Shown: positions 1 to 16,976 of the stretch, piece after piece | Position numbering within the stretch: the stretch's first letter is position 1 | Layout of the letters: each line of letters begins with the position of its first letter | From: a virus | Taxonomy: Duplodnaviria; Heunggongvirae; Uroviricota; Caudoviricetes | Reading direction: 5' to 3' (one strand) | Length of the DNA: 16,976 nt | IMG/VR virus record: IMGVR_UViG_2913112809_000005 | Made by a program: the position numbers and the translations under genes | Notes under the pieces: generated by a model | Seen by the model: only the letters and a program-made list of their open reading frames with translations | The model's database searches: none | Told to the model about the DNA's origin: nothing

Positions 1-1047
1 TCAATCAAACCAATTGCTAATTACAGTTTCAAACTTGTGAGTGACTTGCCACCATAAATAATTTTCCATGACAAATTGTTTTCCGTGATGGGCAACACTA
101 AGTAAATCAGGATTGTTAAGTGTTTTTTCTATATCCACAGCAATTGTTTCGGGTGTCATCGGTTCTTGCAGGTGATAGCCAGTATCTTTATCTTTTACAA
201 ATTCTATCATTCCACCTCGAGTACTCACCAGTACAGGTTTACCTGCGCTCATAGCTTCTATTGCCACCATACAAAATGGCTCCTGAAATTGAGATGGAAT
301 AACAACTAAATCAGCTAAAGAATAATATTGATGCATTTCCTCAGGAGTGACACCTCCTAACATATGGCAGTGTGAACCTGGTTGTTTTGCTAATTCTCGA
401 ATTTTCTGTTGGTAAATTCCTTTTTCACCCTTACTTTTGCTCGCATAATCTCCGATAACAACCAGTTCTATATCATCACGGGTTCTGATGAGTAGTTCAA
501 ACGCTTGTAGAAGTAACATCAATCCTTTTTCAGGAGATATCCTTCCCGCATAAAATATAATCTTCTTGTCAGGGGGGATGTTCAGATCAGATCTGTTTAT
601 TTTGGCATGGTGCTTGTCCGTATTATATGGATCTGTTCCATTTGGAACTATAGCGATATCTGCATCAGGAAGAAGCCTTTGATAATAGTCTTTTAAATAG
701 TTACTGGGGACGAGCATTTTGACATTGACATCCATTCCTTTTGGCTCATAAGCGTTATGCATATGCATCACTATTTTTGCATGAGGTGAACGCTCACGAA
801 TCTGGCGATATAATTTCATGCTATTATGCACAACGATTACACTGTTATCCGTAATATTGAAATCGTTAGCGACATTCAAAATTCGTTGAGAATAAGGAAA
901 GGGATCTATACGCGTCAATTTCTGAAATATGCGTTTATAAATTCGACCGAATCCGATGCGATGAATTGAACATCGTTCACTGACAGTGGTGATATCAGAA
1001 TAACCTTCTTCTTTTATACAAACAATTCTATTCGGTATTCTTGTCAT
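1..1047 (-). CDS. Glycosyltransferase, GT-B fold, family 4 (group 1 glycosyltransferase); complete 348-aa ORF
   Basis: 348-aa ORF with stop at 1-3. C-terminal half has the E-x7-E signature of retaining GT4 enzymes (EPFCMVAIEAMSAGKPVL) and a GT-B nucleotide-sugar-binding layout. Gene is visibly AT-rich compared with the adjacent tail cluster. Confidence 0.75.
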   Translation of the reverse strand: MTRIPNRIVCIKEEGYSDITTVSERCSIHRIGFGRIYKRIFQKLTRIDPFPYSQRILNVANDFNITDNSVIVVHNSMKLYRQIRERSPHAKIVMHMHNAYEPKGMDVNVKMLVPSNYLKDYYQRLLPDADIAIVPNGTDPYNTDKHHAKINRSDLNIPPDKKIIFYAGRISPEKGLMLLLQAFELLIRTRDDIELVVIGDYASKSKGEKGIYQQKIRELAKQPGSHCHMLGGVTPEEMHQYYSLADLVVIPSQFQEPFCMVAIEAMSAGKPVLVSTRGGMIEFVKDKDTGYHLQEPMTPETIAVDIEKTLNNPDLLSVAHHGKQFVMENYLWWQVTHKFETVISNWFD

Positions 1048-1492
1048 CTTAGCAACCTGATAAATCCAGGTTTCTACAGCAGCGGCGCAACGTGGAGGAA
1101 TGGAAAAAAATTGGCGTAACAGTGAAAATTATTTTATCAACCATGACGTATTATCCTTTCTTTTATTACCTTACTTTTCCAGAGGAGTGAGGCAGTAAAC
1201 ATGTGGTTTCCTCGCATCGTCTATGAGGGTACCCAAAGGACAAACTATATTTGAAGTGATTTATAACGCAATATATTTATGTTTAAAAATCGCTTCTTAT
1301 TCTTCACGTGAATGTTTTGTTTGGGATAATATTTTTTATAAATACGTTATAGCCTAATTATAAATAGCCAAGCGGAATAGTTCTCCATTTTCGGTCAGCC
1401 CTTTCGGGGTAAGGCGCAGAGGCCATTCTCTCTGTCTGACCGTGCTTGCATCGGGGAGGTGTACATATAAGCTATTTAGAGTATATAAGGAA

Positions 1493-1509
1493 CCGGGCAT
1501 TGTGCCCGG
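1493..1509 (-). terminator. Intrinsic terminator hairpin closing the tail operon
   Basis: Perfect 7-bp GC-rich inverted repeat CCGGGCA-ttg-TGCCCGG, 6 nt downstream (minus strand) of the TAA stop at 1516-1518, followed on the minus strand by a pyrimidine/U-rich stretch (TTCCTTATATACTC). Confidence 0.55.
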
Positions 1510-1515
1510 TGTTAT

Positions 1516-1971
1516 TTACGGATGGGATTGCCAGCTACTTACTAAGGCATACAAGTGATTTGGTGAGTATCGCCAGCTATCTTTTAATTGCAGGAATTCA
1601 GCACAAAACTCACTGCAAAACAGGCGATCGCGCTGTTCTTTATTGCCGGTGATAATTCCTAAGGCTCCGCGCCAGTCATAGCGTTTGCCATCATGTTTAC
1701 GGAAAAAAGCTTCCACATCCTGAAGATTGGCCTGGAGCGGTAGCATATCCCACTTGTCTGGAGGTAATGGCATTATCTTTCCCCGAACGCCTCGATCGCG
1801 CAGAGATGCGGAGTAACAAAGGTAACTCTTTTCGCCATGTACTACGGCTAATTCACAGTGGGAATAACTACCACGTGTGATTTTGCGTGTAAGCCAGTCA
1901 GCCAGTCTCGCAATACCCCGGTGCTCTGTTCGGCCCTTATAACAAGCGAGCCAGACAGTGGTTTTACTCAT
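1516..1971 (-). CDS. YiiX/YaeF-family (DUF830) permuted papain-fold protein, putative amidase/peptidase; no signal peptide
   Basis: 151-aa ORF translationally coupled to the upstream fibre-chaperone gene (4-nt overlap). Has the His-then-Cys permuted order with motifs SYSHCELAV, GKRYDWRGA and LFCSEFCAEF, matching from memory the YSH, KPYDF and CSE motifs of E. coli YiiX/YaeF. Last gene before the operon terminator. Confidence 0.55.
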   Translation of the reverse strand: MSKTTVWLACYKGRTEHRGIARLADWLTRKITRGSYSHCELAVVHGEKSYLCYSASLRDRGVRGKIMPLPPDKWDMLPLQANLQDVEAFFRKHDGKRYDWRGALGIITGNKEQRDRLFCSEFCAEFLQLKDSWRYSPNHLYALVSSWQSHP

Positions 1972-2573
1972 GGTTGCCAGCCTGTGGAGTAATCGTAGTC
2001 GAGCACCGCCTGAATATCGTCCAGAGCTTCCACTGCTGCGATATGGCGCTGGGCGTTGGCGAACAAGCGCATATCGTGATCCATTGTTACCGATTCAAAC
2101 TGGGCAGCGATTTCGTTGGTTAACTCGATCAGACCGTGGTTTTTGGTCTGCCACATTAAACCTGCCGGGATCTGCTTCGCCAGGCCCATTTTGGTTAACG
2201 ACATCTGCTGGATACGGCTGTTTGTATCACTGTGGAAGTGATGGTTATTGATGATGATGTAGTCTACCGTTATTTCATCTCGTCGATTTTTTATTTCCTG
2301 TGTAACCTGGGTCTTGGTATTCTCTAGTGCAATGGTAAATAACGTTTTGTCATATACCCATTTATCATTCTCTAAGATATAAAAGTTATCCGGAGGTGGT
2401 GTGGTGATAATTTTGAATGGGTCAAGACATATCCAGCAGATATTATCCTTTAATTTCCATTGCTCATCATTTACTGGTATTACCGAGTCCAGTAACACAA
2501 CATTTAATAAAGAATCGTCTATCCAGTCAATAACTTCAAAAGTTACTGGATTGTAATATGCATATTGTGTCAT
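1968..2573 (-). CDS. Putative tail-fibre assembly/chaperone protein (position-based call; C-terminal half possibly DUF4376-like)
   Basis: 201-aa ORF starting 4 nt after the tail-fibre stop on the same strand, the canonical position for a fibre chaperone. 5' half is visibly AT-rich and 3' half GC-rich, suggesting mosaic origin. Confidence 0.45.
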   Translation of the reverse strand: MTQYAYYNPVTFEVIDWIDDSLLNVVLLDSVIPVNDEQWKLKDNICWICLDPFKIITTPPPDNFYILENDKWVYDKTLFTIALENTKTQVTQEIKNRRDEITVDYIIINNHHFHSDTNSRIQQMSLTKMGLAKQIPAGLMWQTKNHGLIELTNEIAAQFESVTMDHDMRLFANAQRHIAAVEALDDIQAVLDYDYSTGWQP

Positions 2574-2577
2574 ATTT

Positions 2578-4131
2578 TCACCATGATATTTTTACAAAGC
2601 CATCTGAGCCGCGTCCGCCGGAAAAAGATGCTGATGTTTGATTATTTGCTGCACTACCACCAGCACCACCGGCACCATAACCAACGGCATTACCTCCGTT
2701 AGAAAGGGCTAAACCAATCCCCCCTAGGCCATATAGTGAATTCATTCCATTCCCACCAGGAGCAGAGTGTTGGTCAACCATGGTATTCCCACTACCGTTT
2801 CCACCTGTTCCCCCGTAAGCTACGCTGTCAGCAAATGATGAGTTCCCGCCTTGCATGCCATCTGAGGCATGAACATTCCAAAGAATACCTCCAGTTGATC
2901 CCATCTTTGATTCTAATTTTCCCCCTTGACCACCTACACCTCCCGCTCCGACAGTGACAGCGTAATTTGTTCCTGGAATGACTGTGACTATTGATAATTT
3001 TGTTTCTCCGCATTGACCGCCAAAACCCTGCGTACTATATGGAAAACCAGAGTTGCCTTTTGCGTATCCACCGCCACCGCCACCGCCTCCGCCACCGAGC
3101 ATTTCTATAAAAAGTAAGGACACCCCATCAGGAACAGTAAACGTTCCATTGGTGGTAAAGAACTGGATGTGAGAATTCGTTGACCTACTATATGCAGCAT
3201 TAGCCTTATCTATTGCCGCCTTCACCGCGCTCGGTGTCGCCGCCTCCGTCGTACTGTTGCTATCCGTCGCGTTATTAAGCTTCACAATCCCTTTTTGTGT
3301 CAGGGTACCATCCGGAACACCCGTAATCTGTCCCCAGGGATGCGTATGACTACCCGCAGCTTTACTATTCGCCAGGTCATACGCCGCCTTAACCGCGCTC
3401 GGTGTTGCCGCCTCTGTCGTGCTGTTGCTATTGGTTGCGTTATTAAGCTTCACAATCCCTTTTTGCGTCAGCGTACTATCTGGTATATCAGTAATCTGAC
3501 TCCAGGTATGACGATGATTTCGAGCCTCAATCATTGCCGCTTTCACCGCTTTTGGCGTAGCCGCTTTGGTTTCGTCATCACTGTCAGTGGCGTTACTCAA
3601 CTGTGTAAAGCCTTTTTGCGTTAACGTAGCATCAGGATGATTAGTCGAACGCTCATGTTCATCCAGTTGTGAATCAACATAATCCCGTGTTGCCAGTACA
3701 ATACTGGGGTCAACGGTGAGTGTTACCGCAGCCGTGTTGGACACTTCCATAATGAGACGAATGCAAACTTGCTTACCGCAGCCGCCGGGTAATAGCGGTT
3801 TATACGATTCCGGGAATTTACCGATAGCGATCAATTCACCATCAGTATCATAAACGCCAACTTCACGTACATACCAGCCGCCGATATTTTCGGGCAGCAC
3901 GAGTTCCGCAATTAACCAGTTAGGGTTATTTGGTGCAACTGTTAATGTATTTAAATCACCGCGCCATACTTCATGGCGTAATTTAGTTTGGCTGACGGTG
4001 GGTTCATAATATTGTCCTCCGCTGTCGCCAACAGCCATTTTTTGTAGATGAAGCTGTTTTTTATCCGCCAGAGCATTGGCAATTTTTGCCATTCCCCTGT
4101 CGGTGAGTAGAGTATAAAACTCATTATCCAT
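2578..4131 (-). CDS. Tail fibre protein (P2 gpH-like N-terminal baseplate-attachment domain, tandem fibre repeats, glycine-rich C-terminal tip)
   Basis: 517-aa ORF. N-terminus (MAVGDSGGQYYEP...HEVWRGDL...IAELVLPENIGGWYVREVGVYD...ESYKP) matches the conserved P2 gpH / Mu S N-terminal domain. Three tandem repeats of TLTQKG(I/F)..L.NAT.S...EAATP.AVKAA follow. C-terminal about 180 aa is extremely Gly-rich, including a run of 10 Gly. Confidence 0.85.
   Translation of the reverse strand: MDNEFYTLLTDRGMAKIANALADKKQLHLQKMAVGDSGGQYYEPTVSQTKLRHEVWRGDLNTLTVAPNNPNWLIAELVLPENIGGWYVREVGVYDTDGELIAIGKFPESYKPLLPGGCGKQVCIRLIMEVSNTAAVTLTVDPSIVLATRDYVDSQLDEHERSTNHPDATLTQKGFTQLSNATDSDDETKAATPKAVKAAMIEARNHRHTWSQITDIPDSTLTQKGIVKLNNATNSNSTTEAATPSAVKAAYDLANSKAAGSHTHPWGQITGVPDGTLTQKGIVKLNNATDSNSTTEAATPSAVKAAIDKANAAYSRSTNSHIQFFTTNGTFTVPDGVSLLFIEMLGGGGGGGGGGYAKGNSGFPYSTQGFGGQCGETKLSIVTVIPGTNYAVTVGAGGVGGQGGKLESKMGSTGGILWNVHASDGMQGGNSSFADSVAYGGTGGNGSGNTMVDQHSAPGGNGMNSLYGLGGIGLALSNGGNAVGYGAGGAGGSAANNQTSASFSGGRGSDGFVKISW
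3068..3097 (-). repeat. Imperfect hexanucleotide (GGTGGC/CCGCCA)n tract encoding a Gly10 run inside the tail fibre gene
   Basis: Plus strand reads ccaccgccaccgccaccgcctccgccaccg; on the coding strand this is GGT GGC GGA GGC GGT GGC GGT GGC GGT GGA. Confidence 0.8.
3185..3640 (-). repeat. Three tandem, diverged 150-170 bp repeats inside the tail fibre gene (phage tail-fibre repeat units)
   Basis: Near-identical DNA blocks are visible (e.g. ccgcgctcggtgtcgccgcctccgtcgt...ttattaagcttcacaatccctttttgtgtcag versus ccgcgctcggtgttgccgcctctgtcgt...ttattaagcttcacaatccctttttgcgtcag). The protein shows three copies of the TLTQKG...EAATPSAVKAA unit. Confidence 0.8.
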
Positions 4132-4133
4132 AA

Positions 4134-4781
4134 TTACTCCGGGTAAATAGATGTAATTTCAAGGCTCCATTGCCCTGTTCCGTAATAAATCGATGTGTTG
4201 TGCTGTACTTCCCGTATCTGGAAAGGTAAAACCGTCGTCAGTTCACCACCATAAAGTGCACAGCCAATAACAGGAATAGCACTTTGGTTAATGATCCAGA
4301 CGATTAATGCTTCCAGTTTTGAACGTGTGTTTTTATATTCATGAATGAGTTCTACCAAATCATTGAAAAGGTTTTCATCCATACCTTTATCCACCAGCTC
4401 TATATCCACCTTAAAAAAATAAGCCCTTCCCCCATATTCAAACCATTCTGAAATAGTTCCGGGTAATGAGAGTATTTCCAGCACCCGCCGCACCGCCCAA
4501 ATTGTTCCTTTATATTTATGCAGTTCAATGGCTTGTTTAATTAACTCGCGTTTCTCCCGCTCATCGGTGGTAAATAACCAACCTTCCAGCCCCTGAACGT
4601 GAAATTGTTCTGCAAGGGCTGGTAATGCCGAAGCATCAACCAGGTCGACCAGATAAACCATCAACGCCGTCAGATCGAGTTGGGCAAAACGCTCGGCGGC
4701 GATGTTTGCCAGAATGGAAAAACGCTCATCGCTGGCAAGCGGCGGCGGTGGCAGCAATTTATCCATCGCTGACTCCGGCAA
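4134..4781 (-). CDS. Baseplate protein, P2 gpI family (Mu gp48-like)
   Basis: 215-aa ORF with the characteristic N-terminal LLPPP..S....LA motif of gpI-family proteins; sits between gpJ and the tail fibre. True start may be the internal Met at about 4766 (MDKLLPPPP), which would remove the overlap with gpJ. Confidence 0.8.
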   Translation of the reverse strand: MPESAMDKLLPPPPLASDERFSILANIAAERFAQLDLTALMVYLVDLVDASALPALAEQFHVQGLEGWLFTTDEREKRELIKQAIELHKYKGTIWAVRRVLEILSLPGTISEWFEYGGRAYFFKVDIELVDKGMDENLFNDLVELIHEYKNTRSKLEALIVWIINQSAIPVIGCALYGGELTTVLPFQIREVQHNTSIYYGTGQWSLEITSIYPE

Positions 4782-5874
4782 TCGTGACGTCTATTGCGGT
4801 GCATTCCGCCCACTCATGCGCCTGCAAAATACGTTTTGTAGGCATATTCAGCGCAACGTCATAGACGCCATCGACCTGTAACACTTTGATTATCTGGTTT
4901 GGCACAATGTCCTGCCCCAGATGTTTCTGCCGCTGTTGCGTCCAGAGGCTAATCGCTTTACGCGCCGCAGCCAGCGTTGTCTCCTGATCGGCGGTGGTAA
5001 ACAGCATTAGCTGCGCACGGATCTCATACGGCACTCGAAGAGCGCATTTCGCACTCACTTTGTCGGTCAGCGGACGTTTTTTCTCCTTGCTAACCTCCTG
5101 TTCAATTTGCGCGAGCAGTTCCACTCCCGGCAGACCATTCAGCGTTAGCGGGTAGATCTCCACGCAGCCTTCTGGCAATCCCTCGTCCGGCCCCAGTACT
5201 GAAACGTCAATAATCGACTGGCTAACAGAAAGCGTATGGAAGCGGTATGCGCCATAGCTGCCCGCATTACTAAAGCTTTCTGGTGCCAGTTGGATACGCT
5301 GGCGCAATGCGTCATCGCTCTCTTCACCGCAGCCGCCCGTTGACGCAGTCAGGTTGGTTACGTTGATGTCATAATGACCAATCCTGTCGACCAGTGCGCT
5401 AATTTGTGCAGGCTGCCAGCCGTTACCCTGTTCACCTGCTGCGAGGCTGGTGGCAGGAACGGCGATATGCAAACTCCTGGCCGGAAGCAGAACATCTTCA
5501 TCGGTGGCGAACATCACGCTATCAGAGGCACTGGCCCGCGTCCCCTGGGGAATCAGGATATTGCTGGTATACGCACTGACGACCGAAAACTGCAACGTCG
5601 TTTTTGCCGGTTGTGCAGGCAAACGGTGAACGCCCACCAGCTCCCCTAAATAATCCAGCATTGGCGCGCGGGAATACGCGACCAGGTTTTGTTTCGCCGC
5701 TTCCTGAATGGCGATGCGTACAAGGTTTTCACGATAGGCAAACAGGTCGATGAGCAACCGCTCAGCCTGTGCAGGATAGAGTTTTTTACCGCTGGCATCT
5801 TCGTATTGCGCAATCATCTCACTGGTAATTTGCGCTGGATCGCGGTCAATAAAATTGGGTTCGGCTATCGCCAT
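4759..5874 (-). CDS. Baseplate protein, gpJ family (Mu gp47-like, T4 gp6-like wedge)
   Basis: 371-aa ORF in the conserved position between gpW and gpI; size and order match Baseplate_J proteins; overlaps both neighbours in the operon. Confidence 0.8.
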   Translation of the reverse strand: MAIAEPNFIDRDPAQITSEMIAQYEDASGKKLYPAQAERLLIDLFAYRENLVRIAIQEAAKQNLVAYSRAPMLDYLGELVGVHRLPAQPAKTTLQFSVVSAYTSNILIPQGTRASASDSVMFATDEDVLLPARSLHIAVPATSLAAGEQGNGWQPAQISALVDRIGHYDINVTNLTASTGGCGEESDDALRQRIQLAPESFSNAGSYGAYRFHTLSVSQSIIDVSVLGPDEGLPEGCVEIYPLTLNGLPGVELLAQIEQEVSKEKKRPLTDKVSAKCALRVPYEIRAQLMLFTTADQETTLAAARKAISLWTQQRQKHLGQDIVPNQIIKVLQVDGVYDVALNMPTKRILQAHEWAECTAIDVTIAGVSDG

Positions 5875-6224
5875 AACACCTCCGTTGAGTTGATTACGCC
5901 GTCAGCGGCGCGCCATTGCACACGTAACGTCAGATGTTCACCGTCGATTACAGGTGTCACCTTCAGCAACCGACAGCGCGGTTCCCACTGGCGAATGGCT
6001 TCCACCGACTCCCGTACCACATGCGGGATTGCCCGCTCGATGGGGTAATCGATGTAGTGCCACAAATTGCTGCCAAACAGCGGTCTGTGGGGATCACTGC
6101 CGCGCGGTGTACGCAGAATGATGTGTATTGCCTGGTGAATATCATCCAGTCCGCAGACGTATTTTTCAGGCCGCTGCAAGGCCGGTTGCCAGTGCAGCGT
6201 TGAGGGTCGTGTTTTTGTGTTCAT
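5865..6224 (-). CDS. Baseplate protein, GPW/gp25 family
   Basis: 119-aa ORF of the size and position of P2 gpW / T4 gp25 / Mu gp46 homologues, between the spike and gpJ. Confidence 0.75.
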   Translation of the reverse strand: MNTKTRPSTLHWQPALQRPEKYVCGLDDIHQAIHIILRTPRGSDPHRPLFGSNLWHYIDYPIERAIPHVVRESVEAIRQWEPRCRLLKVTPVIDGEHLTLRVQWRAADGVINSTEVLWR

Positions 6225-6297
6225 GAGGGTATTTTCGCCCTGAACGGGCTGCGGGGATATTAAAGCGATTTAGAAAACTGATTGATTAAAAAGAGAA

Positions 6298-6317
6298 AAC
6301 CCGCCATCAGGCGGGTT
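6298..6317 (-). terminator. Intrinsic terminator/attenuator between gpV and gpW
   Basis: 8-bp GC-rich stem AACCCGCC-tgat-GGCGGGTT, 5 nt downstream (minus strand) of the gpV TGA stop at 6323-6325, followed on the minus strand by TTCTCTTTTTAATCAATCAGTTTTCT. Confidence 0.6.
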
Positions 6318-6322
6318 AAACG

Positions 6323-7024
6323 TCAGTGTGAATGGTGGTTGGAGTTGCCACCGCTGTCCTGCAATGCGCCGCTGGCCTGAACGTTGCCGATCACGTTGAC
6401 ATTGCCAGTTATTGTGGCGGCGTTACCGATGCCTCCACTTCCTGCCATCCCGCCAAGCCAGGTGAGTTTTTTCATTACCGTCACGTTACCAGTAAAGGTG
6501 CTCATGGGCGCATCTACCGTCACTGCTGCCGCTTTAACATCGACCTTAGTGGCGTCGATGCTGACATCGGTCGCTTTAACATCGACAGTATCGGAAGTCA
6601 CGATGACCTGTTGGGCTTTAATCTCAACGTTGGGCGATGTCAGGCTGGTACGGTCGATAACCTCAATCACGATTTTCTCGATACCGCCGTTAATCGTCAG
6701 CTGGTGCGTGCTGCGGTCATATTCAAACGCTGCGCCATCAGAAAACTGGACGTAACGTTTATCGCGCGAGGCCACAGGCGCGGTGTCAACCGTAGAATAA
6801 ACTGCGCCCAGCACCACGCCATCTTCACCGTTATTGTCCAGCAGAACTTCCACTTGCTCGCCCATATCCGGTAGCCAGTAGTCTTTATTGTCCTGGGAAT
6901 TGCGTTGAAGTACCGCAAGCCAGTTGCTCTTCAGATTGTCACACTCCGGAAGCGTGACTCGCACCCGAACGCTGGTTTCGTCAATATCGCTGATAATCCC
7001 CGTTTGCCGGGTTACTCCTTTCAT
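6323..7024 (-). CDS. Baseplate central spike, gpV family (Mu gp45-like), with His-rich C-terminal tip
   Basis: 233-aa ORF with an N-terminal OB-fold-like region and a C-terminal repetitive beta-helix-like segment (VDVKATDVSIDATKVDVKAAAVTVDA), ending ...GGNSNHHSH. AGGAGG RBS 7-12 nt upstream. Confidence 0.8.
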   Translation of the reverse strand: MKGVTRQTGIISDIDETSVRVRVTLPECDNLKSNWLAVLQRNSQDNKDYWLPDMGEQVEVLLDNNGEDGVVLGAVYSTVDTAPVASRDKRYVQFSDGAAFEYDRSTHQLTINGGIEKIVIEVIDRTSLTSPNVEIKAQQVIVTSDTVDVKATDVSIDATKVDVKAAAVTVDAPMSTFTGNVTVMKKLTWLGGMAGSGGIGNAATITGNVNVIGNVQASGALQDSGGNSNHHSH

Positions 7025-7033
7025 ATTTCCTCC

Positions 7034-8074
7034 TTACTGGCTGGTCGCTGGCCCGCGCGACACGTCGATTTCAGTGGTATAGCCGCTGCGCACAAAACTG
7101 TGAGTCGATTTATCAATCAGCCACTGACCGGAAAGCACGCCAAAATCGGTCAGTTCAATTTTATTGCCCGCCGTCAGATCCGGGCAGCCCATCATTGTGA
7201 GCGTTCCGGTTTGCTGATATTCGTTGTGGCTGTCGAGTGCAGCGTTGGCCTTTGCCTGTGCTGCGCCAACGTCCGTCGCCCGACTGTTCAGTTTTAGCGT
7301 GTCGGCACTGGTGCCGACTCCACGGGCAGACGGTTTTTGCTGGCTGTCGTGAGTGTAGATAACCAGTTCTTTTTTCTTACTATTTTGATGCTGTACGGTG
7401 GCGTTTTTGTAGATACGGTTAATGGTATCTTTGAAGGTGAAATGCGAAACGTCTTTGCGGTTGATCTTTTTAACCGACGCCAGGCAGCGCAGCGTGGGTA
7501 AATGCGAAAAAATCAGCTCTTTGGTGCTCACCTTTACTGCATAGCCATATTCGCAGGCCAGGCGCTTGAGAAATCCAACATCGGTTTCGCCGTACTGTGT
7601 CACCCGGTCAATCGTCAGCGGCTCGATTTTGCCCACCAGCTTTAGGCCGTGAGTTTGTGCGATACGGCTGGCGATAGCCGAAAGCGTCGTTTCTTCAAAA
7701 CCCTGGCTGTTACGGGTGCGCAGCGCCTGATTGACGGAAGTGGCGATGCCATCAATATTTACCGTAGAAGGTGGCGCTGAAATGTCGATTTTATCAATAA
7801 TATACTGACCACAATCGAGCAGCTTTTCCCCCTGATAACCCATATGCAGCGCCAGCGTATCGCCTTTGCCGGGATACCACTCTTTTATCCAGCGTCCATC
7901 AGTGTCATCCAGTGTAATTGCGATGGTATCTGACTCGTTTTTGATGCTGTCGTGGTAACTGATGCTGGTGACATAGGGTGTGATGTCATAAGTGATATCT
8001 TTATGCCCATACCAGAGGGTAAAAATGGGCGTGAGTGTGGCAAAGACGCCACCAGTTACGCTTATCTCAGCCAT
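7034..8074 (-). CDS. Baseplate hub protein, P2 gpD family (late control gene D protein; Mu gp44-like)
   Basis: 346-aa ORF of the size and position of gpD/gp27-like hub proteins, directly before the spike. Confidence 0.8.
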   Translation of the reverse strand: MAEISVTGGVFATLTPIFTLWYGHKDITYDITPYVTSISYHDSIKNESDTIAITLDDTDGRWIKEWYPGKGDTLALHMGYQGEKLLDCGQYIIDKIDISAPPSTVNIDGIATSVNQALRTRNSQGFEETTLSAIASRIAQTHGLKLVGKIEPLTIDRVTQYGETDVGFLKRLACEYGYAVKVSTKELIFSHLPTLRCLASVKKINRKDVSHFTFKDTINRIYKNATVQHQNSKKKELVIYTHDSQQKPSARGVGTSADTLKLNSRATDVGAAQAKANAALDSHNEYQQTGTLTMMGCPDLTAGNKIELTDFGVLSGQWLIDKSTHSFVRSGYTTEIDVSRGPATSQ

Positions 8075-8274
8075 GGTGGGATCTCCGATAAGGTTTTATT
8101 GACGGAAATGACCGGAATAATGAGCTGAATACCGGAAGGCAGCACCGGGTAAATGGCGACATGTGGATTGGCGGCGATTATGCGTTCATAAGCCAGCGCA
8201 TCACCGTAGTAATGCCATGCCAGATTATCCCAGCGTTCGCTGTCGGTGGTGATATGTTCAAGGTATCGCATCAC
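8062..8274 (-). CDS. Tail protein X (P2 gpX family, LysM-like)
   Basis: 70-aa ORF containing the conserved gpX motif (WD.LA..YYGD....E.II.ANP); ATGA-type overlap with the upstream gpU-like gene. Confidence 0.75.
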   Translation of the reverse strand: MMRYLEHITTDSERWDNLAWHYYGDALAYERIIAANPHVAIYPVLPSGIQLIIPVISVNKTLSEIPPWLR

Positions 8275-9224
8275 CAGCTCCTCGTAATGGTCGCGGCAGC
8301 AAACTGGCTCACTGTGGGAGTGGTTTGTTGTACCGTTGTTCGTGCCTGATCAACCAACGTTGCGGCTTTATCGAACGTCGCTTGGGCGATGCCGCTGGTA
8401 ATGTCGTCGAAAAGCGCCTGAGCATGGTCAACCAGCGTACTGGCGTCATTGGCGCAGTCCCGGATACCTGGCATGTTACCCAGTAAAGCTTTAATCTGCG
8501 CCGACAACGCTTTTGGGAGTCCTGCCAGCGTTTGCAGATCCGTTGGCTGTTTAAACAGGGTTTCGATGGCGTCGATTGTCTTTTTCAATGACGTAATTAT
8601 CTTTTCACACTTTTCTTTTAACGCTTTGGCCTCTTTAATCATTGCTTTCACTTTTGCCACCGTTTTTTTAATATCTTCAATGGCTTGTGTCAGTTCATCC
8701 AGCATCTCTTTGGCCTTACGCATACCTTCTTCAATGGCGTTTAATATCTGATCAAACCAGGACTCCACCATGTCGGGAAAATTGCTCGCCTTTTCCTCAA
8801 TGTTAGGCTCCTGGGTGGTAATCGCCGGAGGTAAAAGTGGATTTTTAGGATCGCCGGTGTACTCCTGGAGCGACATCGTTCCGTTTTGGGCAATCACATT
8901 GCCCCAGGGATCGGTGTGCTGGTGGGTGGCGGTTAGCTCTGTAATTACAAACCAGCCGCGATAATCGCCATTGCCAAATACCAGTGCCATCGCCTTGTGA
9001 GCAAGCATGGCTTCACGCAGTCGATTCAGCTCTGTTGTGGGCTGGCAAAACTGGCTGTGCAGGGAAAATTCCAGCGCCAGTATATCCAGCTTATCGCCAA
9101 TAAACTGCACGCCGGGCTTGCCTTCTATACGGGCATGTGTGGCGTAATCCACGCCCATTGTGCTTTTAAAGCCGTCCCAGAATGTGACAACCTTAAATTC
9201 AATCTCTCCTAAAACGGCATACAT
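8271..9224 (-). CDS. gpU-like tail protein with a roughly 175-aa C-terminal alpha-helical/coiled-coil extension
   Basis: 317-aa ORF. First about 140 aa follow the P2 gpU pattern (M..LG...F......F..........G.P..QF.G...D...L...L......L..L...........G.G...G.FVITEL). The remainder is Lys/Glu/Ala-rich with heptad-like periodicity (KAKEMLDELTQAIEDIKKTVAKVKAMIKEAKALKEKCEKI...). Stop/start overlaps the tape measure gene. Confidence 0.7.
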   Translation of the reverse strand: MYAVLGEIEFKVVTFWDGFKSTMGVDYATHARIEGKPGVQFIGDKLDILALEFSLHSQFCQPTTELNRLREAMLAHKAMALVFGNGDYRGWFVITELTATHQHTDPWGNVIAQNGTMSLQEYTGDPKNPLLPPAITTQEPNIEEKASNFPDMVESWFDQILNAIEEGMRKAKEMLDELTQAIEDIKKTVAKVKAMIKEAKALKEKCEKIITSLKKTIDAIETLFKQPTDLQTLAGLPKALSAQIKALLGNMPGIRDCANDASTLVDHAQALFDDITSGIAQATFDKAATLVDQARTTVQQTTPTVSQFAAATITRSW

Positions 9225-11584
9225 CAGGCATACCCCCGGCGCTGTTGTTGCGCCATTACGTCGTTAATTATTCTTTCCAGTTCGCGTTTACTCATCGTCA
9301 ACACGTTCTGAATCTCTTTAGTATTGTTTGGTCCGTTACCCTGCACGGTAATCTGTGGCGAAAAAGTCACCTGGACTTTTCCAGGGGAACGGGAGGGTAG
9401 CGTCGCCGGTTTGGTTACGGATTTATCTGGTAAAGAGGTCGACGCGAGTTTTGCGGCAGGCACTGATGACGGCGTTGTCGTTTTGCTGGATGGCGCGAGT
9501 TGTTTCCCCACTGGAGGCGTTAAAATCGCACCGGCAACGCCTGGAACAACGGTCGCGGGGGAGACTGAGGCAGAATTAGTGGTGCCTGTAGCAGCCGCAG
9601 CCGATCCTTCTGTGCTGATACCCATTGTGGATTTTAGCCAGTCTGGTATGGCGTTTTTGACCTGGTCAATAATGCCTTTCAGAGCGGGAAAAGCATTCAT
9701 TATGCCGTCAGCCAGGCTACCCAGTATATTGCTGCCGAACTCGCTAAAACTCGCAGGCATCTCAACACCAAACCAATTCATCACTCCGGCAAAGGCGCTG
9801 TAGAACAGCCCCAGTGGCGACCAGTCGCAAATCAAACGGCTAATACCAGCAATACCGCCATTAAAGGCCGTTGTGATACGCAGCCAGATGGCGGAAAAGA
9901 ACCTGGAGATAGGTTCCCAGTTGCGATAAATCAGATAAGCAGCGCCCGCAATCGCAGTGATGACCAGACCAATGGGATTCATCAATAACACCCGGCCTAG
10001 CGAGAGAACGGTTCGACCAACCAGTTTCAATGCTCCGAGCAGGCTACGACCAAGCAGTTGCGTTAGCCATTTTGCGCCGCCACCCAATGACTTAACCGCC
10101 GATAACACCTTACTCGCTGCGCCGCCGAGCGCCAGACTTGCCCTGACTTTCAGGAAGATATCGACCAGACGAATTAACGGCGAGGCGATGAAGTTCGCGC
10201 CCAGCTTTAAAACATTCAGCGCGCCGTTAAACAGCCAAATCGCCCCGACGATTTTCGCAATGTTTTGCACCAGCGCCGGGTGTTCACGTAGCCATGCGCT
10301 GAACTGGCGAACAACCGGAGTAAGGCTTTGCGCCAGCTCGCCAATCAGCGGCATTAATTGCAAGCCAATGCTGAGCCATAAATCATTTAACGCCAGCTGT
10401 AACGCTTTAGTTTGTTCAATGGGCGAGGCCATCTGCGCAGAAAAGTCAGCGTCAATCAGATTCTTACTGCTGGCTTGCATGGCAGAGGCTTTTAACTGGC
10501 GATATTCCTCCATATTCGCCAGCACAGGTGCCAGGAATTCCACTGTTTGCGCATCGCCGAACATTTCGCCCAGATTAAACTGCGTCACCATCGATTGCAG
10601 CGCAGTGCTGCGAGCAGATAAATCTTCAATCTTCATGGTGCGTTTGAAGGTGTCGAGGATCGCCGGATTCATCTTCTCAAGCTGCATTTGCACGATATGA
10701 GTCATGGCTTCGCTAACACCCATACCGTTTTGCTGATGCTCAAGCAGAGAACCTTGCAGATCAACGCCCTGGCTGGCGAACCAGTTATCGGTTTTTTTCG
10801 AAAAGGTGGTTTGCAGAAAGTGGTCGAAATTCTCCGCCGCCGCACTGGCACTGGCCCCGTTTTTTATGGCGATCTGCATGGTGGCGGTCAGTTCAGCCAT
10901 ACCTTCCAGACCCTGAGCGCCGATTTTACCTGCAAATTTCTCTATCCACTGCGTTTGTTCGGCAACGGCAGGCCCACCGCTTTTGCTAATGCCATACATC
11001 ATGTTTTGCGCGGCGTGGAAATTTTCTGGGGCAATATTCAGTCGATCATGAGTCGCGAGCGCGGCATTCGCCCACGTTTCAGCACTTTCGCGCGTGGCGG
11101 TGGCAGCTTTGGCGATCTCCGGCATATAACGGTTGAGATCCTGCATCGACGACAAATTGCCTTCGATCAGCGTTTGGGCTGCGTTCTGTAAGGTGGTCTG
11201 CTGCTGGTTAAAATCCATGCTCCAGCCGCGCAGATTAAGGCTGAGCGTCTCGCGGGTTGTAGCATTCATCCCACCTTTGGTCGCCATATTGACCATGTTG
11301 TCCTGGAACTCATATGGCAACTTCCAGTCGGGGGCTTCAACATTGAATACCTTGCTAAATTGCCCGGCAAATGTTTGGGTTTTCTCCATTAGATCAGCGC
11401 GGTTCCGGCTATTTTCCTCCAGGCGGAGAGCAGAATCGGCAAGTTGCTGCGTTAGTTTGATTACTGTCGCTTGCTGAGAAGAGAGAGCTAACAAAGTTCT
11501 GGCGTTGAGTGAGCCGTAACGGGCTATTGCCTGCGTCAACGTCTCATTACGCGCCTGAAGCTGGGTAATAATATCGTTGGCCAA
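9224..11584 (-). CDS. Tail tape measure protein
   Basis: 786-aa ORF, largely alpha-helical with internal hydrophobic segments, between the chaperone gene and gpU as in all long-tailed phages. Apparent initiator is TTG at 11584; the first in-frame ATG is about 66 codons in, so the exact start is uncertain. Confidence 0.85.
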   Translation of the reverse strand: MANDIITQLQARNETLTQAIARYGSLNARTLLALSSQQATVIKLTQQLADSALRLEENSRNRADLMEKTQTFAGQFSKVFNVEAPDWKLPYEFQDNMVNMATKGGMNATTRETLSLNLRGWSMDFNQQQTTLQNAAQTLIEGNLSSMQDLNRYMPEIAKAATATRESAETWANAALATHDRLNIAPENFHAAQNMMYGISKSGGPAVAEQTQWIEKFAGKIGAQGLEGMAELTATMQIAIKNGASASAAAENFDHFLQTTFSKKTDNWFASQGVDLQGSLLEHQQNGMGVSEAMTHIVQMQLEKMNPAILDTFKRTMKIEDLSARSTALQSMVTQFNLGEMFGDAQTVEFLAPVLANMEEYRQLKASAMQASSKNLIDADFSAQMASPIEQTKALQLALNDLWLSIGLQLMPLIGELAQSLTPVVRQFSAWLREHPALVQNIAKIVGAIWLFNGALNVLKLGANFIASPLIRLVDIFLKVRASLALGGAASKVLSAVKSLGGGAKWLTQLLGRSLLGALKLVGRTVLSLGRVLLMNPIGLVITAIAGAAYLIYRNWEPISRFFSAIWLRITTAFNGGIAGISRLICDWSPLGLFYSAFAGVMNWFGVEMPASFSEFGSNILGSLADGIMNAFPALKGIIDQVKNAIPDWLKSTMGISTEGSAAAATGTTNSASVSPATVVPGVAGAILTPPVGKQLAPSSKTTTPSSVPAAKLASTSLPDKSVTKPATLPSRSPGKVQVTFSPQITVQGNGPNNTKEIQNVLTMSKRELERIINDVMAQQQRRGYA

Positions 11585-11675
11585 AATTGTTTCTCTTTAA
11601 TTATTGATAATGGCCCACTGGTTATTTTTCTAAAAAAGGGGCTGGGAAGAAATAAACCTGGCGGGCTTTGAAGAA

Positions 11676-11698
11676 CTCGCAGACATCAGGTCTGCGAG
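11676..11698 (-). other. Strong stem-loop in the gpE-tape measure intergenic region
   Basis: Perfect 9-bp inverted repeat CTCGCAGAC-atcag-GTCTGCGAG; on the minus strand it encloses the stop codon (11686-11688) of the +1 frame that overlaps the 3' end of the gpE gene. Confidence 0.6.
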
Positions 11699-11773
11699 CC
11701 ATATTCGATCTTTATTTGGTCGCTGGCTTCATCCAGCCAGTTGCTAAAGTCATCTATGGTGAGCGCGTCTATC

Positions 11774-12091
11774 TCACTGGGTGGAAAGCGAAACCATCTC
11801 GCCAGTAGCGCCATTGCCTGCCATAGCTGGGGAGGATTCTGTAACCACGGTAAGCATGGATTGAAATCGTTTCTGCAATGCCTGGTAATCCAGCAAATCC
11901 ATTTCAGCTAAATCTTCTGGCACCAGTCCGGTCATCGCCGCCATTAGCGGTTCATCCCACTCTTCGGGTTTTTCGCTGATCCGGCGCGCGTTGCGCATAT
12001 CTTTTACTTTCAGGCGACGTAATTGCAGCGAGTCGATAGTATTTCCTGCTGCCGACGTAAATGGGAACTGTAAGATATAATGCTCTTTCAT
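11774..12091 (-). CDS. Tail assembly chaperone, P2 gpE family
   Basis: 105-aa acidic ORF between the tube and tape measure genes, the conserved position of the frameshifted chaperone pair. An alternative reading frame stays open past its stop (see findings). Confidence 0.7.
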   Translation of the reverse strand: MKEHYILQFPFTSAAGNTIDSLQLRRLKVKDMRNARRISEKPEEWDEPLMAAMTGLVPEDLAEMDLLDYQALQKRFQSMLTVVTESSPAMAGNGATGEMVSLSTQ

Positions 12092-12117
12092 TTTGTATCC
12101 TTATTTATGTTGCGAAG

Positions 12118-12137
12118 TTCGGGGCCGTAGCCCCGAA
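12118..12137 (-). other. Stem-loop immediately downstream of the tail tube gene
   Basis: 8-bp GC-rich inverted repeat TTCGGGGC-cgta-GCCCCGAA between the tube stop (12141-12143) and the gpE start (12091); no clear U-tract follows, so more likely an mRNA-processing/stability or partial-attenuation element than a full terminator. Confidence 0.45.
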
Positions 12138-12140
12138 TAA

Positions 12141-12665
12141 TTAGCCACCGATGTTATTGCGATAGGTACTTAATTGATCCACGCCGTTAACCCGAAAAAT
12201 ATTCGCCATATAATCAAGTTCAAGCAGCGTTTCACCATCGACCACTTGCTTAATATAAGTACAGCCAAAGGCGCTGCTGAATTCCGGGTTTTCATTCTGT
12301 TTAAATGTGCCCAGTGGATTCTTTTTAAACATCACGGTTAAATGTGTCACTAACGCTAATTGATTCGCTTTCCCCTGGGAGTTATAGCAATCAATACTGG
12401 AGCGGCACTGTAATGCTACCGCCTGCCACGGGTTTGCCGTTTTACGCATTACGTCCTGATAAAAGGAGTTCCATTTAATTTCCCCCTCCAGTTTATCGAA
12501 ACCAGCCGGGAGTTCGATTTTGCCGACCATACCCAGTGCCTTATGCTCTTGCATAATTAAACTGACATCAGGCAATTTAATTTCGGTTGCACGACCTAAA
12601 AGGTTATTACCATCGAGATAAATATTGGCGTTGGTAATACGGTTAATTTGAATTTTTCCAGCCAT
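12141..12665 (-). CDS. Tail tube protein (P2 FII family)
   Basis: 174-aa ORF; size and N-terminal pattern (N.N.YLDG...LG...EIKLP) match FII-type tube proteins; start overlaps the sheath stop. Confidence 0.8.
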   Translation of the reverse strand: MAGKIQINRITNANIYLDGNNLLGRATEIKLPDVSLIMQEHKALGMVGKIELPAGFDKLEGEIKWNSFYQDVMRKTANPWQAVALQCRSSIDCYNSQGKANQLALVTHLTVMFKKNPLGTFKQNENPEFSSAFGCTYIKQVVDGETLLELDYMANIFRVNGVDQLSTYRNNIGG

Positions 12666-14095
12666 TAGCTATTGCTCTCCAGAGAGACTAAATATTCAGA
12701 AGTAATTTCAGTTTCAAACGTCAGACGTTCCAGCGGCGGCGGCGGGGTGAATTTATAGCTCAGCAATAAATGACCGGCGCTGAGTTCAGCCGGTGAATTT
12801 CGTGCCGGATCGTACCAGCACTCAAAGCCAAGCAGTGCGCCGTCGGCAATTAGTTTTCGGCCCCAGGTATTTACCGATTCGGTCAGTGCGTCAATAATTG
12901 CCTGATTAATAGGCATATCAATATACTGCTGACTGAAATAACGGATTGACTCATTGATTACATCGCCTGTCCGGCGGACGTTTTCAAAGTTACGCATATG
13001 GGTCACGGTAGGCCATGCCGCTGTGCGGTTACCCCACAAGCGCAGACCAGAACCGTAACTATTGAAAATAGTGGTAATGCCGTTTTCGTTGAGCTGATTC
13101 ACTTCGCTTTGTGGATCATCAATCATTGCGGAAAGCGAACGTTCAATACCGGTAATACCCTGAATTTCCTGGTTTGAGTTGCTCCACCAGAAACCTTTTT
13201 CGAGGTCTACTTTGGCACGTAGCCCGGCAGCGCGCGAAGAGAGTGGTTCGAGAACTTCCTGGTTAGTGATGCCATCGTAAACTTTGACGTGTGGGTAACA
13301 TAAACGCACACGATCAGAGCTGGTATTGAAGTTGATAGCCCCTTGCGAACCGCGTCCAGCCAATACCTGCTGGAATGTCGTCCCAATCGGAGCATCAATG
13401 TAGGTAATCGCACCGAGTTTTTCCGCTTGTGCAATCAGCTCAGTAGTTACTGATTTTTGCGTACAAAACACGGGAGCAAGCAGGATTTTGGCGTAGAAAC
13501 CGTACAGGTTATAGGTGTCCTGAAGGAGTTTCATCCCCGTGCGGTCGCCTGCGGTATTTAGGGCACCGATAATATCGGCTGCGGTGACCTTTGTAGGGTC
13601 GCACCAGGAATAATAGGCGCAAACTTTCGCTCCAGGAGGAATGTCGGCTCCTTTACGAGTGATTATGCCTGTTTGTTCATCTACGCTAAATGCTGTGGTG
13701 TTAAAGGTTGATGAATTTGATGAAGAGGGCTTTAGTACCACGTTACGCACATTGCGGTGAGCGAGCTTCGCCTGGTTGTTAGCATCAAAAGTGATACTCT
13801 CATTGCTGATGCTGGAGCTATGTTTTGCCGGATCCAGCACGTTAATCACCACCACCGTACCGGCACCGTGGTCATAAATCGCCTTCAGTGCCTGTGGGAT
13901 CGTAAAGTTAGCCAGAGTCGAGCCAAACTGCGCAGCATCGCTTTCAGAAAGACATAATGTTGGTTTATTTACCGGACCACAGGGGGCCGTACCGATTAAA
14001 GCGATGACGGCGGATTTTACCGCTTTAACCGGACGAGGGCCGGTTTCAATTTCAATGGTTTCTACACCGTGCAGGTAATTAGCTGCCATGTACAA
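12665..14095 (-). CDS. Contractile tail sheath protein
   Basis: 476-aa ORF directly upstream of the tube gene; size and position are typical of myovirus sheath proteins (P2 FI / Mu L class). Confidence 0.85.
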   Translation of the reverse strand: MYMAANYLHGVETIEIETGPRPVKAVKSAVIALIGTAPCGPVNKPTLCLSESDAAQFGSTLANFTIPQALKAIYDHGAGTVVVINVLDPAKHSSSISNESITFDANNQAKLAHRNVRNVVLKPSSSNSSTFNTTAFSVDEQTGIITRKGADIPPGAKVCAYYSWCDPTKVTAADIIGALNTAGDRTGMKLLQDTYNLYGFYAKILLAPVFCTQKSVTTELIAQAEKLGAITYIDAPIGTTFQQVLAGRGSQGAINFNTSSDRVRLCYPHVKVYDGITNQEVLEPLSSRAAGLRAKVDLEKGFWWSNSNQEIQGITGIERSLSAMIDDPQSEVNQLNENGITTIFNSYGSGLRLWGNRTAAWPTVTHMRNFENVRRTGDVINESIRYFSQQYIDMPINQAIIDALTESVNTWGRKLIADGALLGFECWYDPARNSPAELSAGHLLLSYKFTPPPPLERLTFETEITSEYLVSLESNS

Positions 14096-14276
14096 TTTCC
14101 TCTACGTTATTTTGTTCTTCCTGAGTGATGACAGGAGTCAGATGATTGCGGGCAATCATGGTTATGACCCACTCGTTGTCTTCTGGCAGATCAATTTCAC
14201 TGTTCGGCCACAATAAGATTTCTTGTCCGTCGGCAAGGGTGACGCCGCTTGCCGGGCCGTTGTAGATGTATTTCAT
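14079..14276 (-). CDS. Small conserved tail-region protein (Mu gp38-like position)
   Basis: 65-aa ORF, coupled by a 4-nt overlap to the upstream gene and overlapping the sheath start. Confidence 0.45.
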   Translation of the reverse strand: MKYIYNGPASGVTLADGQEILLWPNSEIDLPEDNEWVITMIARNHLTPVITQEEQNNVEEIVHGS

Positions 14277-14728
14277 TCAGTTTCCTCGTAATTAACTTCC
14301 GTAAGCAGGGGAAGATCCGTGCTTTCCTGTTCAGCGATAAACAGCGAGCTGGTCGCCATTTCCAGGATGTAGCGGCAGAAACCGCCGCTCTCACCCGTAT
14401 TAATTTCTTTTTCAAGCCAAAGCAGACGATCGCAATCAGGAAGCTGAAGGCCACCCAATGCTCTGCGTATGCGATCAAGAGCGTTTAACGCGTCACAATT
14501 TTTGCCAACAATAACGGTGGCGGTTAAGCGGAGTATTTGCTGTTGCACGATGGCATCACTGCTTTCGGGCGTGGCAAAGAAAGAACCGCTATAATTAATA
14601 ATCACTGCAACTTGCTGTGTCTGTGGAATATATTTCTGGGCATCCGTAGCTGAAATAAATACGTCCATTTCGGGGTTGTGTTCACGTAATCTGGTCACAA
14701 CAGAATTCATTACAGATAAAATTTCCAT
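14273..14728 (-). CDS. Putative tail completion/terminator-type protein (Mu gp37 / DUF1834-like); first gene of the tail operon
   Basis: 151-aa ORF with an AGG-containing RBS upstream; position and N-terminal pattern (ME.L..M...VV.RL) recall Mu gp37-family proteins. Functional call is tentative. Confidence 0.45.
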   Translation of the reverse strand: MEILSVMNSVVTRLREHNPEMDVFISATDAQKYIPQTQQVAVIINYSGSFFATPESSDAIVQQQILRLTATVIVGKNCDALNALDRIRRALGGLQLPDCDRLLWLEKEINTGESGGFCRYILEMATSSLFIAEQESTDLPLLTEVNYEETE

Positions 14729-14842
14729 ATGGGTTGTACCTTAATTACCGCTCACTTCGTTATCGTTGAAATATATTCTGAAGCAGTGAAGGTGAAGAAT
14801 CTTTTAATGTAATTTAGAGAAAAAATTGAATGGCTATAAAAA

Positions 14843-14870
14843 ATCCCCACACTTACGTAAAGGTGGGGAT
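14843..14870 (-). terminator. Intrinsic terminator after the lysis cassette (potentially bidirectional)
   Basis: 8-bp stem ATCCCCAC...GTGGGGAT with an internally palindromic loop, beginning 4 nt after the TAA stop at 14875-14877; followed on the minus strand by TTTTTATAGCC and on the plus strand by GTATTTAATA. Confidence 0.7.
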
Positions 14871-14874
14871 GTAT

Positions 14875-15189
14875 TTAATAGCTGCCACGTTGTAACAGCT
14901 CGATTTTGCTATATAAGGCATCCAGCTTTGCTTCTAATACTGCTTGCCCACGAAGATAATCTTCTCTGCGGACATAATGCAGCGGAAGCTCGGCACGAAA
15001 TTCAAGAAACTCTCTTTCCAGTTTCGACCAACTTGTTTCTGATTCCCTGCGGGCATTTTCCAGAGACTCAAAACGCTCATTAAGTCGTTTTTCAATTTGC
15101 GCTAACAGCAGTTTTCCGGCAGCAAACATTAATCCAACGAAGGAAAGCATAAGGGAGATCACTTCCCAAAAATCGATACTGAGTTTCAT
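14875..15189 (-). CDS. Membrane-anchored coiled-coil protein, candidate spanin-like/lysis accessory protein
   Basis: 104-aa ORF with one N-terminal hydrophobic helix (FWEVISLMLSFVGLMFAAGKLLL) followed by a charged helical region; GAGGGG RBS; directly downstream of the lysin gene. Confidence 0.45.
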   Translation of the reverse strand: MKLSIDFWEVISLMLSFVGLMFAAGKLLLAQIEKRLNERFESLENARRESETSWSKLEREFLEFRAELPLHYVRREDYLRGQAVLEAKLDALYSKIELLQRGSY

Positions 15190-15201
15190 CGGCCCCTCTG
15201 A

Positions 15202-15807
15202 TTAGTGAAGACAGCTTGCCTGTCCCCAGAGTAAATAGCGGGCGGCGTGTAGATAGAGGATCATCTTTGGATAGCGACGATTTTCTCGCCAGTTAGCAGC
15301 GCTGCGCCCGGCGTTGACTCGCTCGACATGACCAAACCAGCTAGTGGCATCTAACCCTTTGGATGCAGCTAGTTTTTTATCCCGGTTAACCCACCCCTGA
15401 CCGCCGTTATAGGCGCTTAGGGTAAACGCCATACGCTGACAGTCATTTTTCGCAGAGATGTTTTTCCACAAATGCTGGTCATATTGCACCAGCGCGCGAA
15501 TCGCCCAGGTTGGGTTATACGGTTTGTTTTCACGCAATTGTGGATACAACTGGCTTATCCATGTCGCTGTAGCAGGCATAAATTGCGCCATACCTTGTGC
15601 GCCAACGGGGGAACGTACCATTGGCTGCCAGGCGGACTCCAGGTGTAATTGCCCGGCAAAGTCGGCCACTGGGGCATTCAGCCCCCAGACTTCTCGAGCG
15701 GTACGAATTAGTTCGTTTCGCCATGCCAGAGAGGCTCGCGGCGGTTCAGAGGCGTTAAGCGGGAAAAGAACGAAAATAATCATAGACGCGATATATTTCA
15801 GCCACAT
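15202..15807 (-). CDS. Lytic transglycosylase (SLT domain) lysin with N-terminal signal/SAR-like hydrophobic leader
   Basis: SLT catalytic motifs LHLESAWQP and AQGMAQFMP. Best start is ATG at 15807 (MWLKYIASMIIFVLFPLNA...), 2 nt after the stop of the upstream membrane-protein gene; the longer ORF to 15885 would overlap that gene by 76 nt. Confidence 0.7.
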   Translation of the reverse strand: MWLKYIASMIIFVLFPLNASEPPRASLAWRNELIRTAREVWGLNAPVADFAGQLHLESAWQPMVRSPVGAQGMAQFMPATATWISQLYPQLRENKPYNPTWAIRALVQYDQHLWKNISAKNDCQRMAFTLSAYNGGQGWVNRDKKLAASKGLDATSWFGHVERVNAGRSAANWRENRRYPKMILYLHAARYLLWGQASCLH

Positions 15808-15809
15808 CA

Positions 15810-16097
15810 CTATAGCCCTAAGGCGACGGAAAGACAGACGGCGGCAACGATGATGGCGCGGCGAATCATTGCCGCCGCGCAGCAACGCGGTTCCTTCCAG
15901 GGGCTAAAAGAGTCAGGCCGTGCCCAGGGGAACAAACTGCGATCGAGCCAGTATCCCAGCACCGCGGAAAGCGAAACCAGGCTTAGTTTATAAATGACGA
16001 CCGGGATCTGTGCTGAAGAGGTCCAGCCGATCACGACAAACAGCGCGACGGAAGCGACCAGCCAGCCGGAAAGCCGGGGAAAAGTGACTTTTTTCAT
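15810..16097 (-). CDS. Small membrane protein with 2-3 transmembrane segments, holin candidate
   Basis: 95-aa ORF with AGGAG RBS 8 nt upstream of the ATG; hydrophobic segments LVASVALFVVIGW, IPVVIYKLSLVSLSAVLGYWL and AIIVAAVCLSVALGL; first gene of the lysis cassette, directly before the lysin. Confidence 0.5.
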   Translation of the reverse strand: MKKVTFPRLSGWLVASVALFVVIGWTSSAQIPVVIYKLSLVSLSAVLGYWLDRSLFPWARPDSFSPWKEPRCCAAAMIRRAIIVAAVCLSVALGL

Positions 16098-16393
16098 ACG
16101 ATATCTCCTGATAAGTGAGCGTTTAGTGTCGTCAGAACCCTCCAGTGAAGAATGAAAAAAGCTTTAATAAATAAGTTTAAAAAATAGATTCTCTATAAAT
16201 GAACAAGCCCGCTAATAAATCGACTCATCAATTAAAGAGCAAAAGGTGACCTGGCGAATAAGCGCGTCATTATGCAGGGGAAAGATGATGGTGGATCGTA
16301 GGAATAGTCTATAGTTATTTGATTTTTAAAGTTTGTTTAAGAAAGTCAGCTACTGTGAGGGAAACGATCTTTTAACACTACAGGTAAAAATAA

Positions 16394-16413
16394 TACTGTA
16401 TACGTATACAGTA
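16394..16413. promoter_or_regulatory. LexA (SOS) box, near consensus
   Basis: TACTGTATACGTATACAGTA, a perfect CTGT-N8-ACAG palindrome matching the gammaproteobacterial LexA consensus TACTGTATATATATACAGTA at 18 of 20 positions. Lies in the divergent intergenic region; a TTGACA hexamer sits 21 bp to its right (16435-16440) and a TATTAT hexamer overlaps its left end on the minus strand. Confidence 0.7.
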
Positions 16414-16634
16414 TAGTGTAAAATGATACTCCTGTTGACAAGAAACATAATGCAAACAATATATTTATTTCGTGAATTTATGGCGTTCATTAATACTAAA
16501 AATTTATATTTTGGGTGATTATTTATTTGTTTGTTGAATGTATTGAGTAGCAGTAATGACAACTGCTTAGCGTATATCCGTGGTTTTACACGCATCGGGT
16601 CTTATTCAGGATGCAAGATATATGGAGATGAAAA

Positions 16635-16976
16635 ATGATACGAAAATCAAAAGAGATGGCCCGGACACCGGAGATTATTAACGACCTGGCTTTTCATGCA
16701 TCGCAAGTTCTGATTGAAAGCATCATTCTCGACAGTTCATCGGCAGAAAATGTGGGTTTTGCCATTGCCGACCGAATGATGCGTAACTGGGGCGGACAAA
16801 GCATCTATTTCCCTAAGGGGATCTCCGGACGAGCATCGGAGCGTGACTACCAAATCTATAGCGAGTGCGATGGGCGCAACTACGCTGAATTAGCGAAGAA
16901 ATATAATCTGACGCTGCAATGGATTTATAAGATAGTCAAACGTGTACATACGGAGAAGCAGCAGAGTCGTATGTAG
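16635..16976 (+). CDS. Mor/C-family transcription activator (phage Mu middle/late activator family)
   Basis: 113-aa ORF with GGAG RBS. C-terminal region (GGQSIYFPKG...ERDYQIY.ECDGRNYAELAKKYNLTLQWIYKIVKRV) closely parallels the Mu Mor/C DNA-binding region (GGGQVYIPRG...RDLRIWNDFNGRNVSELTTRYGVTFNTVYKAIRRM). Complete ORF ending with TAG at the window edge. Confidence 0.7.
   Translation: MIRKSKEMARTPEIINDLAFHASQVLIESIILDSSSAENVGFAIADRMMRNWGGQSIYFPKGISGRASERDYQIYSECDGRNYAELAKKYNLTLQWIYKIVKRVHTEKQQSRM

Follow-up and report, generated by a model that had tools for sequence, protein, structure and literature searches.

The window, by which we mean the whole stretch of 16,976 nucleotides analysed here, begins with an AT-rich gene next to a phage-tail cluster. 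We consider it likely that this is an accessory gene for a WaaK-type LPS-core transferase, carried in a swappable cassette that is separate from the tail cluster. As judged from its sequence and position, it appears to be a stray WaaK-type paralogue outside the waa cluster, an ordinary accessory gene and no new system. The features on which the argument turns are the following.

1–1144, minus strand: WaaK-family GT4 glycosyltransferase gene with a +1 frameshift (NF012028, PF00534, match to protein P0133)
1104–1110, minus strand: homopolymer run, A7 on the plus strand and T7 on the coding strand, site of the frameshift (comparison with 27 loci)
1145–1491, no strand: AT-rich upstream region of the transferase cassette (composition, comparison with relatives)
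1492–1510, no strand: GC-rich hairpin ACCGGGC-N5-GCCCGGT after the last tail gene (limit of E. coli homology, terminator scan)
1516–1971, minus strand: orf151, conserved hypothetical that closes the tail cluster (identical copy in Escherichia sp. E4742)
1968–4131, minus strand: DUF4376 protein in the tail-fibre assembly position, and tail fibre (PF14301; PF12571, PF03406, PF21722)
16635–16976, plus strand: Mor-family activator at the lysC end of the island, running off the right edge (PF08765, 128 bits)

The AT-rich end of the window encodes a WaaK-family glycosyltransferase

The GC content falls from about 49.5% (0.495 at 1516–16097) to 38% (0.380 at 1–1515), the minimum among 279 other windows of 1515 bp being 0.451. 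Both parts of this stretch contribute, with a GC of 0.377 for the transferase gene (1–1144) and 0.391 for 1145–1515. The open reading frame at 1–1047 on the minus strand matches the Pfam families PF00534 with 131 bits (cutoff 26.4) and PF13692 with 95 bits, which confirms the AT-rich GT4 locus beside a GC-richer tail cluster that a sequence-only reading had described. The drop in GC is not unique within the window, where other short AT-rich patches occur at about 2300–2570 (0.34) and at 16098–16634 (0.33). Relatives of the transferase gene are likewise low in GC (0.34–0.39), AT-richness being the usual signature of horizontally acquired waa-type genes. A Pfam match to GT4-conflict (51 bits) was rejected as a sign of a defence function; it is weaker than the matches to the general GT4 domains and is found in all 120 homologues listed.

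The frame at 1–1047 encodes 348 aa, which correspond to residues 33–380, and 32–33 N-terminal residues are missing. The true start is an ATG at 1144 on the minus strand, with an AAGGA ribosome-binding site ahead of it, and the N terminus reads MVDKIIFTVTPIF. The first 13 codons (1144–1106) are in a different frame from the ORF at 1–1047 and the T7 run at 1104–1110 joins both frames, a +1 frameshift at about codon 13. When one T is deleted, the product has 380 aa and is identical at 380/380 positions to P0133 (QCT87839.1, Escherichia sp. E4742). This reconstructed protein scores 669 bits against NF012028, the NCBIfam model for WaaK-type LPS N-acetylglucosaminyltransferases and the best match in that collection, over positions 1–380 of 380 (curated cutoff 618 bits), while the ORF as encoded reaches 590 bits, below the cutoff, over profile positions 34–380 only; the intact reading frame expected of an NF012028 member is thus interrupted in the window gene by the T7 frameshift. 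The family had therefore been named correctly at the outset, but the gene extends over 1–1144 and is longer than the ORF at 1–1047. By the same token, the AT-rich gap is real but had been placed wrongly at 1048–1515, the non-coding stretch being 1145–1515.

The EX7E motif (E288-PFCMVAI-E296) is invariant in an 8-sequence alignment, and sequence matches in the PDB (e.g. 6kih, 3c4q) span the C-terminal domain only. Residues 8–26 are nearly all invariant in the family in the 8-sequence alignment, and position 19 is C in the window gene and G in most relatives. Since the truncated ORF is without this segment, the transferase as encoded in the window is very probably inactive.

The frameshift is found in a single assembly

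All 27 comparison loci are in frame. Close relatives supplied 25 of these loci (from E. ruysiae, E. fergusonii, E. albertii, Salmonella, E. coli R3 and metagenomes), and in every one the run is T6, CCA ATT TTT TCC being read as P-I-F-S; it is T4 in two more distant waa-cluster homologues. Among the loci compared, T7 is restricted to the window's assembly, and the exact 348-aa product is on record solely from contig PDHY01000043.1. The intact 380-aa protein comes from two other accessions labelled E4742, namely QCT87839.1 (a 5.12-Mb chromosome) and TLJ07069.1, and the neighbouring orf151 is identical in the three accessions labelled E4742. Since the frame is intact in other accessions labelled E4742, the extra T is either a homopolymer sequencing error in a draft or a very recent inactivating mutation.

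One possibility, which we regard as real but doubtful, is that the gene is a decaying pseudogene in the window strain, with a genuine frameshift, a promoter lost together with 138 bp of upstream DNA, and no current function. The length of the T-run speaks for it, as do the loss of the nearly invariant residues, the record from one contig only and a 138-bp deletion that is unique to the window lineage, with its junction at 1168|1169, immediately ahead of the ribosome-binding site. In a simple scan we found no sigma-70-like site on the minus strand upstream of the gene, and with the 138-bp loss and the frameshift combined the gene may not be expressed at all in the window strain. Against decay stand the intact proteins recorded under the same strain name, which make a homopolymer error at least as likely as a real pseudogene frameshift, and the gene has no disabling change besides the frameshift. 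Besides, dN/dS among the yjbD-site copies is 0.14–0.22, from which we conclude that purifying selection maintains the gene in the lineage. The 138-bp segment present in relatives contains no promoter-like site in a simple scan, so that its loss need not matter. For annotation, the gene should be given as 380 aa long, the 348-aa ORF being an artefact of the frameshift.

The transferase occupies a slot between a tail-only island and yjbD

Beyond the fibre genes the window encodes homologues of gpI, J, W, V, D, X and U, together with tape measure, chaperone, tube and sheath proteins, Gp37, an SLT transglycosylase, a holin and a 104-aa ORF without assignment (14875–15189). There is no database record for the products of the ORFs at 15202–15885 and 16350–16595, and no Pfam or NCBIfam match for orf151. 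Head, integrase or replication genes recognisable by Pfam were not found in the window. The island looks like a tail-only, contractile, tailocin-like cluster with Mor and lysis genes, set between lysC and yjbD; lysC lies just beyond Mor in related loci, and the lysC end of the window is inferred from those. The prophage described in a paper on an ST131 'tailocin' is another one, in P2 order, and the lysC–yjbD locus is not mentioned there. In agreement with the first reading, a tRNA scan of the region gave none and no integrase was found among the ORFs scanned or with a recorded Pfam match, several ORFs having no Pfam match. An Rfam scan of the region including 1145–1491 (E up to 1) returned no match, and folding of 1145–1520 yielded a modest z-score of -2.6 and no known family.

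To the left of the window, contig PDHY01000043.1 carries yjbD (DUF3811), rluF, a sugar-regulator/PTS operon, pepE and yjbB, and no further polysaccharide genes. The rest of a polysaccharide cluster that might have lain there is therefore absent, the core genes yjbD and rluF lying there instead, and the transferase is a solo gene. Its cassette, a single gene in about 1.7 kb, is delimited by the hairpin at 1492–1510 and by yjbD. Homology to the E. coli tail cluster ends at window position 1493, where each of 196 genome matches begins (megablast). Homology to all E. coli sets in again at a point 207 bp to the left of the window, 43 bp ahead of the start of yjbD. The slot so defined is filled in E. 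coli A10 by a slipin gene and an RlaP-type nucleotidyltransferase gene, with no transferase.

Compared with the K-12-type empty site, about 200 bp of the 252-bp lysC–yjbD spacer have given way to a block that comprises Mor to orf151 and the cassette, and the transferase gene falls inside the inserted block. An element boundary had been suspected where the composition changes. A boundary does exist at this point, but it runs between two modules, at the 1493 hairpin, while the outer edge of the island is placed by the empty site 43 bp before yjbD; the comparison with genomes lacking the tail cluster thus located the junction but revealed no recognisable target duplication.

The statement that no direct repeat is visible holds within the window, which contains one copy only, but a 26-nt repeat that includes the hairpin (81% identical) brackets the cassette, at 1492–1517 and at 59–84 bp beyond the left edge. 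The outer hairpin sits 3' of the transferase gene and has a terminator-like tail in relatives. The hairpin at 1492–1510 is terminator-like on the plus strand, with no good T-run after it on the strand of the tail operon. CCGGGC-N5-GCCCGG-like hairpins recur in E. coli and E. fergusonii at several further junctions between modules. We make no claim for these hairpins as recombination sites, as they are also ordinary terminators, and the bracketing pair may simply be that. The transferase gene is co-oriented with the tail operon and lies 371 bp downstream of it; given this arrangement and the hairpin without a good T-run, the transferase may be transcribed together with the tail genes and would then be tied to them functionally. 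In annotation terms, the true border between the modules is to be set at the hairpin at 1492–1510, and the slot between tail cluster and yjbD exchanges cassettes, transferase in one case and slipin/nucleotidyltransferase in the other.

The gene belongs to a clade of WaaK-type copies outside the waa cluster

A single protein query against species-representative genomes returned no relative, while an alignment query did. Species-representative genomes contributed 22 loci of the family, and waa-cluster markers are adjacent in 18 of them, with waaL in 15 of these 18; the window gene lies outside the waa cluster, between orf151 and yjbD and not beside waaL. A waa-cluster homologue next to waaL, only 54% identical to the window gene, is present as well in the type strains of E. 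whittamii and E. albertii, and we therefore regard the yjbD-site gene as an additional, divergent paralogue. A neighbour-joining tree (no bootstrap) unites the yjbD-site copies, a stray Salmonella gene and the copies on P1-like phage-plasmids in one clade, and in the same unbootstrapped tree this clade is sister to canonical Salmonella WaaK.

The window protein resembles WaaK (RfaK) in NCBIfam family, in length (380 aa), in sequence (66–69% identity, with 69% for Salmonella), in the invariant N-terminal segment and EX7E motif, and in its similarly low GC. It differs from it in lying outside the waa cluster, in being a second, divergent copy and in being frameshifted here. The stray Salmonella enterica gene, located between umuDC and a non-specific endonuclease/lpxR and also present in the subsp. 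arizonae type strain, encodes a protein (P0003) that is 75% identical. It belongs to the same clade, has a GC of 0.39 and, like the window gene, stands alone, with short ORFs on either side, but it occupies another chromosomal site with no phage-tail genes nearby.

A 69–70% identical gene is present, together with a DapH-like acetyltransferase gene, on about 16 plasmids of 50–124 kb whose hosts are E. albertii, E. fergusonii and E. coli. On the one plasmid that we examined, E. albertii p2RM9973 (NZ_CP043272.1), the gene is directly beside tail-fibre and fibre-assembly genes, and the flanks are 95% identical to P1, P7 and RCS47. This copy shares with the window gene both the clade and the position next to fibre and assembly genes. 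In contrast, it resides on a true phage-plasmid, has an acetyltransferase partner and is convergent with the fibre genes, and canonical Salmonella WaaK is at least as close to the window gene. Transferase cargo is not mentioned in a preprint on phage-plasmids.

GtrABC glucosylation and Oac acetylation, known from P22- and Sf-type phages, modify surface polysaccharides from the edge of a phage-derived element. By description, the window locus is alike in having a surface modifier at such an edge, but it encodes a cytoplasmic GT4 with the core as target, whereas GtrA/B/C form a membrane system and the O antigen is the target. The window element also lacks an integrase or att site and gives no sign of co-inheritance with the gene.

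Transferase and tail cluster appear to have been shuffled independently

We searched 5426 complete E. coli genomes by megablast, scoring the gene at 80% nucleotide identity or more. The tail cluster is present in 196 of them, and the transferase gene in none at this threshold. Copies that are 94–95% identical at the aa level occur in E. ruysiae and other Escherichia, where the order tail cluster–orf151–transferase–yjbD is found in 23 places, and 83% identical copies in E. fergusonii and E. albertii are always at the yjbD site. In E. fergusonii the transferase gene lies between the copies of a duplicated yjbD–rluF' fragment and an oppositely oriented slipin/RlaP pair separates it from the tail cluster, while in E. 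albertii a second, truncated 3' gene fragment and an RlaP remnant stand between the tail cluster and the full copy.

The transferase is also found at loci without the tail cluster. The metagenomic loci L003–L006 keep Mor and the 3' end of orf151, in the E. albertii loci L045 and L046 a 3' portion of Mor is left, and the E. fergusonii locus L013 keeps the slipin/RlaP block. Because Mor or orf151 remnants remain, the tail-less loci whose junctions were examined (L003 and L045) are deletion derivatives. The proposal would have fallen if the transferase were part of a conserved core LPS or capsule locus present at this site in strains without the tail cluster. Tail-less strains do have the gene at the same site, but no core LPS or capsule locus is there, and L003 and L045 once had the cluster.

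Synonymous divergences point in the same direction. Between E4742 and E. ruysiae, dS is 0.09 for the transferase, 0.40 for gpJ and 0.36 for rluF, whereas between E4742 and E. fergusonii it is 0.59, 0.07 and 0.68, respectively. From these incongruent values we conclude that cassette and tail cluster were shuffled independently, with a breakpoint between them. On this evidence, they would be neighbours in a recombination hot spot and not one co-inherited unit.

The sequence-only reading had suggested that the transferase may be surface-modification cargo, serving self-protection against the cell's own particle or serotype conversion. As a lysogenic-conversion or self-immunity gene of the tail cluster, it would alter the LPS core in such a way that the tail particle does not bind the cell that made it, or that cell's debris; alternatively, it would exclude core-binding phages. 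Position lends this some appeal: in E4742, E. ruysiae (the 23 places) and E. albertii the gene comes directly after the fibre, assembly and orf151 genes in the same orientation, it lies inside the inserted block, and the P1/P7-like phage-plasmids place a related gene plus an acetyltransferase beside fibre and assembly genes, their copies grouping with those of the yjbD site in the tree without bootstrap. Fibres of the kind found in the window commonly bind the LPS core. Distribution and divergences speak to the contrary, and we hold the proposal to be unlikely. None of the 196 E. coli genomes with the tail cluster has the transferase, and the only fibre that matches the one in the window over its full length, and shares its C terminus, is in E. 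coli A10, where slipin/RlaP stands in place of the transferase. At least four unrelated fibre C termini occur among strains with the transferase. Oppositely oriented genes and a yjbD copy intervene in E. fergusonii, and the transferase was kept through three independent deletions of the tail cluster, in addition to the incongruent divergences. The phage collection holds no record with a close homologue, and in the window it is the transferase that is frameshifted, while every predicted tail ORF is open. Considered as a moron, the gene is inside the element relative to the empty site, but its history and distribution are not those of co-inheritance; it has a deviant composition and, in relatives, a terminator-like hairpin after it, with no promoter-like site upstream on the coding strand. 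A specific pairing of the transferase with the tail particle of the window is thus unlikely on present sequence comparisons, while a general role in altering core receptors is possible.

A broader version of this idea, which strikes us as less plausible still, is that a mobile WaaK-type clade travels with tail-fibre modules, on the lysC–yjbD island as well as on P1-like phage-plasmids, and caps the core receptor, leading to self-immunity or phage exclusion. Lastly, slipped-strand switching between T6 and T7 in a contingency tract, turning LPS modification on and off, is highly improbable: repeat tracts do switch LPS-modifying transferases in other bacteria, the frameshift lies exactly in a homopolymer at codon 13 and tract length differs between assemblies labelled as the same strain, but the tract is short, tracts of that length change rarely, the coding sequence for P-I-F-S dictates it, the 27 other loci from five species groups are all in frame (25 with T6, two with T4), canonical waa-cluster homologues share or interrupt the run with no sign of variation, and tract length does not vary among isolates, T7 being seen in the window assembly only.

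Predicted activity and consequences for the LPS core

WaaK of Salmonella and of the E. coli R2 core adds a terminal alpha-1,2 GlcNAc branch that is needed by the O-antigen ligase (PMC13293308, citing Heinrichs et al. 1998). A retaining GT4 enzyme by family, it uses UDP-GlcNAc as donor and an outer-core glucose of LPS as acceptor (PMC13293308). Returning to the reading that we favour, an accessory WaaK-type transferase in a cassette of its own, its family makes the gene product a plausible modifier of the cell surface, namely of the LPS core. When intact, the protein would be expected to place a GlcNAc-type side branch on the outer core of the host LPS, with donor, acceptor and effect taken from the family. 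The sugar and the acceptor could differ from those of canonical WaaK, given that 31% of the residues differ and that position 19 is C. An altered core epitope would possibly change O-antigen ligation and the receptors for phages and tail particles.

If the intact enzyme alters the outer core, non-coli Escherichia would have a further source of core diversity, which typing restricted to the waa locus overlooks, and sensitivity to core-binding phages and tail particles could shift. Should the WaaK-type clade indeed be mobile with tail-fibre modules, which we doubt, it would represent a core-level counterpart of O-antigen lysogenic conversion.

The lysC-yjbD tail island

Window 1516-16976: the island at the lysC-yjbD site.

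The content of this island consists solely of a Mor activator, a holin, an SLT lysozyme and contractile-tail genes, and no Pfam-recognisable head, integrase or replication genes were found among its ORFs, scanned or on record. From its gene content the island looks like a tailocin-like cluster. It occupies this one site in 196 of the 5426 complete E. coli genomes and, beyond that species, in E. fergusonii, E. albertii, E. ruysiae and Escherichia sp. E4742. The tail-fibre C-termini are mosaic, as seen by comparing window 2578-4131 with L014 2393-3973 (E. fergusonii) and L049 7667-11098 (an E. albertii plasmid): the E. fergusonii C-terminus (residues 318-526) displays 57% identity to that of a P1-like plasmid fibre, and the window fibre has a glycine-rich C-terminal domain that recurs only in E. 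coli A10.

WaaK-type transferases at other sites, and the upstream region of the window gene

L049 4457-6143: WaaK-type transferase and DapH/GlmU-like acetyltransferase, E. albertii plasmid NZ_CP043272.1.
L007-L012 and L022, 10001-11143: stray WaaK-type gene, 75% identical, Salmonella enterica, the type strain of subsp. arizonae among them.

The WaaK-type gene and the acetyltransferase are carried together by about 16 P1/P7-like phage-plasmids, a cargo of which we found no mention in the literature searched. In the one plasmid examined (L049), the pair adjoins the tail fibre and fibre-assembly genes, with a holin/darA block on the other side; in P1, the invertible C-segment and cin adjoin the fibre genes. 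The stray Salmonella gene lies near thrS, distant from the waa cluster, with umuDC on one side and a non-specific endonuclease/lpxR on the other.

Upstream of the window transferase, the minus strand of window 1145-1520 folds somewhat better than shuffled sequences (z = -2.6) and had no match in Rfam. Within it, 86 bp (window 1361-1446) are 78% identical to a sequence without annotation that occurs in 70 E. coli genomes. A 7-bp inverted repeat (CGGTCAG ... CTGACCG) was also spotted by eye in this region, at about 1390-1445.

Cassette exchange beside yjbD

L001 4086-6010 (E. coli A10) and L013/L014 6101-8025 (E. fergusonii): slipin (Band_7) and RlaP-type nucleotidyltransferase pair.
L013/L014 8511-9342 and 11190-12377 (E. 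fergusonii): duplicated yjbD-rluF' fragment, ~750-830 bp, on both sides of the transferase.
L044/L047 5952-6397 and 6622-6709 (E. albertii): truncated second transferase fragment and RlaP remnant.

In E. coli and E. fergusonii, the slipin/RlaP pair is a cassette that takes the place of the transferase; in some cases a zeta-toxin gene or an ORF of 242 aa accompanies it. The pair may be a defence-type module. The yjbD-rluF' duplication in E. fergusonii is the pattern expected of single-crossover integration; the integrating circle would have carried the transferase together with a piece of yjbD-rluF. In E. albertii, the truncated fragment corresponds to the 3' part of the transferase and is 82% identical to the window allele as far as the downstream hairpin; the RlaP remnant has the tail cluster on one side and a full transferase copy on the other. 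Together, the 3' fragment and the RlaP remnant point to repeated replacement of the cassette in E. albertii.

Follow-up and report, generated by a model that had tools for sequence, protein, structure and literature searches.

Is a 15.5-kb bacterial gene cluster with no recognisable phage head a functional phage-tail-like bacteriocin, or only part of a prophage? The cluster occupies most of a 16,976-nucleotide stretch of DNA filed as a tailed virus (IMG/VR record IMGVR_UViG_2913112809_000005; hereafter the window), and it is chromosomal in its source contig (PDHY01000043.1; GCA_004745255.1). By sequence analysis it encodes a full contractile tail and two lysis genes, together with a putative DNA-damage-controlled activator. 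An initial annotation had read the locus as a candidate headless R-type tailocin, and the bounded headless layout, purifying selection and a conserved LexA box described below support that reading. We consider it most likely, with a probability of about three in four, that the cluster derives from a BcepMu-like transposable myovirus, has lost the head and become domesticated, is fixed between yjbD and lysC, and serves as an SOS-inducible R-type tailocin. It is an element of Escherichia and Salmonella and, as a tailocin, previously unstudied: a literature search found no paper describing the lysC-linked lineage and none treating the Salmonella genes STM4198-STM4219 as a tailocin.

All genes named in the initial annotation were found at their places by open reading frame calls and Pfam (Table 1). 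Throughout the window every cluster gene lies on the minus strand with the sole exception of mor, which points away from the lysis and tail genes. By Pfam, no component of a contractile tail and its baseplate is missing from the set. Consistent with the earlier statement that no head genes separate the lysis genes from the tail genes, no open reading frame of the window matched a Pfam or PHROG family of capsid, portal, terminase, protease or scaffold proteins, and neither a transposase nor an integrase is present in the cluster, which core genes bound on both sides in the source genome.

Table 1. Genes and putative regulatory elements of the lysC-linked cluster, listed from mor to the distal end.
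Feature	Position	Strand	Evidence and remarks
mor, Mor/C-family late transcription activator	16635..16976	+	PF08765, E 2e-37; phrog_532 'late transcriptional activator'
Invariant element GTGTAAAATG	16416..16425	+	Immediately after LexA box; six loci, four genera
LexA (SOS) box TACTGTATACGTATACAGTA	16394..16413	.	Perfect palindrome, 18/20 consensus positions
23-mer TTTAATAAATAA(G/C)TTTAAAAAAT	16163..16185	-	Invariant; 66-88 nt upstream of holin start
Holin	15810..16097	-	PF13272, E 4e-27; phrog_1528 holin; BcepMu gp21 homologue
Endolysin, SLT-type lytic transglycosylase	15202..15807	-	PF01464, E 8e-14; 201 aa from ATG at 15807
BcepMu gp25 homologue	14875..15189	-	104 aa, membrane-anchored coiled-coil, no cysteine; phrog_462
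Terminator-like hairpin ATCCCCAC...GTGGGGAT and T-run	14836..14870	-	3' of lysis unit
Conserved element TTTTTTCTCTAAATTACATTAAAAG	14801..14826	-	Upstream of gp37; conserved block, six-locus alignment
Gp37-family protein	14273..14728	-	PF09646, E 1.5e-35; opens tail unit
gp38 homologue	14079..14276	-	65 aa; phrog_895; tblastn to BcepMu gp38 and PhiKM gene
Tail sheath	12665..14089	-	474 aa; PF04984 and PF17482
Tail tube	12141..12665	-	PF04985, E 4e-56
Tail assembly chaperone	11774-12091 (whole region 11686..12091)	-	PF10109
Tape measure protein	9224..11584	-	786 aa; PF10145
gpU-domain tail protein	8271..9224	-	PF06995, E 1e-33; phrog_788; coiled-coil C-terminal half
Tail protein X	8062..8271	-	PF05489
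gpD-type baseplate hub	7034..8074	-	PF05954
gpV-type spike	6323..7024	-	PF04717; His-rich C-terminal tip (…NHHSH), from translation
Terminator-like hairpin AACCCGCC…GGCGGGTT and T-run	6298..6317	-	gpV/gpW gap; 8 pairs, 6 G-C
Conserved element GTTTTCTAAATCGCTTTAATATC	6256..6278	-	Upstream of gpW
gpW/gp25 baseplate wedge	5865..6224	-	PF04965
gpJ baseplate wedge	4759..5874	-	PF04865, E 3e-62
gpI baseplate protein	4134..4766	-	210 aa; PF09684
Tail fibre	2578..4131	-	PF12571, PF03406, PF21722
DUF4376 protein	1968..2573	-	PF14301; phrog_1807 and phrog_2837, both tail
p151, conserved 151-aa protein	1516..1971	-	Last cluster gene; STM4198 homologue

Within the tail module, the Gp37-family protein probably forms a tail-completion or terminator ring: its gene lies directly upstream of the sheath gene, matching BcepMu, and the crystal structure of a Salmonella homologue (PDB 2GJV) contains six chains. 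The sheath is 71-74% identical to those of BcepMu and Escherichia phage PhiKM, and among solved structures the R2 pyocin sheath PA0622 is closest to it (E 2e-45). A 42-codon open reading frame (11686-11814), called on the source contig, overlaps the chaperone gene in the +1 frame, and this region possibly encodes a two-product chaperone in which the second frame is +1 instead of the usual -1. This departure, for which a reading of the frames turned up no slip site, counts against the tailocin reading. The fibre has a conserved collar at its N-terminus, repeats of the Phage_fiber_2 type and a glycine-rich tip that diverges; residues 1-195 and the corresponding part of the E. coli D6 protein are ~99% identical, while from about residue 320 the tip is strongly diverged. 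The best match to window positions below ~3214 among 5,426 E. coli genomes is patchy and 82-88% identical, and positions 1-1492 have no match in these genomes. Such a variable tip would determine the killing spectrum. The adjacent DUF4376 protein is probably a fibre assembly chaperone. The final gene product, p151, shares 80-94% identity with its Salmonella and E. coli D6 counterparts (dN/dS 0.09) and has no match in Pfam, NCBIfam or PDB.

The three-gene lysis cassette originally proposed retains its holin and its SLT endolysin; the third gene is instead a homologue of BcepMu gp25 (tblastn identity of 46-50% to gp25 and to the PhiKM gene at 34040-34366). A spanin identity for this gene was rejected; its product has no cysteine, and no lipobox open reading frame is embedded in it. 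PHROG, tblastn and an embedded-ORF check likewise found no Rz/Rz1 pair in the cluster; phage relatives and carotovoricin loci have kept their spanin, and its loss here counts against the tailocin reading. The endolysin shares 56-65% identity with BcepMu gp22 and the corresponding PhiKM enzyme, and its N-terminus (MWLKYIASMIIFVLFPLNA) reads as hydrophobic and signal-like.

The gene order is colinear with BcepMu and PhiKM, minus gp02-gp20 (transposase pair, GemA, repressor and early genes), Rz/Rz1 and gp26-gp36 (gp26, TerS, TerL, portal, F, G, protease/scaffold, capsid, gp35 and the adaptor gp36). The locus is thus a native BcepMu-like arrangement with deletions rather than the mosaic of a Mu activator and a P2-Mu tail that had been suggested. 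The same bounded headless layout was found in E. coli D6 (cluster 97% identical) and Salmonella Infantis, and the same headless element adjoins lysC in Salmonella (STM4198-STM4219), Superficieibacter and Phytobacter, so that a comparison across related genomes, as the initial annotation had advised, places the element in four genera. Among 5,426 complete E. coli genomes, 191 (3.5%) have its core, always as a single chromosomal copy of 95-97% identity; IS elements have inserted into some copies, and of one copy nothing but mor, holin and SLT is left. This patchy distribution was counted against the tailocin reading. Seventeen genes could be measured against Salmonella; their dN/dS was 0.04-0.25 at a dS of 0.6-1.9, with no stop codons, indicating that all measurable genes are under purifying selection.

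Both the Mor/C activator and the neighbouring LexA box were upheld. The mor product is 48% identical to BcepMu gp01. The box is the sole exact CTGT-N8-ACAG in the window; because about five one-mismatch sites are expected there by chance, a single LexA site proves little by itself, and its weight derives from conservation at the same position, between mor and the holin gene, in all six aligned lysC-linked loci (the source locus, E. coli D6, Salmonella, two Superficieibacter and Phytobacter). No such box was found in BcepMu, PhiKM or carotovoricin-type loci. The spacer around the box and the adjoining invariant element is otherwise diverged across the six loci and holds no conserved open reading frame. 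Within the invariant element, TAAAAT (16419-16424) may be the -10 hexamer of a mor promoter; the LexA box would overlap this promoter, and LexA-controlled transcription would run towards mor. A scan of the window also found minus-strand promoter-like hexamers, which are not conserved across loci and were counted against the proposed promoter direction.

Three further elements may act as late promoters. The 23-mer upstream of the holin gene, a candidate Mor-dependent late promoter, is unique in the window at up to three mismatches (0 expected by chance) and was found solely in lysC-linked loci, where it forms a conserved block in alignments. The element upstream of gp37, similar to those preceding the holin gene and gpW, is a second candidate, and the element upstream of gpW, conserved in six of six loci including Salmonella (3' of its gtr insertion), a third. 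Two of the three come after conserved terminator hairpins: the one at the end of the lysis unit is shared by four genera and the one in the gpV/gpW gap by Escherichia and Superficieibacter, the Salmonella gap being occupied by the gtrABC insertion. The promoter-like elements would define three late units (lysis unit; gp37 to gpV; gpW to p151), with putative Mor binding sites at each promoter.

Purifying selection and a LexA box beside mor in four genera fit a chain leading from damage through an activator to lysis and tail genes. DNA damage activates RecA, whereupon LexA cleaves itself. In the proposed pathway LexA would then leave its strong palindromic box, permitting transcription of mor, as the position and conservation of the box suggest. 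Mor would next turn on three late promoters marked by the A/T-rich elements that precede the holin gene, gp37 and gpW, as the conservation of these elements and the example of Mu Mor and C suggest. Judged by their gene content, units gp37-gpV and gpW-p151 would build the particle: a shaft of tape-measure-templated tube, sheath and gp37/gp38 completion proteins, and a baseplate of hub gpD, spike gpV and wedge gpW/J/I, with the fibre and its DUF4376 chaperone. Lysis of the producer by the holin and the signal-bearing SLT endolysin would set the particles free. Finally, as for R2 pyocin and carotovoricin, the fibre tip would attach to a receptor on the surface of a related strain, the sheath contract, and spike and tube pierce the envelope and kill the cell.

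The strongest competing explanation, although an improbable one, is a selected role other than killing: altruistic SOS lysis that releases DNA or goods, supply of tails to head-only elements, or action on eukaryotic cells in the manner of an extracellular contractile injection system (eCIS). The lysis unit would indeed be a separate and first transcription unit, and one E. coli genome retains just mor, holin and SLT. However, purifying selection reaches beyond the lysis genes to all tail, baseplate and fibre genes, and the fibre pairs phage-type repeats with a diversified tip of the sort usual in strain-specific receptor binding. Deletion of the head-tail adaptor gp36 argues against capsid docking, Pfam found in the window no payload toxin and neither the AAA+ ATPase nor the cap genes that eCIS loci carry, and the closest relative to have been characterised is itself a bacteriocin (PMC11974492). 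Less probable still is an inert, decaying prophage remnant whose tail genes are not yet damaged and which produces nothing. Deletions that removed the head and transposition modules precisely, a headless layout at one chromosomal site common to four genera, regulatory motifs invariant within diverged spacers, and low dN/dS in each measurable gene at near-saturated dS all speak against decay, even though most E. coli genomes lack the island, some copies are truncated or carry IS elements, the spanin is missing, and annotation pipelines label such regions incomplete prophages. The suggestion that the cluster is one arm of an intact prophage with its head genes beyond the window, which the window alone is insufficient to exclude since it stops exactly at the mor stop codon, is refuted, because the source contig continues beyond mor into lysC, pgi, yjbEFGH, psiE and malGF and on the opposite side into a glycosyltransferase gene, yjbD, rluF and the sorbose operon, both flanks following the K-12 gene order around the empty site. 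The refutation test set by the initial annotation, a search for phage genes just outside the window, left its tailocin reading standing.

As a putative tailocin, the cluster can be compared with four known systems. Salmonella enterica STM4198-STM4219, annotated as phage-like genes adjoining lysC, is orthologous to the cluster: flanks and deletions are shared, proteins are 62-96% identical and its LexA box is a perfect consensus. The Salmonella element differs in its fibre tip and cargo genes and in carrying gtrABC (STM4204-4206) between gpV and gpW, an insertion inside the cluster that counts against the tailocin reading. The BcepMu-like phages (Bcepmuvirus BcepMu, phiE255, Escherichia phage PhiKM and Klebsiella phage KP12) have colinear homologues of 16 genes, including mor, holin, SLT, gp25, gp37 and gp38; the whole tail module is colinear, and in phages and cluster alike mor diverges from the late genes, but the phages have no LexA box by mor, whereas the lysC-linked element gained one. 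The R2-type pyocin of Pseudomonas aeruginosa shares the logic of the chain proposed here, in which RecA-dependent repressor removal leads through an activator to lysis genes and a headless contractile tail. It is P2-derived, lies at another locus, is regulated by PrtR and PrtN, not LexA and Mor, and its baseplate and fibre genes precede sheath and tube.

The closest characterised relative is carotovoricin (Ctv) of Pectobacterium. Ctv switches fibres by DNA inversion; the lysC-linked element has no invertase. Work by Liu in 1994 is said to have shown that RdgB, a Mor-like activator, is required for Ctv induction. Ctv lies between the prtDEF/tolC_2 T1SS and ybiB rather than between yjbD and lysC, keeps Rz, has an extra 136-aa open reading frame, and has neither mor within 10 kb nor a LexA box. 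DNA damage induces Ctv, and experiments have established it as an R-type tailocin (PMC13195805, PMC11974492, PMC6963963); it comprises several transcription units, as Yamada 2006 is cited in PMC13195805. Like Ctv Er, the lysC-linked element is a chromosomal, vertically conserved, headless BcepMu-type derivative; both run in the order holin, SLT endolysin, gp25 homologue, gp37, gp38, sheath and tube through to fibre, and their sheaths are 75-76% identical. Ctv grouped with complete enterobacterial phages in 200 of 200 bootstraps, and an exclusive clade of Ctv and the lysC-linked lineage appeared in 0 of 200; head loss was therefore independent in the two lineages.

The headless tail locus at positions 1516-16976, between yjbD and lysC, is probably a tailocin; we put the chance of this reading at roughly 75%. 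All long open reading frames called between 1516 and 16097 lie on the minus strand with gaps of no more than ~150 nt, and Pfam matched every component of a complete tail gene set: sheath, tube, chaperone, tape measure, hub, spike, wedge, fibre and fibre chaperone. As the initial annotation had claimed, contractile-tail and baseplate genes form one co-directional cluster, and its claim that the window lacks head genes was borne out, since no ORF matched a capsid, portal, terminase, protease or scaffold family in Pfam or in a further family search. The cluster does not fit an extracellular contractile injection system of the Afp/PVC type: AAA+ ATPase, tail-cap and payload toxin domains are all absent from its ORFs. 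Among solved structures the sheath is closest to that of R2 pyocin, and the Salmonella homologue of gp37 is PDB 2GJV, a structure of six chains. The Mor protein covers positions 2-103 of the 107 in its family model, including the C-terminal helix-turn-helix (127.7 bits against a cut-off of 24.9).

Features of the locus and of its immediate surroundings (window coordinates unless stated)
Feature	Position	Strand or orientation	Match or remark
mor, Mor-family activator	16635-16976	divergent from cluster	PF08765, E 2e-37
Right arm of inverted repeat, TAGTGTAAAATGAT	16414-16427
TAAAAT, plausible -10 toward mor	16419-16424
LexA box, TACTGTATACGTATACAGTA	16394-16413
Left arm of inverted repeat, ATCTTTTAACACTA	16367-16380
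Island two, invariant 23-mer	16163-16185		66-88 nt upstream of holin start; unique in window, limited to lysC-linked lineage
Holin		minus	PF13272
SLT lytic transglycosylase (endolysin)		minus	Pfam
A/T-rich conserved element upstream of gp37	14801-14826		after conserved terminator-like hairpin 14836-14870
Gp37, sheath, tube, tail assembly chaperone, tape measure		minus	Pfam
ORF overlapping end of tail chaperone gene	11686-11814	minus	+1 frame
gpU-domain protein, tail protein X, gpD hub, gpV spike, gpW, gpJ, gpI		minus	Pfam
gtrABC insertion	L002 (Salmonella Infantis) 14948-17783		= window gap 6225-6322
A/T-rich conserved element upstream of gpW	6256-6278		after conserved terminator-like hairpin 6298-6317
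Tail fibre		minus	Pfam; collar domain, fibre repeats, glycine-rich tip
DUF4376 protein		minus	Pfam
p151 gene	1516-1971	minus	STM4198 homologue
GT4 glycosyltransferase, complete, 348 aa	1-1047	minus	Glycos_transf_1, GT4-conflict family

Beside the tail chaperone gene, the overlapping ORF lies in the +1 frame, and the -1 frame closes at once. If two chaperone products are made, the ribosome would have to shift by +1 or -2, where a -1 shift is usual, and reading of this overlap found no slippery site. The last gene of the cluster, encoding the 151-aa protein p151, is strongly conserved (dN/dS 0.09); its product has no Pfam, NCBIfam or PDB match. The motifs SHCEL, with a conserved His-Cys pair, and FCSEFC hint at a cysteine peptidase-like fold; a single-sequence AlphaFold model of the protein is of low confidence (pLDDT 48.7).

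The nearest true phages are the BcepMu-like transposable myoviruses BcepMu, phiE255, PhiKM (Escherichia) and KP12 (Klebsiella), whose sheaths are 71-74% identical. Gene-by-gene mapping showed the order to be colinear with BcepMu: mor corresponds to gp01, the holin to gp21, the SLT gene to gp22 and a 104-aa membrane protein to gp25, followed by gp37, gp38, the sheath gp39 and onward to the fibre gp52. Missing are gp02-gp20 (GemA, transposase A/B, repressor and early genes), gp23/24 (the Rz/Rz1 spanin) and gp26-gp36 (TerS, TerL, portal, F, G, protease/scaffold, capsid, gp35 and adaptor). Because the locus is colinear apart from deletions, the supposed mosaic of a Mu activator and a P2-Mu tail is the normal BcepMu design with two modules excised. 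The proposed three-gene lysis cassette holds for the holin and the SLT endolysin, while its third gene is the gp25 homologue and a spanin is absent. The 104-aa product of this gene has a single N-terminal membrane segment, a coiled coil and no cysteine; it was rejected as a spanin because it maps to gp25 rather than Rz, and no spanin lipoprotein ORF is embedded in or adjoins its gene. A functional BcepMu-like prophage (Bcepmuvirus) was likewise rejected, as transposase A/B and the head/packaging module are absent from both the window and its flanks, and the head and transposase proteins of BcepMu and PhiKM gave no tblastn match in any lysC-linked locus.

The Salmonella ortholog is STM4198-STM4219, adjoining lysC (STM4220), and scanning a single genome for each species turned up this headless lysC-linked layout in Superficieibacter electus, Superficieibacter sp. 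and Phytobacter massiliensis, so that the locus is stable at one chromosomal site in four genera. Among complete E. coli genomes, at least 80% of the core from gpI to mor is held by 191 of 5,426, always as one chromosomal copy at 95-97% identity. It is quite unlikely, in our estimate, that the locus is kept by selection for some role other than that of a bacteriocin. We regard it as very unlikely that the cluster is an inert remnant: between the window and Salmonella Infantis, dN/dS is 0.04-0.25 at dS 0.6-1.9 for the 17 genes with usable dS, indicating long-term purifying selection, and no Salmonella Infantis orthologue, mor included, contains a stop codon. Because the two copies share both site and deletions, this divergence built up in the headless state. 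Not all carriers are expected to be functional, since some E. coli copies, among them those of the reference strain IAI39 (NC_011750.1, H77) and of the matches H74 and H82, are broken by ISL3-family insertion sequences; one E. coli genome retains only mor, holin and SLT.

That the cluster is one arm of a prophage with head genes beyond mor, the alternative raised in the initial annotation, is refuted by the 92-kb source contig (GCA_004745255.1 PDHY01000043.1), identified through exact matches to the fibre and Mor proteins, and has a negligible probability, as core genes lie on both sides: directly beyond mor come lysC, pgi, yjbE-H, yjbT, psiE, malG and malF, with no head or integrase genes, and beyond the p151 gene the GT4 glycosyltransferase gene is followed by yjbD, rluF and a sorbose PTS operon. 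In K-12, yjbD and lysC adjoin with 252 nt between them, and homology with the source ends 43 nt past yjbD and restarts at the lysC stop codon. Comparison of these junctions found no att sites or repeats, tRNA or integrase at the insertion. E. coli D6 carries a 97% identical cluster in the same bounded layout with core-gene flanks. Between the source and D6 (L005 10343-20342 and L003 14132-21554 against L001), both flanks are 94.0% identical, the island core 97.1% and lysC 84%. The source probably belongs to an Escherichia lineage other than E. coli. An exchange between lineages seems to have taken place, involving the island and perhaps lysC as well.

Several short, unannotated GenBank records named 'Escherichia phage ECO95 1-6-1' or 'Salmonella phage S.Kent 1-2-1' (OR845313, OR851066, OR850896 and others) are fragments of this tail cluster at 75-88% DNA identity, so DNA from host tailocin loci is entering GenBank under phage names. 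Short low-coverage contigs in two assemblies labelled Arthrobacter sp. (L060, L076) carry sheath fragments 82-85% identical to the window's enterobacterial sheath and are most likely assembly contamination.

The holin and mor are separated by an A/T-rich spacer of 537 nt, of which only two islands are conserved across the four genera. A small gene or RNA was rejected here, as there is no conserved ORF, indels are not multiples of three and Rfam gave no match. Island one consists of the LexA box, the only exact CTGT-N8-ACAG in the window, and an adjoining GTGTAAAATG that is invariant. The box is present in all six lysC-linked loci aligned, in Salmonella as the perfect consensus ACTGTATATATATACAGT, which upholds the pairing of a Mor-family activator with a LexA box first noted in the initial annotation; it is absent from BcepMu, PhiKM and the Pectobacterium, Brenneria, Lonsdalea, Samsonia and Chromobacterium loci. 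From this arrangement we infer that LexA represses mor. The TAAAAT hexamer could plausibly serve as a -10 element toward mor, in which case the LexA box would cover the -35 and spacer. A minus-strand promoter overlapping the box and driving the lysis genes directly was set aside, because its hexamers are not conserved and the plus-strand GTGTAAAATG is. The box is also flanked by a 14-nt inverted repeat. Its right arm corresponds to the invariant GTGTAAAATG, whereas conservation of the left arm holds in Escherichia, is partial in Salmonella and Phytobacter, and is lost in Superficieibacter. Together, island two and the two similar A/T-rich elements that follow terminator-like hairpins suggest three late units (lysis; gp37 to gpV; gpW to p151). 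Mu late promoters are C-dependent, and by analogy Mor would drive the three units.

The fibre is ~99% identical to that of E. coli D6 over residues 1-195; the two differ in one repeat unit, and the glycine-rich tip has diverged strongly. Below ~3214, the best match of the window to complete E. coli genomes is patchy at 82-88% identity, and 1-1492 has no match in them at all. The slot between the cluster and yjbD (1-1047 and 1048-1515) is filled in the source by the GT4 gene (G+C only 0.38), in E. coli D6 by slipin and nucleotidyltransferase genes, and in Salmonella by acetyltransferase and sugar-transport genes, a pattern that marks the distal end of the element as a variable cargo site. A defence-system role for the cargo genes was dropped, as PADLOC gave no match. 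In the Salmonella copy the operon for O-antigen glucosylation, gtrABC (STM4204-4206), occupies precisely the gap between gpV and gpW, past the terminator-hairpin position and upstream of the conserved promoter-like element of gpW. A two-part reading, joining an overlooked lysC-linked tailocin in which LexA is swapped for the repressor with linked glycan-enzyme self-immunity, is unlikely to be right as a whole. In its first part, Salmonella (LT2-type strains included) and a minority of Escherichia would possess a working tailocin, with head loss independent of carotovoricin and host LexA directly in the phage repressor's place upstream of Mor. In the more speculative second part, surface-glycan enzymes that recur in or beside the cluster (GT4 here, gtrABC within the one in Salmonella, an acyltransferase at the corresponding end of BcepMu) might alter the receptor of the producer itself and thereby provide linked self-immunity.

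According to the tailocin explanation, particles would assemble, be released by the holin and endolysin, and kill related strains by contraction and puncture; a link to the SOS response is suggested at sequence level by the conserved LexA box next to mor. This kind of system is already well known, and the reading of this locus as a tailocin appears to be new: among the papers that the literature search could reach, none treats STM4198-4219 or the yjbD-lysC element as one, and a 2026 survey of Salmonella T6SS set aside unnamed 'tailocin/phage loci' without analysing them. The locus sits in widely used model organisms, and its proposed role lends itself to direct tests. If it is active, Salmonella and relatives of E. 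coli, including everyday laboratory strains, hold an unrecognised SOS-induced killing and lysis device that could shape strain competition in the gut and confound mitomycin or fluoroquinolone experiments, and that would offer a native enterobacterial tailocin chassis with a naturally exchangeable fibre tip. The element would also be a clean example of a transposable phage stripped to a weapon and rewired to host LexA, and it can be compared with at least four other head losses within this phage family.

Identity with the published ST131 'tailocin' was rejected, as the latter is a complete P2-like prophage with pyocin gene order. Within the BcepMu-like family, Brenneria (L012, L013) and Lonsdalea (L025, L029) loci are without head genes and keep a transposase 73-81% identical to that of the phages; a Mor-like gene lies upstream in Brenneria, and the Lonsdalea stretches examined gave no Mor match. 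In Chromobacterium (L041-L050) mor is directly upstream of gp37 and lysis genes were not detected. As these loci fall in separate clades, head loss is recurrent in this phage family. Pectobacterium loci, directly downstream of a serralysin T1SS outer-membrane gene (L015), carry, in this order, holin, SLT, Rz, the gp25 homologue, a 136-aa ORF, gp37 and other tail genes, and no head genes. They are the locus of carotovoricin Er, an R-type tailocin whose activity is established by experiment and which DNA-damaging agents induce (PMC11974492; Itoh 1980, as cited in PMC6963963), which runs from tolC_2 to ybiB (PMC13195805), adjoins prtDEF (PMC6963963) and is reported, in the citation of Yamada 2006 by PMC13195805, to have several transcription units. 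Yamada 2006 states that carotovoricin shares ancestry with 'a Salmonella typhi prophage'.

Neighbour-joining analysis of sheath, tube and gpD recovered the lysC-linked group and the carotovoricin group each as monophyletic in 200 of 200 bootstraps. Common descent from one headless ancestor was rejected: an exclusive clade of the two appeared in none of the 200 replicates, and in every one carotovoricin joined the complete BcepMu-like phages of enterobacteria, leaving the lysC-linked group outside. Given this tree and the separate headless lineages, the element is therefore a domestication independent of carotovoricin. The two are alike in that homologous lysis and tail genes of BcepMu type are arranged identically in both (holin 55% identical, SLT 57-62%, gp25 homologue 66%, sheath 75-76%, tube 76%), and the element would be expected to work like carotovoricin. 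They differ in that carotovoricin lies between the prtDEF/tolC_2 T1SS and ybiB and keeps Rz, whereas the element has its own locus from yjbD to lysC, a LexA box and no spanin.

Follow-up and report, generated by a model that had tools for sequence, protein, structure and literature searches.

Gene content and boundaries of the locus

The window, i.e. the whole analysed stretch of 16,976 nucleotides, contains a cluster of phage tail genes that ends with a gene for a protein of 151 aa (Table 1), which is the subject of this work and which is referred to below as the putative enzyme. As the preliminary description of this last ORF of the tail operon had it, the His-containing motif of the YSH type (SYSHCE, with Y36-S37-H38) precedes the Cys-containing motif of the CSE type (LFCSEFCAEF, with C119-S120-E121), the two presumptive catalytic residues being 81 positions apart. 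Since the coding strand reads ATGA at positions 1968–1971, the ATG of the enzyme gene overlaps the TGA of the ORF located immediately upstream by 4 nt, which agrees with the previously noted overlap and from which we infer that translation of the enzyme gene may be coupled to that of the chaperone gene.

Table 1. Genes and other features of the tail cluster and its edges
Feature	Coordinates	Strand	Description
Hairpin	1492..1510	minus	Directly 3' of the enzyme stop codon; ~18 bases, GC-rich 8-bp stem; likely operon terminator
Enzyme gene	1516..1971	minus	151 aa (17.6 kDa), ATG start; predicted permuted NlpC/P60 protein (YaeF/YiiX-like)
Start/stop overlap	1968..1971	minus	ATGA shared by the chaperone and enzyme genes; the plus strand reads TCAT
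Tail-fibre chaperone gene	1968..2573	minus	201 aa; DUF4376 at residues 87–193 (C-terminal), Pfam E-value 1.1e-11
Tail fibre gene	2578..4131	minus	517 aa; collar-fibre N-terminal domain, fibre repeats, glycine-rich C-terminal domain
gpI, gpJ, gpW, gpV, gpD, X, U		minus	Upstream of the fibre gene
Tape measure, tail assembly chaperone, tube, sheath			Further tail genes
Gp37-family protein, SLT transglycosylase, holin			Further genes of the cluster
Lysis genes	15202–16097		Far end of the cluster, 13 kb from the enzyme gene
Mor activator gene			Divergent, at the window edge

The hairpin that follows the stop codon, folded as coding-strand RNA, has a predicted free energy of -16.7 kcal/mol (z -4.6 against shuffled sequences). 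The terminator consensus scan flagged it on the plus strand only, the call for the minus strand being missed because the U-tract falls one T below the threshold. It is likely that this hairpin serves as the terminator of the operon, which had been claimed to lie downstream of the gene, and that the conserved cluster ends with it. On the coding strand between positions 1000 and 2700 no promoter-like site was identified, and the sole site found there is on the opposite strand.

The ORF is a real gene rather than a chance reading frame. The first search retrieved 63 homologs of its product (E-value ≤1e-3), and the exhaustive search with a profile, run against 1.84 billion representatives, retrieved 4,686 clusters at 50% identity with E-value ≤1e-3, including 1,988 with E-value ≤1e-10, with nearly all homologs in the range of 130–180 aa. 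Comparison with orthologs for which dS is not saturated gave dN/dS values of 0.06–0.09, indicating strong purifying selection. The sequence exhibits neither a hydrophobic N-terminus nor a membrane-spanning segment (the maximal 19-residue Kyte-Doolittle mean is 0.47), which makes the earlier proposal of a cytoplasmic location reasonable; the N-terminus of E. coli YiiX is a Sec-type signal (MKNRLLILSLLVSVPAFA).

The proteins encoded upstream are readily recognized as a fibre and its chaperone. The fibre matches the Pfam families Phage_tail_fib (7e-61), Phage_fiber_2 (4e-55) and Gly_rich_2 (1.8e-6), and the chaperone, besides its DUF4376 domain, matches the PHROG tail families 1807 and 2837; the sequence coding for its N-terminal half varies and has a low GC content (0.35 at 2201–2600). 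The window cluster encodes a complete contractile-tail set and is devoid of genes for capsid, terminase, replication and integrase proteins. A syntenic cluster in E. coli 2021CK-01784 has lysC as its border at one end and a slipin/nucleotidyltransferase pair at the opposite end. Both observations suggest that the window harbors a headless, tailocin-like cluster, and the genes kept in it are those needed for making and releasing tails. None of the complete E. coli genomes contains a match to the left flank of the window. The cluster described as a "tailocin" in E. coli ST131 (PMC9205054) turned out to be a different, pyocin R2-like one, and the enzyme gene is not mentioned there.

Relationship to the YaeF/YiiX clade and the predicted active site

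Scans of the putative enzyme against Pfam (E-value ≤1), NCBIfam and PADLOC yielded no match, the Pfam scan of 50 of its relatives yielded nothing relevant even at E-value ≤10, no family among the defence-system models of PADLOC-DB 2.0 was matched at E-value ≤0.01, and the search of PDB sequences with the single sequence returned only noise. In particular, the gathering threshold (27 bits) of PF05708 (Peptidase_C92, formerly DUF830), the family proposed in the preliminary description, was not reached by the putative enzyme, and a relative from Alteromonas myovirus V22, gp28, also scored below it (19.8 bits, E-value 9e-4); the positive control, E. coli YiiX, scored 167.8 bits. The profile searches of PDB sequences, in turn, identified two matches. 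With the profile of 50 relatives these were 3kw0 (E-value 2.4e-4) and 2if6, i.e. YiiX (E-value 0.16), with no others below 0.4; the profile of 80 sequences retrieved the same two, the E-value for 2if6 ranging from 0.025 to 0.16 over both profiles. The alignments to both structures fall on the YSH, Y-D and CSE motifs. The DUF830 assignment thus stands as a remote homology (3kw0, E-value 2e-4) and fails as a match to the Pfam model, both for the protein itself and for the 50 relatives.

The hhalign comparison with E. coli YiiX aligned His38 with His49, Tyr98 (GKRYDW) with Tyr115 (GKPYDF) and Cys119 (LFCSE) with Cys128 (QYCSE), and the three residues of YiiX are those listed as catalytic by Xu et al. 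2011 (PMC3142127). The model generated by AlphaFold from the 50-sequence alignment (pLDDT 83.5, pTM 0.80) places His38 where a strand begins and Cys119 at the N-terminal end of a helix, which is also the location of the catalytic Cys154 in BcPPNE (PMC3142127). The permuted core anticipated from the motif order was therefore recovered by structure prediction: the model exhibits a papain-like α/β core with the His N-terminal to the Cys and the Cys at a helix start, as in the structural definition of YaeF/YiiX, and the alignments place the putative Cys/His dyad and the signature tyrosine of NlpC/P60 proteins at equivalent positions. Five residues, H38, E40, W74, Y98 and C119, are invariant among 80 representatives that are 27–56% identical to the query. 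Taken together, the profile comparisons and the predicted structure make it highly probable that the protein possesses the YaeF/YiiX-type permuted NlpC/P60 fold and is an active cysteine enzyme.

The likeness to the known structures is limited in several respects. E. coli YiiX (2if6) and B. cereus BcPPNE (3kw0) share only 19–20% identity with the putative enzyme, which is about 50 residues shorter than YiiX and lacks its signal peptide, and they are encoded by chromosomal genes of the housekeeping type, whereas the putative enzyme is encoded in phage tail-fibre modules. The third triad position (Glu64 in YiiX and BcPPNE) is not conserved either: it aligns with Ala55 in the profile search or with Tyr53 according to hhalign. 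With no equivalent of Glu64, any third triad residue must come from another position, and the invariant Glu40 and the near-invariant Ser56 and Asp59, located on the same or on a paired strand, are candidates.

Or perhaps the protein could have kept the fold and lost catalysis, acting only by binding to or assembling with the chaperone or the fibre? The lack of the canonical third residue at its usual place is in line with this explanation, and translation coupled to that of the chaperone gene, as presumed here, could be expected of a partner needed in stoichiometric amounts. However, the invariance of His38, Tyr98 and Cys119 at identities as low as 27% to the query is a pattern expected of catalysis and not of a scaffold, and a strict third residue is dispensable in LRAT-type enzymes (Xu et al. 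2011, PMC3142127). An inactive scaffold is, in our opinion, very unlikely.

All matches of the model among BFVD structures are uncharacterised phage proteins. The PHROGs database places the protein in phrog_1128, "enoyl-CoA hydratase/carnithine racemase-like" (E-value 6e-58), and the corresponding name is attached in GenBank to SuMu gp51, Pm86 ORF70, RP12 ORF176 and several proteins from Pasteurellaceae, which would suggest a metabolic enzyme related to enoyl-CoA hydratase or carnitine racemase. This name is contradicted by the fold assignment, and the protein shows neither the crotonase fold nor a match to the ECH family in Pfam; the public annotation is unsupported, and the probability that it is correct is negligible.

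The search for domain fusions revealed only stand-alone proteins of ~130–180 aa with no Pfam domain, both among the top 150 representatives and among the top 120 matches of the second search. Longer ORFs in the surveyed loci, considered as possible fusions, proved to be start-codon artefacts. One ORF in a Kingella MAG joins a DUF4376 segment to the enzyme; it may reflect a frameshift and was not counted as evidence.

Conserved position behind tail-fibre chaperones

The scan of IMG/VR confirmed at least 540 relatives on viral contigs, and the scan of one genome per species confirmed, with a narrow pattern, 182 relatives, which occur in Enterobacterales, Pasteurellaceae, Neisseriaceae and Moraxellaceae. 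ORFs were called in the best 80 loci from each scan, with the start codons set via the profile alignment. Nearly all of these loci exhibit the same order, i.e. a fibre-sized gene (300–1,300 aa), a gene for a protein of 160–270 aa and the enzyme gene; in ~85% of 157 loci the enzyme gene directly follows the fibre gene and the chaperone-sized gene, which confirms that the homologs are adjacent to fibre genes elsewhere, a check proposed in the preliminary description. Among the unique upstream neighbors, 40 of 65 possess DUF4376 and 16 of 65 possess Caudo_TAP, and tail or tail-fibre-assembly PHROGs are matched by at least 57 of 65 and at least 46 of 62 neighbors. As these neighbors fall into at least three sequence classes, the enzyme appears to be linked to fibre chaperones in general and not to one particular domain.

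The overlap of reading frames is also a recurrent feature. On the viral contigs, 52 of 78 loci exhibit the 4-nt overlap identical to that in the window and 62 of 78 exhibit an overlap of any length, and the 79 loci from genomes include 19 with an overlap of 4 nt (-4), 18 with -8 and 7 with -11. Altogether, the start and stop codons overlap in one way or another in 111 of 157 loci (71%), and a close upstream ORF on the same strand is absent from 23 of 157 (~15%).

The trio was found in phages of very different kinds. In the Mu-like Haemophilus phage SuMu it corresponds to gp49, gp50 and gp51, in the Pasteurella phage Pm86 it precedes the tape measure gene, and it is also present in the Moraxella phage Mcat7. 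The fibre, chaperone and enzyme of Alteromonas myovirus V22 are gp26, gp27 and gp28, respectively, a lambda-like contig carries the same order after K, I and J, and in a P2-like contig the enzyme gene is flanked directly by the fibre module on one side and by the sheath gene on the other. In Acidovorax AP1 the trio is followed by holin and lysozyme genes and in P. stutzeri pAN by a lysis protein gene. The sole clear exception seen is the Ralstonia jumbo phage RP12, where the homolog is located among hypothetical genes, away from the annotated tail genes. The recurrence of the enzyme gene behind a chaperone gene in hundreds of unrelated phages makes it look like a regular companion of tail fibres. 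Gene order by itself could mirror a shared recombination cassette and not a shared function.

The downstream neighbors vary and include sheath, DNA methylase and holin-like proteins, a second fibre and host genes on the opposite strand; in the surveyed loci no downstream gene is conserved that might encode a partner, e.g. an immunity protein. The paper on the SuMu proteome does not mention gp51, and for the Salmonella STM42xx locus, a candidate homologous locus, we found incidental mentions with no description.

A resident of the tail cluster or a passenger?

The preliminary description regarded the gene as a moron or cargo that is not part of a normal tail. According to such an explanation, the gene would encode an independent function (a toxin, an immunity or superinfection exclusion protein, or an anti-phage factor), would occupy a hot spot behind the fibre-assembly gene and would benefit the host or lysogen. 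There are reasons to take it seriously. P2-like phages carry accessory genes after the fibre chaperone (the Z/fun region of P2), and the position of the enzyme gene in the P2-like contig mentioned above fits this picture, as does the PHROGs category of the family, "moron, auxiliary metabolic gene and host takeover". Moreover, two relatives, TseH and Tox-Act1, are toxins, and the gene appears dispensable for fibre function in V22 and is missing from phage A5 (see below).

The composition and distribution of the gene point in the opposite direction. Its GC content (0.49–0.51) resembles that of the tail core (0.54–0.55 in gpJ, at 4600–6000) and is unlike that of the foreign left flank (0.35–0.39). 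Among 5,426 complete E. coli genomes, the baseplate genes of the cluster were found in 195 and the enzyme gene in 196, i.e. the enzyme gene is essentially always present and is kept in ~195 headless clusters; its absence from homologous clusters, named earlier as an observation that would speak against a genuine role, was not seen. Judged from sequence, the gene thus shows none of the hallmarks of a moron (own promoter and terminator, atypical composition, patchy presence). It recurs as the 3' member of the fibre-chaperone group, with the same type of upstream partner over four bacterial families and several tail types and with varying downstream genes; the frequent overlap with the chaperone gene, the lack of a separate promoter-like site on the coding strand, the lack of an adjacent small immunity-like partner and the lack of a PADLOC match all argue against cargo, as does the absence of a signal peptide or a secretion-associated domain from the protein. 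Of the candidate functions named in the preliminary description (fibre maturation, toxin/immunity or anti-phage cargo, modification of the cell wall or of lipids), toxin/immunity and anti-phage cargo are accordingly less likely, and an independent moron as a whole is an improbable explanation.

Comparison with the reference cluster from E. coli reveals where the variable part of the module lies. Most tail genes are 92–98% identical to their counterparts, the sheath gene 90%, the enzyme gene 88% and the chaperone gene 87%, and the fibre tip (2620–3213) shows no homology at all. Homology with the E. coli cluster ends at position 1493, and the match of the window in other E. coli genomes covers only 1493–2295, i.e. 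the enzyme gene and the DUF4376 domain. This implies that the exchangeable specificity cassette consists of the fibre tip and the N-terminal half of the chaperone, and that the enzyme gene, as judged from these alignments, sits just outside it. The conservation of the enzyme gene through the swapping of fibre tips and chaperone N-terminal halves suggests that the enzyme is independent of receptor specificity.

The module in Alteromonas phages V22 and A5

V22 provides a sequence that bridges the family and Peptidase_C92 of Pfam. Its gp28 is related to the enzyme family with high confidence (hhalign probability 97.7%, E-value 1.6e-12), occurs in the same gene order, and the stop codon of gp27 and the start codon of gp28 touch. 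The two proteins differ in length (136 aa in gp28 and 151 aa in the window) and in the details of the motifs (WSHCG and FCYE in gp28, YSHCE and FCSE in the window), and V22 is a 93-kb marine myovirus (with no integrase annotated in 1–45,000), in contrast to the enterobacterial tail cluster in the window. In the V22 genome paper gp28 was labelled a "permuted papain-like amidase" and listed under protein catabolism, with no connection to the fibre module (PMC7289586).

The DUF4376 proteins of V22 and A5 have been shown experimentally to be fibre chaperones (PMC7289586, PMC10579305). The recombinant V22 fibre gp26, co-expressed with the chaperone gp27 alone, binds host cells (PMC7289586), and phage A5, which has the fibre and the chaperone in common with V22, possesses no homolog of gp28 (PMC10579305). 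Because gp26 and gp27 suffice in V22 and gp28 is missing from A5, the enzyme is not needed there for fibre folding or receptor binding. An essential role of the enzyme in fibre folding is weakened by these published data, and its role appears to be helpful and not indispensable.

Predicted chemistry and role

To our knowledge, every characterised permuted NlpC/P60 enzyme handles fatty-acyl bonds; PLAAT and LRAT enzymes, for instance, are phospholipase/acyltransferases. YiiX was crystallised with a fatty acid in the hydrophobic S1 pocket and BcPPNE with a lysine in S1' (PMC3142127), LnsA is required for N-acylation of lipoproteins in S. aureus (PMC7387801), and phospholipase activity has been described for TseH as well as for the phospholipase Tox-Act1 (PMC12994826). 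TseH, Tox-Act1, LnsA and the mammalian PLAAT/LRAT proteins belong to other clades of permuted NlpC/P60 proteins and score far lower in the structural comparison. They are secreted or associated with membranes and are accompanied by specific immunity or partner proteins; nothing of the kind was seen for the putative enzyme.

By analogy to these enzymes, the most likely mechanism would involve an acyl-thioester on Cys119, with His38 acting as the base and Tyr98 as an oxyanion or positioning residue, followed by hydrolysis or transfer of a fatty-acyl bond (amide, ester or thioester). The protein, which lacks an export signal, would be produced in the cytoplasm; transcription of its gene presumably occurs late, along with that of the tail genes, and its translation is presumably coupled to that of the chaperone gene. 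Its role would serve the tail particle and not DNA-related functions or lysogen fitness, and the target could be the fibre-chaperone complex or an envelope lipid or lipoprotein that the particle encounters when it is assembled, when it is released or when it adsorbs. The presumed late expression coupled to the chaperone, the retention in a cluster reduced to tail and lysis genes and the independence from the fibre tip favor a generic role in the service of the particle.

Could the enzyme be involved in the release of particles instead? A lipid or lipoprotein hydrolase that reaches the envelope after the holin has fired, e.g. one that cuts acyl or Lys-linked amide bonds, might assist in envelope disassembly or prevent the particles from sticking to debris. 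The enzyme gene directly precedes the lysis genes in AP1 and pAN, genes for GH19 and GH108 enzymes follow it in two metagenomic contigs and holin-like membrane proteins are encoded downstream in some loci of Neisseriaceae and Pasteurellaceae; the ligands in the S1' site of BcPPNE and the S1 site of YiiX would fit such substrates, and no spanin was identified in the window. However, the lysis genes of the window are located at the opposite end of the cluster, the genes downstream in SuMu, V22, Pm86 and the P2-like contig are not lysis genes, and the conserved link is to the upstream chaperone and not to anything downstream. Tail genes followed by lysis genes are, besides, a common layout in phages, which could explain the adjacency. 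We consider such a release helper unlikely.

A more daring variant would have the enzyme bind the Tfa/DUF4376 chaperone co-translationally, ride on the fibre tip or the baseplate of the phage or tailocin and cut a fatty-acyl bond in the outer membrane of the target (in lipid A, a lipoprotein or a phospholipid) on contact, as a phage-tail counterpart of the T6SS proteins TseH and Tox-Act1. We found no virion or tailocin proteome covering the protein that would contradict such a location. Mature V22 fibres, however, do not contain the chaperone, and binding does not require the enzyme, both of which argue against a particle-borne effector; the chances of this variant appear slim.

The arrangement may be compared with other genes found next to receptor-binding proteins. 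Like chaperones of the Tfa/gp38 type, the putative enzyme is encoded behind the fibre/chaperone genes and co-inherited with the fibre module. The receptor-blocking lipoproteins Llp of T5 and Cor of phi80 are likewise products of accessory genes beside receptor-binding proteins. The putative enzyme differs from these groups by its predicted enzyme fold, by the absence of a lipobox or signal peptide and by the absence of co-variation with the fibre tip.

On balance, it is probable that a predicted active permuted NlpC/P60 enzyme belongs to the tail-fibre module as its third, accessory component, next to the fibre and the chaperone of the Tfa/DUF4376 type. The fold, the conservation of the catalytic residues, the linkage and coupling of the genes, the purifying selection and the retention in a headless tail cluster emerge from our comparisons; catalytic activity, acyl-bond chemistry, late expression and a link to fibre function are presumed.

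Implications

The fold and the clade are already known, and one member, V22 gp28, already bears the label of a permuted papain-like amidase. Our literature searches on PF05708, DUF830, YaeF or permuted papain in connection with tail fibres retrieved only the table of the V22 genome. In the searchable literature we found no mention of an extensive subfamily carried by phages and missed by the Pfam model, of its regular place behind fibre chaperones with a conserved start/stop overlap, of the retention of the enzyme in a headless tail cluster, or of the "enoyl-CoA hydratase" name being wrong.

Tail-fibre modules are the parts that are swapped to retarget phages and tailocins, and they are usually treated as two genes, the fibre and its chaperone. 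Our analysis suggests that a third gene accompanies this pair in very many phages (4,686 clusters of homologs, at least 540 viral contigs), that it probably encodes an enzyme acting on acyl bonds, and that, with no Pfam model, it is unnamed or misnamed in public records. If the enzyme affects the yield, stability, adsorption or killing activity of the particles, it should be carried along in fibre transplants; if it proves dispensable, a corrected annotation and a defined family will still have been gained. If our prediction is true, it would provide the first biological context, testable by simple phage genetics, for the functionally obscure YaeF/YiiX clade.

Overall organization of the cluster

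The cluster that ends with the gene for the predicted permuted NlpC/P60 enzyme comprises genes for a Mor activator, holin, SLT lysin, Gp37-family protein, sheath, tube, tape measure, baseplate, fibre, chaperone and the enzyme itself. Genes for a capsid, a terminase, replication and an integrase are absent, and the cluster has the appearance of an R-type tailocin locus. Among 5,426 complete E. coli genomes, 195 carry the cluster. In E. coli NZ_CP104371 the syntenic copy lies between lysC on one side and a slipin/nucleotidyltransferase pair on the other. No published description of the tailocin-like cluster was found in the literature search. The left flank (1–1495), which includes a 450-bp AT-rich spacer (GC 0.35–0.39), gave zero megablast matches across the complete E. 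coli genomes; identity between the tail genes and their E. coli counterparts reaches 98%. A sugar transferase gene abuts the cluster at its fibre end.

Features of the window and of loci elsewhere that carry homologues of the enzyme gene (L-numbers)
Feature	Location	Strand	Basis or remark
GT4-family glycosyltransferase gene, complete	window 1–1047	minus	Glycos_transf_1, E 3e-38
Headless contractile-tail cluster	window 1516–16976		gene content
Swappable specificity cassette	window ~2296–3213		fibre tip and N-terminal half of DUF4376 chaperone
Glycine-rich domain at fibre end	ORF 2578–4131, C-terminal 190 residues		Pfam Gly_rich_2, E 1.8e-6
Small ORF, 65 aa	window 14079–14276	minus	no Pfam match
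Small ORF, 104 aa	window 14875–15189	minus	no Pfam or PADLOC match
Small ORF, 81 aa	window 16350–16595	minus	no Pfam or PADLOC match
SuMu gp51	L003 4944–5465		enoyl-CoA hydratase-type name
Pm86 ORF70	L004 5001–5456		enoyl-CoA hydratase-type name
RP12 ORF176	L168 4995–5438		enoyl-CoA hydratase-type name
Single-frame 340-aa ORF, uncultured Kingella MAG	L124 7506–8528		DUF4376 chaperone segment and enzyme domain
Two-fibre arrangement, Serratia microhaemolytica	L029 3364–7867; L091 5364–9867		gene order

Fibre cassette and small ORFs

In the specificity cassette the GC content falls to 0.35–0.41, and the stretch 2620–3213 has no homologous counterpart in the E. coli reference cluster. Within the chaperone gene, at 2295, the match to the window ends in many E. 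coli genomes. The glycine-rich domain of the fibre includes nine consecutive glycines (residues ~338–346). Among the small ORFs of the cluster, the 104-aa one could represent the missing spanin-like lysis component, since it is labelled "membrane protein" in E. coli and adjoins the SLT lysin gene. A gap of 189 bp (11585–11773) separates the tail assembly chaperone ORF (11774–12091) from the tape measure gene (9224–11584); in P2-like tails the equivalent position encodes the frameshifted E+E' product.

The enzyme family and gene arrangements elsewhere

The PHROGs family matching the enzyme (PHROG 1128) is publicly named "enoyl-CoA hydratase/carnithine racemase-like", and its homologues in the Mu-like Haemophilus phage SuMu, the Pasteurella phage Pm86 and the Ralstonia jumbo phage RP12 bear names of this type. 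The enoyl-CoA hydratase identity is unsupported: neither an ECH Pfam match nor a crotonase-fold match was found for the enzyme family, whose name seems to be an annotation mistake that has been propagated.

Two further arrangements occur outside the window. Both Serratia microhaemolytica loci have the order chaperone, fibre, chaperone, enzyme, second fibre, with the enzyme gene flanked by two fibre genes; this may be a system with dual or alternative fibres. The Kingella ORF, which joins the two domains in a single frame, could be a genuine fusion or could have arisen from a frameshift error in the MAG. If real, the fusion would be an argument for physical cooperation between the DUF4376 chaperone segment and the enzyme domain.

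Follow-up and report, generated by a model that had tools for sequence, protein, structure and literature searches.

Fibre tips determine which strains a phage or tailocin attacks. The locus examined here, a fibre gene in a 16,976-nucleotide stretch of DNA (the window), raises the question of how such a tip is built and by what route its specificity could change. Our answer is that the gene very probably specifies a receptor-binding fibre for a Mu/P2-like contractile tail, that it belongs to a tail-only, R-type-tailocin-like cluster, and that it consists of three modules, the last being a cassette-exchanged tip of the Pam3 gp24 type with a Gly10 tract of fixed length. The features on which this reading rests are collected in the table.

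Table. Features of the fibre locus, with positions in the window.
Feature	Position	Strand	Evidence
Tail-fibre gene, 517 aa	2578..4131	-	ORF and translation, Pfam architecture, exact database match
N-terminal baseplate-attachment domain, aa 1-150	3682..4131	-	PF12571 Phage_tail_fib, E 7e-61
Three tandem 56-aa (168-nt) Phage_fiber_2 units	3183..3686 (3519-3686, 3351-3518, 3183-3350)	-	Pfam, 3 stretches
Upstream mosaic junction, directly after the AATPSAVKAA motif of the last repeat	3195..3215	-	Megablast, sliding identity, base-level alignment
TNF-like + glycine-rich C-terminal tip, aa 320-517, predicted receptor-binding domain	2581..3174	-	PF21722, 29% Gly
Gly10 tract, aa 346-355, imperfect (GGTGGC)n repeat	3067..3096	-	TRF period 6, codons
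P2 gpI-type baseplate protein, directly upstream of the fibre	4134..4781	-	PF09684 Tail_P2_I; PHROG tail protein
DUF4376 protein, 201 aa, probable tail-fibre assembly chaperone	1968..2573	-	
151-aa conserved ORF, last gene of the cluster	1516..1971	-	ORF scan
GC-rich hairpin, end of the conserved cluster	1492..1510	.	Terminator-like scan

An earlier reading made from the sequence alone (the sequence-only reading) had proposed a chimeric tail fibre at this position. The open reading frame is a real gene on the minus strand, and its product is identical (100% match, database search) to QCT87842.1 / WP_135523506.1 of Escherichia sp. E4742. The Pfam architecture is PF12571, three copies of PF03406, and PF21722. 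The PF12571 N terminus, the PF03406 repeats, and the place after the gpJ and gpI baseplate genes, which lie directly upstream, are those of P2/Mu-type tail fibers. The proposed conserved baseplate-attachment domain was likewise found at the N terminus, which is 95 to 99% identical in amino acids to that of E. coli and cryptic-clade relatives. This first module would dock the fibre to the gpI/gpJ baseplate, with the gpI-type protein as the probable docking partner.

Downstream of the fibre lies the DUF4376 gene. Its N-terminal half (~2274-2573) is variable, has a GC content of ~35%, and is part of an exchanged cassette, while its C-terminal half is conserved. The protein had no match in the PDB by sequence or profile search, and the top matches of a structure search were mostly generic helical hairpins. 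Relatives of the gene carry PF02413 Caudo_TAP, and the product probably acts as a tail-fibre assembly chaperone. The 151-aa ORF that follows DUF4376 in all relatives examined had no Pfam match and retains 93 to 94% amino acid identity across tip types. Homology to E. coli begins at the hairpin beyond it, with matches starting at window position 1493.

The second module is the shaft. The Phage_fiber_2 repeats (n = 3, E 4e-55) match residues 109-164 of the Mu fibre protein S (PDB 5YVQ). Three diverged tandem repeats had been expected, and they are present. The description of about 120-bp near-identical DNA blocks did not hold, since only units 2 and 3 resemble each other (84% identity over 135 nt, with a period of 168 nt, or 56 aa); unit 1 is far more diverged, and the mean column identity of the three-way alignment is 74%. 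Among relatives the repeat count is 3, 4, or 5, and in a base-level alignment the window is exactly one whole 168-nt unit short compared to E. coli S10, a pattern that unequal recombination between repeats would produce. These data support the suggestion that the DNA repeats recombine and change fibre length. The units are both the shaft of the fibre and a substrate for recombination, and their number may be altered by unequal homologous recombination.

To what kind of particle does the fibre belong? Genes for Mor, holin, SLT, sheath, tube, tape measure, baseplate, and fibre were found in the window, which ends inside Mor. In E. coli D6 the orthologous cluster lies between lysC and yjbD/rluF, with Mor at one end and the 151-aa ORF at the other, and contains no head, integrase, or replication genes; in that locus the gene content is that of a tailocin, i.e., a contractile tail and lysis genes without a head. 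The cluster is present in 197 of 5,426 complete E. coli genomes (about 4%) and is common in Salmonella. In 191 of these E. coli genomes it is intact, at the same chromosomal site, and 95 to 99% identical. We therefore describe the cluster of the cryptic-clade Escherichia sp. E4742 as tail-only and R-type-tailocin-like, and it would be expected to yield a killing particle.

The strongest alternative is that the fibre serves adsorption by an ordinary, possibly defective, prophage and not a bacteriocin-like killing device. All genes here are phage derived (Mu/P2-type tail, Mor activator, holin, transglycosylase), and a single-protein scan of viral contigs found one with the same tip, a 16.3-kb IMG/VR contig catalogued as viral. 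In addition, no report of a tailocin or its activity at this locus appeared in the literature searched; a paper on an ST131 “tailocin” concerns a prophage region that is pyocin-R2-like and specific to ST131, and the landmarks of this locus do not appear in it. Against this, the D6 cluster holds only regulator, lysis, and tail genes, and an intact cluster at one site in 191 genomes is a pattern typical of a domesticated tailocin and not of decaying prophage remnants. We consider the prophage explanation unlikely. Going further than the tailocin-like reading, we suggest tentatively, at somewhat less than even confidence, that the cluster is an active, so far uncharacterised R-type tailocin of Escherichia and Salmonella whose strain-level killing spectrum is set by exchange of TNF-like + glycine-rich (TG) tip cassettes. 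In that case the E4742 tip, which has the shortest loops and a shaft of only three repeats, would be a rare specificity variant that cryptic-clade Escherichia and E. coli share by horizontal transfer.

Comparison with related loci located the boundaries of the exchanged segment. Against E. coli S10, sliding identity was 97 to 100% over most of positions 4900-3200 (88 to 96% in a few blocks). It was about 98% down to ~3205, at the upstream junction it dropped to <65%, and Megablast matches to E. coli end at window position ~3214. Identity stayed at 36 to 63% through the tip and down to ~2300, in the first half of the DUF4376 gene, and was back to about 95% over 1900-2100. Compared to a locus with the same tip (L008), the tip was 99% identical and the backbone about 93%. 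Taken together, these two profiles support the word “chimeric”: a conserved N terminus and repeats are joined to an exchangeable tip. The variant carried in the window is rare: it was found in eight cluster members and is covered by no complete E. coli genome in the collection. Only four loci were matched among species-representative genomes, and the tip of the window was absent from all four. Matches in the phage collection were limited to a 6-kb Salmonella record and one Salmonella genome record.

In our model, target specificity would change by exchange of this cassette and not by slippage. Recombination at two sites, one within the last conserved repeat and one within the C-terminal half of the DUF4376 gene, which is conserved, would swap the tip together with the first half of that downstream gene, the presumed chaperone. 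Tip and chaperone do not strictly covary: in E. coli KK19-02 the N-terminal half of the chaperone shares 83% identity with the one here, and the tip only 43%. The layout resembles the R-type pyocin, P2, and Mu cassettes (e.g., Mu gpS with Tfa, PDB 5YVQ) in having a conserved N terminus that binds the baseplate, a C-terminal region that confers specificity and can be exchanged, and, directly downstream of the fibre, its cognate assembly gene. It differs from them in that the tip has the glycine-rich TG fold and that no invertible segment or alternative fibre genes are present. Switching by a segment of the Mu G type was rejected: no inverted repeats flank the region, the sole pair (17 nt) lies inside the DUF4376 gene, and no invertase or reverse-transcriptase gene was found among the ORFs scanned.

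The third module, at the C terminus, is a tip of the Pam3 gp24 type, TNF-like + glycine-rich. An unusually Gly-rich C-terminal domain had been noted from the sequence, and it was borne out: residues 321-517 are 28.9% Gly, and PF21722 (Gly_rich_2) scores 28.6 bits over aa 326-511, above its threshold of 24.3, with positions 1-219 of the 226 in the profile aligned. The tip carries ~10 to 12 short Gly-rich motifs beside the single Gly10 run. A word-indexed search with the tip alone returned 7 matches, probably because of low complexity, compared to 304 by exhaustive HMMER search. A profile built from 53 homologs matched PDB entries 7YPX (E 4e-16), 7YFW (4.1e-15), and 9D93 gp33 (1.8e-7). The first two are the nearest solved relative, the tail fibre gp24 of cyanophage Pam3, which has the chaperone gp25. 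In structure comparison, the predicted fold (monomer model) superposed on this solved gp24-type tip. The proposed structure prediction of the C terminus thus gave a high-confidence glycine-rich fold known from receptor-binding fibre tips, and the tip is predicted to be a member of that already solved fold.

In the Pam3 tip, a TNF-like + glycine-rich domain, 12 Gly-rich motifs build a four-layer lattice; its hypervariable distal tips were proposed as the receptor site, and a chaperone is required (PMC9608196). By homology, the conserved Gly motifs of the present tip probably pack into a polyglycine-II-like lattice. When nine tip lineages were aligned, the Gly motifs were invariant and indels and substitutions were concentrated between them, in loops that coincide with the lower-pLDDT blocks of the model. 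These variable loops are probably the distal, receptor-contacting surface. In TFP_Y, a gp24-like fibre of a Klebsiella phage, host-range mutations map to the glycine-rich domain and the protein interacts with LPS (PMC12671077). By analogy, this fibre would be the target-recognition fibre of the tail, with LPS as a possible receptor.

The Gly10 tract had been proposed to expand or contract in frame, which would make it a contingency locus where hexanucleotide slippage alters the tract length and hence tip geometry or specificity. The imperfect hexanucleotide repeat is real. TRF reported a period-6 array at 3068-3097 (5.0 copies, 91% matches, score 53), the position given earlier, while the ten codons themselves (GGT GGC GGA GGC GGT GGC GGT GGC GGT GGA) are offset from it by one base. 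Same-tip relatives have an even more perfect (GGTGGC)4GGTGGA array, and in more remote members of the family the first run of Gly only is 6 to 10 residues long. However, these same-tip loci still encode G10, and a 10-residue G/A/S tract was present in all 123 close relatives. None showed a length polymorphism; the differences among them are G-to-A or G-to-S substitutions (e.g., G9A and G6AGGA). The six distinct full-length sequences among same-tip proteins, which come from at least 21 contigs, each have 517 aa and G10, and other tip lineages encode the tract by mixed Gly codons without a repeat. Slippage was therefore rejected on population data, and we regard it as very improbable. Of the two kinds of length variation anticipated among relatives, repeat number varies and Gly-tract length does not.

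What the tract does instead is suggested by Pam3. In the profile alignment it pairs with the Pam3 segment GGGGAGG, which fits the GGGGxGG motif of central loops L1 and L6 in the glycine-rich lattice (PMC9608196), and it is modelled with a pLDDT of ~98. The tract thus resembles a structural element under length constraint more than a contingency repeat, and it probably supplies the first and central polyglycine strand of the tip.

The sequence-only reading had also likened the tip to gp38-type polyglycine modules. As a resemblance of fold this stands, as the glycine-rich tip fold has been described as like the S16 gp38 polyglycine bundle (PMC9608196, PMC13243192). The tip probably shares the working principle of S16/T-even gp38 (PDB 6F45; Pfam GP38), a rigid, glycine-rich bundle of polyglycine-II type with variable inter-motif segments that contact the receptor. 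Membership in that family, with the tip acquired from or belonging to the Straboviridae gp38 adhesins, does not follow and was rejected. No GP38 match was found in the fibre (Pfam scan, E<=1), and S16 gp38 was absent from the top-ranking structural matches of the tip, with no whole-domain match. Furthermore, gp38 is a protein in its own right, a monomer that caps gp37 and whose middle domain is a beta-helix, whereas the module here lies within the fibre chain, at the C terminus of a 517-aa frame, atop a TNF-like jelly roll. Such an origin is highly unlikely. Other relatives of the fold are more distant: the TG extracellular domain of ALK/LTK and the Bxb1 proteins gp33 (“tail wing brush”) and gp29 gave only 23 to 29% identity in partial alignments. 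ALK and LTK are cytokine receptors of metazoans, and the siphophage Bxb1 carries its TG domains on accessory tail proteins.

Least credible of all is that the C terminus is a low-complexity, mostly disordered linker or an autoproteolytically removed intramolecular chaperone without receptor binding: the composition is biased (29% Gly), DSSP assigns most of the modelled domain to “other,” and many database entries are truncated inside the tip, but 147 of 213 residues of the monomer model have a pLDDT of at least 90, the homology is specifically to a solved, folded tip, the domain closes with FVKISW, a conserved beta-strand whose counterpart in the alignment is the final strand of Pam3 gp24, and the truncated entries are labelled partial, which indicates assembly breaks. 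Polyglycine-II strands are expected to show as coil in DSSP.

The fibre is a clear example of modular fibre evolution, but an ordinary one. No new principle emerges from it, since the domain family, the structure, and the logic of cassette exchange have already been described. The locus is a natural map of the points at which a glycine-rich tip can be cut and pasted, one lying past the last repeat and the other midway through the downstream assembly gene. What has to stay fixed can be read from it as well: the Gly strand of 10 residues and the remaining Gly motifs. Such a map is of use in the engineering of tailocins or phages directed at Escherichia and Salmonella.

The same-cluster orthologs of these two genera include E. 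coli S10 WP_001402746.1 (608 aa) and Salmonella forms of 581 and 641 aa. They share the locus, the N terminus (95 to 99% amino acid identity), the repeat family, the PF21722 tip family, the 10-residue first Gly tract, and an FVKISW-type ending. They differ in having four or five repeats where the fibre in the window has three, and their tips are only about 43 to 45% identical in amino acids, with different variable loops. The window tip has the shortest loops, extending 221 aa past the last repeat motif compared to 229 to 256 in the orthologs. Another ortholog might be STM4200, a PCR target for Salmonella serovars that carries the annotation of a phage tail fibre gene.

The fibre is modular and belongs to a known kind of tail fibre; its three domain families are all in Pfam already. 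PF12571 (Phage_tail_fib) covers residues 1-150 (E 7e-61), PF03406 Phage_fiber_2 matches three repeats (E 4e-55), and PF21722 (Gly_rich_2) covers residues 326-511 with 28.6 bits (cut-off, 24.3 bits). Glycine makes up 28.9% of residues 321-517. Thus, the three-part fibre with a glycine-rich C-terminus put forward in the sequence-only reading was borne out by ORF, Pfam, and composition, after corrections on the DNA repeats. The protein matched QCT87842.1 / WP_135523506.1 from Escherichia sp. E4742, an unclassified Escherichia, with full identity. Solved structures of the tip family and functional data from other phages are already published. Specific to the E4742 fibre are a rare tip variant, a clean cassette-boundary map, a one-unit repeat deletion, and good negative evidence against Gly-tract slippage.

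Features of the fibre locus, with protein identities to the orthologous cluster of E. coli S10
Feature	Position	Strand	Description
Tail-fibre ORF	2578-4131	minus	517 aa, from ORF and translation
Fibre aa 1-305			98% protein identity to S10
Tip			45% protein identity to S10
Gly10 run	aa 346-355; 3067-3096	minus	codons GGT GGC GGA GGC GGT GGC GGT GGC GGT GGA
Variable tip segments	about aa 356-368, 403-423, 446-455, 493-503		from alignment
DUF4376 protein	1968-2573	minus	201 aa, directly after fibre gene
DUF4376 N half			36% protein identity to S10
DUF4376 C half			89% protein identity to S10
151-aa ORF	1516-1971	minus	after DUF4376 gene in every relative examined; 94% protein identity to S10
GC hairpin	1492-1510		after 151-aa ORF; E. 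coli homology starts here
GT4 glycosyltransferase	1-1047	minus	PF00534, also PF20706 "GT4 in conflict systems"
Whole cluster	4134-16976; 11433-27192 in related locus L007		tail-only gene content

Compared with S10, the window from 4900 down to about 3205 was 97-100% identical at the nucleotide level in most 100-nt blocks and 88-96% in a few. The drop in identity at ~3205 directly follows the AATPSAVKAA motif of the last repeat. Nucleotide identity was 36-63% in the tip and 52-79% in the first half of the DUF4376 gene, and was back to about 95% at 1900-2100. Comparison with L008, a cryptic-clade locus that shares this tip, gave the reverse pattern, the tip being 99% identical (595/600 nt) and the N-terminus plus repeats about 93%. 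The GC content of the variable DUF4376 half is only about 35%. The fibre is thus chimeric, as first proposed, and the mosaic pattern against S10 and L008 points to horizontal exchange of a tip-plus-partner cassette, for which recombination would be anchored in the last repeat at one end and in the conserved half of DUF4376 at the other. The tip and its presumed chaperone do not co-vary strictly one to one, since E. coli KK19-02 has a DUF4376 N half 83% identical to that of the window (locus L002 4476-5081 versus window 1968-2573) but a tip only 43% identical to the E4742 tip.

At the DNA level, repeat units 2 and 3, which have a period of 168 nt, share 84% identity across 135 nt; unit 1 is much further diverged. 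The three units are therefore present, but the near-identical DNA blocks originally described are not, the resemblance being limited to units 2 and 3. Copy number varies among relatives, with 3, 4, or 5 units per fibre. In a base-level alignment, the window has exactly one 168-nt unit fewer than S10, with the junction inside a conserved core, between AAAGGGATTGTGAAG and CTTAATAACGC. The absence of one whole unit supports the proposal that repeat recombination alters fibre length.

Searching exhaustively by HMMER, with the C-terminal 213 residues as query, we obtained 304 relatives, the nearest cluster representative having 54% identity. A profile built from 53 of these matched the cyanophage Pam3 fibre gp24 (7YPX, E 4e-16; 7YFW, 4.1e-15) and mycobacteriophage Bxb1 gp33 (9D93, 1.8e-7), and Foldseek returned the same structures with a probability of 1.0. 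The Pam3 tip module is a TNF-like beta-sandwich from which six loops rise, and the 12 glycine-rich motifs of these loops pack as a four-layer lattice; GGGGxGG lies in L1 and L6, the central ones, the hypervariable distal ends are the proposed receptor-binding site, and gp25, a separate chaperone, keeps hold of the tip while it folds (PMC9608196). This tip is said to resemble S16 gp38 and ALK (PMC9608196), and a later paper grouped the Pam3, Bxb1, and S16 domains as polyproline-II-type bundles (PMC13243192). In a Klebsiella phage, a gp24-like fibre protein interacts with LPS, and its host-range mutations lie in the glycine-rich domain (PMC12671077). Because of these structural matches, the Pam3/S16 likeness, and the Klebsiella data, the proposal of a polyglycine receptor-binding tip holds at the level of architecture. 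That the tip belongs to the gp38 family of T-even adhesins was rejected: a Pfam scan of the fibre gave no GP38 match, no gp38 was among the structural matches of the tip, and, unlike gp38, the E4742 glycine-rich module is part of the fibre itself and is seated on a TNF-like domain.

Aligning tips of nine lineages from orthologous loci, we found that the Gly-rich motifs and flanking beta-strands are invariant or nearly so (FTxNGTFxVPxGV, VTVGAGG, GGxSxF, GYGAGGxGG, and GFVKISW). Indels and substitutions concentrate between these motifs, in segments that match lower-confidence blocks of the structure model. Among the nine, the loops are shortest in E4742. Many deposited relatives (P0168, P0179, P0185-P0210, and others) are "partial," ending within the Gly-rich domain, which suggests frequent short-read assembly breaks there; tip diversity is therefore probably under-sampled in draft genomes. 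Salmonella fibres of 581 aa that belong to this family (e.g., P0227 and P0261) are very abundant, each coming from hundreds of contigs; among the Salmonella relatives, tip type follows serovar names. The ortholog may be STM4200, a "putative phage tail fibre" that serves as a PCR target specific to S. Typhimurium.

TRF placed a period-6 array at 3068-3097 (5 copies, 91% matches), the basis on which the Gly10 tract had been thought prone to slippage. Checking tract length across 123 close relatives from ten tip lineages, we found 10 residues in all, the differences being substitutions (e.g., G9A, G6AGGA, and G9S). Six distinct full-length proteins with the E4742 tip, from at least 21 contigs, all have 517 aa and G10. 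Five same-tip loci (L008-L012) encode the tract as (GGTGGC)4GGTGGA with its length unchanged, the window array being less perfect by one synonymous GGT-to-GGA interruption; other tip lineages use mixed Gly codons without the repeat. This invariance, even with the more perfect array, argues against slippage. The tract pairs with Pam3 GGGGAGG in the alignment, consistent with the motif that the central loops are reported to carry, and has a pLDDT of about 98 in the model. On the simplest reading, Gly10 is a structural strand under length constraint, and its hexamer periodicity is an incidental codon pattern.

The DUF4376 protein is presumed to be a tail-fibre chaperone because of its position, its variable N and conserved C halves, the PF02413 Caudo_TAP domain in relatives with other N-domains (labelled tail-fibre assembly proteins by some sources), and an AF2 model (pLDDT 92.9) in which long helices follow a beta-rich N half. 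Between different tip types, the 151-aa ORF keeps 93-94% identity; it carries Cys/His motifs (SHCELAV and CSEFCAEF). It had no Pfam match; its sole strong match (E 6e-58) was to a PHROG family labelled enoyl-CoA hydratase-like, a doubtful label, with a weaker match to a second, unnamed PHROG family. The left flank (1-1490) has a low GC content of 35-39%. In E. coli and other cryptic-clade loci, the glycosyltransferase position holds an RlaP nucleotidyltransferase (plus slipin), and the flank looks like a variable island adjoining the cluster end.

Upstream of the fibre, on the same strand, lie baseplate and tail genes of P2/Mu type, for gpI, gpJ, gpW, gpV, gpD, X, gpU, tape measure, tube, and sheath. 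Gp37, an SLT transglycosylase, and a holin come next, and the Mor activator, which is divergent, lies at the right end. Of 5426 complete E. coli genomes, 197 carry a cluster to which the 12-kb tail region is 97% identical. In E. coli D6, this cluster is flanked by lysC and yjbD/rluF and lacks genes for a head, an integrase, or replication; such tail-only content looks like an R-type tailocin layout. Our literature search found no paper describing an activity for this locus and no published characterisation. Beyond the fibre finding, the point of most interest is that the cluster may be an uncharacterised Escherichia/Salmonella tailocin.

Follow-up and report, generated by a model that had tools for sequence, protein, structure and literature searches.

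A predicted intrinsic terminator and a candidate Mor/C-type late promoter between two baseplate genes of a headless Mu-like tail cluster

What is the function of a GC-rich hairpin located between two baseplate genes of a phage tail cluster, and does it set the boundary between two transcription units? Here, we address this question for positions 6225-6322 of a 16,976-nt stretch of viral DNA (hereafter, the window). This interval is the whole 98-nt gap separating the V and W open reading frames (ORFs). According to the ORF list, V (6323-7024, minus strand; stop codon TGA at 6325-6323) closes the upstream unit and encodes a gpV-like baseplate spike protein (Pfam Phage_base_V, 5e-08; PHROG baseplate assembly protein), while W (5865-6224, minus strand) opens the W-J-I-fiber unit and encodes a gpW/gp25-like baseplate wedge protein (Pfam GPW_gp25, 5e-11; PHROG baseplate wedge subunit). 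The ATG start codon of W (6222-6224, minus strand) is the earliest possible start past an in-frame TAA, and its A at 6224 is the predicted transcription start. V, W, and the hairpin are all on the minus strand; the initial annotation had left the strand unstated.

The element is a headless BcepMu/Mu-like tail cluster located between lysC and yjbD and not a P2 prophage; the cluster contains no head genes. A gene for a Mor/C-family transcription activator (16635-16976, plus strand; Pfam Mor, 2.3e-37), which is cut by the end of the window, is divergent from the tail cluster. Its product is 48% identical to the BcepMu late activator, and annotations of the counterparts of the element in E. coli and Salmonella include such a gene as well. 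The closest homologues are found in BcepMu-type phages, with identities of 44-48% for Mor and 61-68% for W. The regulatory region of the element includes a LexA-box-like site. For the Salmonella cluster STM4196-4219, in which W is STM4203 and gp37 is STM4215, we found no usable description in the literature, either of the cluster or of its gtr context. The ST131 tailocin is a different element with P2/pyocin gene order (PMC9205054).

We consider it reasonably probable that the V-W gap contains an intrinsic terminator, which we refer to as T2, and, back-to-back with it, a Mor/C-type late promoter for a leaderless W-J-I-fiber unit.

Sequence, folding, and conservation of the T2 hairpin

A GC-rich 8-bp hairpin with a U-rich tract directly past the V stop codon, approximately 70 bp before W, had been noted in the initial annotation, and our analyses bear out both points. 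A consensus scan places the T2 hairpin at 6298-6317 on the minus strand (AACCCGCC-TGAT-GGCGGGTT). It begins 5 nt past the V stop codon and has an 8-bp stem, including six G-C pairs, and a 4-nt loop. The T-run (TTCTCTTTTT; 6288-6297, minus strand) remains T-rich in every variant in which the hairpin is preserved; GGCGGG of the stem is followed by UUUUCUCUUUUU, in which 10 of 12 positions are U when the two T's that close the stem are counted. The distance to the W ATG is 73 nt from the end of the stem and 63 nt from the end of the T-run. Read on the plus strand, the palindrome is without a T-run. The 37-nt T2 segment folds with −15.3 kcal/mol (z = −4.62); none of 200 dinucleotide shuffles (−5.45 ± 2.13) was as stable.

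Terminator-like matches are not enriched in the window (19 versus 18.2 expected by chance). Because this total is at chance level, the case for T2 rests on the quality of the site, which is the joint best among the terminator-like matches in the window, on its coding-strand position past a stop codon, and on its conservation across genera. In an Rfam scan of positions 5900-6700, no family was reached (top match, Hrs1; 18.5 bits against a gathering value of 56.4; E = 0.68).

Among 16 unique junction variants, which come from several enterobacterial genera, the T2 core CCCGCC/GGCGGG shows no change. What differs between the E. coli-like, Superficieibacter, and other lineages is the loop, the closing pair, and the 5-nt spacer. 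The six core pairs show zero variation across 10 aligned variants, leaving no covariation to score. The 52-nt segment comprising T2 is present in one copy per genome in 195/5426 E. coli genomes and only inside this element, the strains with the element including ws5-3 (NZ_CP110511.1) and CE10 (NC_017646.1); without further copies in the 5426 genomes, T2 does not have the character of a dispersed repeat of the REP, BIME, or ERIC type. Judged by these features, T2 is probably a genuine, conserved intrinsic (Rho-independent) terminator. In its structure, it is the same as canonical E. coli Rho-independent terminators (G+C-rich 8-bp stem, 4-nt loop, T-run, and post-stop position), but it is unusual compared with these in its distance of 5 nt from a stop codon and in the start of a promoter within ~15 nt of the T-run. 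A terminating ribosome so near to the hairpin could hinder its folding and, thus, make T2 leaky.

In three lineages, i.e., Salmonella, Phytobacter, and Dryocola, T2 is lost or interrupted and the promoter described below is kept, arguing that T2 is dispensable or replaceable. The T2 site is taken by REP palindromes in Salmonella and by REP/BIME- and ERIC-like inserts in Phytobacter and Dryocola. Elsewhere in the cluster, a GC hairpin without a T-run is located past the tube gene.

REP/BIME/ERIC-like elements often serve as mRNA stabilizers. Their occupation of the T2 site in these lineages, together with the T-run-less hairpin past the tube gene, would fit the idea that the T2 hairpin mainly shields the mRNA ending with V against 3' exonucleases or indicates a site of processing. 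However, a T-run directly 3' of the stem is present in every hairpin-keeping variant, and a T-run is needed for termination and not for stabilization. The two roles are not mutually exclusive; as an explanation in place of termination, we find stabilization or processing rather unlikely.

The promoter block upstream of W

The sequence between T2 and W contains several conserved elements, all on the minus strand, and the promoter block begins ~15 nt past the T-run of T2. Farthest upstream, the block ATCAAT...GTTTTC (6273-6286; approximately −62 to −49 from the predicted start) may represent an A/T-rich upstream subsite. Its ATCAA is invariant in nine aligned junctions, a comparable upstream block is found ahead of W in Chromobacterium, and the arrangement TCAAT-N6-TCTAAAT occurs in only two places, i.e., in the V-W gap and before gp37. 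It is followed by the dyad TAAA-TCGC-TTTA (6261-6272; extended, CTAAATCGCTTTAA), which we propose as a site for a Mor-family activator and which is centered at approximately −42.5. The half-sites of the dyad are invariant among the aligned junctions, and in Salmonella and Pandoraea, the dyad is a perfect 14-bp palindrome (TTAAAGCGCTTTAA). A spacer of 24 nt (6237-6260) separates the dyad from a −10-like hexamer, GAAAAT (6231-6236), with A at −11 and T at −7. The spacer varies in sequence and is constant in length, with zero indels in 15 sequence variants, and is surrounded by the invariant blocks ATCAA, TAAA, CTTTA, TATC, and GAAAATA. The hexamer is invariant in enterobacterial junctions; in phages and Betaproteobacteria, the hexamers AATACT, CAACAT, CACGAT, and CACCAT are at this position. 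The −35 position is TATCCC, and there is no −35 hexamer before W.

The distance from the end of the hexamer to the ATG is exactly 7 in 15/15 variants (6 nt between), with C at −1 and A at +1, and the start codon is ATG in every relative compared. Upstream of W (GAAAATACCCTC), no normally spaced Shine-Dalgarno sequence is present, and a G-rich run occurs no nearer than 13 nt. This geometry suggests that the W mRNA is probably leaderless, with transcription starting at the A of the ATG. GAAAAT is a weak −10 hexamer, and a better-looking hexamer, TAATAT (6262-6257), is located 21 nt further upstream and would give a 26-nt leader; however, it overlaps the right arm of the dyad and is not shared by the other two copies of the promoter described below. 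We prefer GAAAAT because only this reading has a constant geometry in all relatives and regard TAATAT as a minor alternative.

We also considered two hairpins downstream of the dyad. A spacer hairpin, GCCC-GTTCA-GGGC, with apparent covariation between genera scored z = −1.6 (11/200 shuffles) in the window and, in nine taxa, was mostly no better than shuffled spacers (fractions of 0.03-0.66). A second candidate, GGG-CGAAAATA-CCC beside the W ATG, is disrupted in the L035-type variant (GAAAATAAGCAC). Neither was retained.

The promoter pattern recurs at three operon starts. TAAA-N4-WTTW-N24-NANANT, which was defined post hoc from this window, has three matches in the window versus 0.09 expected, all on the coding strand and in the gaps before the holin gene, gp37, and W. 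In 1.42 Mb of fetched loci, among which those for the W site had been collected with a pattern containing part of the block, the unmodified pattern had 74 matches, 72 of them before the holin gene, gp37, or W. The second copy in the window (TAAA-TTAC-ATTA, N24, CAGAAT; 14775-14816, minus strand) precedes gp37 and the sheath/tube genes and is present in 10/13 loci of other strains and genera. The third copy (TAAA-GCTT-TTTT, N24, GACACT; 16125-16166, minus strand), located before the holin gene, is present in 9/9 loci with differing spacers and is a conserved island in the comparison to Salmonella. Complete phages have two strict and two relaxed copies each before lysis, head, gpE, and W genes.

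With a matrix trained on only the non-W sites of the phages PhiKM and KP12 and comprising the dyad and hexamer columns, the V-W site is the top site in the window (22.0 bits), a score reached by 1/200 shuffles. The gp37 copy is second-best (14.0 bits; 26/200 shuffles), which is suggestive only, and the holin copy is indistinguishable from chance. A full 42-column matrix from six phage sites also placed the V-W site on top, but its score of 10.5 falls among the maxima obtained with shuffles, which reach 17.5, and we did not use this matrix further.

A second terminator, T1 (14838-14870, minus strand; ATCCCCAC...GTGGGGAT followed by TTTTT), is located past the lysis cassette, 4 nt past the stop codon. 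It folds with −15.5 kcal/mol (z = −4.05), and in the Salmonella type, there is a compensatory change from A-U to G-C. The cluster appears to be organized in three units (lysis; gp37 to V; and W to fiber). On this view, a shared type of activator-dependent promoter heads all three, and clean terminators close two of them.

In the model that we favor for the V-W gap, T2 would end the long gp37-sheath-tube-tape measure-U-X-D-V transcript. The W-proximal late promoter would be of the Mor/C type, lacking a −35 hexamer and with the dyad TAAA-N4-TTTA serving as the site for a dimer of the Mor-family activator of the cluster. Transcription from the A of the W ATG would then give a leaderless mRNA for the W-J-I-fiber-assembly genes. 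In the headless elements, T2 probably keeps the two units apart and protects the promoter from approaching polymerases. Termination at T2 in vivo, binding of Mor to the dyad, and the start at the A of the ATG are what we infer from sequence. Of the two roles originally proposed for the hairpin, i.e., attenuator or border of a separately promoted unit, the latter is favored by the conserved activator-type promoter block between the hairpin and W.

If T2 acted only as an attenuator, it would terminate partially and lower read-through into the W-J-I-fiber genes, with the upstream tail promoter as their sole source of transcription. Two observations speak for this possibility: the hairpin is 5 nt from the V stop codon such that termination could be incomplete, and in the complete phages without a terminator, read-through into W must occur. 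On the other hand, the block between the hairpin and W is better conserved than the adjoining spacer and has exact spacing across gamma- and betaproteobacterial relatives. Moreover, it recurs before two other first genes and tops an independently trained matrix. Feeding of W by read-through also fits poorly with the absence of a normally spaced Shine-Dalgarno sequence, which would make an internal start on a read-through transcript poorly translated, and with a geometry that points to a leaderless mRNA. Finally, U, X, D, and V, which are low-copy proteins, are encoded upstream of T2, and a stoichiometry argument, therefore, does not fit. Altogether, we consider attenuation as the sole function unlikely.

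Origin of the break between V and W

The V-W gap of the complete phages KP12, PhiKM, and BcepMu is without T2 and 53-54 nt long, and the promoter block directly follows the V stop codon. In Pandoraea and Chromobacterium, the block is also ahead of W, with a different upstream gene and no terminator. Among the Betaproteobacteria, we found no hairpin systematically present ahead of the W promoter, although Chromobacterium vaccinii may have one. The presence of the block before W without a terminator in complete phages, Pandoraea, and Chromobacterium argues that the break was not made by the terminator. Rather, these comparisons support that the break before W is ancient and set by the promoter, which is ancestral and travels with W throughout the tail family, and that T2 is a later gain of ~44 nt in the headless enterobacterial elements. 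The initial suggestion that a terminator splits the tail cluster at V/W, thus, stands in part: the hairpin has all the sequence features of a terminator, but the break itself predates T2.

Because T2 is absent from the complete phages, it was acquired, and the V-W junction is known to take cargo: in Salmonella, gtrABC and a small ORF, flanked by duplicated REP, and in Pandoraea, additional ORFs. From these observations, T2 and its flank could be the leftover terminator of a lost cargo gene (moron) between V and W. However, the Salmonella cargo is bracketed by the duplicated REP and not by T2, and the empty site in Salmonella (L057) still has a remnant of the left arm of T2. In addition, no other match to the 52-nt T2 segment is present in the 5426 E. 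coli genomes, and T2 is 5 nt past the V stop codon with no other foreign sequence. We, therefore, regard an insertion scar as very unlikely. A functionless chance palindrome, which the count of terminator-like matches at chance level (19 versus 18.2) would allow, is still less credible given the fold (z = −4.6, with 0/200 shuffles as stable), the cross-genus conservation amid varying flanks, the position directly past a stop codon on the coding strand, and the twin module of T1 and a promoter past the lysis genes with its compensatory change.

Split BLAST matches at the V-W junction raised the possibility of a mosaic recombination joint. We rejected this idea: identity to Salmonella changes little at the junction (80.7% versus 75.5%), three other lineages align unbroken over it, and the splits correspond to the insertions that replace the terminator.

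A W unit headed by its own promoter would explain how the Salmonella gtrABC O-antigen operon could insert at V-W without breaking tail gene expression. We tentatively suggest a broader scenario, for which we see somewhat less than an even chance. In the BcepMu-type lineage, from Burkholderia, Pandoraea, and Chromobacterium to E. coli and Salmonella, the wedge-fiber genes would be a portable unit with its own Mor/C-type promoter and a leaderless W. Upon domestication into the headless lysC cluster, a terminator would have been inserted before the promoter, and REP, ERIC, and the phase-variable gtrABC O-antigen operon would subsequently have landed at the insulated junction.

Comparison to known systems

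By itself, finding an intrinsic terminator between tail genes is nothing unusual, and overall, the gene organization is ordinary for a phage. Mu promoters activated by Mor or C have a −10 but no −35 hexamer and a 16-bp dyad centered at −43.5 (PMC2582627, PMC4390567). As predicted here, Plys, PI, PP, and Pmom, which depend on C, and Pm, which depends on Mor, combine a −10 hexamer and no −35 hexamer with an imperfect dyad for dimeric Mor/C that overlaps the −35 region near −43 (PMC2582627, PMC4390567). Also as in the window, a Mor/C-family gene is present in Mu, and several such promoters split the lysis and morphogenesis genes into units. The sites differ in detail: compared by description, the Mu site has 5-bp repeats, a 6-bp G/C-rich spacer, and a center at −43.5, while the site here has arms of 4-5 bp, a 4-bp spacer, and a center at approximately −42.5. 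The baseplate promoter PP of Mu is located before gene P, which encodes the gpD homologue, two genes earlier than the break described here.

BcepMu, PhiKM, and KP12 share with the cluster the tail gene order U-X-D-V-W-J-I-H and the dyad-N24-hexamer-N6-ATG block before W. They differ from it in being complete, with head, transposase, and lysis genes, and in a V-W gap without a terminator; the cluster here is headless and has the extra T2 segment.

The arrangement had originally been likened to the division of the P2 tail genes into two transcription units, with the break shifted by one gene. In its regulation, however, the cluster does not resemble P2: the activator is of the Mor family, and an Ogr-type TGT-N12-ACA site has no match within 6225-6322. 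The closest complete relatives are BcepMu-type phages, and head genes are lacking. As an analogy, the PV promoter and the V-W-J-I-H-G operon of P2 are instructive, with an activator-dependent late promoter that opens a separate baseplate-fiber unit, as it may do here. According to the P2 GenBank record, the V-W-J-I-H-G transcript begins with base 1 of the V coding sequence, and the activator site is just upstream; in this respect, PV would resemble the leaderless start predicted for W. The downstream order W-J-I-H is also the same. By contrast, the P2 unit starts at V, which does not follow D in P2, and the unit here opens with the next gene, W. P2 uses an Ogr-type activator, and TGT-N12-ACA is seen in the sequence of the PV region; the activator here is of the Mor family, with no such site in the V-W gap.

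In the literature, we found no citable statement of a leaderless mRNA for P2 gene V. Should a leaderless start be confirmed for W, it would be the second case of a baseplate operon with a leaderless first message, after P2 gene V, and would hint at a shared logic in which the first wedge/spike gene is kept weakly translated.

Similar to R-type tailocins such as pyocin R2, the element is a chromosomal headless contractile-tail cluster with a lysis cassette, a regulator, and the LexA-box-like site in its regulatory region. It differs from them in gene order and ancestry; the P2 order is found in both pyocin R2 and the ST131 tailocin (PMC9205054). The proposed three-unit map of the cluster would show where to cut or mutate when the tail cluster of E. 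coli or Salmonella is to be induced, engineered, or re-targeted.

Gene content and affiliation of the element

Based on the ORF list, the minus strand carries every long ORF of the window, and a gene for a Mor-family activator (16635-16976) is divergent from the tail cluster. Using Pfam and PHROGs, we found that the minus-strand genes encode, in transcription order, a holin, an SLT transglycosylase, and a small membrane protein (the lysis part); Gp37 and the sheath, tube, chaperone, and tape measure proteins; gpU, gpX, gpD, and the gpV-like baseplate spike (V; 6323-7024); and, last, the gpW/gp25-like baseplate wedge protein (W; 5865-6224), gpJ, gpI, a tail fibre protein, and a DUF4376 fibre-assembly protein. 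Strain ws5-3 is the nearest match in E. coli, with 98.8% identity over the V-W junction. In this strain (L001, 15500-31200), the cluster sits between lysC and yjbD/rluF; Mor, lysis, and tail genes are present; genes for head proteins, portal, terminase, or transposase are absent. The cluster is carried by 195 of the 5426 complete E. coli genomes, in every one as a single chromosomal copy, and the same headless cluster is found at the same lysC-yjbD locus in Salmonella serovar Infantis SARB27 (L023, 5700-24500), the locus tags of which cross-refer to LT2 STM4198-4219. In the literature, we found no paper calling the headless cluster at lysC-yjbD a tailocin.

Among complete phages, BcepMu-type transposable phages are the nearest relatives. 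The Mor protein shares 48% identity with the late activator of BcepMu and 44-45% with its counterparts in KP12 and PhiKM; for W, identity with the W homologues of these phages is 61-68%. We conclude that the element is a headless BcepMu-like contractile-tail cluster of Mu/BcepMu-like ancestry and regulation. The initial annotation had likened the division of the tail cluster to that of P2; because Mor and W are nearest to BcepMu-type phages, P2 serves as an analogy for gene order and not for ancestry or regulation. Moreover, the activator gene is of the Mor family, and TGT-N12-ACA, the site of the P2-type late activator Ogr, is absent from the V-W gap.

The length of gpV is variable, with a 42-nt in-frame deletion in strain Q5 (L004, 1024-1683) and, in other genera, insertions of ~7 to 28 residues (the 233-residue query aligns over lengths of 240-261); in locus L032, V has a premature stop ~100 nt ahead of its normal end. 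JAEZCC010000043.1 (L005), a 6.6-kb contig labelled "MAG: Bacillota bacterium", encodes V and W proteins 98-99% identical to those of the E. coli element, with a V-W junction of identical length (98 nt); this contig is probably a binning contaminant. At its distal end, the cluster has genes for a GT4-family glycosyltransferase and a 151-aa ORF matching a PHROG "moron" family (1-1047 and 1516-1971), while ws5-3 has slipin-family and nucleotidyltransferase genes instead. Because these genes differ and the window aligns with its best E. coli matches only as far as ~3214, the distal end carries variable cargo and a variable fibre C-terminus.

The hairpin in the V-W gap

The V-W gap of 98 nt coincides exactly with the interval 6225-6322 and, in the sequence scan of the minus strand, reads TGA-cgttt-AACCCGCC-TGAT-GGCGGGTT-TTCTCTTTTT... 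The hairpin reported here by the initial annotation (T2) was borne out: it starts 5 nt after the V stop and consists of an 8-bp stem with six G-C pairs and a 4-nt loop, followed by a T-run, and its folding energy is -15.3 kcal/mol compared with -5.45 ± 2.13 for shuffles (z = -4.62; 0/200 as stable). T2 has all the sequence features of an intrinsic terminator, and an Rfam scan of the V-W gap returned no known RNA family. Among 66 W-encoding loci, in each of which the V-W gap was measured, the gap is 97-99 nt in most, with 16 distinct sequence variants. All 16 variants with 97-99-nt gaps retain the core stem CCCGCC/GGCGGG and the T-run; variation is found in the 5 nt between stop and stem, in the loop (TGAT, CAA, TCA, or TAA), and in the closing pair. 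An invariant core between variable flanks indicates that T2 is under constraint. With six invariant core pairs, covariation is no test of the pairing, for or against. The 52-nt T2 segment is single-copy and confined to this element and, therefore, T2 is not a REP-like repeat.

A promoter-like block before W

In an alignment of nine junctions from five genera, the blocks ATCAA, TAAA, C-CTTTA, TATC, GAAAATA, and then C-CATGAA are invariant and surround a stretch of free sequence of constant length. TAAA-TCGC-TTTA forms a dyad, which is a perfect palindrome (TTAAAGCGCTTTAA) in Salmonella and Pandoraea and is followed by 24 nt, GAAAAT, 6 nt, and the W ATG. Promoters that depend on Mor or C, the activators of phage Mu middle and late transcription, have a recognisable -10 and no -35, and an activator dimer binds a 16-bp imperfect dyad centred at -43.5 (PMC2582627, PMC4390567). 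Taking GAAAAT as the -10, the dyad would be centred at -42.5, TATCCC would lie at the -35 position, and +1 would be the A of the W ATG. This architecture matches that of Mor/C-dependent promoters apart from the dyad, which is 2 bp shorter and has its centre 1 bp closer.

The composite pattern TAAA-N4-WTTW-N24-NANANT was derived from the window itself, and three controls were run. The window has exactly three matches, all on the minus strand, before the holin gene (16166-16125), gp37 (14816-14775), and W (6272-6231), compared with 0.09 expected; 0/200 shuffles reach three. Applied unchanged to both strands of all fetched loci (1.42 Mb), the pattern had 74 matches, of which 72 lie directly before the holin gene (9/9 loci), gp37 (10/13), or W (53/66), with constant spacing and different spacers; the W matches are partly circular because the pattern used for collecting the loci included part of the block, while the holin and gp37 matches are not. 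PhiKM and KP12 each have two matches to the strict pattern (0.02 expected), before the head-gene block and W, and allowing one dyad mismatch also marked the lysis operon and the gpE chaperone gene. Using a weight matrix built from non-W phage sites only, and from the dyad and hexamer columns only, the V-W site ranked first in the window (22.0 bits; reached by 1/200 shuffles) and the gp37 site second (14.0 bits; 26/200 shuffles, suggestive only), while the holin site was not distinguishable from background. Altogether, the predicted W promoter is well supported, a gp37 promoter is likely, and a holin promoter is plausible, mainly from cross-genus conservation.

In 15/15 enterobacterial variants, the distance from the hexamer to the ATG is 7, position -1 is C, and +1 is A; phages and Betaproteobacteria share these features. 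The W start codon is always ATG, while TTG is found in several other genes of the cluster. No Shine-Dalgarno sequence is present in GAAAATACCCTC before the W ATG, the nearest G-rich run being at least 13 nt away. Based on this geometry, the W message may be leaderless. By analogy, P2 V is a direct precedent for such a start: in the P2 GenBank record, the V-W-J-I-H-G transcript starts at 10308, exactly where the V coding sequence begins, and the activator site is at 10239-10266. Alternatively, with TAATAT (6262-6257) as the -10, the leader would be 26 nt.

Evolution and proposed function of promoter and terminator

In KP12, PhiKM, and BcepMu, neighbours among U, X, D, V and W, J, I overlap or abut, with V-W, separated by 53-54 nt, as the sole exception. 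In this gap, 4-5 nt separate the V stop from the dyad (TTAAACGCCTTTAATATC in enteric phages, TTAGCCGGCTTTAATATC in BcepMu), which is followed, after the 24-nt spacing, by AATACT or CAACAT and, 6 nt further on, by the ATG; neither a hairpin nor a T-run is present. Thus, the suggestion that the terminator creates the split does not hold for these phages, in which the block precedes W without T2. Pandoraea retains the block before W although a CV_2116-like ORF lies between V and W, and in Chromobacterium (L020-L022, 1860-6400), with the permuted order D-V-fibre-(196-aa ORF)-gpI-W, the block is directly before W. The putative promoter, therefore, travels with W regardless of the upstream gene. These comparisons argue that W opens a unit across this tail family and that the promoter is older than T2, which would be a ~44-nt lineage-specific addition in headless enterobacterial elements; no systematic T2 equivalent was found in Betaproteobacteria.

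T2 is damaged in three lineages. In Phytobacter (L006, 5824-6001), a REP/BIME-like insert of ~80 nt splits the hairpin; in Dryocola (L007, 5742-6001), the left arm is followed by an insert of ~170 nt, which we take to be ERIC-like from its consensus; and in Salmonella, the remnant is TTCTGACCCCGCC alone (spacer and left arm), joined directly to the downstream block, with two REP palindromes between the V stop and TTCTGACCCCGCC. Most Salmonella loci (such as L002, 2680-6000) have an 80-codon ORF and gtrA-gtrB-gtrC, oriented as the tail genes, within a duplicated copy of the second REP. This cargo is flanked by a ~40-nt direct duplication including the REP palindrome GCCCGGTAAGCGCAGAAGCGCCACCGGGC, and the L057 junction (about 9162-9339) represents the corresponding site without cargo and has a single copy. 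In all three lineages, the insertions lie upstream of the conserved ATCAA, and the W-proximal block is untouched in every case. Together, these cases amount to three independent insertions into one ~40-nt part of the V-W gap, the terminator region.

A twin hairpin, T1 (ATCCCCAC...GTGGGGAT-TTTTT; 14870-14838, minus strand), lies 4 nt beyond the stop codon that ends the last lysis gene, folds at -15.5 kcal/mol (z = -4.05), and shows true compensation, with A-U in E. coli replaced by G-C in the Salmonella type. Next come TTCAAT-N6-TCTAAAT and the gp37 promoter copy; TCAAT-N6-TCTAAAT was found at two places only, after T1 and after T2. The E. coli-like locus L051 lacks T1, and its last lysis stop is directly followed by ATTCAATTTTTTCTCTAAAGCAG and the promoter block. 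In PhiKM, a GC hairpin and T-run immediately precede the gpE promoter copy. Based on the T1 and T2 modules and the PhiKM case, a terminator followed by a late promoter is, therefore, a recurring design in this group, in which the predicted promoters are stable while the predicted terminators come and go.

We propose that polymerases from the gp37 promoter would terminate at T2, while a Mor-family protein would bind the dyad and recruit sigma-70 polymerase to GAAAAT, with transcription beginning at the A of the W ATG. T2 would shield the W promoter from incoming polymerases and uncouple the unit of wedge and fibre genes from the unit running from sheath to spike. Of the two roles initially considered for the hairpin, delimiting a separately promoted unit is better supported, via the promoter-like block, than attenuation. 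However, a hairpin near the V stop may leave T2 leaky during V translation and, because T2 adjoins this stop, it may act as a partial attenuator. As proposed here, the tail genes of P2 and Mu are divided into activator-driven units; what sets this lineage apart is that the break lies before W and is paired with an acquired terminator.

The gp37 promoter copy (14775-14816) resembles the copy before the head-gene block in the complete phages (TTTTCTAAAGCAGATTAAAA...; PhiKM, L071, 5042-5083), which suggests that the headless element arose by deletion of the head genes, with their promoter kept and now fused to gp37. A GC hairpin (GGGGC-TACG-GCCCC; 12121-12134), without T-run or promoter copy, directly follows the tube gene and could function in transcript stabilisation or processing; in PhiKM, a similar hairpin, GGGGCTCCGGCCCC, lies after a small ORF following the tube gene and precedes TTCTTCTT and the late-promoter copy before gpE. 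Directly after the last cluster gene (the 151-aa ORF), the palindrome ACCGGGCA-NNN-TGCCCGGT (1492-1510), the T-runs of which are poor on either strand, may be a weak or bidirectional terminator at the end of the W-fibre unit. Finally, the Mor-holin intergenic region contains a near-consensus LexA box, TACTGTATACGTATACAGTA (16394-16413; two mismatches to TACTG(TA)5CAGTA; 0 expected by chance), which overlaps the minus-strand sigma-70-like hexamers TTTACA-16-TACAGT, is conserved in Salmonella, and suggests SOS control of the cluster.

Follow-up and report, generated by a model that had tools for sequence, protein, structure and literature searches.

[quoted passage not shown] Since this helix meets the triplex, the chain that follows the gpU domain heads outward to the wedges. 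In phage Mu, gp43 (N, the 'DNA circularization protein'; PDB 9KI1) begins with a tube-like domain, which a flexible loop joins to a helix-rich domain. The latter has eight helices, includes a LysM module and is proposed by the authors to stabilise the connection between wedges and hub and to mediate contraction (Zhou et al., 2025, PMC11915804). The baseplate centerpiece of phage Milano, gp25 (PDB 8FQC), opens with a tube domain (residues 1-127); residues 141-345 form a helical domain bound to two neighbouring wedges, and residues 346-396 form a LysM (Sonani et al., 2024, PMC10811340). As described in that paper, the helical domain of pyocin R2 acts as wedge-joining 'glue' and leaves the baseplate on contraction. 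In the pyocin locus, a LysM 'glue' gene is described between the initiator and hub genes. Tube initiators with a helical wedge-binding domain are thus already known from Mu, Milano, phage 7-7-1 and pyocin R2.

We analysed a 16,976-nt stretch of viral DNA (IMG/VR record IMGVR_UViG_2913112809_000005; the window) that encodes a gpU-type protein with a long C-terminal extension, here termed gpU-long. At a probability of roughly 65%, we read gpU-long as the protein that initiates the tube (the baseplate centerpiece) in a contractile tail of the BcepMu type, with the helical extension lying between the wedges and gluing the hub to the wedge ring. The tail is of a mixed type, with P2-like tail genes in a Mu-like phage lineage (a Mu/P2 hybrid).

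The gpU-long gene and its neighbourhood

On the minus strand, positions 8271-9224 hold a single ORF that starts with ATG and runs for 317 codons free of internal stops. The gene adjoins the tape measure gene on the downstream side of the latter and lies upstream of gpD, with gpX in between:

8271-9224, minus strand: gpU-long, probable tube initiator (baseplate centerpiece); complete ORF of 317 residues plus stop, spanned end to end by phrog_788 ('tail protein', profile length 297; E 5e-130)
8856-9224, minus strand: residues 1-123, tube-like (gpU) domain, expected to be hexameric, as a ring between hub (gpD) and tail tube (PF06995, E 1.2e-33; pLDDT >90; tube-initiator fold matches)
8778-8855, minus strand: residues 124-149, Pro-rich flexible linker, its first part GDPKNPLLPPA conserved (alignment; low pLDDT)
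8322-8777, minus strand: residues 150-301, hypervariable helical domain, a predicted four-helix bundle with a K/E-rich heptad part at residues 150-225 (periodicity; AlphaFold; about 22% identity to relatives)
8274-8321, minus strand: residues 302-317, conserved C-terminal candidate anchor helix, P303-TVSQFAAATIT-R315-SW (conservation of S306 and R315; motif counts)
8062-8271, minus strand: gpX, tail protein X, LysM-type 'glue' protein, apparently coupled to the gpU-long stop (PF05489, E 2.3e-22; RefSeq annotation)
9224-11584, minus strand: tape measure protein, its stop overlapping the gpU-long start (PF10145)
7034-8074, minus strand: gpD-type baseplate hub, the expected seat of the tube initiator (PF05954 and phrog_52)
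4134-6224, minus strand: gpW (5865-6224), gpJ (4759-5874) and gpI (4134-4781), sheath initiator and wedge 'triplex' (Pfam Baseplate_J and Tail_P2_I; gpW/gp25 annotation)

The start codon of gpU-long overlaps the tape measure stop codon by one base (TGATG at 9222-9226), and its own TGA overlaps the ATG of gpX by one base (TGATG at 8269-8273). Since both junctions are TGATG, they indicate translational coupling of the tape measure, gpU-long and gpX genes. The element around gpU-long carries only Mor, lysis and tail genes; head, terminase, transposase and DNA-handling genes are absent. A literature search for the element itself (STM42xx locus tags, E. coli tailocin at lysC) returned nothing relevant.

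A reading of the DNA made from the sequence alone had described this ORF as a gpU-like protein, normally short in P2-type phages, that continues past the gpU domain with no intervening stop, and had suggested an added oligomerisation or regulatory domain or a gene fusion, with a sequencing error to be excluded. The gpU proteins of P2 (159 aa) and phiCTX (146 aa) are indeed short, gpU-long being about twice the size of the former, and the extension of about 180 residues (136-317) is uninterrupted. The question of whether orthologous loci encode one ORF or two, also posed there, was answered by genome comparison. Of 5426 complete E. coli genomes, 195 carry the gene over its full length (90-99% nucleotide identity), every copy being annotated as a single CDS of 954 nt, and the Salmonella orthologue (LT2 STM4210) likewise encodes 317 aa with no internal stops. 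A frameshift or missed stop that fused a short gpU to a downstream ORF might be suspected from phrog_18424 (122 aa), which corresponds to the C-terminal part alone, and from database fragments of 107-163 aa. However, the ORF has the same boundaries and length, free of internal stops, in Salmonella as in the 195 E. coli genomes, phrog_788 is a full-length family profile, and the fragments and 'short' forms are themselves frameshifted or partial. On these comparative data, such an artefact is excluded, its probability being negligible. As to fusion, the extension does represent an extra domain, of a known initiator class, but a recent or odd joining of genes does not fit a gene that is intact in so many genomes and has its own PHROG. 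The gpU-long ORF is real and intact, a normal though unstudied form that is neither an error nor an odd fusion, and the family has been in the databases since BcepMu gp45.

Domain content and predicted fold

Pfam places PF06995 (Phage_P2_GpU) on residues 6-123 (115.7 bits against a gathering cut-off of 27.5), covering profile positions 1-119 of 120. After approximately residue 140, Pfam gives only sub-threshold matches, to assorted coiled-coil-type families; no Pfam match to LysM or Phage_tail_X was found within the ORF, which ends at residue 317, nor one to DNA_circ_N (PF07157), and NCBIfam gave no match above cut-off. PDB sequence searches with the whole protein, the N-terminal domain alone, a profile of 30 family sequences (alignment A1) or a Pseudomonas relative returned compositional coiled-coil or MCP matches and no baseplate proteins. 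When the C-terminal 175 residues alone were used as query, only gpU-linked proteins and fragments were retrieved, with no other protein context, and BLAST of the helical domain against the window tape measure protein (best E 0.25), against itself for internal repeats, and against all other tail proteins gave nothing.

The extension had been called Lys/Glu/Ala-rich, helical and coiled-coil, with heptad-like spacing. The composition holds for residues 161-225 (K 21.5%, E 13.8%, A 12.3%, I 12.3%) but not for residues 226-317, which are rich in A, T, Q, L and D and contain 3% K. Similarly, a hydrophobic periodicity of 3.5 residues was clear for residues 141-230, being reached in 0 of 2000 shuffles, and weaker for residues 231-317, where a 3.6 periodicity was found (p = 0.001); the heptad register shifts within the extension. 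The helical character was borne out by structure prediction, which gives helices from residue 150 through 313. As to the coiled-coil description, heptad periodicity is present, but in the monomer model the helices fold back on one another as a four-helix bundle, so that an intramolecular bundle is predicted rather than an intermolecular coiled coil.

The structure was predicted by AlphaFold from an alignment of 59 diverse sequences (A3), which replaced a first run on a shallow alignment in which the N-terminal domain reached a pLDDT of 62.7 and Foldseek ranks were uninformative. In the A3 model the mean pLDDT is 83, with values >90 for the N-terminal domain and 70-90 for the helices. Strands extend up to residue 121, the linker (124-149) has a pLDDT of 56-61 with a dip below 50 at residues 136-138, and helices are predicted at 150-192, 196-225, 238-249, 251-273, 280-299 and 302-313. 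The N-terminal domain matches the folds of the tube initiators of Mu, Milano, pyocin R2, PVC, AFP, P1 and diffocin. For the whole model, the top four chains in a Foldseek search of the PDB were:

Mu gp43, 9ki1_0: E 4.8e-9 over 323 columns
Mu gp43, 9ki1_u: E 7.8e-9 over 343 columns
Milano, 8fqc_U1: E 9e-8 over 358 columns
Phage 7-7-1, 9rku_A1: E 1.6e-7 over 361 columns

These proteins are the only solved tube initiators with a helical domain after the tube domain, and in all of them this bundle lies between baseplate wedges. Initiators that match by the tube domain only rank lower, at 1.9e-6 or worse over about 130-150 columns.

The significant heptad periodicity of residues 141-230 could also be read as an intermolecular coiled coil in the tube lumen, beside the tape measure protein. 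Weak PHROG matches to tape-measure families point the same way, as does the fact that no other parts of the tail module diverge as fast as the tape measure protein and the extension. However, these PHROG matches reach only E 1e-3 to 1e-2 and are compositional, the extension has no similarity to the tape measure protein of the window, and the model is an intramolecular bundle. Moreover, in the P2, Mu, Milano and eCIS initiators the chain after the tube domain runs outward to the wedges. A location in the lumen is therefore highly improbable.

Conserved ends and a variable middle

To sample the family, residues 1-135 were searched against 1.84 billion cluster representatives, of which 970 clusters matched with an E-value no higher than 1e-3. 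In the 150 best of these, the gpU domain stands at the N-terminus with few exceptions and lengths are bimodal, with 48 at 160-219 aa and 69 at 280-319 aa; by the count in these best 150, members of this gpU subfamily are most often of the long form. Long forms, measuring 288-327 aa, occur widely across Enterobacterales, and a long gpU is found in phages BcepMu (gp45, 296 aa), phiE255, Klebsiella KP12, Ralstonia YO107_2, Pseudomonas Komp_PAO1_1 (289 aa) and Pasteurella AFS-2018a (310 aa), as well as within complete Mu-like prophages that carry Mu F, Gp36, Com and Mom. Relatives of 185-194 aa annotated as 'phage protein U' were considered as instances of domain loss and rejected, being frameshifted copies of a 294-aa gene. 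Natural gpU-long::gpX fusions of 364 aa also occur (P0079, P0081 and P0097); the two proteins can therefore be one chain, which would fit a particle in which the C-terminus of gpU lies next to the N-terminus of gpX.

By the Nei-Gojobori method, comparison with a diverged E. coli copy gave a dN/dS of 0.024 for residues 1-135 and 0.28 for residues 136-317, clearly pointing to purifying selection on the extension, albeit with less constraint than on the N-terminal domain. Alignments A1 and A3 divide the protein into a highly conserved N-terminal domain, a conserved Pro-rich linker, a hypervariable middle and a conserved last helix. The linker consensus, E-Y-x-G-D-P-K-x-P-L-x-P-P-A at residues 121-134, includes G124, D125, P126, K127, P129, L130, P132, P133 and A134 as invariant or near-invariant positions. 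At the other end, A1 shows no variation at S306 or R315, and only five positions, R315 among them, are invariant across the 59 diverse sequences of A3. A consensus anchored on the terminal Arg, P-x-L-(A/S)-x-L-A-A-x-(V/I)-(A/I)-T-R-(R/S)-x-end, is present in 64 of 82 long forms compared with 11% of control (background) windows.

The region between these ends varies in sequence, charge and length. It is K/E-rich in gpU-long and D/E-rich in P0038 and P0039, while that of P0050 is S/A/Q-rich; in length, Salmonella variants differ by in-frame deletions of 28-29 aa and P0039 by an insertion of 22 aa. Relative to a Salmonella Mu-like prophage, the helical middle is about 22% identical, the tape measure protein (30%) being the only other part so diverged; the gpU N-terminal domain is 66% identical, the sheath 77%, the tube 82%, gpW 79%, gpJ 78%, gpD 65% and gpX 61%. 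In the short forms, a P/A/K-rich, presumably disordered stretch of about 45 aa replaces the helical region, which is about 170 aa in the long forms. By eye, most short forms end in I-(V/T)-R, though a stricter four-residue pattern is found in only 13 of 55. Such an arrangement, in which a variable spacer leads to a conserved motif at the C-terminus, is what one would expect of a tether that docks by its end.

This pattern raises the alternative that the extension is a length-tolerant tether with little structure-specific function, in which only the C-terminal anchor helix matters and the bundle fills space. It would account for the replacement of the bundle by disordered sequence in short forms that keep the I-(T/V)-R end, for bundles only about 22% identical between tails whose other proteins are 52-82% identical, for the switches in composition, and for the tolerated in-frame deletions. 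Set against these are the dN/dS well below 1, the helical fold predicted at pLDDT 70-90 from a diverse alignment, and the prevalence of long forms, which are the larger length class (69 of the best 150 representatives); in addition, the equivalent Mu and Milano domain has extensive wedge contacts (PMC11915804; PMC10811340). We consider a mere tether unlikely, although the extreme sequence turnover of the bundle and the natural 28-29-aa deletions suggest that it makes few specific contacts, which fits a spacer as well as a precise 'glue'. A more speculative idea, which we regard as distinctly unlikely, is that the middle between tube domain and anchor helix is an exchangeable, fast-evolving cassette, which takes the form of a disordered linker in some proteins and of a K/E-rich, D/E-rich or S/A/Q-rich four-helix bundle in others. 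Such a cassette might tune the contraction trigger through its length and charge, or might determine assembly specificity, acting against subunit mixing among co-resident tails such as those of the domesticated tail-only element and Mu-like prophages; in transposable-phage relatives it might additionally protect DNA ends as a Mu N-type module.

Proposed role and comparison with known initiators

With gpU-long as a wedge-binding tube initiator, six N-terminal domains would assemble on the trimeric gpD hub as a tube-like ring that seeds polymerisation of the tube, by homology to P2 gpU, Mu gp43 and others. After the Pro-rich linker, the C-terminal 170 residues would form a helical bundle projecting outward and downward between the hub and the wedges, where it would lodge between adjacent gpJ/gpI wedge complexes. 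The conserved anchor helix with the invariant Arg would end the bundle, and both the helix and R315 may serve in docking. In the primed state the bundle, together with the separate LysM protein gpX, would act as glue between hub and wedge ring; opening of the wedge ring upon fibre binding would release the bundle, which thereby may set the threshold for sheath contraction. Beyond the domain architecture, conservation pattern, purifying selection, synteny and fold similarity established here for gpU-long, the wedge location, the glue and trigger function and the docking by the terminal helix and R315 are extrapolated from the baseplates solved for Mu, Milano, pyocin R2 and P2. Likewise, gpW, gpJ and gpI are the presumed partners of the helical domain, based on the Mu, Milano and P2 structures, and the contacts of gpU-long with gpJ, gpI and gpX are deduced by analogy.

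Given that the nearest whole-length structural match is Mu gp43, historically N, the 'DNA circularization protein', the helical domain might instead, or also, be a Mu N-like module that binds and circularises DNA, injected with the genome of a transposable phage and protecting and joining its ends. The occurrence of long gpU in BcepMu, phiE255 and complete Mu-like prophages (Mu F, Gp36, Com, Mom) would fit this role. However, the window copy is in a tail-only element (no head, terminase or transposase) and is still intact and under purifying selection. Conversely, the Mu-like transposable Pseudomonas phage Bise (transposase, Gam, Mor) has a short, 204-aa gpU with a disordered spacer. Additionally, the helical domain is net acidic (-4) with no basic patch, and the P0038 and P0039 variants are strongly acidic. 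A DNA-end function is hence improbable, though it may apply to relatives in complete transposable prophages.

The role of wedge-binding tube initiator would improve the annotation of thousands of entries currently named 'phage tail protein', 'chemotaxis protein' or 'methyl-accepting chemotaxis protein', which become readable as tube initiators with a wedge-binding helical domain. The comparison also shows that the helical 'glue/ripcord' module has been joined to either end of the gpU tube domain, following it in gpU-long, Mu and Milano and preceding it in pyocin R2, which may be useful for engineering tailocin triggers, though no long-standing question is opened. What is modestly new here is a PF06995-type initiator with the helical domain on the C-terminal side and the LysM split off, the conserved terminal anchor motif that short forms share with long ones, and a middle region that turns over like a cassette.

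Among the simplest relatives, the P2 and phiCTX gpU proteins share the Pfam family and the tube-initiator role of gpU-long, and their C-terminus exits the ring towards the wedge triplex. However, they have a single short C-terminal helix and no helical bundle, the triplex in P2 is engaged by three of the six copies, and, unlike the window, neither phage has a gpX gene between gpU and gpD. The eCIS initiators Afp7 and Pvc7 have a tube-like N-terminal domain as does gpU-long (fold matches at E 1e-5 to 1e-4), but in these proteins LysM directly follows the tube domain and a large helical bundle is absent.

The locus order of pyocin R2 and BcepMu, namely tape measure, initiator, LysM gpX-type gene and hub, is the order found in the window. 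The pyocin R2 'ripcord' PA0626 (PDB 6U5B), which was recovered from a viral-contig locus, nonetheless has its helical part at the N-terminus (aa 1-125) and its tube domain at aa 159-286, the reverse of gpU-long with its tube domain at aa 1-123. This assignment comes from P2 gpU, the only one of the PDB sequence queries to reach PA0626, which aligns to residues 159-286 of 290 in chain 6u5b_h (E 3e-13). Direct comparison of the helical parts of PA0626 and gpU-long showed no significant similarity. We note that Sonani et al. place the pyocin helical domain at the C-terminus of the tube domain, with which the PA0626 sequence alignment disagrees (PMC10811340).

Milano gp25 and the phage 7-7-1 protein (9RKU) have a tube domain followed by a helical bundle, as does gpU-long, and their bundle lies in the groove between two wedges. 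The Milano helical domain is longer (205 aa, eight helices), is fused to a LysM (aa 346-396) and is linked by disulfides to a wedge protein, and no sequence similarity of gpU-long to Milano gp25 or the 7-7-1 protein was detected.

Mu gp43 occupies the same slot as gpU-long, between the tape measure and a gpD-like hub, has the same domain order and is the best whole-length fold match, both proteins coming from Mu-related phage lineages. The Mu protein differs in its length (495 aa), in carrying LysM inside the helix-rich domain, which in the window is the separate gene gpX, and in the family of its N-terminal domain (PF07157 for Mu, PF06995 for gpU-long); a DNA-circularisation role is documented for Mu N only. 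Direct sequence comparison of gpU-long with Mu gp43 gave no significant match and no similarity in the helical part, and in an hhalign comparison of A3 with the Mu N family alignment (A2) the match was colinear over the N-terminal domains only (E 0.0033, probability 9.8%). BLAST of gpX against the Mu gp43 C-terminus also was not significant, and the LysM equivalence therefore rests on the published structures. By this comparison, gpU-long and gpX may in effect be a two-gene version of the single Mu gp43 or Milano gp25 polypeptide, with its tube domain, helical domain and LysM, and the pair can be read as a split equivalent of either. As such, gpU-long, whose function we infer from these systems, would be nothing out of the ordinary within a known class, apart from a small twist in its architecture.

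A tail-only element at lysC

The long gpU belongs to a cluster that spans nearly all of the window, and the same element was found at an E. coli locus (L001) and in Salmonella SARB27 (L031).

Window 1516-16976: tail-only element, whole cluster; also at L001 and L031
L031 11932-15085: STM4204-4206, encoding a GtrA-like protein, a group-2 glycosyltransferase (bactoprenol glucosyl transferase) and a large membrane protein

Besides a complete contractile-tail and fibre module, the window element encodes a Mor activator, a holin, an SLT endolysin, a small membrane protein and Gp37, with no head, terminase or transposition genes between 1516 and 16976. The element adjoins lysC in both E. coli S10 and Salmonella (LT2 STM4199-STM4219), and is carried, with ORFs intact, by 195 of the 5426 complete E. 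coli genomes. It appears to derive from a BcepMu-type prophage and to have become a domesticated, tailocin-like element; a literature search found no paper on it. In the Salmonella copy, the STM4204-4206 genes sit between gpV and gpW, whereas these two genes are directly adjacent in the window (5865-7024).

Fibre end and diverged tail genes

The tail fibre gene and the two genes after it are as follows.

Window 2578-4131 (-): tail fibre; P2-like collar at the N-terminus, fibre repeats, glycine-rich domain (PF21722) at the C-terminus
Window 1968-2573: DUF4376 assembly protein, after the tail fibre
Window 1516-1971: unannotated 151-aa ORF, after the tail fibre and DUF4376 genes

The 151-aa ORF had no match in Pfam. 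Elsewhere in the tail module, a gap of ~190 nt (window 11585-11773) separates the Phage_TAC_7 chaperone gene from the tape measure gene; at the equivalent position in BcepMu, a frameshifted chaperone extension is annotated.

Upon comparison with related prophages, the tape measure protein (9224-11584) and the gpU helical domain (8322-8777) were by far the most diverged, at ~30% and ~22% identity, respectively, while the remaining tail proteins were 52-82% identical. This pattern may reflect co-divergence, or just low constraint on helical proteins.

Names, domain order and fusions among the homologues

Members of the long-gpU family are frequently labelled "chemotaxis protein" or "methyl-accepting chemotaxis protein" in databases, and relatives of Mu N "multidrug DMT transporter permease". 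These names are probably misannotations, plausibly caused by helical or low-complexity similarity.

We also considered the pyocin R2 ripcord, encoded on a viral contig.

L008 3527-4399: PA0626, pyocin R2 ripcord

As judged from its sequence, the helical part of PA0626 is N-terminal and the gpU tube domain occupies aa 159-286; in the wording of one structural paper, the pyocin R2 helical domain is fused to the tube domain's C-terminus.

Three homologues of the long gpU (P0079, P0081 and P0097), from Salmonella and metagenomic clusters, are naturally occurring read-through fusions, 364 aa in length, in which long gpU is joined to gpX (PF06995 and PF05489), the LysM-type tail protein encoded separately downstream in the window. 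These fusions recreate the single-chain arrangement of Mu and Milano.

Follow-up and report, generated by a model that had tools for sequence, protein, structure and literature searches.

The window, the whole 16,976-nucleotide stretch of DNA that was analysed, belongs to a prophage-like element of E. coli and carries every gene on the minus strand. The element is found in 196 of 5,426 complete E. coli genomes. It has no head genes, and every ORF for tail or lysis functions in the window is open. Between the genes for the tail tube (12665..12141) and the tape measure protein lies an ORF for a gpE-like tail assembly chaperone, and the gene order is that of phage P2, i.e. sheath, tube, E, E', tape measure, U, X, D. 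The protein matches Pfam family PF10109 (Phage_TAC_7) over residues 6-80 with 71 bits. This is the N-terminal chaperone domain of the E/41/14 family, which scores 71-80 bits against a cut-off of 25. RefSeq calls gpE a 'phage tail assembly protein', and both RefSeq and nearly all other sources annotate the 105-residue protein only. A scan of 11400-12300 against Rfam gave no match. The features of the locus are collected in Table 1.

Table 1. Features of the chaperone locus in the window, in the direction of transcription.
Feature	Position	Strand	Details	Basis
gpE-like tail assembly chaperone ORF, zero frame, predicted major product	11774..12091	-	105 aa; stop TGA 11776-11774	ORF list
Proposed +1 cassette AAA_CGA_UUU_CAA, codons 74-77	11861..11872	-	UUU_C 11866-11863; CGA 11869-11867	
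+1-frame extension	11686..11865	-	UUC 11865-11863, 57 more sense codons, stop TGA 11688-11686	Frame table, fusion translation
Invariant TGG (Trp), +1 frame	11845..11847	-	Six codons past UUU; entropy 0 (first position of zero-frame codon 82, 1.95 bits)	
Short C-run CCCC	11829..11832	-	1-nt indel hotspot, not the conserved shift site; C6-C7 in some E. coli relatives	
E' core domain, fusion residues 93-125	11716..11814	-	MALLARWFRFPPSEIDALTIDDFSNWLDEASDQI	PF06528 sub-threshold match, hhalign
Hairpin	11674..11700	-	GGCUCGCAGAC-CUGAU-GUCUGCGAGUU; E' stop in the 5-nt loop	Folding, clade comparison
Spacer, E' stop to tape measure start	11585..11685	-	101 nt; contains the hairpin 3' arm and an SD-like GAG(A) at 11595-11592	
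Tape measure gene	9224..11584	-	786 aa; TTG start 11584-11582	ORF; Pfam PhageMin_Tail, TIGR01760

The original prediction was that gpE departs from the usual −1 frameshift arrangement of tail chaperone genes, and the reading frames bear this out. The −1 frame is closed by a TAG one codon past the gpE stop. No X_XXY_YYZ heptamer is present in the correct frame within gpE, the sole XXXYYYZ sequence being AAACCCG at codon 41, which is in the wrong frame. The +1 frame (equivalently the −2 frame) is open as had been described, from about codon 62. It begins just past a TAG at 11910-11908, level with codon 61, and extends to the E' stop, with 43 codons overlapping gpE and 29 codons beyond the gpE stop. 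By a rough estimate an open +1 frame of 74 codons has a probability of ∼3% of occurring by chance, and alone is only mildly unlikely. It is significant because it is conserved and homologous to E', rather than for its length alone.

Joining residues 1-75 of gpE to the extension gives a predicted gpE-E' fusion of 134 aa, compared with 142 aa in P2. This product is absent from RefSeq and from the phage records inspected, and no chain in the PDB is related to it by sequence. The Pfam profile PF06528 (Phage_P2_GpE) matches the E' of the window with 18.6-20.6 bits, under its cut-off of 23, and a +1-type relative reaches 39.8 bits. Comparison of the +1-frame extensions with E' sequences encoded in the −1 frame, including that of P2, using hhalign gave a probability of 99.2% and E = 8.8e-20. 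By homology the product of the +1 frame corresponds to P2 E', and the predicted fusion has the same PF10109 + PF06528 architecture as P2 E+E'.

We compared ∼125 related loci from Enterobacterales, Burkholderia (BcepMu), Pseudomonas and Neisseria/Kingella. The open +1 frame that the original prediction sought in orthologues is present throughout; E' always lies in the +1 frame, and in most cases lacks its own start codon. The arginine following Trp-Phe in the +1 frame is encoded by CGC, AGA, AGG or CGG, and the zero frame at that point reads Ser, stop, Gln or Pro. The +1 frame thus appears to be under strong purifying selection across several proteobacterial orders.

The same alignments locate the change of frame. 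The most variable codon position is the third position of the zero frame as far as codon 72, and becomes the first position from codon 82. The invariant TGG of the +1 frame marks a point at which selection on that frame is already acting, and in the Pseudomonas and BcepMu fusions a Trp-Leu/Val/Ile/Met pair is found 3 codons past the UUU of codon 76. In one relative (L046) the +1 frame opens just 3 codons before the Phe codon, and in another (L062) the zero frame has a stop 7 codons after it. The stop codons and the switch in variability together bracket the change of frame between −3 and +7 codons around UUU. The UUU_C site is 29 codons before the gpE stop. Recoding that is non-canonical and leads into the +1/−2 frame, as originally proposed, therefore has strong comparative evidence, but the site is not near the gpE stop or the hairpin where it had been expected.

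In-frame TTT_C occurs once in gpE, at codon 76, and TTT followed by C occupies the Phe76 column in all 98 distinct +1-type genes. The arginine codon at position 75 is CGA in 85 of 86 cases, compared with 0 of 98 at the conserved Arg26, and where position 74 is lysine it is AAA in 73 of 74. Third-position entropy is 0.38 bits at the cassette, compared with 1.1-1.35 elsewhere. Only two contexts are seen, CGA_UUU_CAN and NNN_UUU_CGN, and UUU_CGN is present in all 12 of the non-CGA contexts. TTT is kept even where the flanking genes of Burkholderia and Pseudomonas mostly use TTC. Phe76 is itself invariant as an amino acid in the +1-type genes and TTT accounts for 68% of Phe codons in the window, so that part of the TTT signal could arise from protein constraint and codon bias. 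The motif is missing from 14 relatives whose E' is read in the −1 frame; the Phe76 column here contains Val, Met, Leu, Ile or rarely Phe, and 13 of these relatives have the lambda-type heptamer G_GGA_AAG. We consider it probable, from the sequence comparisons, that the locus encodes the E/E+E' chaperone pair of a BcepMu-type contractile-tail module, and that the fusion is made by a +1 slip at CGA_UUU_C in codon 76.

The fusion might be made by some other event, in which the ribosome slips by −2 or changes frame at another place in the overlap. The +1 and −2 slips reach the same frame, and phage Mu undergoes a −2 shift at CGG_GGG_CGA (PMC3498833, PMC5009743). Our first candidate was the C-run within UCC_UCC_CCA (11838-11828), where tRNA-Pro could re-pair by −2 from CCA to CCC, or could slip by +1; the window has CCCC here, and this run is longer in some E. 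coli relatives. In-frame fusions in the databases have their junction exactly at the C-run, with TESS|LLWQ and TESP|LLWQ in P0001 and P0002 respectively. The run is not conserved, however, since Salmonella and others read GAA CCC ACA GCA, AGC AAC GAA and similar sequences at this position. Moreover the invariant +1 Trp lies upstream of it, and in three relatives (L088/L089 and L062) the zero frame ends before or at the run. The C-run was therefore rejected. For a −2 slip nearer to UUU, reading of the sequence reveals no codon that would permit re-pairing, and there is no Mu-type homopolymeric run for it within the bracketed interval. Such an event is thus very unlikely. The original prediction had left the choice between +1 and −2 open; the frame is the same for both, and codon-anticodon re-pairing favors +1.

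Translation of E' as a separate 42-aa protein from the ATG at 11814, making a frameshift unnecessary, is similarly improbable. The window and its closest clade do have that ATG, and its Met is where the Pfam match to E' begins. In addition, the GenBank record of BcepMu (AY539836), in which gp41 is the counterpart of gpE and gp42 is the E' ORF in the +1 frame, lists gp42 as a gene with its own start, and postulates slippage that leads from gp42 to gp43 and so returns to the frame of gp41. Yet the Met is internal and is not conserved; most relatives have Gln or Ala codons there, within QAQGLLARW, KAQALLARW or EAAAILARW. The only candidate ribosome binding site is a weak AGG, and at 2 nt before the ATG its spacing is too short. 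The +1 frame is selected and open far upstream of the ATG, back to UUU_C, and the homologous domain of P2 is annotated as made only within the E+E' fusion. In BcepMu we suggest, unlike the reading in AY539836, that gp41 is linked to the frame of gp42 by a +1 shift at UCC_UUU_CGC.

We give still less weight to the idea that the long form originates in a homopolymer, by slippage of RNA polymerase or by DNA indels (phase variation). The databases contain five singleton proteins in which a 1-nt indel has joined the two frames, and in Apirhabdus (L035) the frames are fused by a 1-nt deletion just upstream of the site. But the overlap in the window contains no homopolymer longer than A5 or C4, the fused alleles are rare singletons compared with hundreds of 105-aa alleles, and conservation falls on UUU_C and the Arg codons that flank it rather than on any homopolymer. 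Least credible of these explanations is that the +1 ORF is a relic, with the 105-aa gpE alone made and needed and the hairpin and TTG start tuning expression; the prevailing annotation and the lack of head genes would agree with a decaying element, which may be a remnant whose tail genes no longer matter, but strong selection on the +1 frame would not persist in a relic over several proteobacterial orders.

Given a +1 slip at CGA_UUU_C, most ribosomes would terminate at the gpE stop, having made the 105-aa chaperone. A small minority would slip by one nucleotide at codon 76, with tRNA-Phe re-pairing from UUU to UUC. Alternatively Phe-tRNA might bind UUC out of frame while CGA is weakly paired with tRNA-Arg(ICG) in the P site; the two routes would yield an identical protein. 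The shifted ribosomes would then read through E' to its TGA and release the 134-aa gpE-E' fusion. The product after the shift would start NPCLPWLQ..., with a predicted junction of ...QKR-F-NPCLPWLQNPPQLWQAMALLAR and a predicted tryptic peptide FNPCLPWLQNPPQLWQAMALLAR. If the pair works as in lambda G/GT and P2 E/E+E', binding of the tape measure protein would fall to the N-terminal domain that both products share, and tube subunits would be recruited by E'. Infrequent slippage would keep the short product in the large excess over the long one that is required. The A-site codon in Enterobacterales is CAR, which is neither a stop nor notably rare, and its +1-frame equivalent is sometimes the rare AGG. 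The efficiency may therefore be very low. We infer a stimulatory role for CGA from its position and conservation. [quoted passage not shown] The site is not of the prfB type; the A-site codon is CAA, and there is no SD-like sequence upstream in GCATTGCAGAAACGA.

A sequence UUU_Y is known to be prone to +1 shifting in bacteria (PMC5009743), and the family resembles the PA-X site of influenza A virus, UCC_UUU_CGU, where the tRNA slips in the P site on UUU_C with effects of a CGN A-site codon and of the E site (PMC3498833). Both have the UUU_C core with restricted flanking codons. Relatives of the window have NNN_UUU_CGN, and the BcepMu site is UCC_UUU_CGC. PA-X also lacks a 3' structure, and low efficiency would suit the biology (PMC3498833, PMC5009743). 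RNAalifold applied to 120 nt 3' of the site in 31 diverse sequences gave −0.9 kcal/mol and no covarying pairs, and the region after the shift site in the window alone has a folding z = −0.69. This absence of conserved 3' structure fits low-efficiency sites of the PA-X kind. PA-X differs in being a system of a eukaryotic virus, whereas in the window and in Enterobacterales CGA lies 5' of UUU (in the E or P site) and CAR is in the A site. We found no published experimental test of the latter arrangement in the +1-frameshift literature surveyed.

Among phages, P2 shares the gene order, domain architecture and homologous E', but its −1 shift takes place on T_TTT_TTG, six codons ahead of the stop of E, and its E' overlaps the start of T. 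In the window E' is in the +1 frame, the shift site is much further from the stop and the hairpin-containing spacer precedes T. The phage Mu gp41 chaperone is described as having a −2 frameshift (Xu, Hendrix and Duda 2004, as cited in PMC3498833 and PMC5009743). As in the window, the extension is in the +1 = −2 frame ahead of the tape measure gene, and the Mu site includes CGA. However, the Mu site is a G-run on which tRNA-Gly re-pairs by −2, and the window has no such run. Mu gp41 has a borderline match to Phage_TAC_7 of 24.7 bits, and its extension has no significant similarity to the +1-type E' sequences. The window would share with lambda G/GT the logic of a short and a long chaperone made in a set proportion ahead of the tape measure gene, but the G_GGA_AAG of lambda is absent from the window, where the −1 frame is closed. 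Members of the window's own chaperone family in Pasteurellaceae and Moraxella have exactly G_GGA_AAG.

On this reading the locus is an unannotated variant of the well-known phage chaperone frameshift and not a new kind of system. The description of the recoding as unusual needs qualifying, given that −1, −2 and +1 shifts are all documented for tail chaperone genes (PMC5009743, PMC10274946). The chances appear about even that CGA_UUU_C and its sister UUU_CGN constitute a dedicated and widespread prokaryotic +1 signal of the PA-X type, replacing the −1 heptamer across a contractile-tail lineage (BcepMu-like phages, prophage remnants and possibly tailocins). The inosine-wobble codon CGA would then stimulate the shift from the 5' side, from within the E site or, in the P site, through weak pairing that lets Phe-tRNA bind out of frame. 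If so this would be a natural bacterial PA-X-like cassette, and a single family would have switched between −1 and +1 recoding. Within the family, Pasteurellaceae and Moraxella have G_GGA_AAG (−1); UUU_C (+1) is found in Enterobacterales, Burkholderia, Pseudomonas and most Neisseria/Kingella loci. The division provides a natural comparison of slips that reach the required low ratio of products. The near-absolute occurrence of the rare CGA 5' of UUU leads to a testable hypothesis on inosine-wobble effects on frame maintenance in bacteria. Related prophages and phages share the same unannotated arrangement, which could be annotated by a rule requiring a PF10109 gene, an in-frame UUU_C flanked by CGA or CGN, and an E'-like +1 ORF. 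Any engineering of tailocins or phage tails from this module must keep the frameshift intact.

The hairpin and the TTG start are present as originally predicted, but are clade-level features separate from the recoding signal. The hairpin has a perfect core of 9 bp (11698-11690 with 11684-11676) extended by two G-U pairs to 11700-11674, and the region around it has a folding z = −3.3. It is kept in 13 members of the clade, with a consensus of −15.9 kcal/mol and one compensatory pair (A-U to G-C), and the stop codon in the loop varies between TGA, TAA and TAG. Farther clades lack it. Its restriction to the closest clade, and its position ∼165 nt downstream of codon 76, argue against any part in the recoding. 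The stem is strong and conserved. It is followed by UUCUUCAAAG in the window and by UUUCCU among relatives, and for lack of a U-tract a terminator scan makes no call. The hairpin is a clade-specific 3' element following E', possibly acting as a leaky terminator or a stabilizer of the mRNA. The distance from the E' stop to the tape measure gene is 93-110 nt in the close clade. An in-frame TAA lies four codons ahead of the tape measure TTG, which is also the start given by RefSeq. The TTG is an ordinary weak start, and is conserved in the close clade together with the N-terminal sequence ANDIITQLQARNET. Together with the TTG start, the hairpin at the E' stop plausibly lowers expression of the tape measure gene relative to the genes upstream.

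The reading frames around the gpE tail chaperone gene, which lies among genes that are all on the minus strand (see table), are arranged as originally predicted. The −1 frame closes at a TAG one codon beyond the gpE stop, and gpE contains no in-frame X_XXY_YYZ heptamer. The +1 (equivalently −2) frame is open from just after one stop codon to the next, with 43 codons overlapping gpE and 29 codons past the gpE stop. Within the +1 frame, a 42-amino-acid ORF matches, at a score below threshold, Phage_P2_GpE, the Pfam family that corresponds to the E′ part of P2 E+E′.

Features of the tail operon and of the gpE region
Feature	Coordinates	Strand
Operon	16097..1516	(-)
Mor-type activator, divergent from operon	16635-16976	(+)
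Holin, SLT transglycosylase, Gp37-family protein	upstream end of operon	(-)
Tail sheath	14095..12665	(-)
Tail tube	12665..12141	(-)
gpE, Phage_TAC_7 chaperone, 105 aa	12091..11774	(-)
TAG preceding the open +1 frame	11910-11908	
Proposed +1 shift site, CGA_UUU_C	11869-11863	
Invariant +1-frame TGG (Trp)	11847-11845	
C-run	11832-11829	
Hairpin, perfect 9-bp core	11698-11690 / 11684-11676	
TGA closing the +1 frame	11688-11686	
Tape measure start codon, TTG	11584-11582	
Tape measure protein, 786 aa	11584..9224	(-)
P2 U, X, D, V, W, J, I homologues, then tail fibre	downstream of tape measure gene	(-)
gpU-like protein, 317 aa	8271-9224	(-)
GT4-family glycosyltransferase	1-1047	(-)

We compared 138 related loci taken from species genomes and viral contigs. 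In ~125 of them the +1 frame, counted from that of the chaperone gene, stays open and encodes the conserved peptide ...LLARWFRFQPSEIDxLxxDDFxxWLxEAxxQIK.... Enterobacterales, Burkholderia (BcepMu itself included), Pseudomonas and Neisseria/Kingella all contribute such +1-type loci. A profile of the +1-frame extensions matches that of −1-frame E′ sequences, P2 E′ included, with a probability of 99.2% and E = 8.8e-20, and the joined gpE-E′ and P2 E+E′ share one two-domain architecture and are similar in size (134 versus 142 aa). For the Arg that follows Trp-Phe in the +1 frame the codons CGC, AGA, AGG and CGG are all used, and read in the zero frame (that of gpE) this point is Ser, stop, Gln or Pro. 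Such a pattern of substitution, with synonymous Arg codons set against a changing zero frame, indicates selection on the +1 frame at the level of protein. The Met that opens the 42-amino-acid ORF of the window is Gln or Ala in most relatives. E′ thus lacks a conserved start codon to itself, and ribosomes have to enter it from gpE. It is very likely that ribosomes shift into the +1 frame and so produce a gpE-E′ fusion. The recoding event that had been proposed stands in substance, but its placement moves to codon 76, its direction would be +1 rather than −2, and the hairpin and TTG start that had been linked to it are separate matters.

The position of the shift is bracketed by three independent lines of evidence, i.e. 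stop codons, codon-position variability and synonymous conservation. The +1 frame of one Pseudomonas locus opens just three codons before the conserved Phe76 codon of gpE, and the zero frame stops seven codons after Phe76 in one Kingella locus and eight codons after it in two enterobacterial loci. Up to codon 72 the most variable position is the zero-frame third (1.1-1.35 bits), and from codon 82 on it is the zero-frame first (the third of the +1 frame). The +1-frame TGG is invariant, and the zero-frame codon that overlaps it is GTG, ATG, CTG or TTG. In the Pseudomonas and BcepMu fusions the conserved +1-frame Trp comes three codons after the Phe codon.

Codon choice was examined in 98 distinct +1-type genes. 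Phe76 is TTT in 98/98, and the next base is C in 98/98; TTT makes up 68% of Phe codons among the window genes, and TTC predominates in the genes flanking the Burkholderia and Pseudomonas loci. Where codon 75 is Arg it is CGA in 85 of 86 cases, whereas the conserved Arg26 is CGC, CGT or CGG and never CGA. Lys74 is AAA in 73 of its 74 Lys codons. Just two contexts were found, CGA_UUU_CAN in Enterobacterales and NNN_UUU_CGN elsewhere, that of BcepMu being UCC_UUU_CGC. E′ lies in the −1 frame in 14 relatives, from Pasteurellaceae, Moraxella, one Neisseria and one alphaproteobacterial metagenome bin. The Phe76 column of these 14 holds Val, Met, Leu, Ile and rarely Phe, and in 13 of them the stop is preceded, by a few codons, by the lambda-type heptamer G_GGA_AAG. 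The UUU_C motif evidently co-varies with the frame arrangement of E′. The −1-type locus of Neisseria montereyensis (L047) has GAC TTT TTT TCA, a seven-T run, at the Phe column and not G_GGA_AAG. UUU_CGC and the +1 arrangement are seen in other Neisseria and Kingella loci; the frame arrangement has switched within a single genus, Neisseria.

A single tRNA-Phe (anticodon GAA) pairs more strongly with UUC than with UUU, and CGA is decoded by inosine-adenine wobble. In bacteria, UUU with a pyrimidine after it is documented as a site that shifts +1 with particular ease (reviewed in PMC5009743). Mass spectrometry of influenza PA-X has demonstrated that tRNA-Phe slips +1 from UUU to UUC, at a site where CGN is preferred in the A site and the E-site codon exerts an effect (PMC3498833). 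Given the shift-prone nature of UUU_Y, the PA-X precedent and the preference of tRNA-Phe for UUC, we propose a +1 shift at CGA_UUU_C. Judged from sequence conservation, +1 at UUU_C is probably the correct site and direction. The shifted product would read ...LQKR-F-NPCLPWLQNPPQLWQAMALLARWF... up to the TGA, and FNPCLPWLQNPPQLWQAMALLAR is the predicted tryptic junction peptide, directly after ...LQKR. This long form would be a minor species of about 15 kDa, present at roughly 1-5% of the level of the 11.5-kDa gpE. CGA might serve to loosen the E site. Alternatively, it could itself form a weak P-site pair, with Phe-tRNA binding UUC directly; both routes would generate an identical protein. A −2 shift would reach the same frame, but there is no option for re-pairing near the site. 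No conserved RNA structure was found 3′ of the shift site, nor any match to an Rfam family. This fits a site of low efficiency, as required by a chaperone ratio of tens to one; the short:long ratio is about 30:1 for lambda, and the value for Mu is about 2.2% (PMC5009743, PMC3498833).

A database search with the gpE-E′ fusion returned almost exclusively 105-aa proteins. It included five singleton in-frame fusions created by 1-nt indels, two of them at the C-run. The run separates the shift site from the E′ core, and its length in E. coli relatives varies between C4 and C7 (loci L065 and L068); the database fusions P0001 and P0002 have their junction exactly there. It may be an indel hotspot. 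In Apirhabdus apintestini (L035, CP138906.1, locus about 1690-1730) one nucleotide is missing four codons before UUU_C, which permanently joins the frame of the gpE N-domain to that of E′; the product is a constitutive 134-aa fusion, and short gpE is lost. A viral contig (L120, IMGVR_UViG_2734481909_000003) lacks one nucleotide of a G-run within E′. Either deletion could be a sequencing error or a sign of decay, or could serve as a natural experiment on whether the short form is needed.

Programmed frameshifting in tail chaperone genes is classic, and this kind of system is already known. The recorded shifts include −1, −2 (Mu) and +1 (PMC5009743), and hundreds of forward shifts have been annotated in actinobacteriophages (PMC10274946). 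The present case differs from known pairs in that a P2-type E/E′ pair has E′ in the +1 frame, and in a PA-X-like UUU_C slip site with a conserved flanking Arg codon, located 29 codons before the gpE stop. Neither RefSeq nor the phage records inspected annotate a gpE-E′ product, and the BcepMu GenBank record joins ORFs differently from a link between gpE and the +1-frame E′. The value of the result is mainly for annotation and for recoding specialists. In BcepMu (L002, AY539836, 1577-2082) and Pectobacterium (L010-L021) there are 210-275 nt between the E′ stop and the tape measure start, the latter taken from a first-start-codon scan. BcepMu gp43, the annotated slippage product, falls within this gap and resembles a GC-rich Arg/Gly/Ala ORF. 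Either there is a small gene here, or the tape measure start has been set too far downstream. Bg_9562 is reported to be an antifungal 'prophage tail-like protein' that Burkholderia gladioli secretes, and appears to be the protein to which PMC5581363 and PMC8944631 assign a Phage_TAC_7 domain. If it is that protein, it is a member of the chaperone family of gpE.

The TGA closing the +1 frame lies in the loop of a hairpin with a perfect 9-bp core, as predicted, and the surrounding region has a folding z = −3.3. The hairpin is kept in the closest clade (E. coli, Salmonella, Superficieibacter, Dryocola and Phytobacter; gpE roughly at least 75% identical) with a consensus energy of −15.9 kcal/mol. 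There is one compensatory pair change, from A-U to G-C, and the loop stop codon is TGA, TAA or TAG. The hairpin is absent from clades farther than this one; some distant clades have a different, GC-rich hairpin just past the stop. It is not a frameshift stimulator, because it is ~165 nt downstream of the shift site. A terminator scan did not call the hairpin, which has no proper U-tract. A putative role as a leaky terminator, or as a 3′ stabilizer of the sheath-tube-E transcript, is plausible. The TTG predicted to begin the tape measure ORF is also the start chosen by RefSeq. This codon and the N-terminal sequence ANDIITQLQARNET are conserved in the clade that has the hairpin, with an SD-like GAGA 8 nt upstream. 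As a start codon this TTG is weak and unremarkable, in keeping with the few copies in which tape measure proteins are made.

Of 5,426 complete E. coli genomes, 196 contain a chromosomal element that shares ~99% identity with the window DNA; there, the RefSeq annotation is limited to the 105-aa 'phage tail assembly protein'. E. coli S10 is one strain with the element. Among named phages, BcepMu-like ones (Bcepmuvirus) are nearest. Besides a lysis cassette (holin, SLT transglycosylase), the window contains an entire contractile-tail module and the divergent Mor gene; head genes are missing from it, also between the lysis and tail genes, and related IMG/VR contigs are only 13-18 kb. The element looks like a BcepMu-derived, tail-only entity, i.e. 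a tailocin candidate or prophage remnant. Salmonella carries it too, its sheath and tube genes being STM4213/STM4212 of strain LT2. The match of the gpU-like protein to P2 GpU is limited to the first ~123 residues, and the remainder gives many weak coiled-coil-type Pfam matches. It looks like a long C-terminal extension beyond the GpU match, P2 U itself being ~160 aa (480-nt CDS). The glycosyltransferase gene (matching 'GT4-conflict') is directly 3′ of the tail fibre and fibre-assembly genes, and could be cargo of the element or a flanking host gene.

Follow-up and report, generated by a model that had tools for sequence, protein, structure and literature searches.

A 16,976-nt stretch of DNA assigned to a Caudoviricetes virus (IMG/VR record IMGVR_UViG_2913112809_000005; referred to here as the window) carries a tail operon, a lysis operon and a gene for a Mor-family transcription activator. 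This raises the question of which DNA sequence would guide the activator to these operons. The original prediction read the regions upstream of both operons as activator-dependent late promoters of the Mu Mor/C type, and proposed that a 9-mer shared between them, ATTCTTCAC, is the binding site of the activator, with a third site in the left-hand part of the window. Here, we weigh this proposal against the conservation of both regions in related loci, and describe the element that probably takes the place of the 9-mer as the recognition sequence.

A tailocin-like cluster beside lysC

The window consists of a ~16-kb tail-only, tailocin-like cluster located beside lysC. It contains lysis genes, a gene of the Mor family and a LexA box that is a perfect palindrome (Table 1). 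Genes for head formation, packaging, replication or integration were found neither in an ORF and Pfam survey of the window nor in the RefSeq annotation of a closely related Escherichia coli locus (L001). The gene content is that of R-type tailocins, with contractile-tail and lysis genes and, in the annotation of L001, host genes flanking both sides. By its genes, the region is a headless contractile-tail (tailocin-like) chromosomal cluster. An 81-aa minus-strand ORF (16350-16595), without a Pfam match and unannotated in RefSeq, was rejected as spurious, and an Rfam search of the window returned no RNA families.

Of 5,426 complete E. coli genomes, 197 (~4%) have the same cluster, at 95-99% identity, with yjbD-side cargo on one flank and lysC on the other; it has decayed in some lineages (fibre pseudogenes in L001; loss of tail genes in L064). 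It is also found in Dryocola, Phytobacter and Superficieibacter, and its lysC-pgi linkage recurs in Enterobacter-type and metagenomic contigs. The equivalent in Salmonella Typhimurium LT2 is the phage remnant STM4198-STM4219, which shares the gene order, the Mor gene (STM4219, ~90% identical), the lysC neighbour, the LexA box and the three promoters described below, but differs in carrying gtrABC-like cargo between genes V and W. Literature searches on STM4212-STM4219, on tailocins with Mor and LexA, and on tailocins with lysC yielded no study of this element, and no published regulatory study of Salmonella STM4198-STM4219 was found.

Like the R-type tailocins, of which the R-pyocins of Pseudomonas aeruginosa are an example, the cluster is chromosomal and headless, encodes a contractile tail and its own lysis functions, occupies a fixed locus across genera and has a DNA-damage input (here the perfect LexA box). 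R-pyocins are controlled by PrtR/PrtN and RecA, and are not known to be governed by LexA and a Mor-family activator. Unlike those of R-pyocins, the tail genes of the window are of the Mu/gp37 type. The 'tailocin' described in E. coli ST131 is a different, P2/R2-pyocin-related prophage (PMC9205054).

Table 1. Features of the window, with positions counted from its first nucleotide.
Feature	Position	Strand	Remarks
9-mer, copy 3	1299..1307	plus	Inside TTCACGTGAA palindrome, in lineage-specific cargo
Contractile-tail genes (gp37, sheath, tube, tape measure, baseplate, fibre)	1516..14728	minus	ORF and Pfam survey
P_W, putative Mor-dependent promoter	6231..6274	minus	TCTAAA, tcgc, TTTAAT, 22 nt, GAAAAT (6236-6231)
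Intrinsic terminator after gene V	6291..6316	minus	ACCCGCC-tgat-GGCGGGT and T-run; immediately upstream of P_W
gp37	14728-14273	minus	First of the contractile-tail set
P_tail, putative Mor-dependent promoter	14775..14818	minus	TCTAAA (14818-14813), ttac, ATTAAA (14808-14803), spacer (14802-14781), CAGAAT (14780-14775)
9-mer, copy 1	14792..14800	minus	Positions 3-11 of the 22-nt P_tail spacer, approximately -32 to -24
Intrinsic terminator ending the lysis operon	14836..14870	minus	ATCCCCAC...GTGGGGAT and T7; immediately upstream of P_tail
Lysis operon	14875..16097	minus	ORF and Pfam survey
104-aa membrane protein	15189-14875	minus	Lysis operon
SLT transglycosylase	15885-15202	minus	Lysis operon
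Holin	16097-15810	minus	PF13272
P_lys, putative Mor-dependent promoter	16125..16168	minus	ATTAAA (16168-16163), gctt, TTTTCA (16158-16153), 22 nt, GACACT (16130-16125)
9-mer, copy 2	16145..16153	minus	Last base of proximal half-site and first 8 nt of P_lys spacer, approximately -35 to -27
Extra conserved A/T block upstream of P_lys	16166..16184	minus	TTTTTTAAA-CTTA-TTTATT; across lineages TTTTTTAAA-sTTA-TTTATT
Possible fourth Mor-like site, rightward	16325..16344	plus	TTTAAA gtttg TTTAAGAAA; upstream of LexA box and mor
Perfect 20-bp palindromic LexA (SOS) box	16394..16413		TACTGTATACGTATACAGTA
Mor-family transcription activator gene (113 aa)	16635..16976	plus	PF08765, E = 2.3e-37, residues 10-112

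A recurrent 9-mer and its expectation by chance

Re-checking the sequence confirmed all coordinates and distances on which the proposal of a shared motif was built. The plus strand reads GTGAAGAAT at the two promoter copies, with the third copy in the opposite orientation and inside the TTCACGTGAA palindrome, as first described. On the minus strand, ATTCTTCAC begins 72 nt ahead of the gp37 ATG (14728) and 56 nt ahead of the holin ATG (16097), as part of the longer strings cagtgaaggtgaagaat (14784-14800) and cagtgaagaat (16143-16153), and its proposed placement near the -35 position holds at both promoters. At P_tail, the 9-mer runs into a second CTTCAC, forming a 6-bp tandem duplication; with this duplication removed, the two promoters have an 11-mer, ATTCTTCACTG, in common.

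Taken as given, the 9-mer occurs three times in the window against 0.15 copies expected, and none of 200 shuffles reaches three. Since it was chosen after inspection, a fairer test is offered by the 1,487 nt of intergenic DNA (62% A+T), which contain 30 repeated 9-mers against 16 ± 5.7 in shuffles. Each of the three regions also has one copy of another 9-mer, AATATATTT, and some 9-mer reaches at least three copies in 22% of shuffled intergenic sets. When the comparison is confined to the two 63-nt promoter regions, 9.6% of shuffles give a shared 9-mer on the same strand, and 1.3% give one whose register agrees to within ±3 nt. Given these shuffles, the two copies ahead of the operons form a mildly unusual pair, but the triple is not unusual.

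The third copy is missing from L001, which is otherwise 97.5% identical to the window, and a position weight matrix (PWM) scan found no promoter layout at this position. The surrounding cargo (window 1-1520) is lineage-specific, with zero matches among the 5,426 E. coli genomes; copy 3 has a GT4 glycosyltransferase gene on one side and the end of the tail operon on the other. We judge this copy to be unrelated.

Three putative promoters with a fixed layout

Across lineages, the conserved blocks upstream of the operons are a dyad, a T-tract and a -10 hexamer, and not the 9-mer. They follow a fixed layout of two 6-bp half-sites separated by 4 nt (TyTAAA-N4-wTTAAA), followed by 22 nt and a -10 hexamer (nAnAnT). 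Every one of the 24 aligned promoters keeps the 22-nt spacer. They come from at least 10 lineages and fall into three classes, P_tail, P_lys and P_W, the last being a candidate that the original prediction missed and that a scan of the window placed in the 99 bp separating genes V and W. All three -10 hexamers (Table 1) have A at position 2 and T at position 6. The corresponding -35 positions of the three promoters read AAGATT, ATTCTT and TATCCC, and a sigma70 consensus scan of the minus strand (14729-14842 and 16098-16180) found no promoter. With a conserved -10, no usable -35 and an adjacent Mor gene, the regions upstream of the tail and lysis operons thus appear to be activator-dependent late promoters of the Mu Mor/C type, and this part of the original prediction stands.

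If transcription starts 7 nt after the -10 hexamer (then -12 to -7), the dyad spans -50 to -35, with its centre at approximately -42.5. As TTTAAA is self-complementary, the imperfect symmetry of the dyad is hard to tell from a direct repeat; its self-complementarity and A/T-richness make the sequence also compatible with binding as an UP element or by IHF, Fis or H-NS. A conserved T-tract (14825-14819) lies immediately upstream of the P_tail dyad, and intrinsic terminators directly precede P_tail and P_W. Six lineages keep the hairpin of the terminator ending the lysis operon, and at three of its pairs both bases have changed.

P_W is kept in Salmonella and in loci L071 and L072. Its -10 ends only 6 nt ahead of the gpW ATG (6224), which suggests a leaderless transcript. 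Separately, the P_W -10 is flanked by a covarying hairpin that folds well in both L071 and L072; in the window and in Salmonella it does not.

P_lys has a weak proximal half-site (TTTyCr) in the lysC-linked lineage. At the same positions, L071 carries the canonical CTTAAA-cccc-TTTAAA, 22 nt and CACACT, a -10 of the same type, which supports the register chosen here with ATTAAA as the distal half-site. An alternative register, aligning ATTAAAG with ATTAAAAG of P_tail, was rejected (11 nt further from the -10), as was an alternative -10 located 13 nt upstream of GACACT (not conserved). Upstream of P_lys, an extra A/T block forms a second dyad-like element centred at approximately -55.5, which overlaps the distal half-site by 3 bp. 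This block is kept in all lysC-linked lineages and absent from L071 and L072, ranks 4-5 of 33,914 in a PWM scan (in reverse orientation) and may be a second Mor dimer site or an UP-like element. A rightward promoter starting from this upstream dyad was also considered and rejected, as it has no -10 and the region is variable.

Conservation of the dyad and the 9-mer

Alignments of the regions upstream of gp37 (11 lineages) and upstream of the holin gene (13 lineages) allow the 9-mer and the dyad to be compared by their identity to the window across non-E. coli lineages, the comparison covering 7-11 lineages whose Mor recognition helices are identical. At P_tail, this amounts to 96% for the dyad half-sites, 78% for the -10, 39% for the 9-mer and 49% for the rest of the spacer; the corresponding values at P_lys are 87%, 75%, 56% and 25%. 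The 9-mer positions of P_tail read ACGCCTGAT in Salmonella, ATATTTACC in Dryocola and CATTCACCG in Phytobacter, and at P_lys only the TTCTTC part of the 9-mer is kept, in six of nine enterobacterial lineages. Among E. coli, the P_lys copy is unchanged in all six sampled genomes; at P_tail, E. coli CH4796 has ATTCTCCAC, with the dyad and the -10 intact. The register of the 9-mer differs by 3 bp between P_tail and P_lys within an otherwise rigid layout, and the third promoter of the same class, P_W, is devoid of ATTCTTCAC. The Salmonella P_tail spacer (ACGCCTGATGCCTGAT...), which is unrelated to that of the window, has an independent 7-bp duplication (GCCTGAT twice) at the same place and is still 22 nt long.

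These comparisons bear directly on the idea that ATTCTTCAC is the recognition sequence of the activator at both promoters and at a third site near 1299. Its appeal lies in three exact copies where 0.15 are expected, two of them near the -35 position upstream of two operons, and in the adjoining Mor gene. However, the orthologous Mor proteins have an invariant C-terminal helix-turn-helix (...NYAELAKKYNLTLQWIYKIVKRVH...), and the recognition helix therein (LQWIYKIVKRV) is invariant in all close orthologues, so that their DNA target should be conserved across lineages as well, which holds for the dyad and not for the 9-mer. The 9-mer is also out of register by 3 bp, mutated in CH4796 and absent from P_W and from the promoters of all distant relatives, and it lacks dyad symmetry, whereas Mor and C bind as dimers (PMC4390567). 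The cargo around the third copy is unrelated, and the orientation of this copy fits no gene. A role of the 9-mer as the activator site is, therefore, very improbable, and the original prediction is not supported on this point, for the promoter copies and the third copy alike. Instead, ATTCTTCAC lies within the variable 22 nt that follow the dyad, and probably outside the recognition element. That it recurs is probably a coincidence of this lineage, in spacers rich in pyrimidines, which may have been aided by the TTCTTC conserved at P_lys (possibly a vestigial -35) and by the tandem duplication of 6 bp at P_tail.

The 9-mer, or its CTTCAC core, could also be a lineage-specific functional spacer or -35-proximal element that is not a Mor site, and that would tune promoter strength, bend the DNA, contact sigma region 4 or bind an E. 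coli host factor. In Mu, the bases directly downstream of the dyad are required for activation (PMC2582627). The near-register match seen in just 1.3% of shuffles, its growth to an 11-mer without the duplication, the invariance at P_lys in E. coli and the conservation of TTCTTC in the P_lys class all fit such a role. The P_tail copy, however, is unconserved outside E. coli and polymorphic within it, the difference in register implies a different helical face, and P_W does without the 9-mer. We know of no host-factor motif that resembles the 9-mer, which also counts against this explanation, and we regard it as unlikely.

PWM tests of the dyad

The dyad layout can also be scored on its own. A PWM built without E. 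coli scores P_W at 30.0 (the best in the window), P_lys at 25.2 and P_tail at 24.0, against 7.9 for the next best of 33,866 positions and a maximum of 15.8 in 200 shuffled windows, although part of this signal reflects orthology and not independent recurrence. Because orthology inflates this first test, leave-one-class-out tests were run. With a PWM from P_W and distant relatives, P_tail ranks 2 and P_lys 12 (P_W, from its own class, ranks 1); a PWM from the P_tail class places P_W at rank 2 and P_lys at rank 117 (P_tail itself at 1), and one from the P_lys class places P_W at rank 2 and P_tail at rank 3 (P_lys itself at 1). Even a PWM from two beta-proteobacterial sites only ranks P_tail first of 33,866 positions, P_W second and P_lys 118th. 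P_lys is the weakest of the three promoters, with cross-class ranks from 12 to 118 of 33,866.

The Mor activator and its distant relatives

The Mor protein of the window is 25-26% identical to Mu Mor and C, and its recognition helix differs from theirs. It belongs to a large, uncharacterised subfamily with a QWIYKIVK helix, found in enterobacterial tail clusters and in many Mu-like prophages of beta- and gamma-proteobacteria. Distant homologues with the same helix (43-52% identical) occur in GC-rich beta-proteobacteria, and here the dyad layout co-occurs with the Mor subfamily. In two of these loci (L039 and L040), TTTAAA-gcgg-TTTAAAAGACC directly follows mor, with 22 nt, TAGCAT or TAGTAT and then holin-SLT genes, and similar elements are located ahead of gp37 in Chromobacterium and Rivihabitans (L025 and L045). 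An enterobacterial-only PWM finds 15 matches across the 53 distant Mor loci scanned, where shuffled loci give 0.09 each. Most of these loci belong to Mu-like prophages, with late promoters outside the 7 kb of flanking sequence, so that an absence of matches there is uninformative. One further locus, P0023, proved to be a Mu-like GemA-Mor locus of the ordinary kind and was discarded.

The LexA box and possible control of mor

The LexA box lies between the lysis operon and mor, and its CTGT-N8-ACAG core is kept in eight of ten lineages. Conserved, leftward sigma70-like hexamers (TTTACA-16-TACAGT) overlap the box and point toward the holin gene. A conserved 9-mer, TGTAAAATG, adjoins the box and can be read as containing a rightward -10 (TAAAAT, conserved at 16419-16424), with the box then at -37 to -18. 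It can equally be read as a leftward -35, with TTTACA-16-TACAGT being the better sigma70 match. The orientation of the putative LexA-controlled promoter is, therefore, ambiguous. In addition, a rightward Mor-like element upstream of the box might, with low confidence, provide autoregulation of mor. This element is degenerate in the window and better preserved (TTTAAAAGA) in four other lineages; its half-sites are spaced by 5 nt and not by 4, and it is not among the top PWM matches.

The leftward hexamers also feed an explanation without Mor sites, in which the A/T-rich blocks are UP elements or IHF, Fis or H-NS sites, and the lysis and tail genes are expressed mainly by read-through from the LexA-box promoter. 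Besides the hexamers directed toward the holin gene, this would account for the A/T-richness of the conserved blocks and for the upstream T-tract, as found in UP elements (a UP subsite is reported at Mu Pm; PMC4390567). Conserved terminators separate the units, however, and read-through alone cannot serve P_tail and P_W. Nor does it explain the exact 22-nt phasing to a conserved -10 in three promoter classes, or the same element directly after mor in GC-rich genomes, where no LexA box is nearby. Altogether, this explanation appears quite unlikely.

Comparison with the Mu Mor/C promoters

Mor/C promoters of Mu have a recognisable -10 but no -35; instead of a -35 contact, they contain a 16-bp imperfect dyad centred at -43.5, with an A/T-rich site for the alpha-CTD (RNA polymerase alpha-subunit C-terminal domain) just upstream (PMC2582627, PMC4390567, PMC4287176). 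In a 2025 preprint, Mu Mor and C are reported to be bound as tetramers on A and B sites (10.1101/2025.05.02.651988). Our comparison with the middle and late promoters of Mu (Pm; Plys, PI, PP and Pmom) rests on the published statements about their dyads.

The window resembles Mu in several respects. Both encode an activator of Pfam family PF08765, which in the window would likewise serve several late operons. The putative dyad of the window, like that of Mu, would overlap the -35 region (centred at -43.5 in Mu and, with start sites assumed, at approximately -42.5 here, a difference of 1 bp), and it follows an A/T-rich, UP-like tract. A terminator lies directly before the promoter at Pm and Plys (Mu annotation), as it does at P_tail and P_W. 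The systems differ in the dyad itself, which consists of 5-bp repeats with a 6-bp G/C-rich spacer in Mu and of 6-bp half-sites with a 4-bp spacer in the window. Furthermore, Mu is a transposable phage with a Mor-to-C cascade, whereas the window is a tail-only chromosomal cluster with a single activator and a LexA box. On these sequence features, we file P_tail, P_lys and P_W as new members of the known Mor/C promoter class, and not as a new mechanism.

A model for activation of the cluster

Taken together, we think it probable that this tailocin-like cluster is switched on by Mor acting at the A/T-rich dyads of P_lys, P_tail and P_W, with the 9-mer as a coincidence of the spacers. Mor binding, the transcription starts, activation and the direction of LexA control are here inferred from sequence. 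DNA damage would lead to cleavage of LexA and release mor from repression via its box. Mor would then bind the dyads, as a dimer or a higher oligomer, and recruit sigma70 RNA polymerase in place of a -35 contact at P_tail, P_W and P_lys. The weaker site at P_lys might delay lysis.

More tentatively, and with clearly less than an even chance of being right as a whole, four readings can be joined. First, Mor proteins with the QWIYKIVK helix would read a TTTAAA-N4-TTTAAA(AGA) dyad placed 22 nt from the -10. Second, in this domesticated cluster, the dyad would connect an SOS-to-Mor switch with three operons, each ended by a terminator of its own. Third, the weakened P_lys half-site and the second dyad would delay lysis, gpW would be translated from a leaderless transcript, and the rightward site would exert positive feedback on mor. 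Finally, the E. coli-specific CTTCAC repeats would be repairs of spacer length and not protein sites.

Implications

Correcting the site assignment would direct mutagenesis at the right 16 bp, and it yields a model of the binding site that can be tested in a widespread Mor subfamily. As a concept, it is an extension of what is known from Mu Mor/C. It also suggests that SOS and Mor control a cluster carried by Salmonella LT2 and by ~4% of complete E. coli genomes, which would bear on the question of tailocin production in these strains.

Sequence features around the putative Mor-dependent promoters

The 22-nt spacer that separates the proximal half-site from the -10 hexamer of P_tail, the inferred Mor-dependent promoter ahead of gp37 and the tail genes, contains a tandem duplication in E. 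coli (CTTCAC twice), while the corresponding Salmonella spacer (L059) carries an independent one (GCCTGAT twice). Spacer length is the same despite these duplications, which may represent spacer-length repair. Separately, the leaders of the tail and lysis operons have a 9-mer in common, in inverted orientation (CGCTCACTT / AAGTGAGCG), which is probably one among the ~16 repeats expected by chance.

Upstream of P_lys, the inferred promoter of the holin/lysis operon, lies an additional conserved A/T block (TTTTTTAAA-CTTA-TTTATT) that overlaps the distal half-site by 3 bp. The block is limited to lysC-linked lineages, and it is in these lineages that the proximal half-site of P_lys is degenerate. 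The LexA box, a putative SOS operator between the holin gene and mor (the Mor-family activator gene), is retained in eight of ten lineages, being gone from an E. hormaechei-type locus (L060) and from L064. Since the box is overlapped by sigma70-like hexamers of either orientation, the transcript under its control is ambiguous.

Features in the window and related loci
Feature	Position	Strand	Description
Left end	1-1520		GT4 glycosyltransferase gene (1-1047) and 468-bp AT-rich spacer
P_W	6231-6274	minus	third putative Mor-type promoter, V-W gap
Inverted repeats around P_W -10	6225-6250 (L071 and L072, 9975-10000)		G/C-rich
9-mer	14749-14757, 16113-16121		operon leaders
P_tail spacer	14781-14802		22 nt
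A/T block	16166-16184	minus	upstream of P_lys
LexA box	16394-16413		perfect 20-bp palindrome

The putative gpW promoter

P_W is kept in Salmonella and in two further loci, L071 and L072. Its -10 hexamer (GAAAAT) ends just 6 nt ahead of the gpW ATG at 6224, and a Shine-Dalgarno sequence is absent, so judging from this arrangement the gpW transcript may be leaderless. G/C-rich inverted repeats occur around this hexamer. They flank it in L071 (GAGGGC...GCCCTC, z = -4.9) and likewise in L072; the window and Salmonella have a different, small hairpin upstream of it, making the hairpin pattern inconsistent across the four.

Cargo, decay and carriers

Variable cargo adjoins the cluster. The left end of the window gave zero megablast matches among 5,426 E. 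coli genomes; the E. coli locus L001 carries slipin and nucleotidyltransferase genes, and in Salmonella (L070) gtrABC-like genes are inserted between V and W. A decayed variant on a metagenome contig (L064, 1701-3845) has only the holin, transglycosylase (SLT), membrane protein and mor genes remaining, with RtcB and RlaP genes taking the position of the tail genes. The annotation of E. coli 23CRST029 marks its tail-fibre genes (L001, 8785-10032) as partial pseudogenes, and some carriers are therefore unable to make functional particles.

Follow-up and report, generated by a model that had tools for sequence, protein, structure and literature searches.

Do the lysis and tail genes of this locus share one transcript, or does the 146-nt spacer between them hold the end of one transcription unit and the start of the next? 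The DNA analysed (hereafter the window) is the whole 16,976-nt stretch of the viral record IMGVR_UViG_2913112809_000005. In its list of open reading frames all cluster genes lie on the minus strand, with the exception of a divergent mor gene. A first-pass annotation, made from the sequence alone, had proposed separate units for lysis and tail. Comparison of related loci and phages leads me to consider separate transcription units the likely best reading for most alleles of this junction, and the units probably answer to a single activator of the Mor family, encoded at the edge of the island.

Gene content of the island

The genes and spacers on which the argument depends are these:

16635-16976, plus strand: Mor-family activator gene, mor (Pfam Mor PF08765, E = 2.3e-37; PHROG 532, "late transcriptional activator")
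537 bp: spacer between mor and the holin gene
16097-15810, minus strand: holin gene (Pfam Holin_2-3)
15807-15202, minus strand: SLT transglycosylase gene, product with a signal-like N-terminus (Pfam SLT)
15189-14875, minus strand: ORF of 104 aa, with an N-terminal transmembrane segment and a coiled coil (PHROG 462)
146 nt: spacer between the 104-aa gene and gp37, with a hairpin and a promoter-like footprint
14273-14728, minus strand: gp37, first gene of tail unit 1 (Pfam PF09646, E = 1.5e-35)
Tail unit 1, minus strand, in order: gp37, 65-aa protein, sheath, tube, chaperone, tape measure and onward to baseplate V (7024-6323)
6224-5865, minus strand: baseplate gene W

Judged by its gene content, the island is tail-only and tailocin-like. 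The sheath, tube and chaperone all have Pfam matches in the window, tail unit 1 is followed by baseplate and fibre genes, and no head, packaging, replication or integration genes were found in the island. The RefSeq annotation of the copy in E. coli S10 gives the same picture, running from Mor, holin, SLT, membrane protein and gp37 through to tail fibre and assembly genes. In E. coli the island sits between lysC and yjbD/rluF and is present in 196 of 5,426 complete genomes (about 3.6%), at about 97.5% identity. Salmonella has it at the same chromosomal site (STM4198-STM4219, about 76% identity), Phytobacter also carries it, and mor is conserved in every related locus that extends that far. A literature search, limited to one searchable library, found no report of this island's transcription, particle production or killing. 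A paper on a "tailocin" of ST131 was set aside, as it concerns another cluster, which is P2/R2-like.

The gene that precedes the spacer had been called the last lysis gene, and this name does not hold. A Pfam search with the 104-aa ORF gave no match, and by tblastn its product is 45-54% identical to BcepMu gp25 and to the "putative membrane protein" of Klebsiella phage KP12 and E. coli phage PhiKM. This similarity makes the 104-aa protein a BcepMu gp25 homologue, and gp25 is an inner-membrane protein without a recognised lysis role. The Rz/Rz1 pair is absent from the island, spanins being present in BcepMu, KP12 and PhiKM, and a search of the 104-aa gene for an embedded o-spanin (an ORF with a lipobox, encoding an Rz1-like lipoprotein) found none. 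The lysis cassette is incomplete, with holin and SLT present and spanins missing, and I refer below to the lysis-side genes. A 32-aa ORF within the spacer (14850-14752) was dropped; its start lies within the hairpin, which some alleles lack.

A terminator-like hairpin behind the lysis-side genes

The first element in the spacer is the hairpin:

14837-14870, minus strand: intrinsic-terminator-like hairpin and U6 (stem 14870-14863/14850-14843; U run 14843-14838)

The hairpin and U-tract that had been reported at 14843-14870, after the last gene of the lysis side, were recovered at exactly those coordinates, starting 5 nt past the TAA (14877-14875) of ORF 15189-14875. The 5' arm (14870-14863) is AUCCCCAC and the 3' arm (14850-14843) is GUGGGGAU, with UUUUUUAU directly after the 3' arm. 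Three extra inner pairs give a G+C-rich stem of 8+3 bp. Folded within 61 nt of context, the hairpin reaches -20.7 kcal/mol (z = -5.4), and none of 200 dinucleotide shuffles was as good; folded in isolation it gives -14.9 to -15.5 kcal/mol.

A scan with consensus promoters and terminators, whose counts were at chance level, listed neither this hairpin nor the promoter described below, and it missed the hairpin because of the bulge and the long apical region. The scan was replaced by folding, by a shuffle-controlled search for hairpins with T-tracts and by comparative analysis. Over both strands the window has four stable hairpins with a T-tract, and dinucleotide shuffles yield 3.1 +/- 1.9. The class is thus not enriched, and the sequence by itself is weak evidence for a terminator. 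Two of the four candidates lie on the coding strand in the only two sizeable intergenic gaps of the tail/lysis run (146 and 98 nt). This placement in the gaps, together with conservation and covariation, lifts the hairpin above chance. An Rfam search of 14000-16976 returned no credible family, its sole match being RsaJ at E = 0.55, far below threshold.

Conservation and loss of the hairpin

I compared 21 distinct alleles of the junction, from E. coli, an E. albertii-like source, Salmonella, Phytobacter massiliensis and metagenome or IMG/VR contigs. A profile search of genome contigs with the gp37 alignment gave nothing, a contig search with the 104-aa protein gave a single locus, that of Phytobacter, and the other loci came from viral and metagenome scans. 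The hairpin and T-tract stand at the same position in 19 of the 21 alleles, within flanking non-coding DNA that has diverged. Position, stem and U-tract are kept in five lineages, namely the E. coli type, the Salmonella type, the L014/L018 type, L031 and Phytobacter. When the 12 distinct hairpins were aligned, 84.7% of cells held standard pairs, as against 44-57% when the partners were slid by 1-3 columns. Pair 10-25 is G-C in eight hairpins and A-U in four, and pair 13-22 is G-C in six, U-G in three and C-G in one. Changes thus fall on both sides at two pairs, and the T-tract is conserved. I have moderate confidence that these patterns reflect pairing maintained by compensatory change among few independent lineages.

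The commonest E. coli allele (136 genomes) has a perfect 12-bp stem of -24.3 kcal/mol, in which two substitutions turn one mismatch and one wobble into Watson-Crick pairs. The hairpin is present in 189 of the 196 complete E. coli genomes that bear the island, and in the other seven a clean indel of 43 bp, with AT on its flanks, accounts for its absence. Strain A10 (NZ_CP028764.1) is an example of a natural strain without the hairpin. It is also missing from the fetched loci L004, L005, L010 and L028, where the cluster genes look intact. Hairpin-less alleles thus occur in apparently intact clusters, so termination here is not essential and the putative terminator is dispensable in some natural alleles.

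The hairpin was also considered as a dispersed repeat, and this was ruled out: among the 5,426 complete E. coli genomes its sequence occurs at this locus only. ERIC-like elements have twice inserted beside the hairpin (in L007 and in Phytobacter) and have not destroyed it.

A promoter-like footprint upstream of gp37

The remainder of the spacer resolves into a series of conserved and variable elements:

14823-14800, minus strand: conserved 24-nt block, TTTTCTCTAAATTACATTAAAAGA
14817-14802, minus strand: 16-bp imperfect dyad box, CTAAA-N4-ATTAAAA, a predicted site for a Mor/C-family activator at about -49 to -34
14801-14800, minus strand: two bases, one column invariant, only two variants (GA, GC) in 21 alleles
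14799-14781, minus strand: spacer, none of 19 columns invariant, length fixed (no indel) in 21 alleles
14780-14775, minus strand: -10-like hexamer CAGAAT, CA[GTA][AT]AT in 21 of 21 alleles
14767-14755, minus strand: start-region block, AACGATAACGAAG, 8 of 13 columns invariant in 21 alleles
14729-14768, minus strand: predicted transcript start (about 14768-14766, placed from the -10) and 5' UTR

The tail gene had been said to start 115 nt beyond the hairpin with its own ribosome-binding site and a motif-bearing region upstream, and each of these points was borne out. The ATG of gp37 lies at 14728, which is 115 nt away from 14843; an AAGG Shine-Dalgarno sequence lies at 14741-14738, 9 nt 5' of the ATG; and the motif corresponds to the 24-nt block, which begins 14 nt past the U tract and is unique in the window at up to three mismatches. 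Within the block, the box (YTAAA-N4-ATTAAAA across the alleles) has 12 of its 16 columns invariant in the 21 alleles, and it varies only in the N4 centre. The distance from box to -10 is exactly 21 nt in all alleles, and 19 of those nucleotides are variable. Four of the six columns of the -10 hexamer are invariant, including positions 2 and 6. It is a weak -10 (4/6 match), and there is no usable -35, the hexamers 16-18 nt upstream matching TTGACA at no more than two of six positions. Taking the hexamer as -12 to -7 places the centre of the dyad, with its TAAA/TTAA arms, near -42 from the predicted start. A conserved box and a conserved -10, joined by a spacer whose length is fixed and whose sequence is free, look like a promoter with an upstream activator site.

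A 9-mer, ATTCTTCAC, common to the upstream regions of the holin gene and gp37, was rejected as a motif; it occurs at chance frequency and is unconserved in Salmonella. A search of the leaders for an RfaH ops element, which would have offered a way to one long transcript, found none.

Recurrence of the pattern in the island and in phages

Similar arrangements were found at two further places in the window:

6231-6317, minus strand: second module, upstream of W, with a hairpin (6316-6299) and T-tract, box CTAAATCGCTTTAATA (6273-6258), 21 nt and GAAAAT (6236-6231)
16167-16152, minus strand: degenerate box on the lysis side, TTAAAGCTTTTTTCAT, followed by 21 nt and -10-like GACACT (16130-16125)

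The hairpin upstream of W folds at -15.3 kcal/mol (z = -3.6), the -10-like GAAAAT ends 6 nt before the W ATG, and the module is conserved in 11 distinct alleles. The composite pattern of box, spacing and -10 matches the window at 14775-14817 and 6231-6273 only, against 0.01 matches expected, a statistic that is partly circular since these two sites supplied the box pattern. In 30 related loci (up to 35 kb) it finds homologous sites only.

The phages provide the independent test. The pattern was relaxed at one position (YTAAA to YTAAM) to take in the phage holin site, and in PhiKM (34.7 kb) the relaxed pattern occurs at exactly three sites, all on the coding strand, against 0.01 expected. One is upstream of the holin gene, one lies between Mup31/G and the head protease/scaffold gene, in a gap of 215 nt, and one precedes the W-like baseplate gene; the head-protease and W-like sites are matched by the island pattern even before relaxation. 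In KP12 the pattern precedes the holin gene. Furthermore, the box of the PhiKM head operon, CTAAAGCAGATTAAAA, is identical to that of several island alleles, and when the PhiKM head-protease promoter is aligned with that of the island, the two stay in register past the -10 and on into the leader (5' UTR). A hairpin with a U-tract lies between G and the head-operon promoter in PhiKM. The dyad at the PhiKM W promoter is perfect (TTAAA-CGCC-TTTAA), whereas that of the island gp37 promoter is imperfect.

For the island holin gene, I infer the positions of box and -10 by aligning its upstream region, which holds a conserved block, with the holin promoters of the phages. Two other conserved blocks between the LexA box described below and the holin gene do not fit the box/-10 pattern in either orientation.

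A candidate activator and its possible control

The Mor-family gene is the sole regulator gene in the island, and its product shares 44% identity with PhiKM's C-like late activator. I propose that this protein activates the promoters of gp37, W and, through a degenerate box, holin; the link between Mor and the box is drawn because of the analogy with Mu and the co-occurrence of the two. A shared activator is likely because the same type of box stands at the tail, W and holin promoters, as Mu C serves Plys, PI and PP.

The activator may in turn be under SOS control:

16394-16413, between mor and the holin gene: LexA (SOS) box, TACTGTATACGTATACAGTA, 18/20 match to TACTG(TA)5CAGTA

The LexA box is unique in the window, with 0 expected by chance, and its CTGT-N8-ACAG is conserved in every locus that includes the mor-holin spacer. 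On the minus strand a conserved candidate promoter (TTTACA-16-TACAGT) has its -10 overlapped by the box, and plus-strand candidate promoters that face mor lie right beside the box. LexA cleavage on DNA damage would thus be the likely trigger for the Mor-family activator and, through it, for the three late units.

These results bear unevenly on what the first-pass annotation had concluded. Its separation of lysis from tail units agrees with the conserved hairpin, the promoter footprint and the ribosome-binding site, but the tail genes are themselves split by the second module, so that a division into two is too simple. Its suggestion that lysis and tail could be expressed at different levels or times probably holds for level; independent timing is unlikely, since the same type of box is found at gp37, W and (degenerate) holin.

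Alternative readings of the spacer

A single long transcript could run from one or more promoters upstream of the holin gene through the tail genes, in which case the hairpin would be a leaky attenuator or a stabiliser in 3'-end formation or processing and the conserved block some other signal, whether for a nucleoid protein or for translation. Natural hairpin-less alleles in intact clusters speak for such a transcript, the missing -35 and weak -10 agree with it, and it needs no ops/RfaH-type or other antitermination signal, none having been found. It is at odds, however, with the recurrence of box, 21-nt spacing and -10 before W and before three late operons of PhiKM without any other match in that phage. 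It also fits poorly with the position of the homologous block in the phages, where it stands before the opening gene of a head operon that follows a 215-nt gap, and with a hairpin whose pairing and U-tract are kept by compensatory change. I regard a single transcript as unlikely. Rather less likely still is a hairpin that arose as a chance palindrome or small mobile repeat with no role in transcription, and I would give this very little credence. Its sequence is confined to one locus in the complete E. coli genomes, on the coding strand and 5 nt past a stop codon, and it persists in five lineages with diverged flanks, covariation and an invariant T-tract. Against these stand the chance frequency of the class in the window, the clean presence/absence polymorphism of 43 bp flanked by AT and the two ERIC-like insertions at or beside the hairpin.

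The promoter might also be real and Mor-independent, either a weak constitutive sigma-70 promoter or one served by another factor, with Mor acting elsewhere. The lack of a clean box at the island holin promoter speaks for this, but Mor/C-dependent promoters are defined by just such a layout, in which a -35 is missing and an invariant dyad occupies about -49 to -34. Moreover, the only regulator of the island is of the Mor family, and the same box is used by phages whose activator is 44% identical, all of which makes a Mor-independent promoter improbable, more so than a single transcript. Separate units, each under a Mor-activated promoter, remain the preferred reading.

Proposed origin and mechanism

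The spacer is probably a late-operon boundary of the Mu/BcepMu type within a tail-only island, in which a Mor-activated promoter follows a terminator. I infer termination, transcript start, Mor dependence and LexA control from sequence elements. In BcepMu, KP12 and PhiKM, gp25 comes after Rz/Rz1 and overlaps gp26/TerS, the small terminase gene, and the island junction after the gp25 homologue is therefore a deletion joint. The simplest history starts from an ancestor in which a terminator stood between a lysis/packaging operon and a head/tail operon that had a late promoter to itself. Deletion of gp26-G and of I-J would have left the terminator/promoter pair between gp25 and gp37, and a Bcepmuvirus-like prophage that lost its packaging and head genes in this manner would have become a tailocin-like island with the boundary retained. 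The gp37 promoter would be the counterpart of the phage head-operon promoter (Mu PI-type), now fused to gp37.

In such an island, lysis-side transcripts (holin, SLT transglycosylase and gp25-like protein) would end at the hairpin and U6. A dimer of the Mor-family protein would bind the 16-bp dyad near -42 and enable sigma-70 RNA polymerase at a promoter with the -10 CAGAAT and without a -35. Transcription would begin near 14768, giving a leader of about 40 nt with AAGG before gp37. The second terminator/promoter module, before W, would split the tail genes and so produce three units under one activator, and the SOS response would probably release the activator through the conserved LexA box adjoining mor. 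Separate units would then set the relative amounts of the gene sets and would not answer to independent signals.

A more elaborate and doubtful version would have one activator, three promoters of graded quality and the terminator alleles tune the balance or timing of tail and lysis, as a minimal SOS-to-Mor cascade. If it were true, the clean dyads at both tail promoters and the split, degenerate box on the lysis side would take on meaning: the lysis promoter would fire later or need more activator, which would amount to a built-in delay from assembly to lysis. The terminator alleles (perfect 12-bp, bulged and absent) would set how far the lysis unit spills into the tail genes, and the mRNA of the baseplate unit would be leaderless, starting at W.

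Comparison with known systems

Like the Rho-independent terminators of Enterobacteriaceae, the island hairpin has a G+C-rich stem of at least eight pairs with six U next to it, just 3' of a stop codon. It differs from them in the bulged stem and long apical region of the window allele, and, unlike canonical terminators, its alleles range from a perfect 12-bp stem to total absence.

The late promoters of Mu have a -10 and no -35 and are activated by C through a 16-bp imperfect dyad centred at -43.5 (PMC2582627). The Mor dyad in Mu Pm spans -51 to -36 (PMC4287176), and C acts at differing steps of initiation at different Mu late promoters (PMC4461284). The island resembles Mu in having several late operons with their own promoters, in the -10 without a -35, in a 16-bp imperfect dyad predicted to overlap the -35 region, and in a small candidate activator of the Mor/C family encoded by the same element. 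The centre of the dyad is also close, at -43.5 in Mu and about -42 in the island, the latter counted from the predicted start. However, the island box is A/T-rich (YTAAA-N4-WTTAAWA) and is not a Mu C or Mor site. The island has a single Mor/C-family gene and so no two-step cascade from Mor to C, it lacks head, replication and transposition genes, and its second tail promoter lies before the W-like gene, whereas that of Mu lies before P.

The likeness to Bcepmuvirus (BcepMu, PhiKM and KP12) includes homologous holin, SLT endolysin, gp25, gp37, sheath and tube, the box, spacing and -10 before the holin, head-protease and W-like genes, and a hairpin and U-tract ahead of the promoter of the head operon. 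The phage terminator/promoter pair lies between Mup31/G and the head protease, whereas that of the island lies between gp25 and gp37, and the island is without gp26-G, I-J and Rz/Rz1. PhiKM has no terminator before its W promoter, whereas the island has one.

With the R-type pyocins (such as P. aeruginosa R2, regulated by PrtR/PrtN) and other tailocin clusters the island shares a chromosomal tail-only cluster with a lysis cassette, a dedicated activator and, probably, induction by DNA damage. Its tail is Mu/BcepMu-like and not P2-like, its activator is of the Mor/C family and not PrtN, and in place of the PrtR repressor there is probably a direct LexA box.

Conceptually, then, the boundary is nothing new: it is the ordinary Mu-style late organisation, inherited from an ancestral phage and kept after the loss of the head. 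What the analysis adds is a testable regulatory map of a widespread and little-studied island: three promoters, two terminators and a LexA box, together with a single Mor-family activator. A late-promoter box for Bcepmuvirus phages of E. coli and Klebsiella has been defined as well, and the native starts and stops of the units should be useful for expressing or engineering tail particles.

Candidate SOS control and conserved spacer sequences

The spacer between the Mor-family activator gene and the holin gene contains these conserved sequences:

16394-16413: LexA box close to the consensus, TACTGTATACGTATACAGTA
16310-16375, minus strand: blocks AAAAAGATCGTTTCCCTCACAG and TTTCTTAAACAAACTTTAAAAATCAA, both strongly conserved, in the stretch from the LexA box to the holin promoter

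The LexA box is kept in all related loci, Phytobacter included, and overlaps candidate divergent promoters. Its presence suggests that the island is under direct SOS control. Block TTTCTTAAACAAACTTTAAAAATCAA resembles the activator box found upstream of gp37 and W, but its centre is 5 nt, and I found no -10 at the right distance from it.

Start of the baseplate gene W

W lacks a Shine-Dalgarno sequence, and in the island (6224-6236 of the window, minus strand) and phage PhiKM (L035 17260-17274) alike its ATG lies just 6 nt past the end of the conserved -10-like hexamer. Taken together, these two features suggest that W may be translated from a leaderless mRNA.

Probable operon boundaries and predicted gp37 leaders in relatives

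Salmonella alleles carry the O-antigen glucosylation operon gtrABC inserted exactly between the post-V terminator and the box-bearing W promoter (4986-9027 of the Salmonella locus L002), which fits the V/W gap being a permissive boundary between operons. ERIC-like repeat elements adjoin the terminator hairpin that precedes gp37 in one E. coli-type allele (L007 2100-2240) and in Phytobacter massiliensis (L023 6315-6390); these insertions are independent of each other, and despite them the hairpin and its T-tract are still intact in both.

The predicted gp37 5' leader contains a short stem-loop (e.g. GAGAGAATATTATCTCTC) in Salmonella-type, L014/L018-type and Phytobacter alleles, and this is absent from E. 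coli-type alleles:

L002 16740-16790: gp37-leader stem-loop
L014 5455-5490: gp37-leader stem-loop
L023 6487-6520: gp37-leader stem-loop

In one IMG/VR "viral" contig, L016, positions 1-130 hold a T7 promoter, a lac operator and a ribosome-binding site of the pET type, joined exactly at the ATG of gp37 in a Salmonella-type cluster; the contig is a cloned expression construct, not a natural locus.

Lysis-side gene content

The plus strand at 15340-15381, within the SLT gene and antisense to it, carries a hairpin that is stable at -16.4 kcal/mol and is followed by TTTTTTAT; it falls within the number expected by chance and is probably meaningless. The lysis-side unit encodes a holin along with an SLT transglycosylase of the secreted type, but it has no Rz/Rz1 spanin pair (14875-15807), and a search for an embedded lipobox ORF gave none. 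Unlike the island, the related phages BcepMu, KP12 and PhiKM have an Rz/Rz1 pair, located after the endolysin gene and before the gp25-like one.

Follow-up and report, generated by a model that had tools for sequence, protein, structure and literature searches.

Closest described systems

In phage BcepMu the lysis cassette consists of the gp21 holin, the gp22 SLT endolysin, gp23 (Rz), gp24 (Rz1) and gp25, and the same layout is present in Escherichia phage PhiKM, Klebsiella phage KP12 and Pseudomonas phage B3; in BcepMu, B3 and their relatives the order then runs holin-SLT-Rz(Rz1)-gp25-gp26-TerS. Phage Mu carries lys-gp23/23.1-gp24-gp25(DUF2730)-gp26-gp27, and the gp25 protein of Mu is cytoplasmic but tethered to the membrane, the SAR endolysin requiring it for release (Chamblee et al. 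2022, PMC9239132). Carotovoricin is a headless contractile-tail cluster which starts with a holin and a lytic transglycosylase (PMC13195805), carotovoricin Er being referred to Yamada et al. 2006, as cited in PMC13195805 and PMC4684702. Spanins are held to be essential for the final step of Gram-negative lysis, and breach of the outer membrane without them is an open question (PMC6139136); 13% of phages are spanin-less (Kongari et al. 2018, PMC6139136), and the R-pyocin clusters of P. aeruginosa are without rz/rz1 (Ghequire et al. 2015, PMC4684702).

A headless contractile-tail cluster beside lysC

The locus described here was found on a 16,976-nucleotide stretch of tailed-virus DNA (IMG/VR record IMGVR_UViG_2913112809_000005), the whole of which we refer to as the window. 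Its main genes are:

15810–16097, minus strand: holin, 95 aa, Holin_2-3 family, preceded by an AGGAG Shine-Dalgarno sequence (PF13272, E 4.1e-27; PHROG 1528 'holin', E 5.4e-35)
15202–15807, minus strand: predicted exported SLT-family lytic transglycosylase (endolysin), 201 aa (PF01464, E 5.9e-14; PHROG 669 'endolysin', E 8e-60)
14875–15189, minus strand: gp25-like bitopic membrane protein, 104 aa, orthologue of BcepMu gp25 and B3 ORF28 (PHROG 462, E 6e-34)
1516–14728, minus strand: complete contractile-tail module without head or packaging genes (Pfam, and PGAP annotation of a 98%-identical E. coli locus)
16635–16976, plus strand: Mor-family transcription activator, divergent from the lysis operon (PF08765 Mor, E 2.3e-37)

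Reading from 14728 on the minus strand, the tail genes encode Gp37, a 65-aa protein, sheath, tube, chaperone and tape measure, followed by gpU-like, X, D, V, W, J and I proteins, a 517-aa fibre and a DUF4376 fibre-assembly protein. Neither Pfam nor the PGAP annotation placed a capsid, portal or terminase gene in the cluster, which by gene content has the sheath, tube, baseplate and fibre set plus lysis genes of an R-type tailocin. Compared with the BcepMu-type phages, the window shares the PF13272 holin, a leader-bearing SLT enzyme (56-66% identical over the catalytic part) and a gp25 homologue (44-50% identical) in the same order and with the same tight packing, whilst it lacks gp23/gp24 (about 600-650 nt), gp26 and the head and packaging genes. 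The carotovoricin Er-type cluster of Pectobacterium is nearer still in its sheath (75% identity) and gp25-like protein (66-67%), and likewise keeps the gp25-like gene just before Gp37 and sheath, but it retains gp26 and an Rz with embedded Rz1 (LLVASC lipobox), both missing from the window, has no Mor gene within 6 kb upstream and sits at a different chromosomal site. We put at roughly 0.6 the probability that the cluster is a domesticated, headless contractile tail of the BcepMu/carotovoricin type (an R-type tailocin) and that the region upstream of it is its lysis operon, working by the mechanism proposed below.

The cluster is flanked by the chromosomal genes lysC, pgi, yjbD and rluF, and the lysC-adjacent synteny is the same in three genera, Escherichia, Salmonella and Enterobacter, in all of which the Mor gene adjoins lysC (STM4219 in Salmonella). 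The Salmonella counterparts of the three lysis genes are STM4216-4218 and the whole locus is STM4198-4219. Among complete E. coli genomes, 197 of 5426 (3.6%) carry the cluster. Our literature search returned no report of particle production or lysis by the cluster in E. coli or Salmonella and no functional description of the Salmonella STM4198-4219 tailocin locus. The 'tailocin' described from ST131 (PMC9205054) is a different, P2/R2-pyocin-like element and was set aside.

Regulatory elements

Five elements in the non-coding sequence frame the lysis and tail genes:

16394–16413, no strand assigned: predicted perfect palindromic SOS (LexA) box, TACTGTATACGTATACAGTA, between the Mor and holin genes (consensus match)
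16395–16422, minus strand: sigma-70-like candidate promoter towards the holin, TTTACA-16-TACAGT, overlapped by the LexA box (consensus scan)
16115–16199, minus strand: AT-rich element upstream of the holin (…ATTTTTTAAACTTATTTATTAAAGC…TTCTTCAC…), candidate Mor-dependent late promoter, conserved in five genera
14836–14870, minus strand: predicted intrinsic terminator ending the lysis operon, CCCCACC…GUGGGG stem plus U6 (RNA fold)
14759–14840, minus strand: second AT-rich element resembling a promoter, ahead of the tail operon (Gp37 onward), identified by similarity to the holin-upstream element

Against TACTG(TA)5CAGTA, the E. coli LexA consensus, the SOS box is the single match in the window where 0.01 would be expected, and its conservation extends to Salmonella, Phytobacter and Dryocola. 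The -35 hexamer of the sigma-70-like promoter is conserved in the five-genus alignment. The two AT-rich elements align locally with a score of 47, compared with 26.8±5.3 for shuffled sequences, of which 2 in 300 reached that score, and a related TTTTTTCTCTAAA…ATTAAAAG stretch occupies the equivalent place before Gp37 in Salmonella; both elements are candidate promoters. The terminator folds at -15.5 kcal/mol (z = -4.0), a stability reached by none of 200 shuffles; a pattern scan missed it, probably because its 12-nt loop (on a 6-bp G+C stem, judged by eye) exceeds the limit of the scan. The holin, SLT and gp25-like genes form a self-contained operon between the AT-rich candidate promoter region and a strong terminator.

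Holin and exported endolysin

The first gene scored 94.9 bits against PF13272 (cut-off 27), and its product is small, exhibits three hydrophobic segments by hydropathy and is encoded directly upstream of the endolysin, so by family and position we take it to be a holin of the Holin_2-3 type, with hole formation predicted. It is 95 aa long and lacks the loop insert of ~20 residues seen in the 115-aa BcepMu holin. Its C-terminus is hydrophobic (...VCLSVALGL) and has no charged tail. A spacer of 2 nt, 'TG', separates its TAG stop (15812-15810) from the ATG of the SLT gene at 15807. Mechanically the SLT open-reading frame extends to a TTG at 15885, but ATG 15807, which gives 201 aa, is the start chosen by PGAP in E. 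coli and is shared by all orthologues.

The enzyme scored 52.1 bits against PF01464 (cut-off 21.3) and contains the catalytic-Glu E-S motif together with the GxxQ and AYNxG motifs of the SLT family: its ESAW, GAQGMAQFMP and SAYNGG segments align to Slt70 residues 473-561, ESAW on ESAW, which places Glu57 (codon 15637-15639) on the segment around Slt70 E478, the catalytic residue of Slt70. It begins with one further feature:

15751–15807, minus strand: hydrophobic leader of the SLT enzyme, residues 1-19, MWLKYIASMIIFVLFPLNA, with the predicted cut before SEPP (orthologue comparison, hydropathy)

The h-region of this leader spans 13 residues with 15% G/A/S/T, as opposed to 55-65% in the SAR domains of P1 Lyz and R21. 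All seven SLT orthologues have a small residue at -1 of the predicted cut, mostly also at -3, five of the seven have a Pro 3-7 residues ahead of it, and one has a lipobox at that very position. Judged by eye, this leader resembles a cleavable Sec signal, and its composition and length, together with the conserved motif that resembles a cleavage site, disfavour a SAR domain; homologous leaders in Pseudomonas were classed as SAR by Chamblee et al. 2022 (PMC9239132).

An earlier note, made from the bare DNA, had read this region as a lysis cassette in which a 95-aa multi-TM protein ends 2 nt before a lytic transglycosylase with a hydrophobic N-terminal export leader, followed by a 104-aa protein with one TM helix and a coiled coil. 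The holin and endolysin profiles (Pfam and PHROG), the leader at residues 1-19, the spacer read directly and the predicted structure of the 104-aa protein given below bear this out. A holin with a charged C-terminus, which the note had associated with an ordinary cassette, is not what the window encodes.

The gp25-like protein and its slot

In tblastn comparisons the 104-aa protein grouped with BcepMu gp25 and B3 ORF28 and not with BcepMu gp23 (Rz), and by this criterion it is an orthologue of BcepMu gp25. After a single hydrophobic segment at about residues 7-29 (nt ~15103-15171) come a long helix, the conserved motif LPxxYVRREDYxRGQxVIEAKLDA and another helix, and AlphaFold2 likewise predicted two long helices (pLDDT 80). 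Pfam and NCBIfam gave no match to the protein (Pfam even at E<=10), and the best hit of the family in a PDB sequence search was ATP synthase subunit b (E 0.045), a match at the level of composition. Ahead of the TM segment the family has an acidic flank with 0-1 K/R, compared with 3-4 K/R beyond it; from this crude charge count, which is its sole basis and mispredicts lambda Rz, the helical domain is predicted to be cytoplasmic (N-out/C-in), the reverse of i-spanin topology. Four kinds of endolysin are encoded before the gp25-like gene, namely SLT, Phage_lysozyme, Amidase_2 and GH19 (the last a weak, sub-cut-off match), and of the Phage_lysozyme partners some begin with a hydrophobic segment and others do not; DUF2730 proteins are likewise paired with a broad range of endolysins (Chamblee et al. 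2022, PMC9239132).

The gp25-like gene occupies the slot that is filled by DUF2730, the Mu releasin family, in Mu and in Pseudomonas phage Fc02, an equivalence seen in BcepMu, B3, KP12, Yersinia and about 70 loci. Mu gp25 and the window protein are each ~100 aa long, with a TM segment at the N-terminus and a C-terminal domain that is helical, and both families are encoded just downstream of the endolysin/spanin genes and before gp26-TerS in Mor-regulated Mu-like elements. The systems differ in that Mu has no holin and a SAR muramidase, whilst the window has a holin and an SLT enzyme with a signal-peptide-like leader. The shared position and architecture are accompanied by no detectable sequence relationship: BLASTP found no similarity between the 104-aa protein and DUF2730, none of 150 diverse family members matched PF10805, and hhalign gave probabilities of 0.8%, 1.3% and 0.1% when gp25-like profiles of 28 and 150 sequences were compared with a Mu gp25 alignment and the type II protein of Fc02. 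A Foldseek search of BFVD with the gp25-like protein returned nothing. Fc02 served as the source of type II DUF2730, following Table S1 of Chamblee et al. 2022 (PMC9239132), and the annotated region of D3112 contained no type II gene. The DUF2730 profile is narrow, as the Mu gp25 search gave only close relatives (23 proteins).

Two Pseudomonas phages illustrate the slot further. Fc02 and Ps60 share their holin (100% identity) and SLT enzyme (99.5%), but after Rz Fc02 encodes a DUF2730 protein (E 4.6e-9) and Ps60 a gp25-like protein, and the switch of slot protein coincides with one in gp26 and TerS but not in the holin-SLT pair, so that the phage slot protein may be part of the module downstream. 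This covariation, the TraR/DksA zinc-finger gene that intervenes between the gp25-like and lysis genes in many lineages, and the lack of homology to any characterised lysis protein would all fit a membrane-anchored tail or late-gene factor (for assembly, regulation or anchoring) whose place beside the lysis genes is merely inherited order. We consider this unlikely, though the best of the alternatives: the gene has been kept in two kinds of headless cluster that have no packaging or head genes, here it lies within the holin-SLT transcription unit with the strong terminator separating it from the tail genes, its product is membrane-anchored, and the Mu protein encoded at the equivalent position has a proven part in lysis (PMC9239132).

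The lysis-operon reading, in which the part played by the gp25-like protein is inferred from gene position and the parallel with DUF2730, suggests the following sequence of events. DNA damage would lift LexA off the SOS box so that Mor is made, and Mor would activate two similar late promoters, one for the lysis genes and one for the tail genes. Sec would export the SLT enzyme, whose leader is probably cleaved and which would therefore wait in the periplasm whilst the Holin_2-3 protein builds up in the inner membrane; triggering would collapse the proton-motive force and start murein degradation. The gp25-like protein would have its anchor in the inner membrane and probably its N-terminus outside and its helical domain in the cytoplasm, serving as an accessory that may control holin triggering or lysin activation, much as Mu gp25 does for the SAR endolysin. 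With no spanin, the outer membrane would probably fail passively, by turgor or shear, after the loss of murein; alternatively, an unrecognised factor may breach it. A bolder extension, which we regard as rather doubtful, is that gp25-like proteins form a second, sequence-unrelated class of releasin type, and that this protein, or the SLT enzyme with it, enables spanin-free release in the tailocins of Enterobacteriaceae. Were that so, a route of holin, secreted lysin and accessory protein would have been under selection since before the Escherichia/Salmonella split.

Selection on the lysis genes

Across genera, with dS saturated at 0.9-2.4, dN/dS was 0.05-0.09 for the holin (vs four genera), 0.08-0.14 for the SLT gene and 0.04-0.07 for the gp25-like gene, values as low as that of the sheath, so that all three lysis genes are under strong purifying selection. 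These data bear on the idea that the cassette is a decaying remnant, in which release became inefficient once Rz/Rz1 had gone and the cluster is now being lost; if that were true the missing spanin would need no mechanism. The low prevalence in E. coli points this way, as do the tail-fibre pseudogenes of strain ws5-3, the gtrABC genes inserted in the baseplate region in Salmonella and an SLT gene shortened in one Enterobacter metagenome copy. We nonetheless think decay improbable, given the sheath-like constraint on the lysis genes, the lysC-adjacent synteny common to three genera, the conservation of LexA box, promoter elements and terminator, and the full tail gene set with intact 517-aa fibre in the window.

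A lysis operon without spanins

Rz/Rz1 and gp26 are absent throughout one lineage within the Enterobacteriaceae: in the window, Salmonella, two Superficieibacter, Phytobacter, Dryocola, Lelliottia and Enterobacter, the gp25-like gene follows the SLT gene after 16-28 nt, and Gp37 and sheath come next. The corresponding clusters of Pectobacterium, Samsonia and Lonsdalea exhibit Rz/Rz1, gp25-like and gp26 directly before Gp37 and sheath, also without terminase. The window contained no Rz-like tblastn match, and neither its ORFs of >=25 aa nor a six-frame lipobox scan of its full length yielded a lipoprotein partner; the only lipobox matches were weak, antisense and inside tail genes, and a hidden o-spanin or u-spanin was rejected on these grounds. 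Nor was any other spanin replacement found in the window that could breach the outer membrane. This negative result is meaningful because a lipobox scan of related loci recovered the embedded Rz1 in 64 of the 67 that have an Rz gene, a scan more stringent than that of the window and confined to the plus strand of oriented loci between SLT and gp25. The seven loci scanned of the spanin-less lineage (those named above other than Enterobacter) gave no spanin-type lipoprotein, and the sole match among them was an SLT enzyme's own lipobox leader. The cassette is best read, from its gene content, as one of the BcepMu/carotovoricin type minus Rz/Rz1 and gp26. [quoted passage not shown]

The earlier note was thus right that the cassette has no typical spanin pair and no outer-membrane lipoprotein partner, including within 14875-15189, where it had proposed to look for an embedded lipobox ORF. 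Its view of the 104-aa protein as a stand-in for the spanins, or a short Rz, is not supported. In BcepMu, PhiKM, KP12, B3, Ps60 and ~64 bacterial loci an intact Rz, with Rz1 embedded in it, immediately precedes the gp25-like gene, whose product is therefore an additional protein and not an alternative to the spanins. Assignment to the i-spanins fails by homology and position, the matches lying downstream of the annotated Rz (gp23, ORF27), and by cognate o-spanin, there being no lipobox ORF for one in any frame of the window. That the protein is nevertheless a minimal i-spanin-like or other periplasm-facing (N-in/C-out) factor which replaces Rz/Rz1 by itself is very improbable: its gene does directly follow the endolysin, it does combine one N-terminal TM with long helices, the window offers no other candidate for breaching the outer membrane and positive-inside counting is unreliable here, yet it is a gp25 and not a gp23 orthologue, coexists with intact Rz/Rz1 in 64 loci, has an acidic, nearly K/R-free N-flank with its K/R after the TM, has neither lipobox nor partner, and exhibits no evident change of length (104 aa vs 108-110 aa in spanin-bearing relatives) or motif in the spanin-less lineage, where the invariant and near-invariant positions of the family are kept.

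Implications

The comparison identifies a tailocin locus with an SOS box and probable Mor control beside lysC in enteric bacteria (STM4198-4219 in Salmonella), and provides a natural deletion series in tractable hosts, from full phages with Rz/Rz1, gp25 and gp26, through carotovoricin-type tailocins which keep all three, to the Escherichia coli, Salmonella and Enterobacter tailocin which keeps gp25 alone. The three-gene operon lends itself to cloning and dissection in E. coli. The comparison further offers a first clue to the function of a large family that lacks annotation: gp25-like proteins make up at least 1004 clusters at 50% identity with no Pfam entry. Members of this family are labelled 'lipoprotein' in RefSeq annotations and in PHROG 462, evidently in error.

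A reduced lysis cassette within a tailocin locus

The lysis genes amount to the known BcepMu/carotovoricin cassette in reduced form, set within a conserved enterobacterial tailocin locus, a headless contractile-tail cluster beside lysC. Three closely packed genes fill 14875-16097 on the minus strand (ORF listing of the window), followed by a hairpin:

15810-16097, minus strand: holin, 95 aa, AGGAG ribosome-binding site
15202-15807, minus strand: SLT-domain protein, 201 aa (PF01464, E 5.9e-14; PHROG 669 ‘endolysin’, E 8e-60)
14875-15189, minus strand: gp25-like protein, 104 aa, a single hydrophobic segment (about residues 7-29)
14836-14870, directly 3' of the third gene: terminator-like hairpin with U-run (RNA folding, -15.5 kcal/mol, z = -4.0)

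The earlier note described this cassette accurately (95-aa multi-TM protein, leader-bearing SLT lysin, one-TM 104-aa protein, 2-nt spacing), and the holin is not the standard type with a charged C-terminus that, along with a canonical o-spanin lipoprotein, it thought would make the cassette ordinary: the protein scores 94.9 bits against Pfam Holin_2-3 (cut-off 27), matches PHROG 1528 ‘holin’, and has three hydrophobic segments by hydropathy, its C-terminus being a hydrophobic stretch with the charged tail absent. Two bases separate its TAG stop from the SLT ATG at 15807, the start used in PGAP and all orthologues rather than the upstream TTG at 15885, and the third gene starts 12 bases past the SLT stop with an AGAGGGG ribosome-binding site in front.

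No spanin partner was found across the window, in keeping with the earlier note, and no embedded lipobox ORF in any frame of 14875-15189. Among ORFs of ≥25 aa the third gene holds only two short overlapping minus-strand ORFs (53 and 25 aa), both lacking signal sequence and lipobox, and scanning the full 16,976 bases for lipoboxes in six frames turned up nothing beyond weak antisense matches within tail genes. In related loci, scanned more strictly than the window (plus strand, SLT-to-gp25 region), 64 of 67 with an Rz-sized gap carry an Rz-embedded proline-rich lipoprotein, typically MLLSNTLTKKAKFSLCSACLLVASC/STTTP (slash, predicted cut). The same scan found no spanin-type lipoprotein in the seven loci of the window's layout, where the sole lipobox match is the SLT protein's own leader in one Superficieibacter strain.

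The third protein is an orthologue of BcepMu gp25

Searches of Pfam and NCBIfam with the 104-aa protein gave no match; it matches PHROG 462 (E 6e-34) and, by tblastn against phage genomes, is 44-50% identical to BcepMu gp25, phiE255 gp54 and B3 ORF28 and to counterparts in Escherichia phage PhiKM and Klebsiella phage KP12. All five phages share the order holin, SLT, Rz (Rz1 embedded), gp25, gp26, TerS, TerL, and BcepMu/phiE255 and B3/JBD phages are listed with embedded two-component spanins by Kongari et al. (PMC6139136). Since its orthologue lies downstream of an intact Rz/Rz1 pair, the protein is not a shortened Rz, and the earlier suggestion that it substitutes for a spanin is not supported; by orthology and gene order it is a separate protein normally positioned after the spanin pair. 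AlphaFold2 predicts helices at residues 6-66 and 74-101 with a conserved loop between (pLDDT 80). The family is large, with at least 1004 clusters at 50% identity (exhaustive HMM search, E ≤ 1e-3), and is without a Pfam entry. Several members are labelled ‘lipoprotein’ (PHROG 462, RefSeq BcepMu gp25, B3 ORF28, JBD67; comparison loci L002:2501-2839, L006:2501-2890), probably a false lipobox call on FLGAC within the TM segment of B3-type members; the cysteine at that position is absent from the window protein and most of the family.

Distribution and maintenance

Relatives of the gp25-like gene numbered 295 from one genome per bacterial species, and the 80 loci retrieved were put into three classes by tblastn with reference proteins. 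Class A (the window, Salmonella, two Superficieibacter, Phytobacter, Dryocola and Lelliottia) has an SLT-to-gp25-like gap of 16-28 nt, neither Rz nor gp26, and Gp37 and sheath genes next; an activator (Mor) match lies upstream in every locus except Lelliottia. Class B (eleven Pectobacterium species, Samsonia and Lonsdalea) reads SLT, Rz/Rz1, gp25-like, gp26, Gp37, sheath, with terminase absent, and class C comprises full prophages carrying gp26, TerS and TerL. We take the Pectobacterium loci to be the carotovoricin cluster because they are conserved across the genus and have the holin, transglycosylase and tail genes described for that cluster (PMC13195805). The class A layout recurs in the Enterobacter cloacae complex (pgi-lysC-Mor-holin-SLT-gp25-like-Gp37). 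The E. coli and Salmonella copies likewise adjoin lysC; in Salmonella LT2 the genes run from STM4219 (Mor) and STM4218 (holin) through SLT and the gene for the 104-aa protein to STM4215 (Gp37), and 197 of 5426 complete E. coli genomes match window 14700-16976 at 95-99% identity.

Against Salmonella, Superficieibacter, Phytobacter and Dryocola, where estimable (some saturated pairs gave no estimate), dN/dS was 0.05-0.09 for the holin, 0.08-0.13 for SLT (0.14 against Lelliottia), 0.04-0.07 for the gp25-like gene and 0.05-0.07 for the sheath (0.04 against Lelliottia). As dS ranged from 0.9 to 2.4, these low ratios argue that the spanin-less operon has long been maintained and did not arise by recent accident.

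Many prophages, betaproteobacterial and other, carry a TraR/DksA C4 zinc-finger gene directly ahead of their gp25-like gene, confirmed by Pfam in locus L076:5723-5998 (PF01258, E 1.3e-9) and judged by eye from CxxC...CxxC in L081, L085, L088, L060 and L065; it is absent from the enterobacterial clusters.

A positional analogue of the Mu releasin

Mu carries, in order, lys (gp22), gp23/23.1 spanins, gp24, gp25, gp26 and gp27, and BcepMu gp25 occupies the same slot as Mu gp25, the releasin. The latter (DUF2730, PF10805) is a membrane-tethered cytoplasmic protein needed for SAR endolysin release; DUF2730 genes in Mu-like phages are always at most five genes downstream of the endolysin, and their partners are of many endolysin kinds (Chamblee et al. 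2022, PMC9239132). Other endolysins preceding the gp25-like gene are Phage_lysozyme with or without an N-terminal hydrophobic segment, Amidase_2 and, as a weak match below the Pfam cut-off, GH19. The most telling comparison pairs Pseudomonas phages Fc02 and Ps60, whose holins are 100%, SLTs 99.5% and Rz proteins 67% identical, yet the gene after Rz codes in Fc02 for a DUF2730 protein (Pfam E 4.6e-9; L009:3224-3544) and in Ps60 for a gp25-like protein (L010:3001-3390), with no similarity between the two. Their holin, 52-aa TM protein, SLT and 72-aa protein are essentially identical and divergence starts mid-Rz, which places a mosaic junction inside the spanin gene; gp26 differs between both.

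Homology to DUF2730 was not detected by hhalign (probabilities 0.8%, 1.3% and 0.1%), PF10805 matched 0 of 150 diverse gp25-like members, and Foldseek of the gp25-like protein against BFVD returned nothing. We regard the gp25-like protein as analogous to the releasin in position and architecture, rather than as a demonstrated member of its family. The slot protein co-varies with gp26 and TerS in Fc02/Ps60 and may thus, among phages, be part of the downstream module, but the gene is kept in two kinds of headless cluster, lies in the window inside the holin-SLT unit with a terminator downstream, and encodes a predicted membrane anchor.

The SLT lysin and its leader

SLT residues 52-142 align to E. 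coli Slt70 residues 473-561, ESAW over ESAW (the motif holding the catalytic Glu478 of Slt70), with GAQGMAQFMP and SAYNGG after it, so the enzyme looks catalytically competent. Leaders of seven class A orthologues were compared upstream of the conserved mature-domain start (E/Q)PP(R/A)A (slash, predicted cut):

MWLKYIASMIIFVLFPLNA/S
MRYQYVCLVCAMTFLPADA/A
MWRTGMCVIGTLFMLPVNA/A
MWRSCICLLWMLALSANA/A
MRRKGLCVLCTLWVLPAC/A (lipobox)
MWLQYMSLLCLSVTLPAYS/V
…SCGPGIAVQA/A

All have a short n-region with few basic residues at most and an h-region of 12-15 residues, with a small residue at -1 in each and Pro 3-7 residues ahead of the cut in five; in the window leader, G/A/S/T make up 15% of the h-region, against 55-65% in the SAR domains of P1 Lyz and R21. 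Chamblee et al. put homologous Pseudomonas SLT leaders in the SAR class (PMC9239132); the pattern here is that of a cleavable Sec signal, and with the low G/A/S/T content it makes a SAR endolysin less likely than an enzyme that is secreted and processed. Lipoboxes occur in the leaders of Superficieibacter sp. (LPAC, L013:5376-5984), Samsonia (AMAC, L027:4769-5365) and Fc02 (LSAC, L009:1770-2399), at the position where the window protein has a signal-peptidase-I-like site, and the family thus seems to alternate between soluble and lipid-anchored forms.

Regulation and proposed mechanism

The 537-nt Mor-holin intergenic region and the Gp37 upstream region carry:

16394-16413, between divergent Mor and holin: perfect 20-bp palindromic candidate LexA box TACTGTATACGTATACAGTA (sequence match)
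16395-16422, minus strand: conserved sigma-70-like promoter hexamers overlapping the LexA box
16115-16199 (upstream of holin) and 14759-14840 (upstream of Gp37), minus strand: AT-rich elements TTTTTT..TAAA..TTA..ATTAAAG..TTCTTCAC

The LexA box is the only match in the window (0.01 expected), is kept in Salmonella, Phytobacter and Dryocola and is degenerate in Enterobacter, which suggests direct DNA-damage control of the cluster. The AT-rich elements align locally with a score of 47 (shuffles 26.8±5.3) and are possibly paired, Mor-dependent promoters of the lysis and tail operons, in which case these would be separate transcription units split by the 14836-14870 terminator.

Under the proposed mechanism, SOS induction would lift LexA repression, Mor would then switch on the lysis and tail promoters, and SLT would be exported and held waiting in the periplasm. 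Holin triggering would collapse the membrane potential, the gp25-like protein, sitting in the inner membrane, may modulate the triggering of the holin or the activation of the lysin, and murein degradation would follow; without a spanin, the outer membrane would either fail passively or be breached by an unrecognised activity. Shear is still enough to lyse lambda spanin mutants, but in millimolar Mg2+ they arrest as spheres. The cassette is a clean and tractable system for studying spanin-independent release, and also suits probing the function of the large uncharacterised family in the releasin slot.

Flanking genes

The genes that separate the lysis operon from the sheath encode a Gp37-family protein (14273-14728, minus strand, PF09646), which evolves much faster than its neighbours (dN/dS 0.15-0.26, identity 35-62% across genera), and a conserved acidic 65-aa protein (14079-14276, minus strand, PHROG 895, function unknown). 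A GT4 glycosyltransferase gene (window 1-1047, minus strand; PF00534, E 3e-38) lies past the fibre-assembly end of the cluster. E. coli ws5-3 has slipin and nucleotidyltransferase genes at that flank (L001:4657-7755) and fibre pseudogenes, and Salmonella has gtrABC inserted between baseplate V and W, from which we infer that the distal end of the cluster is variable.
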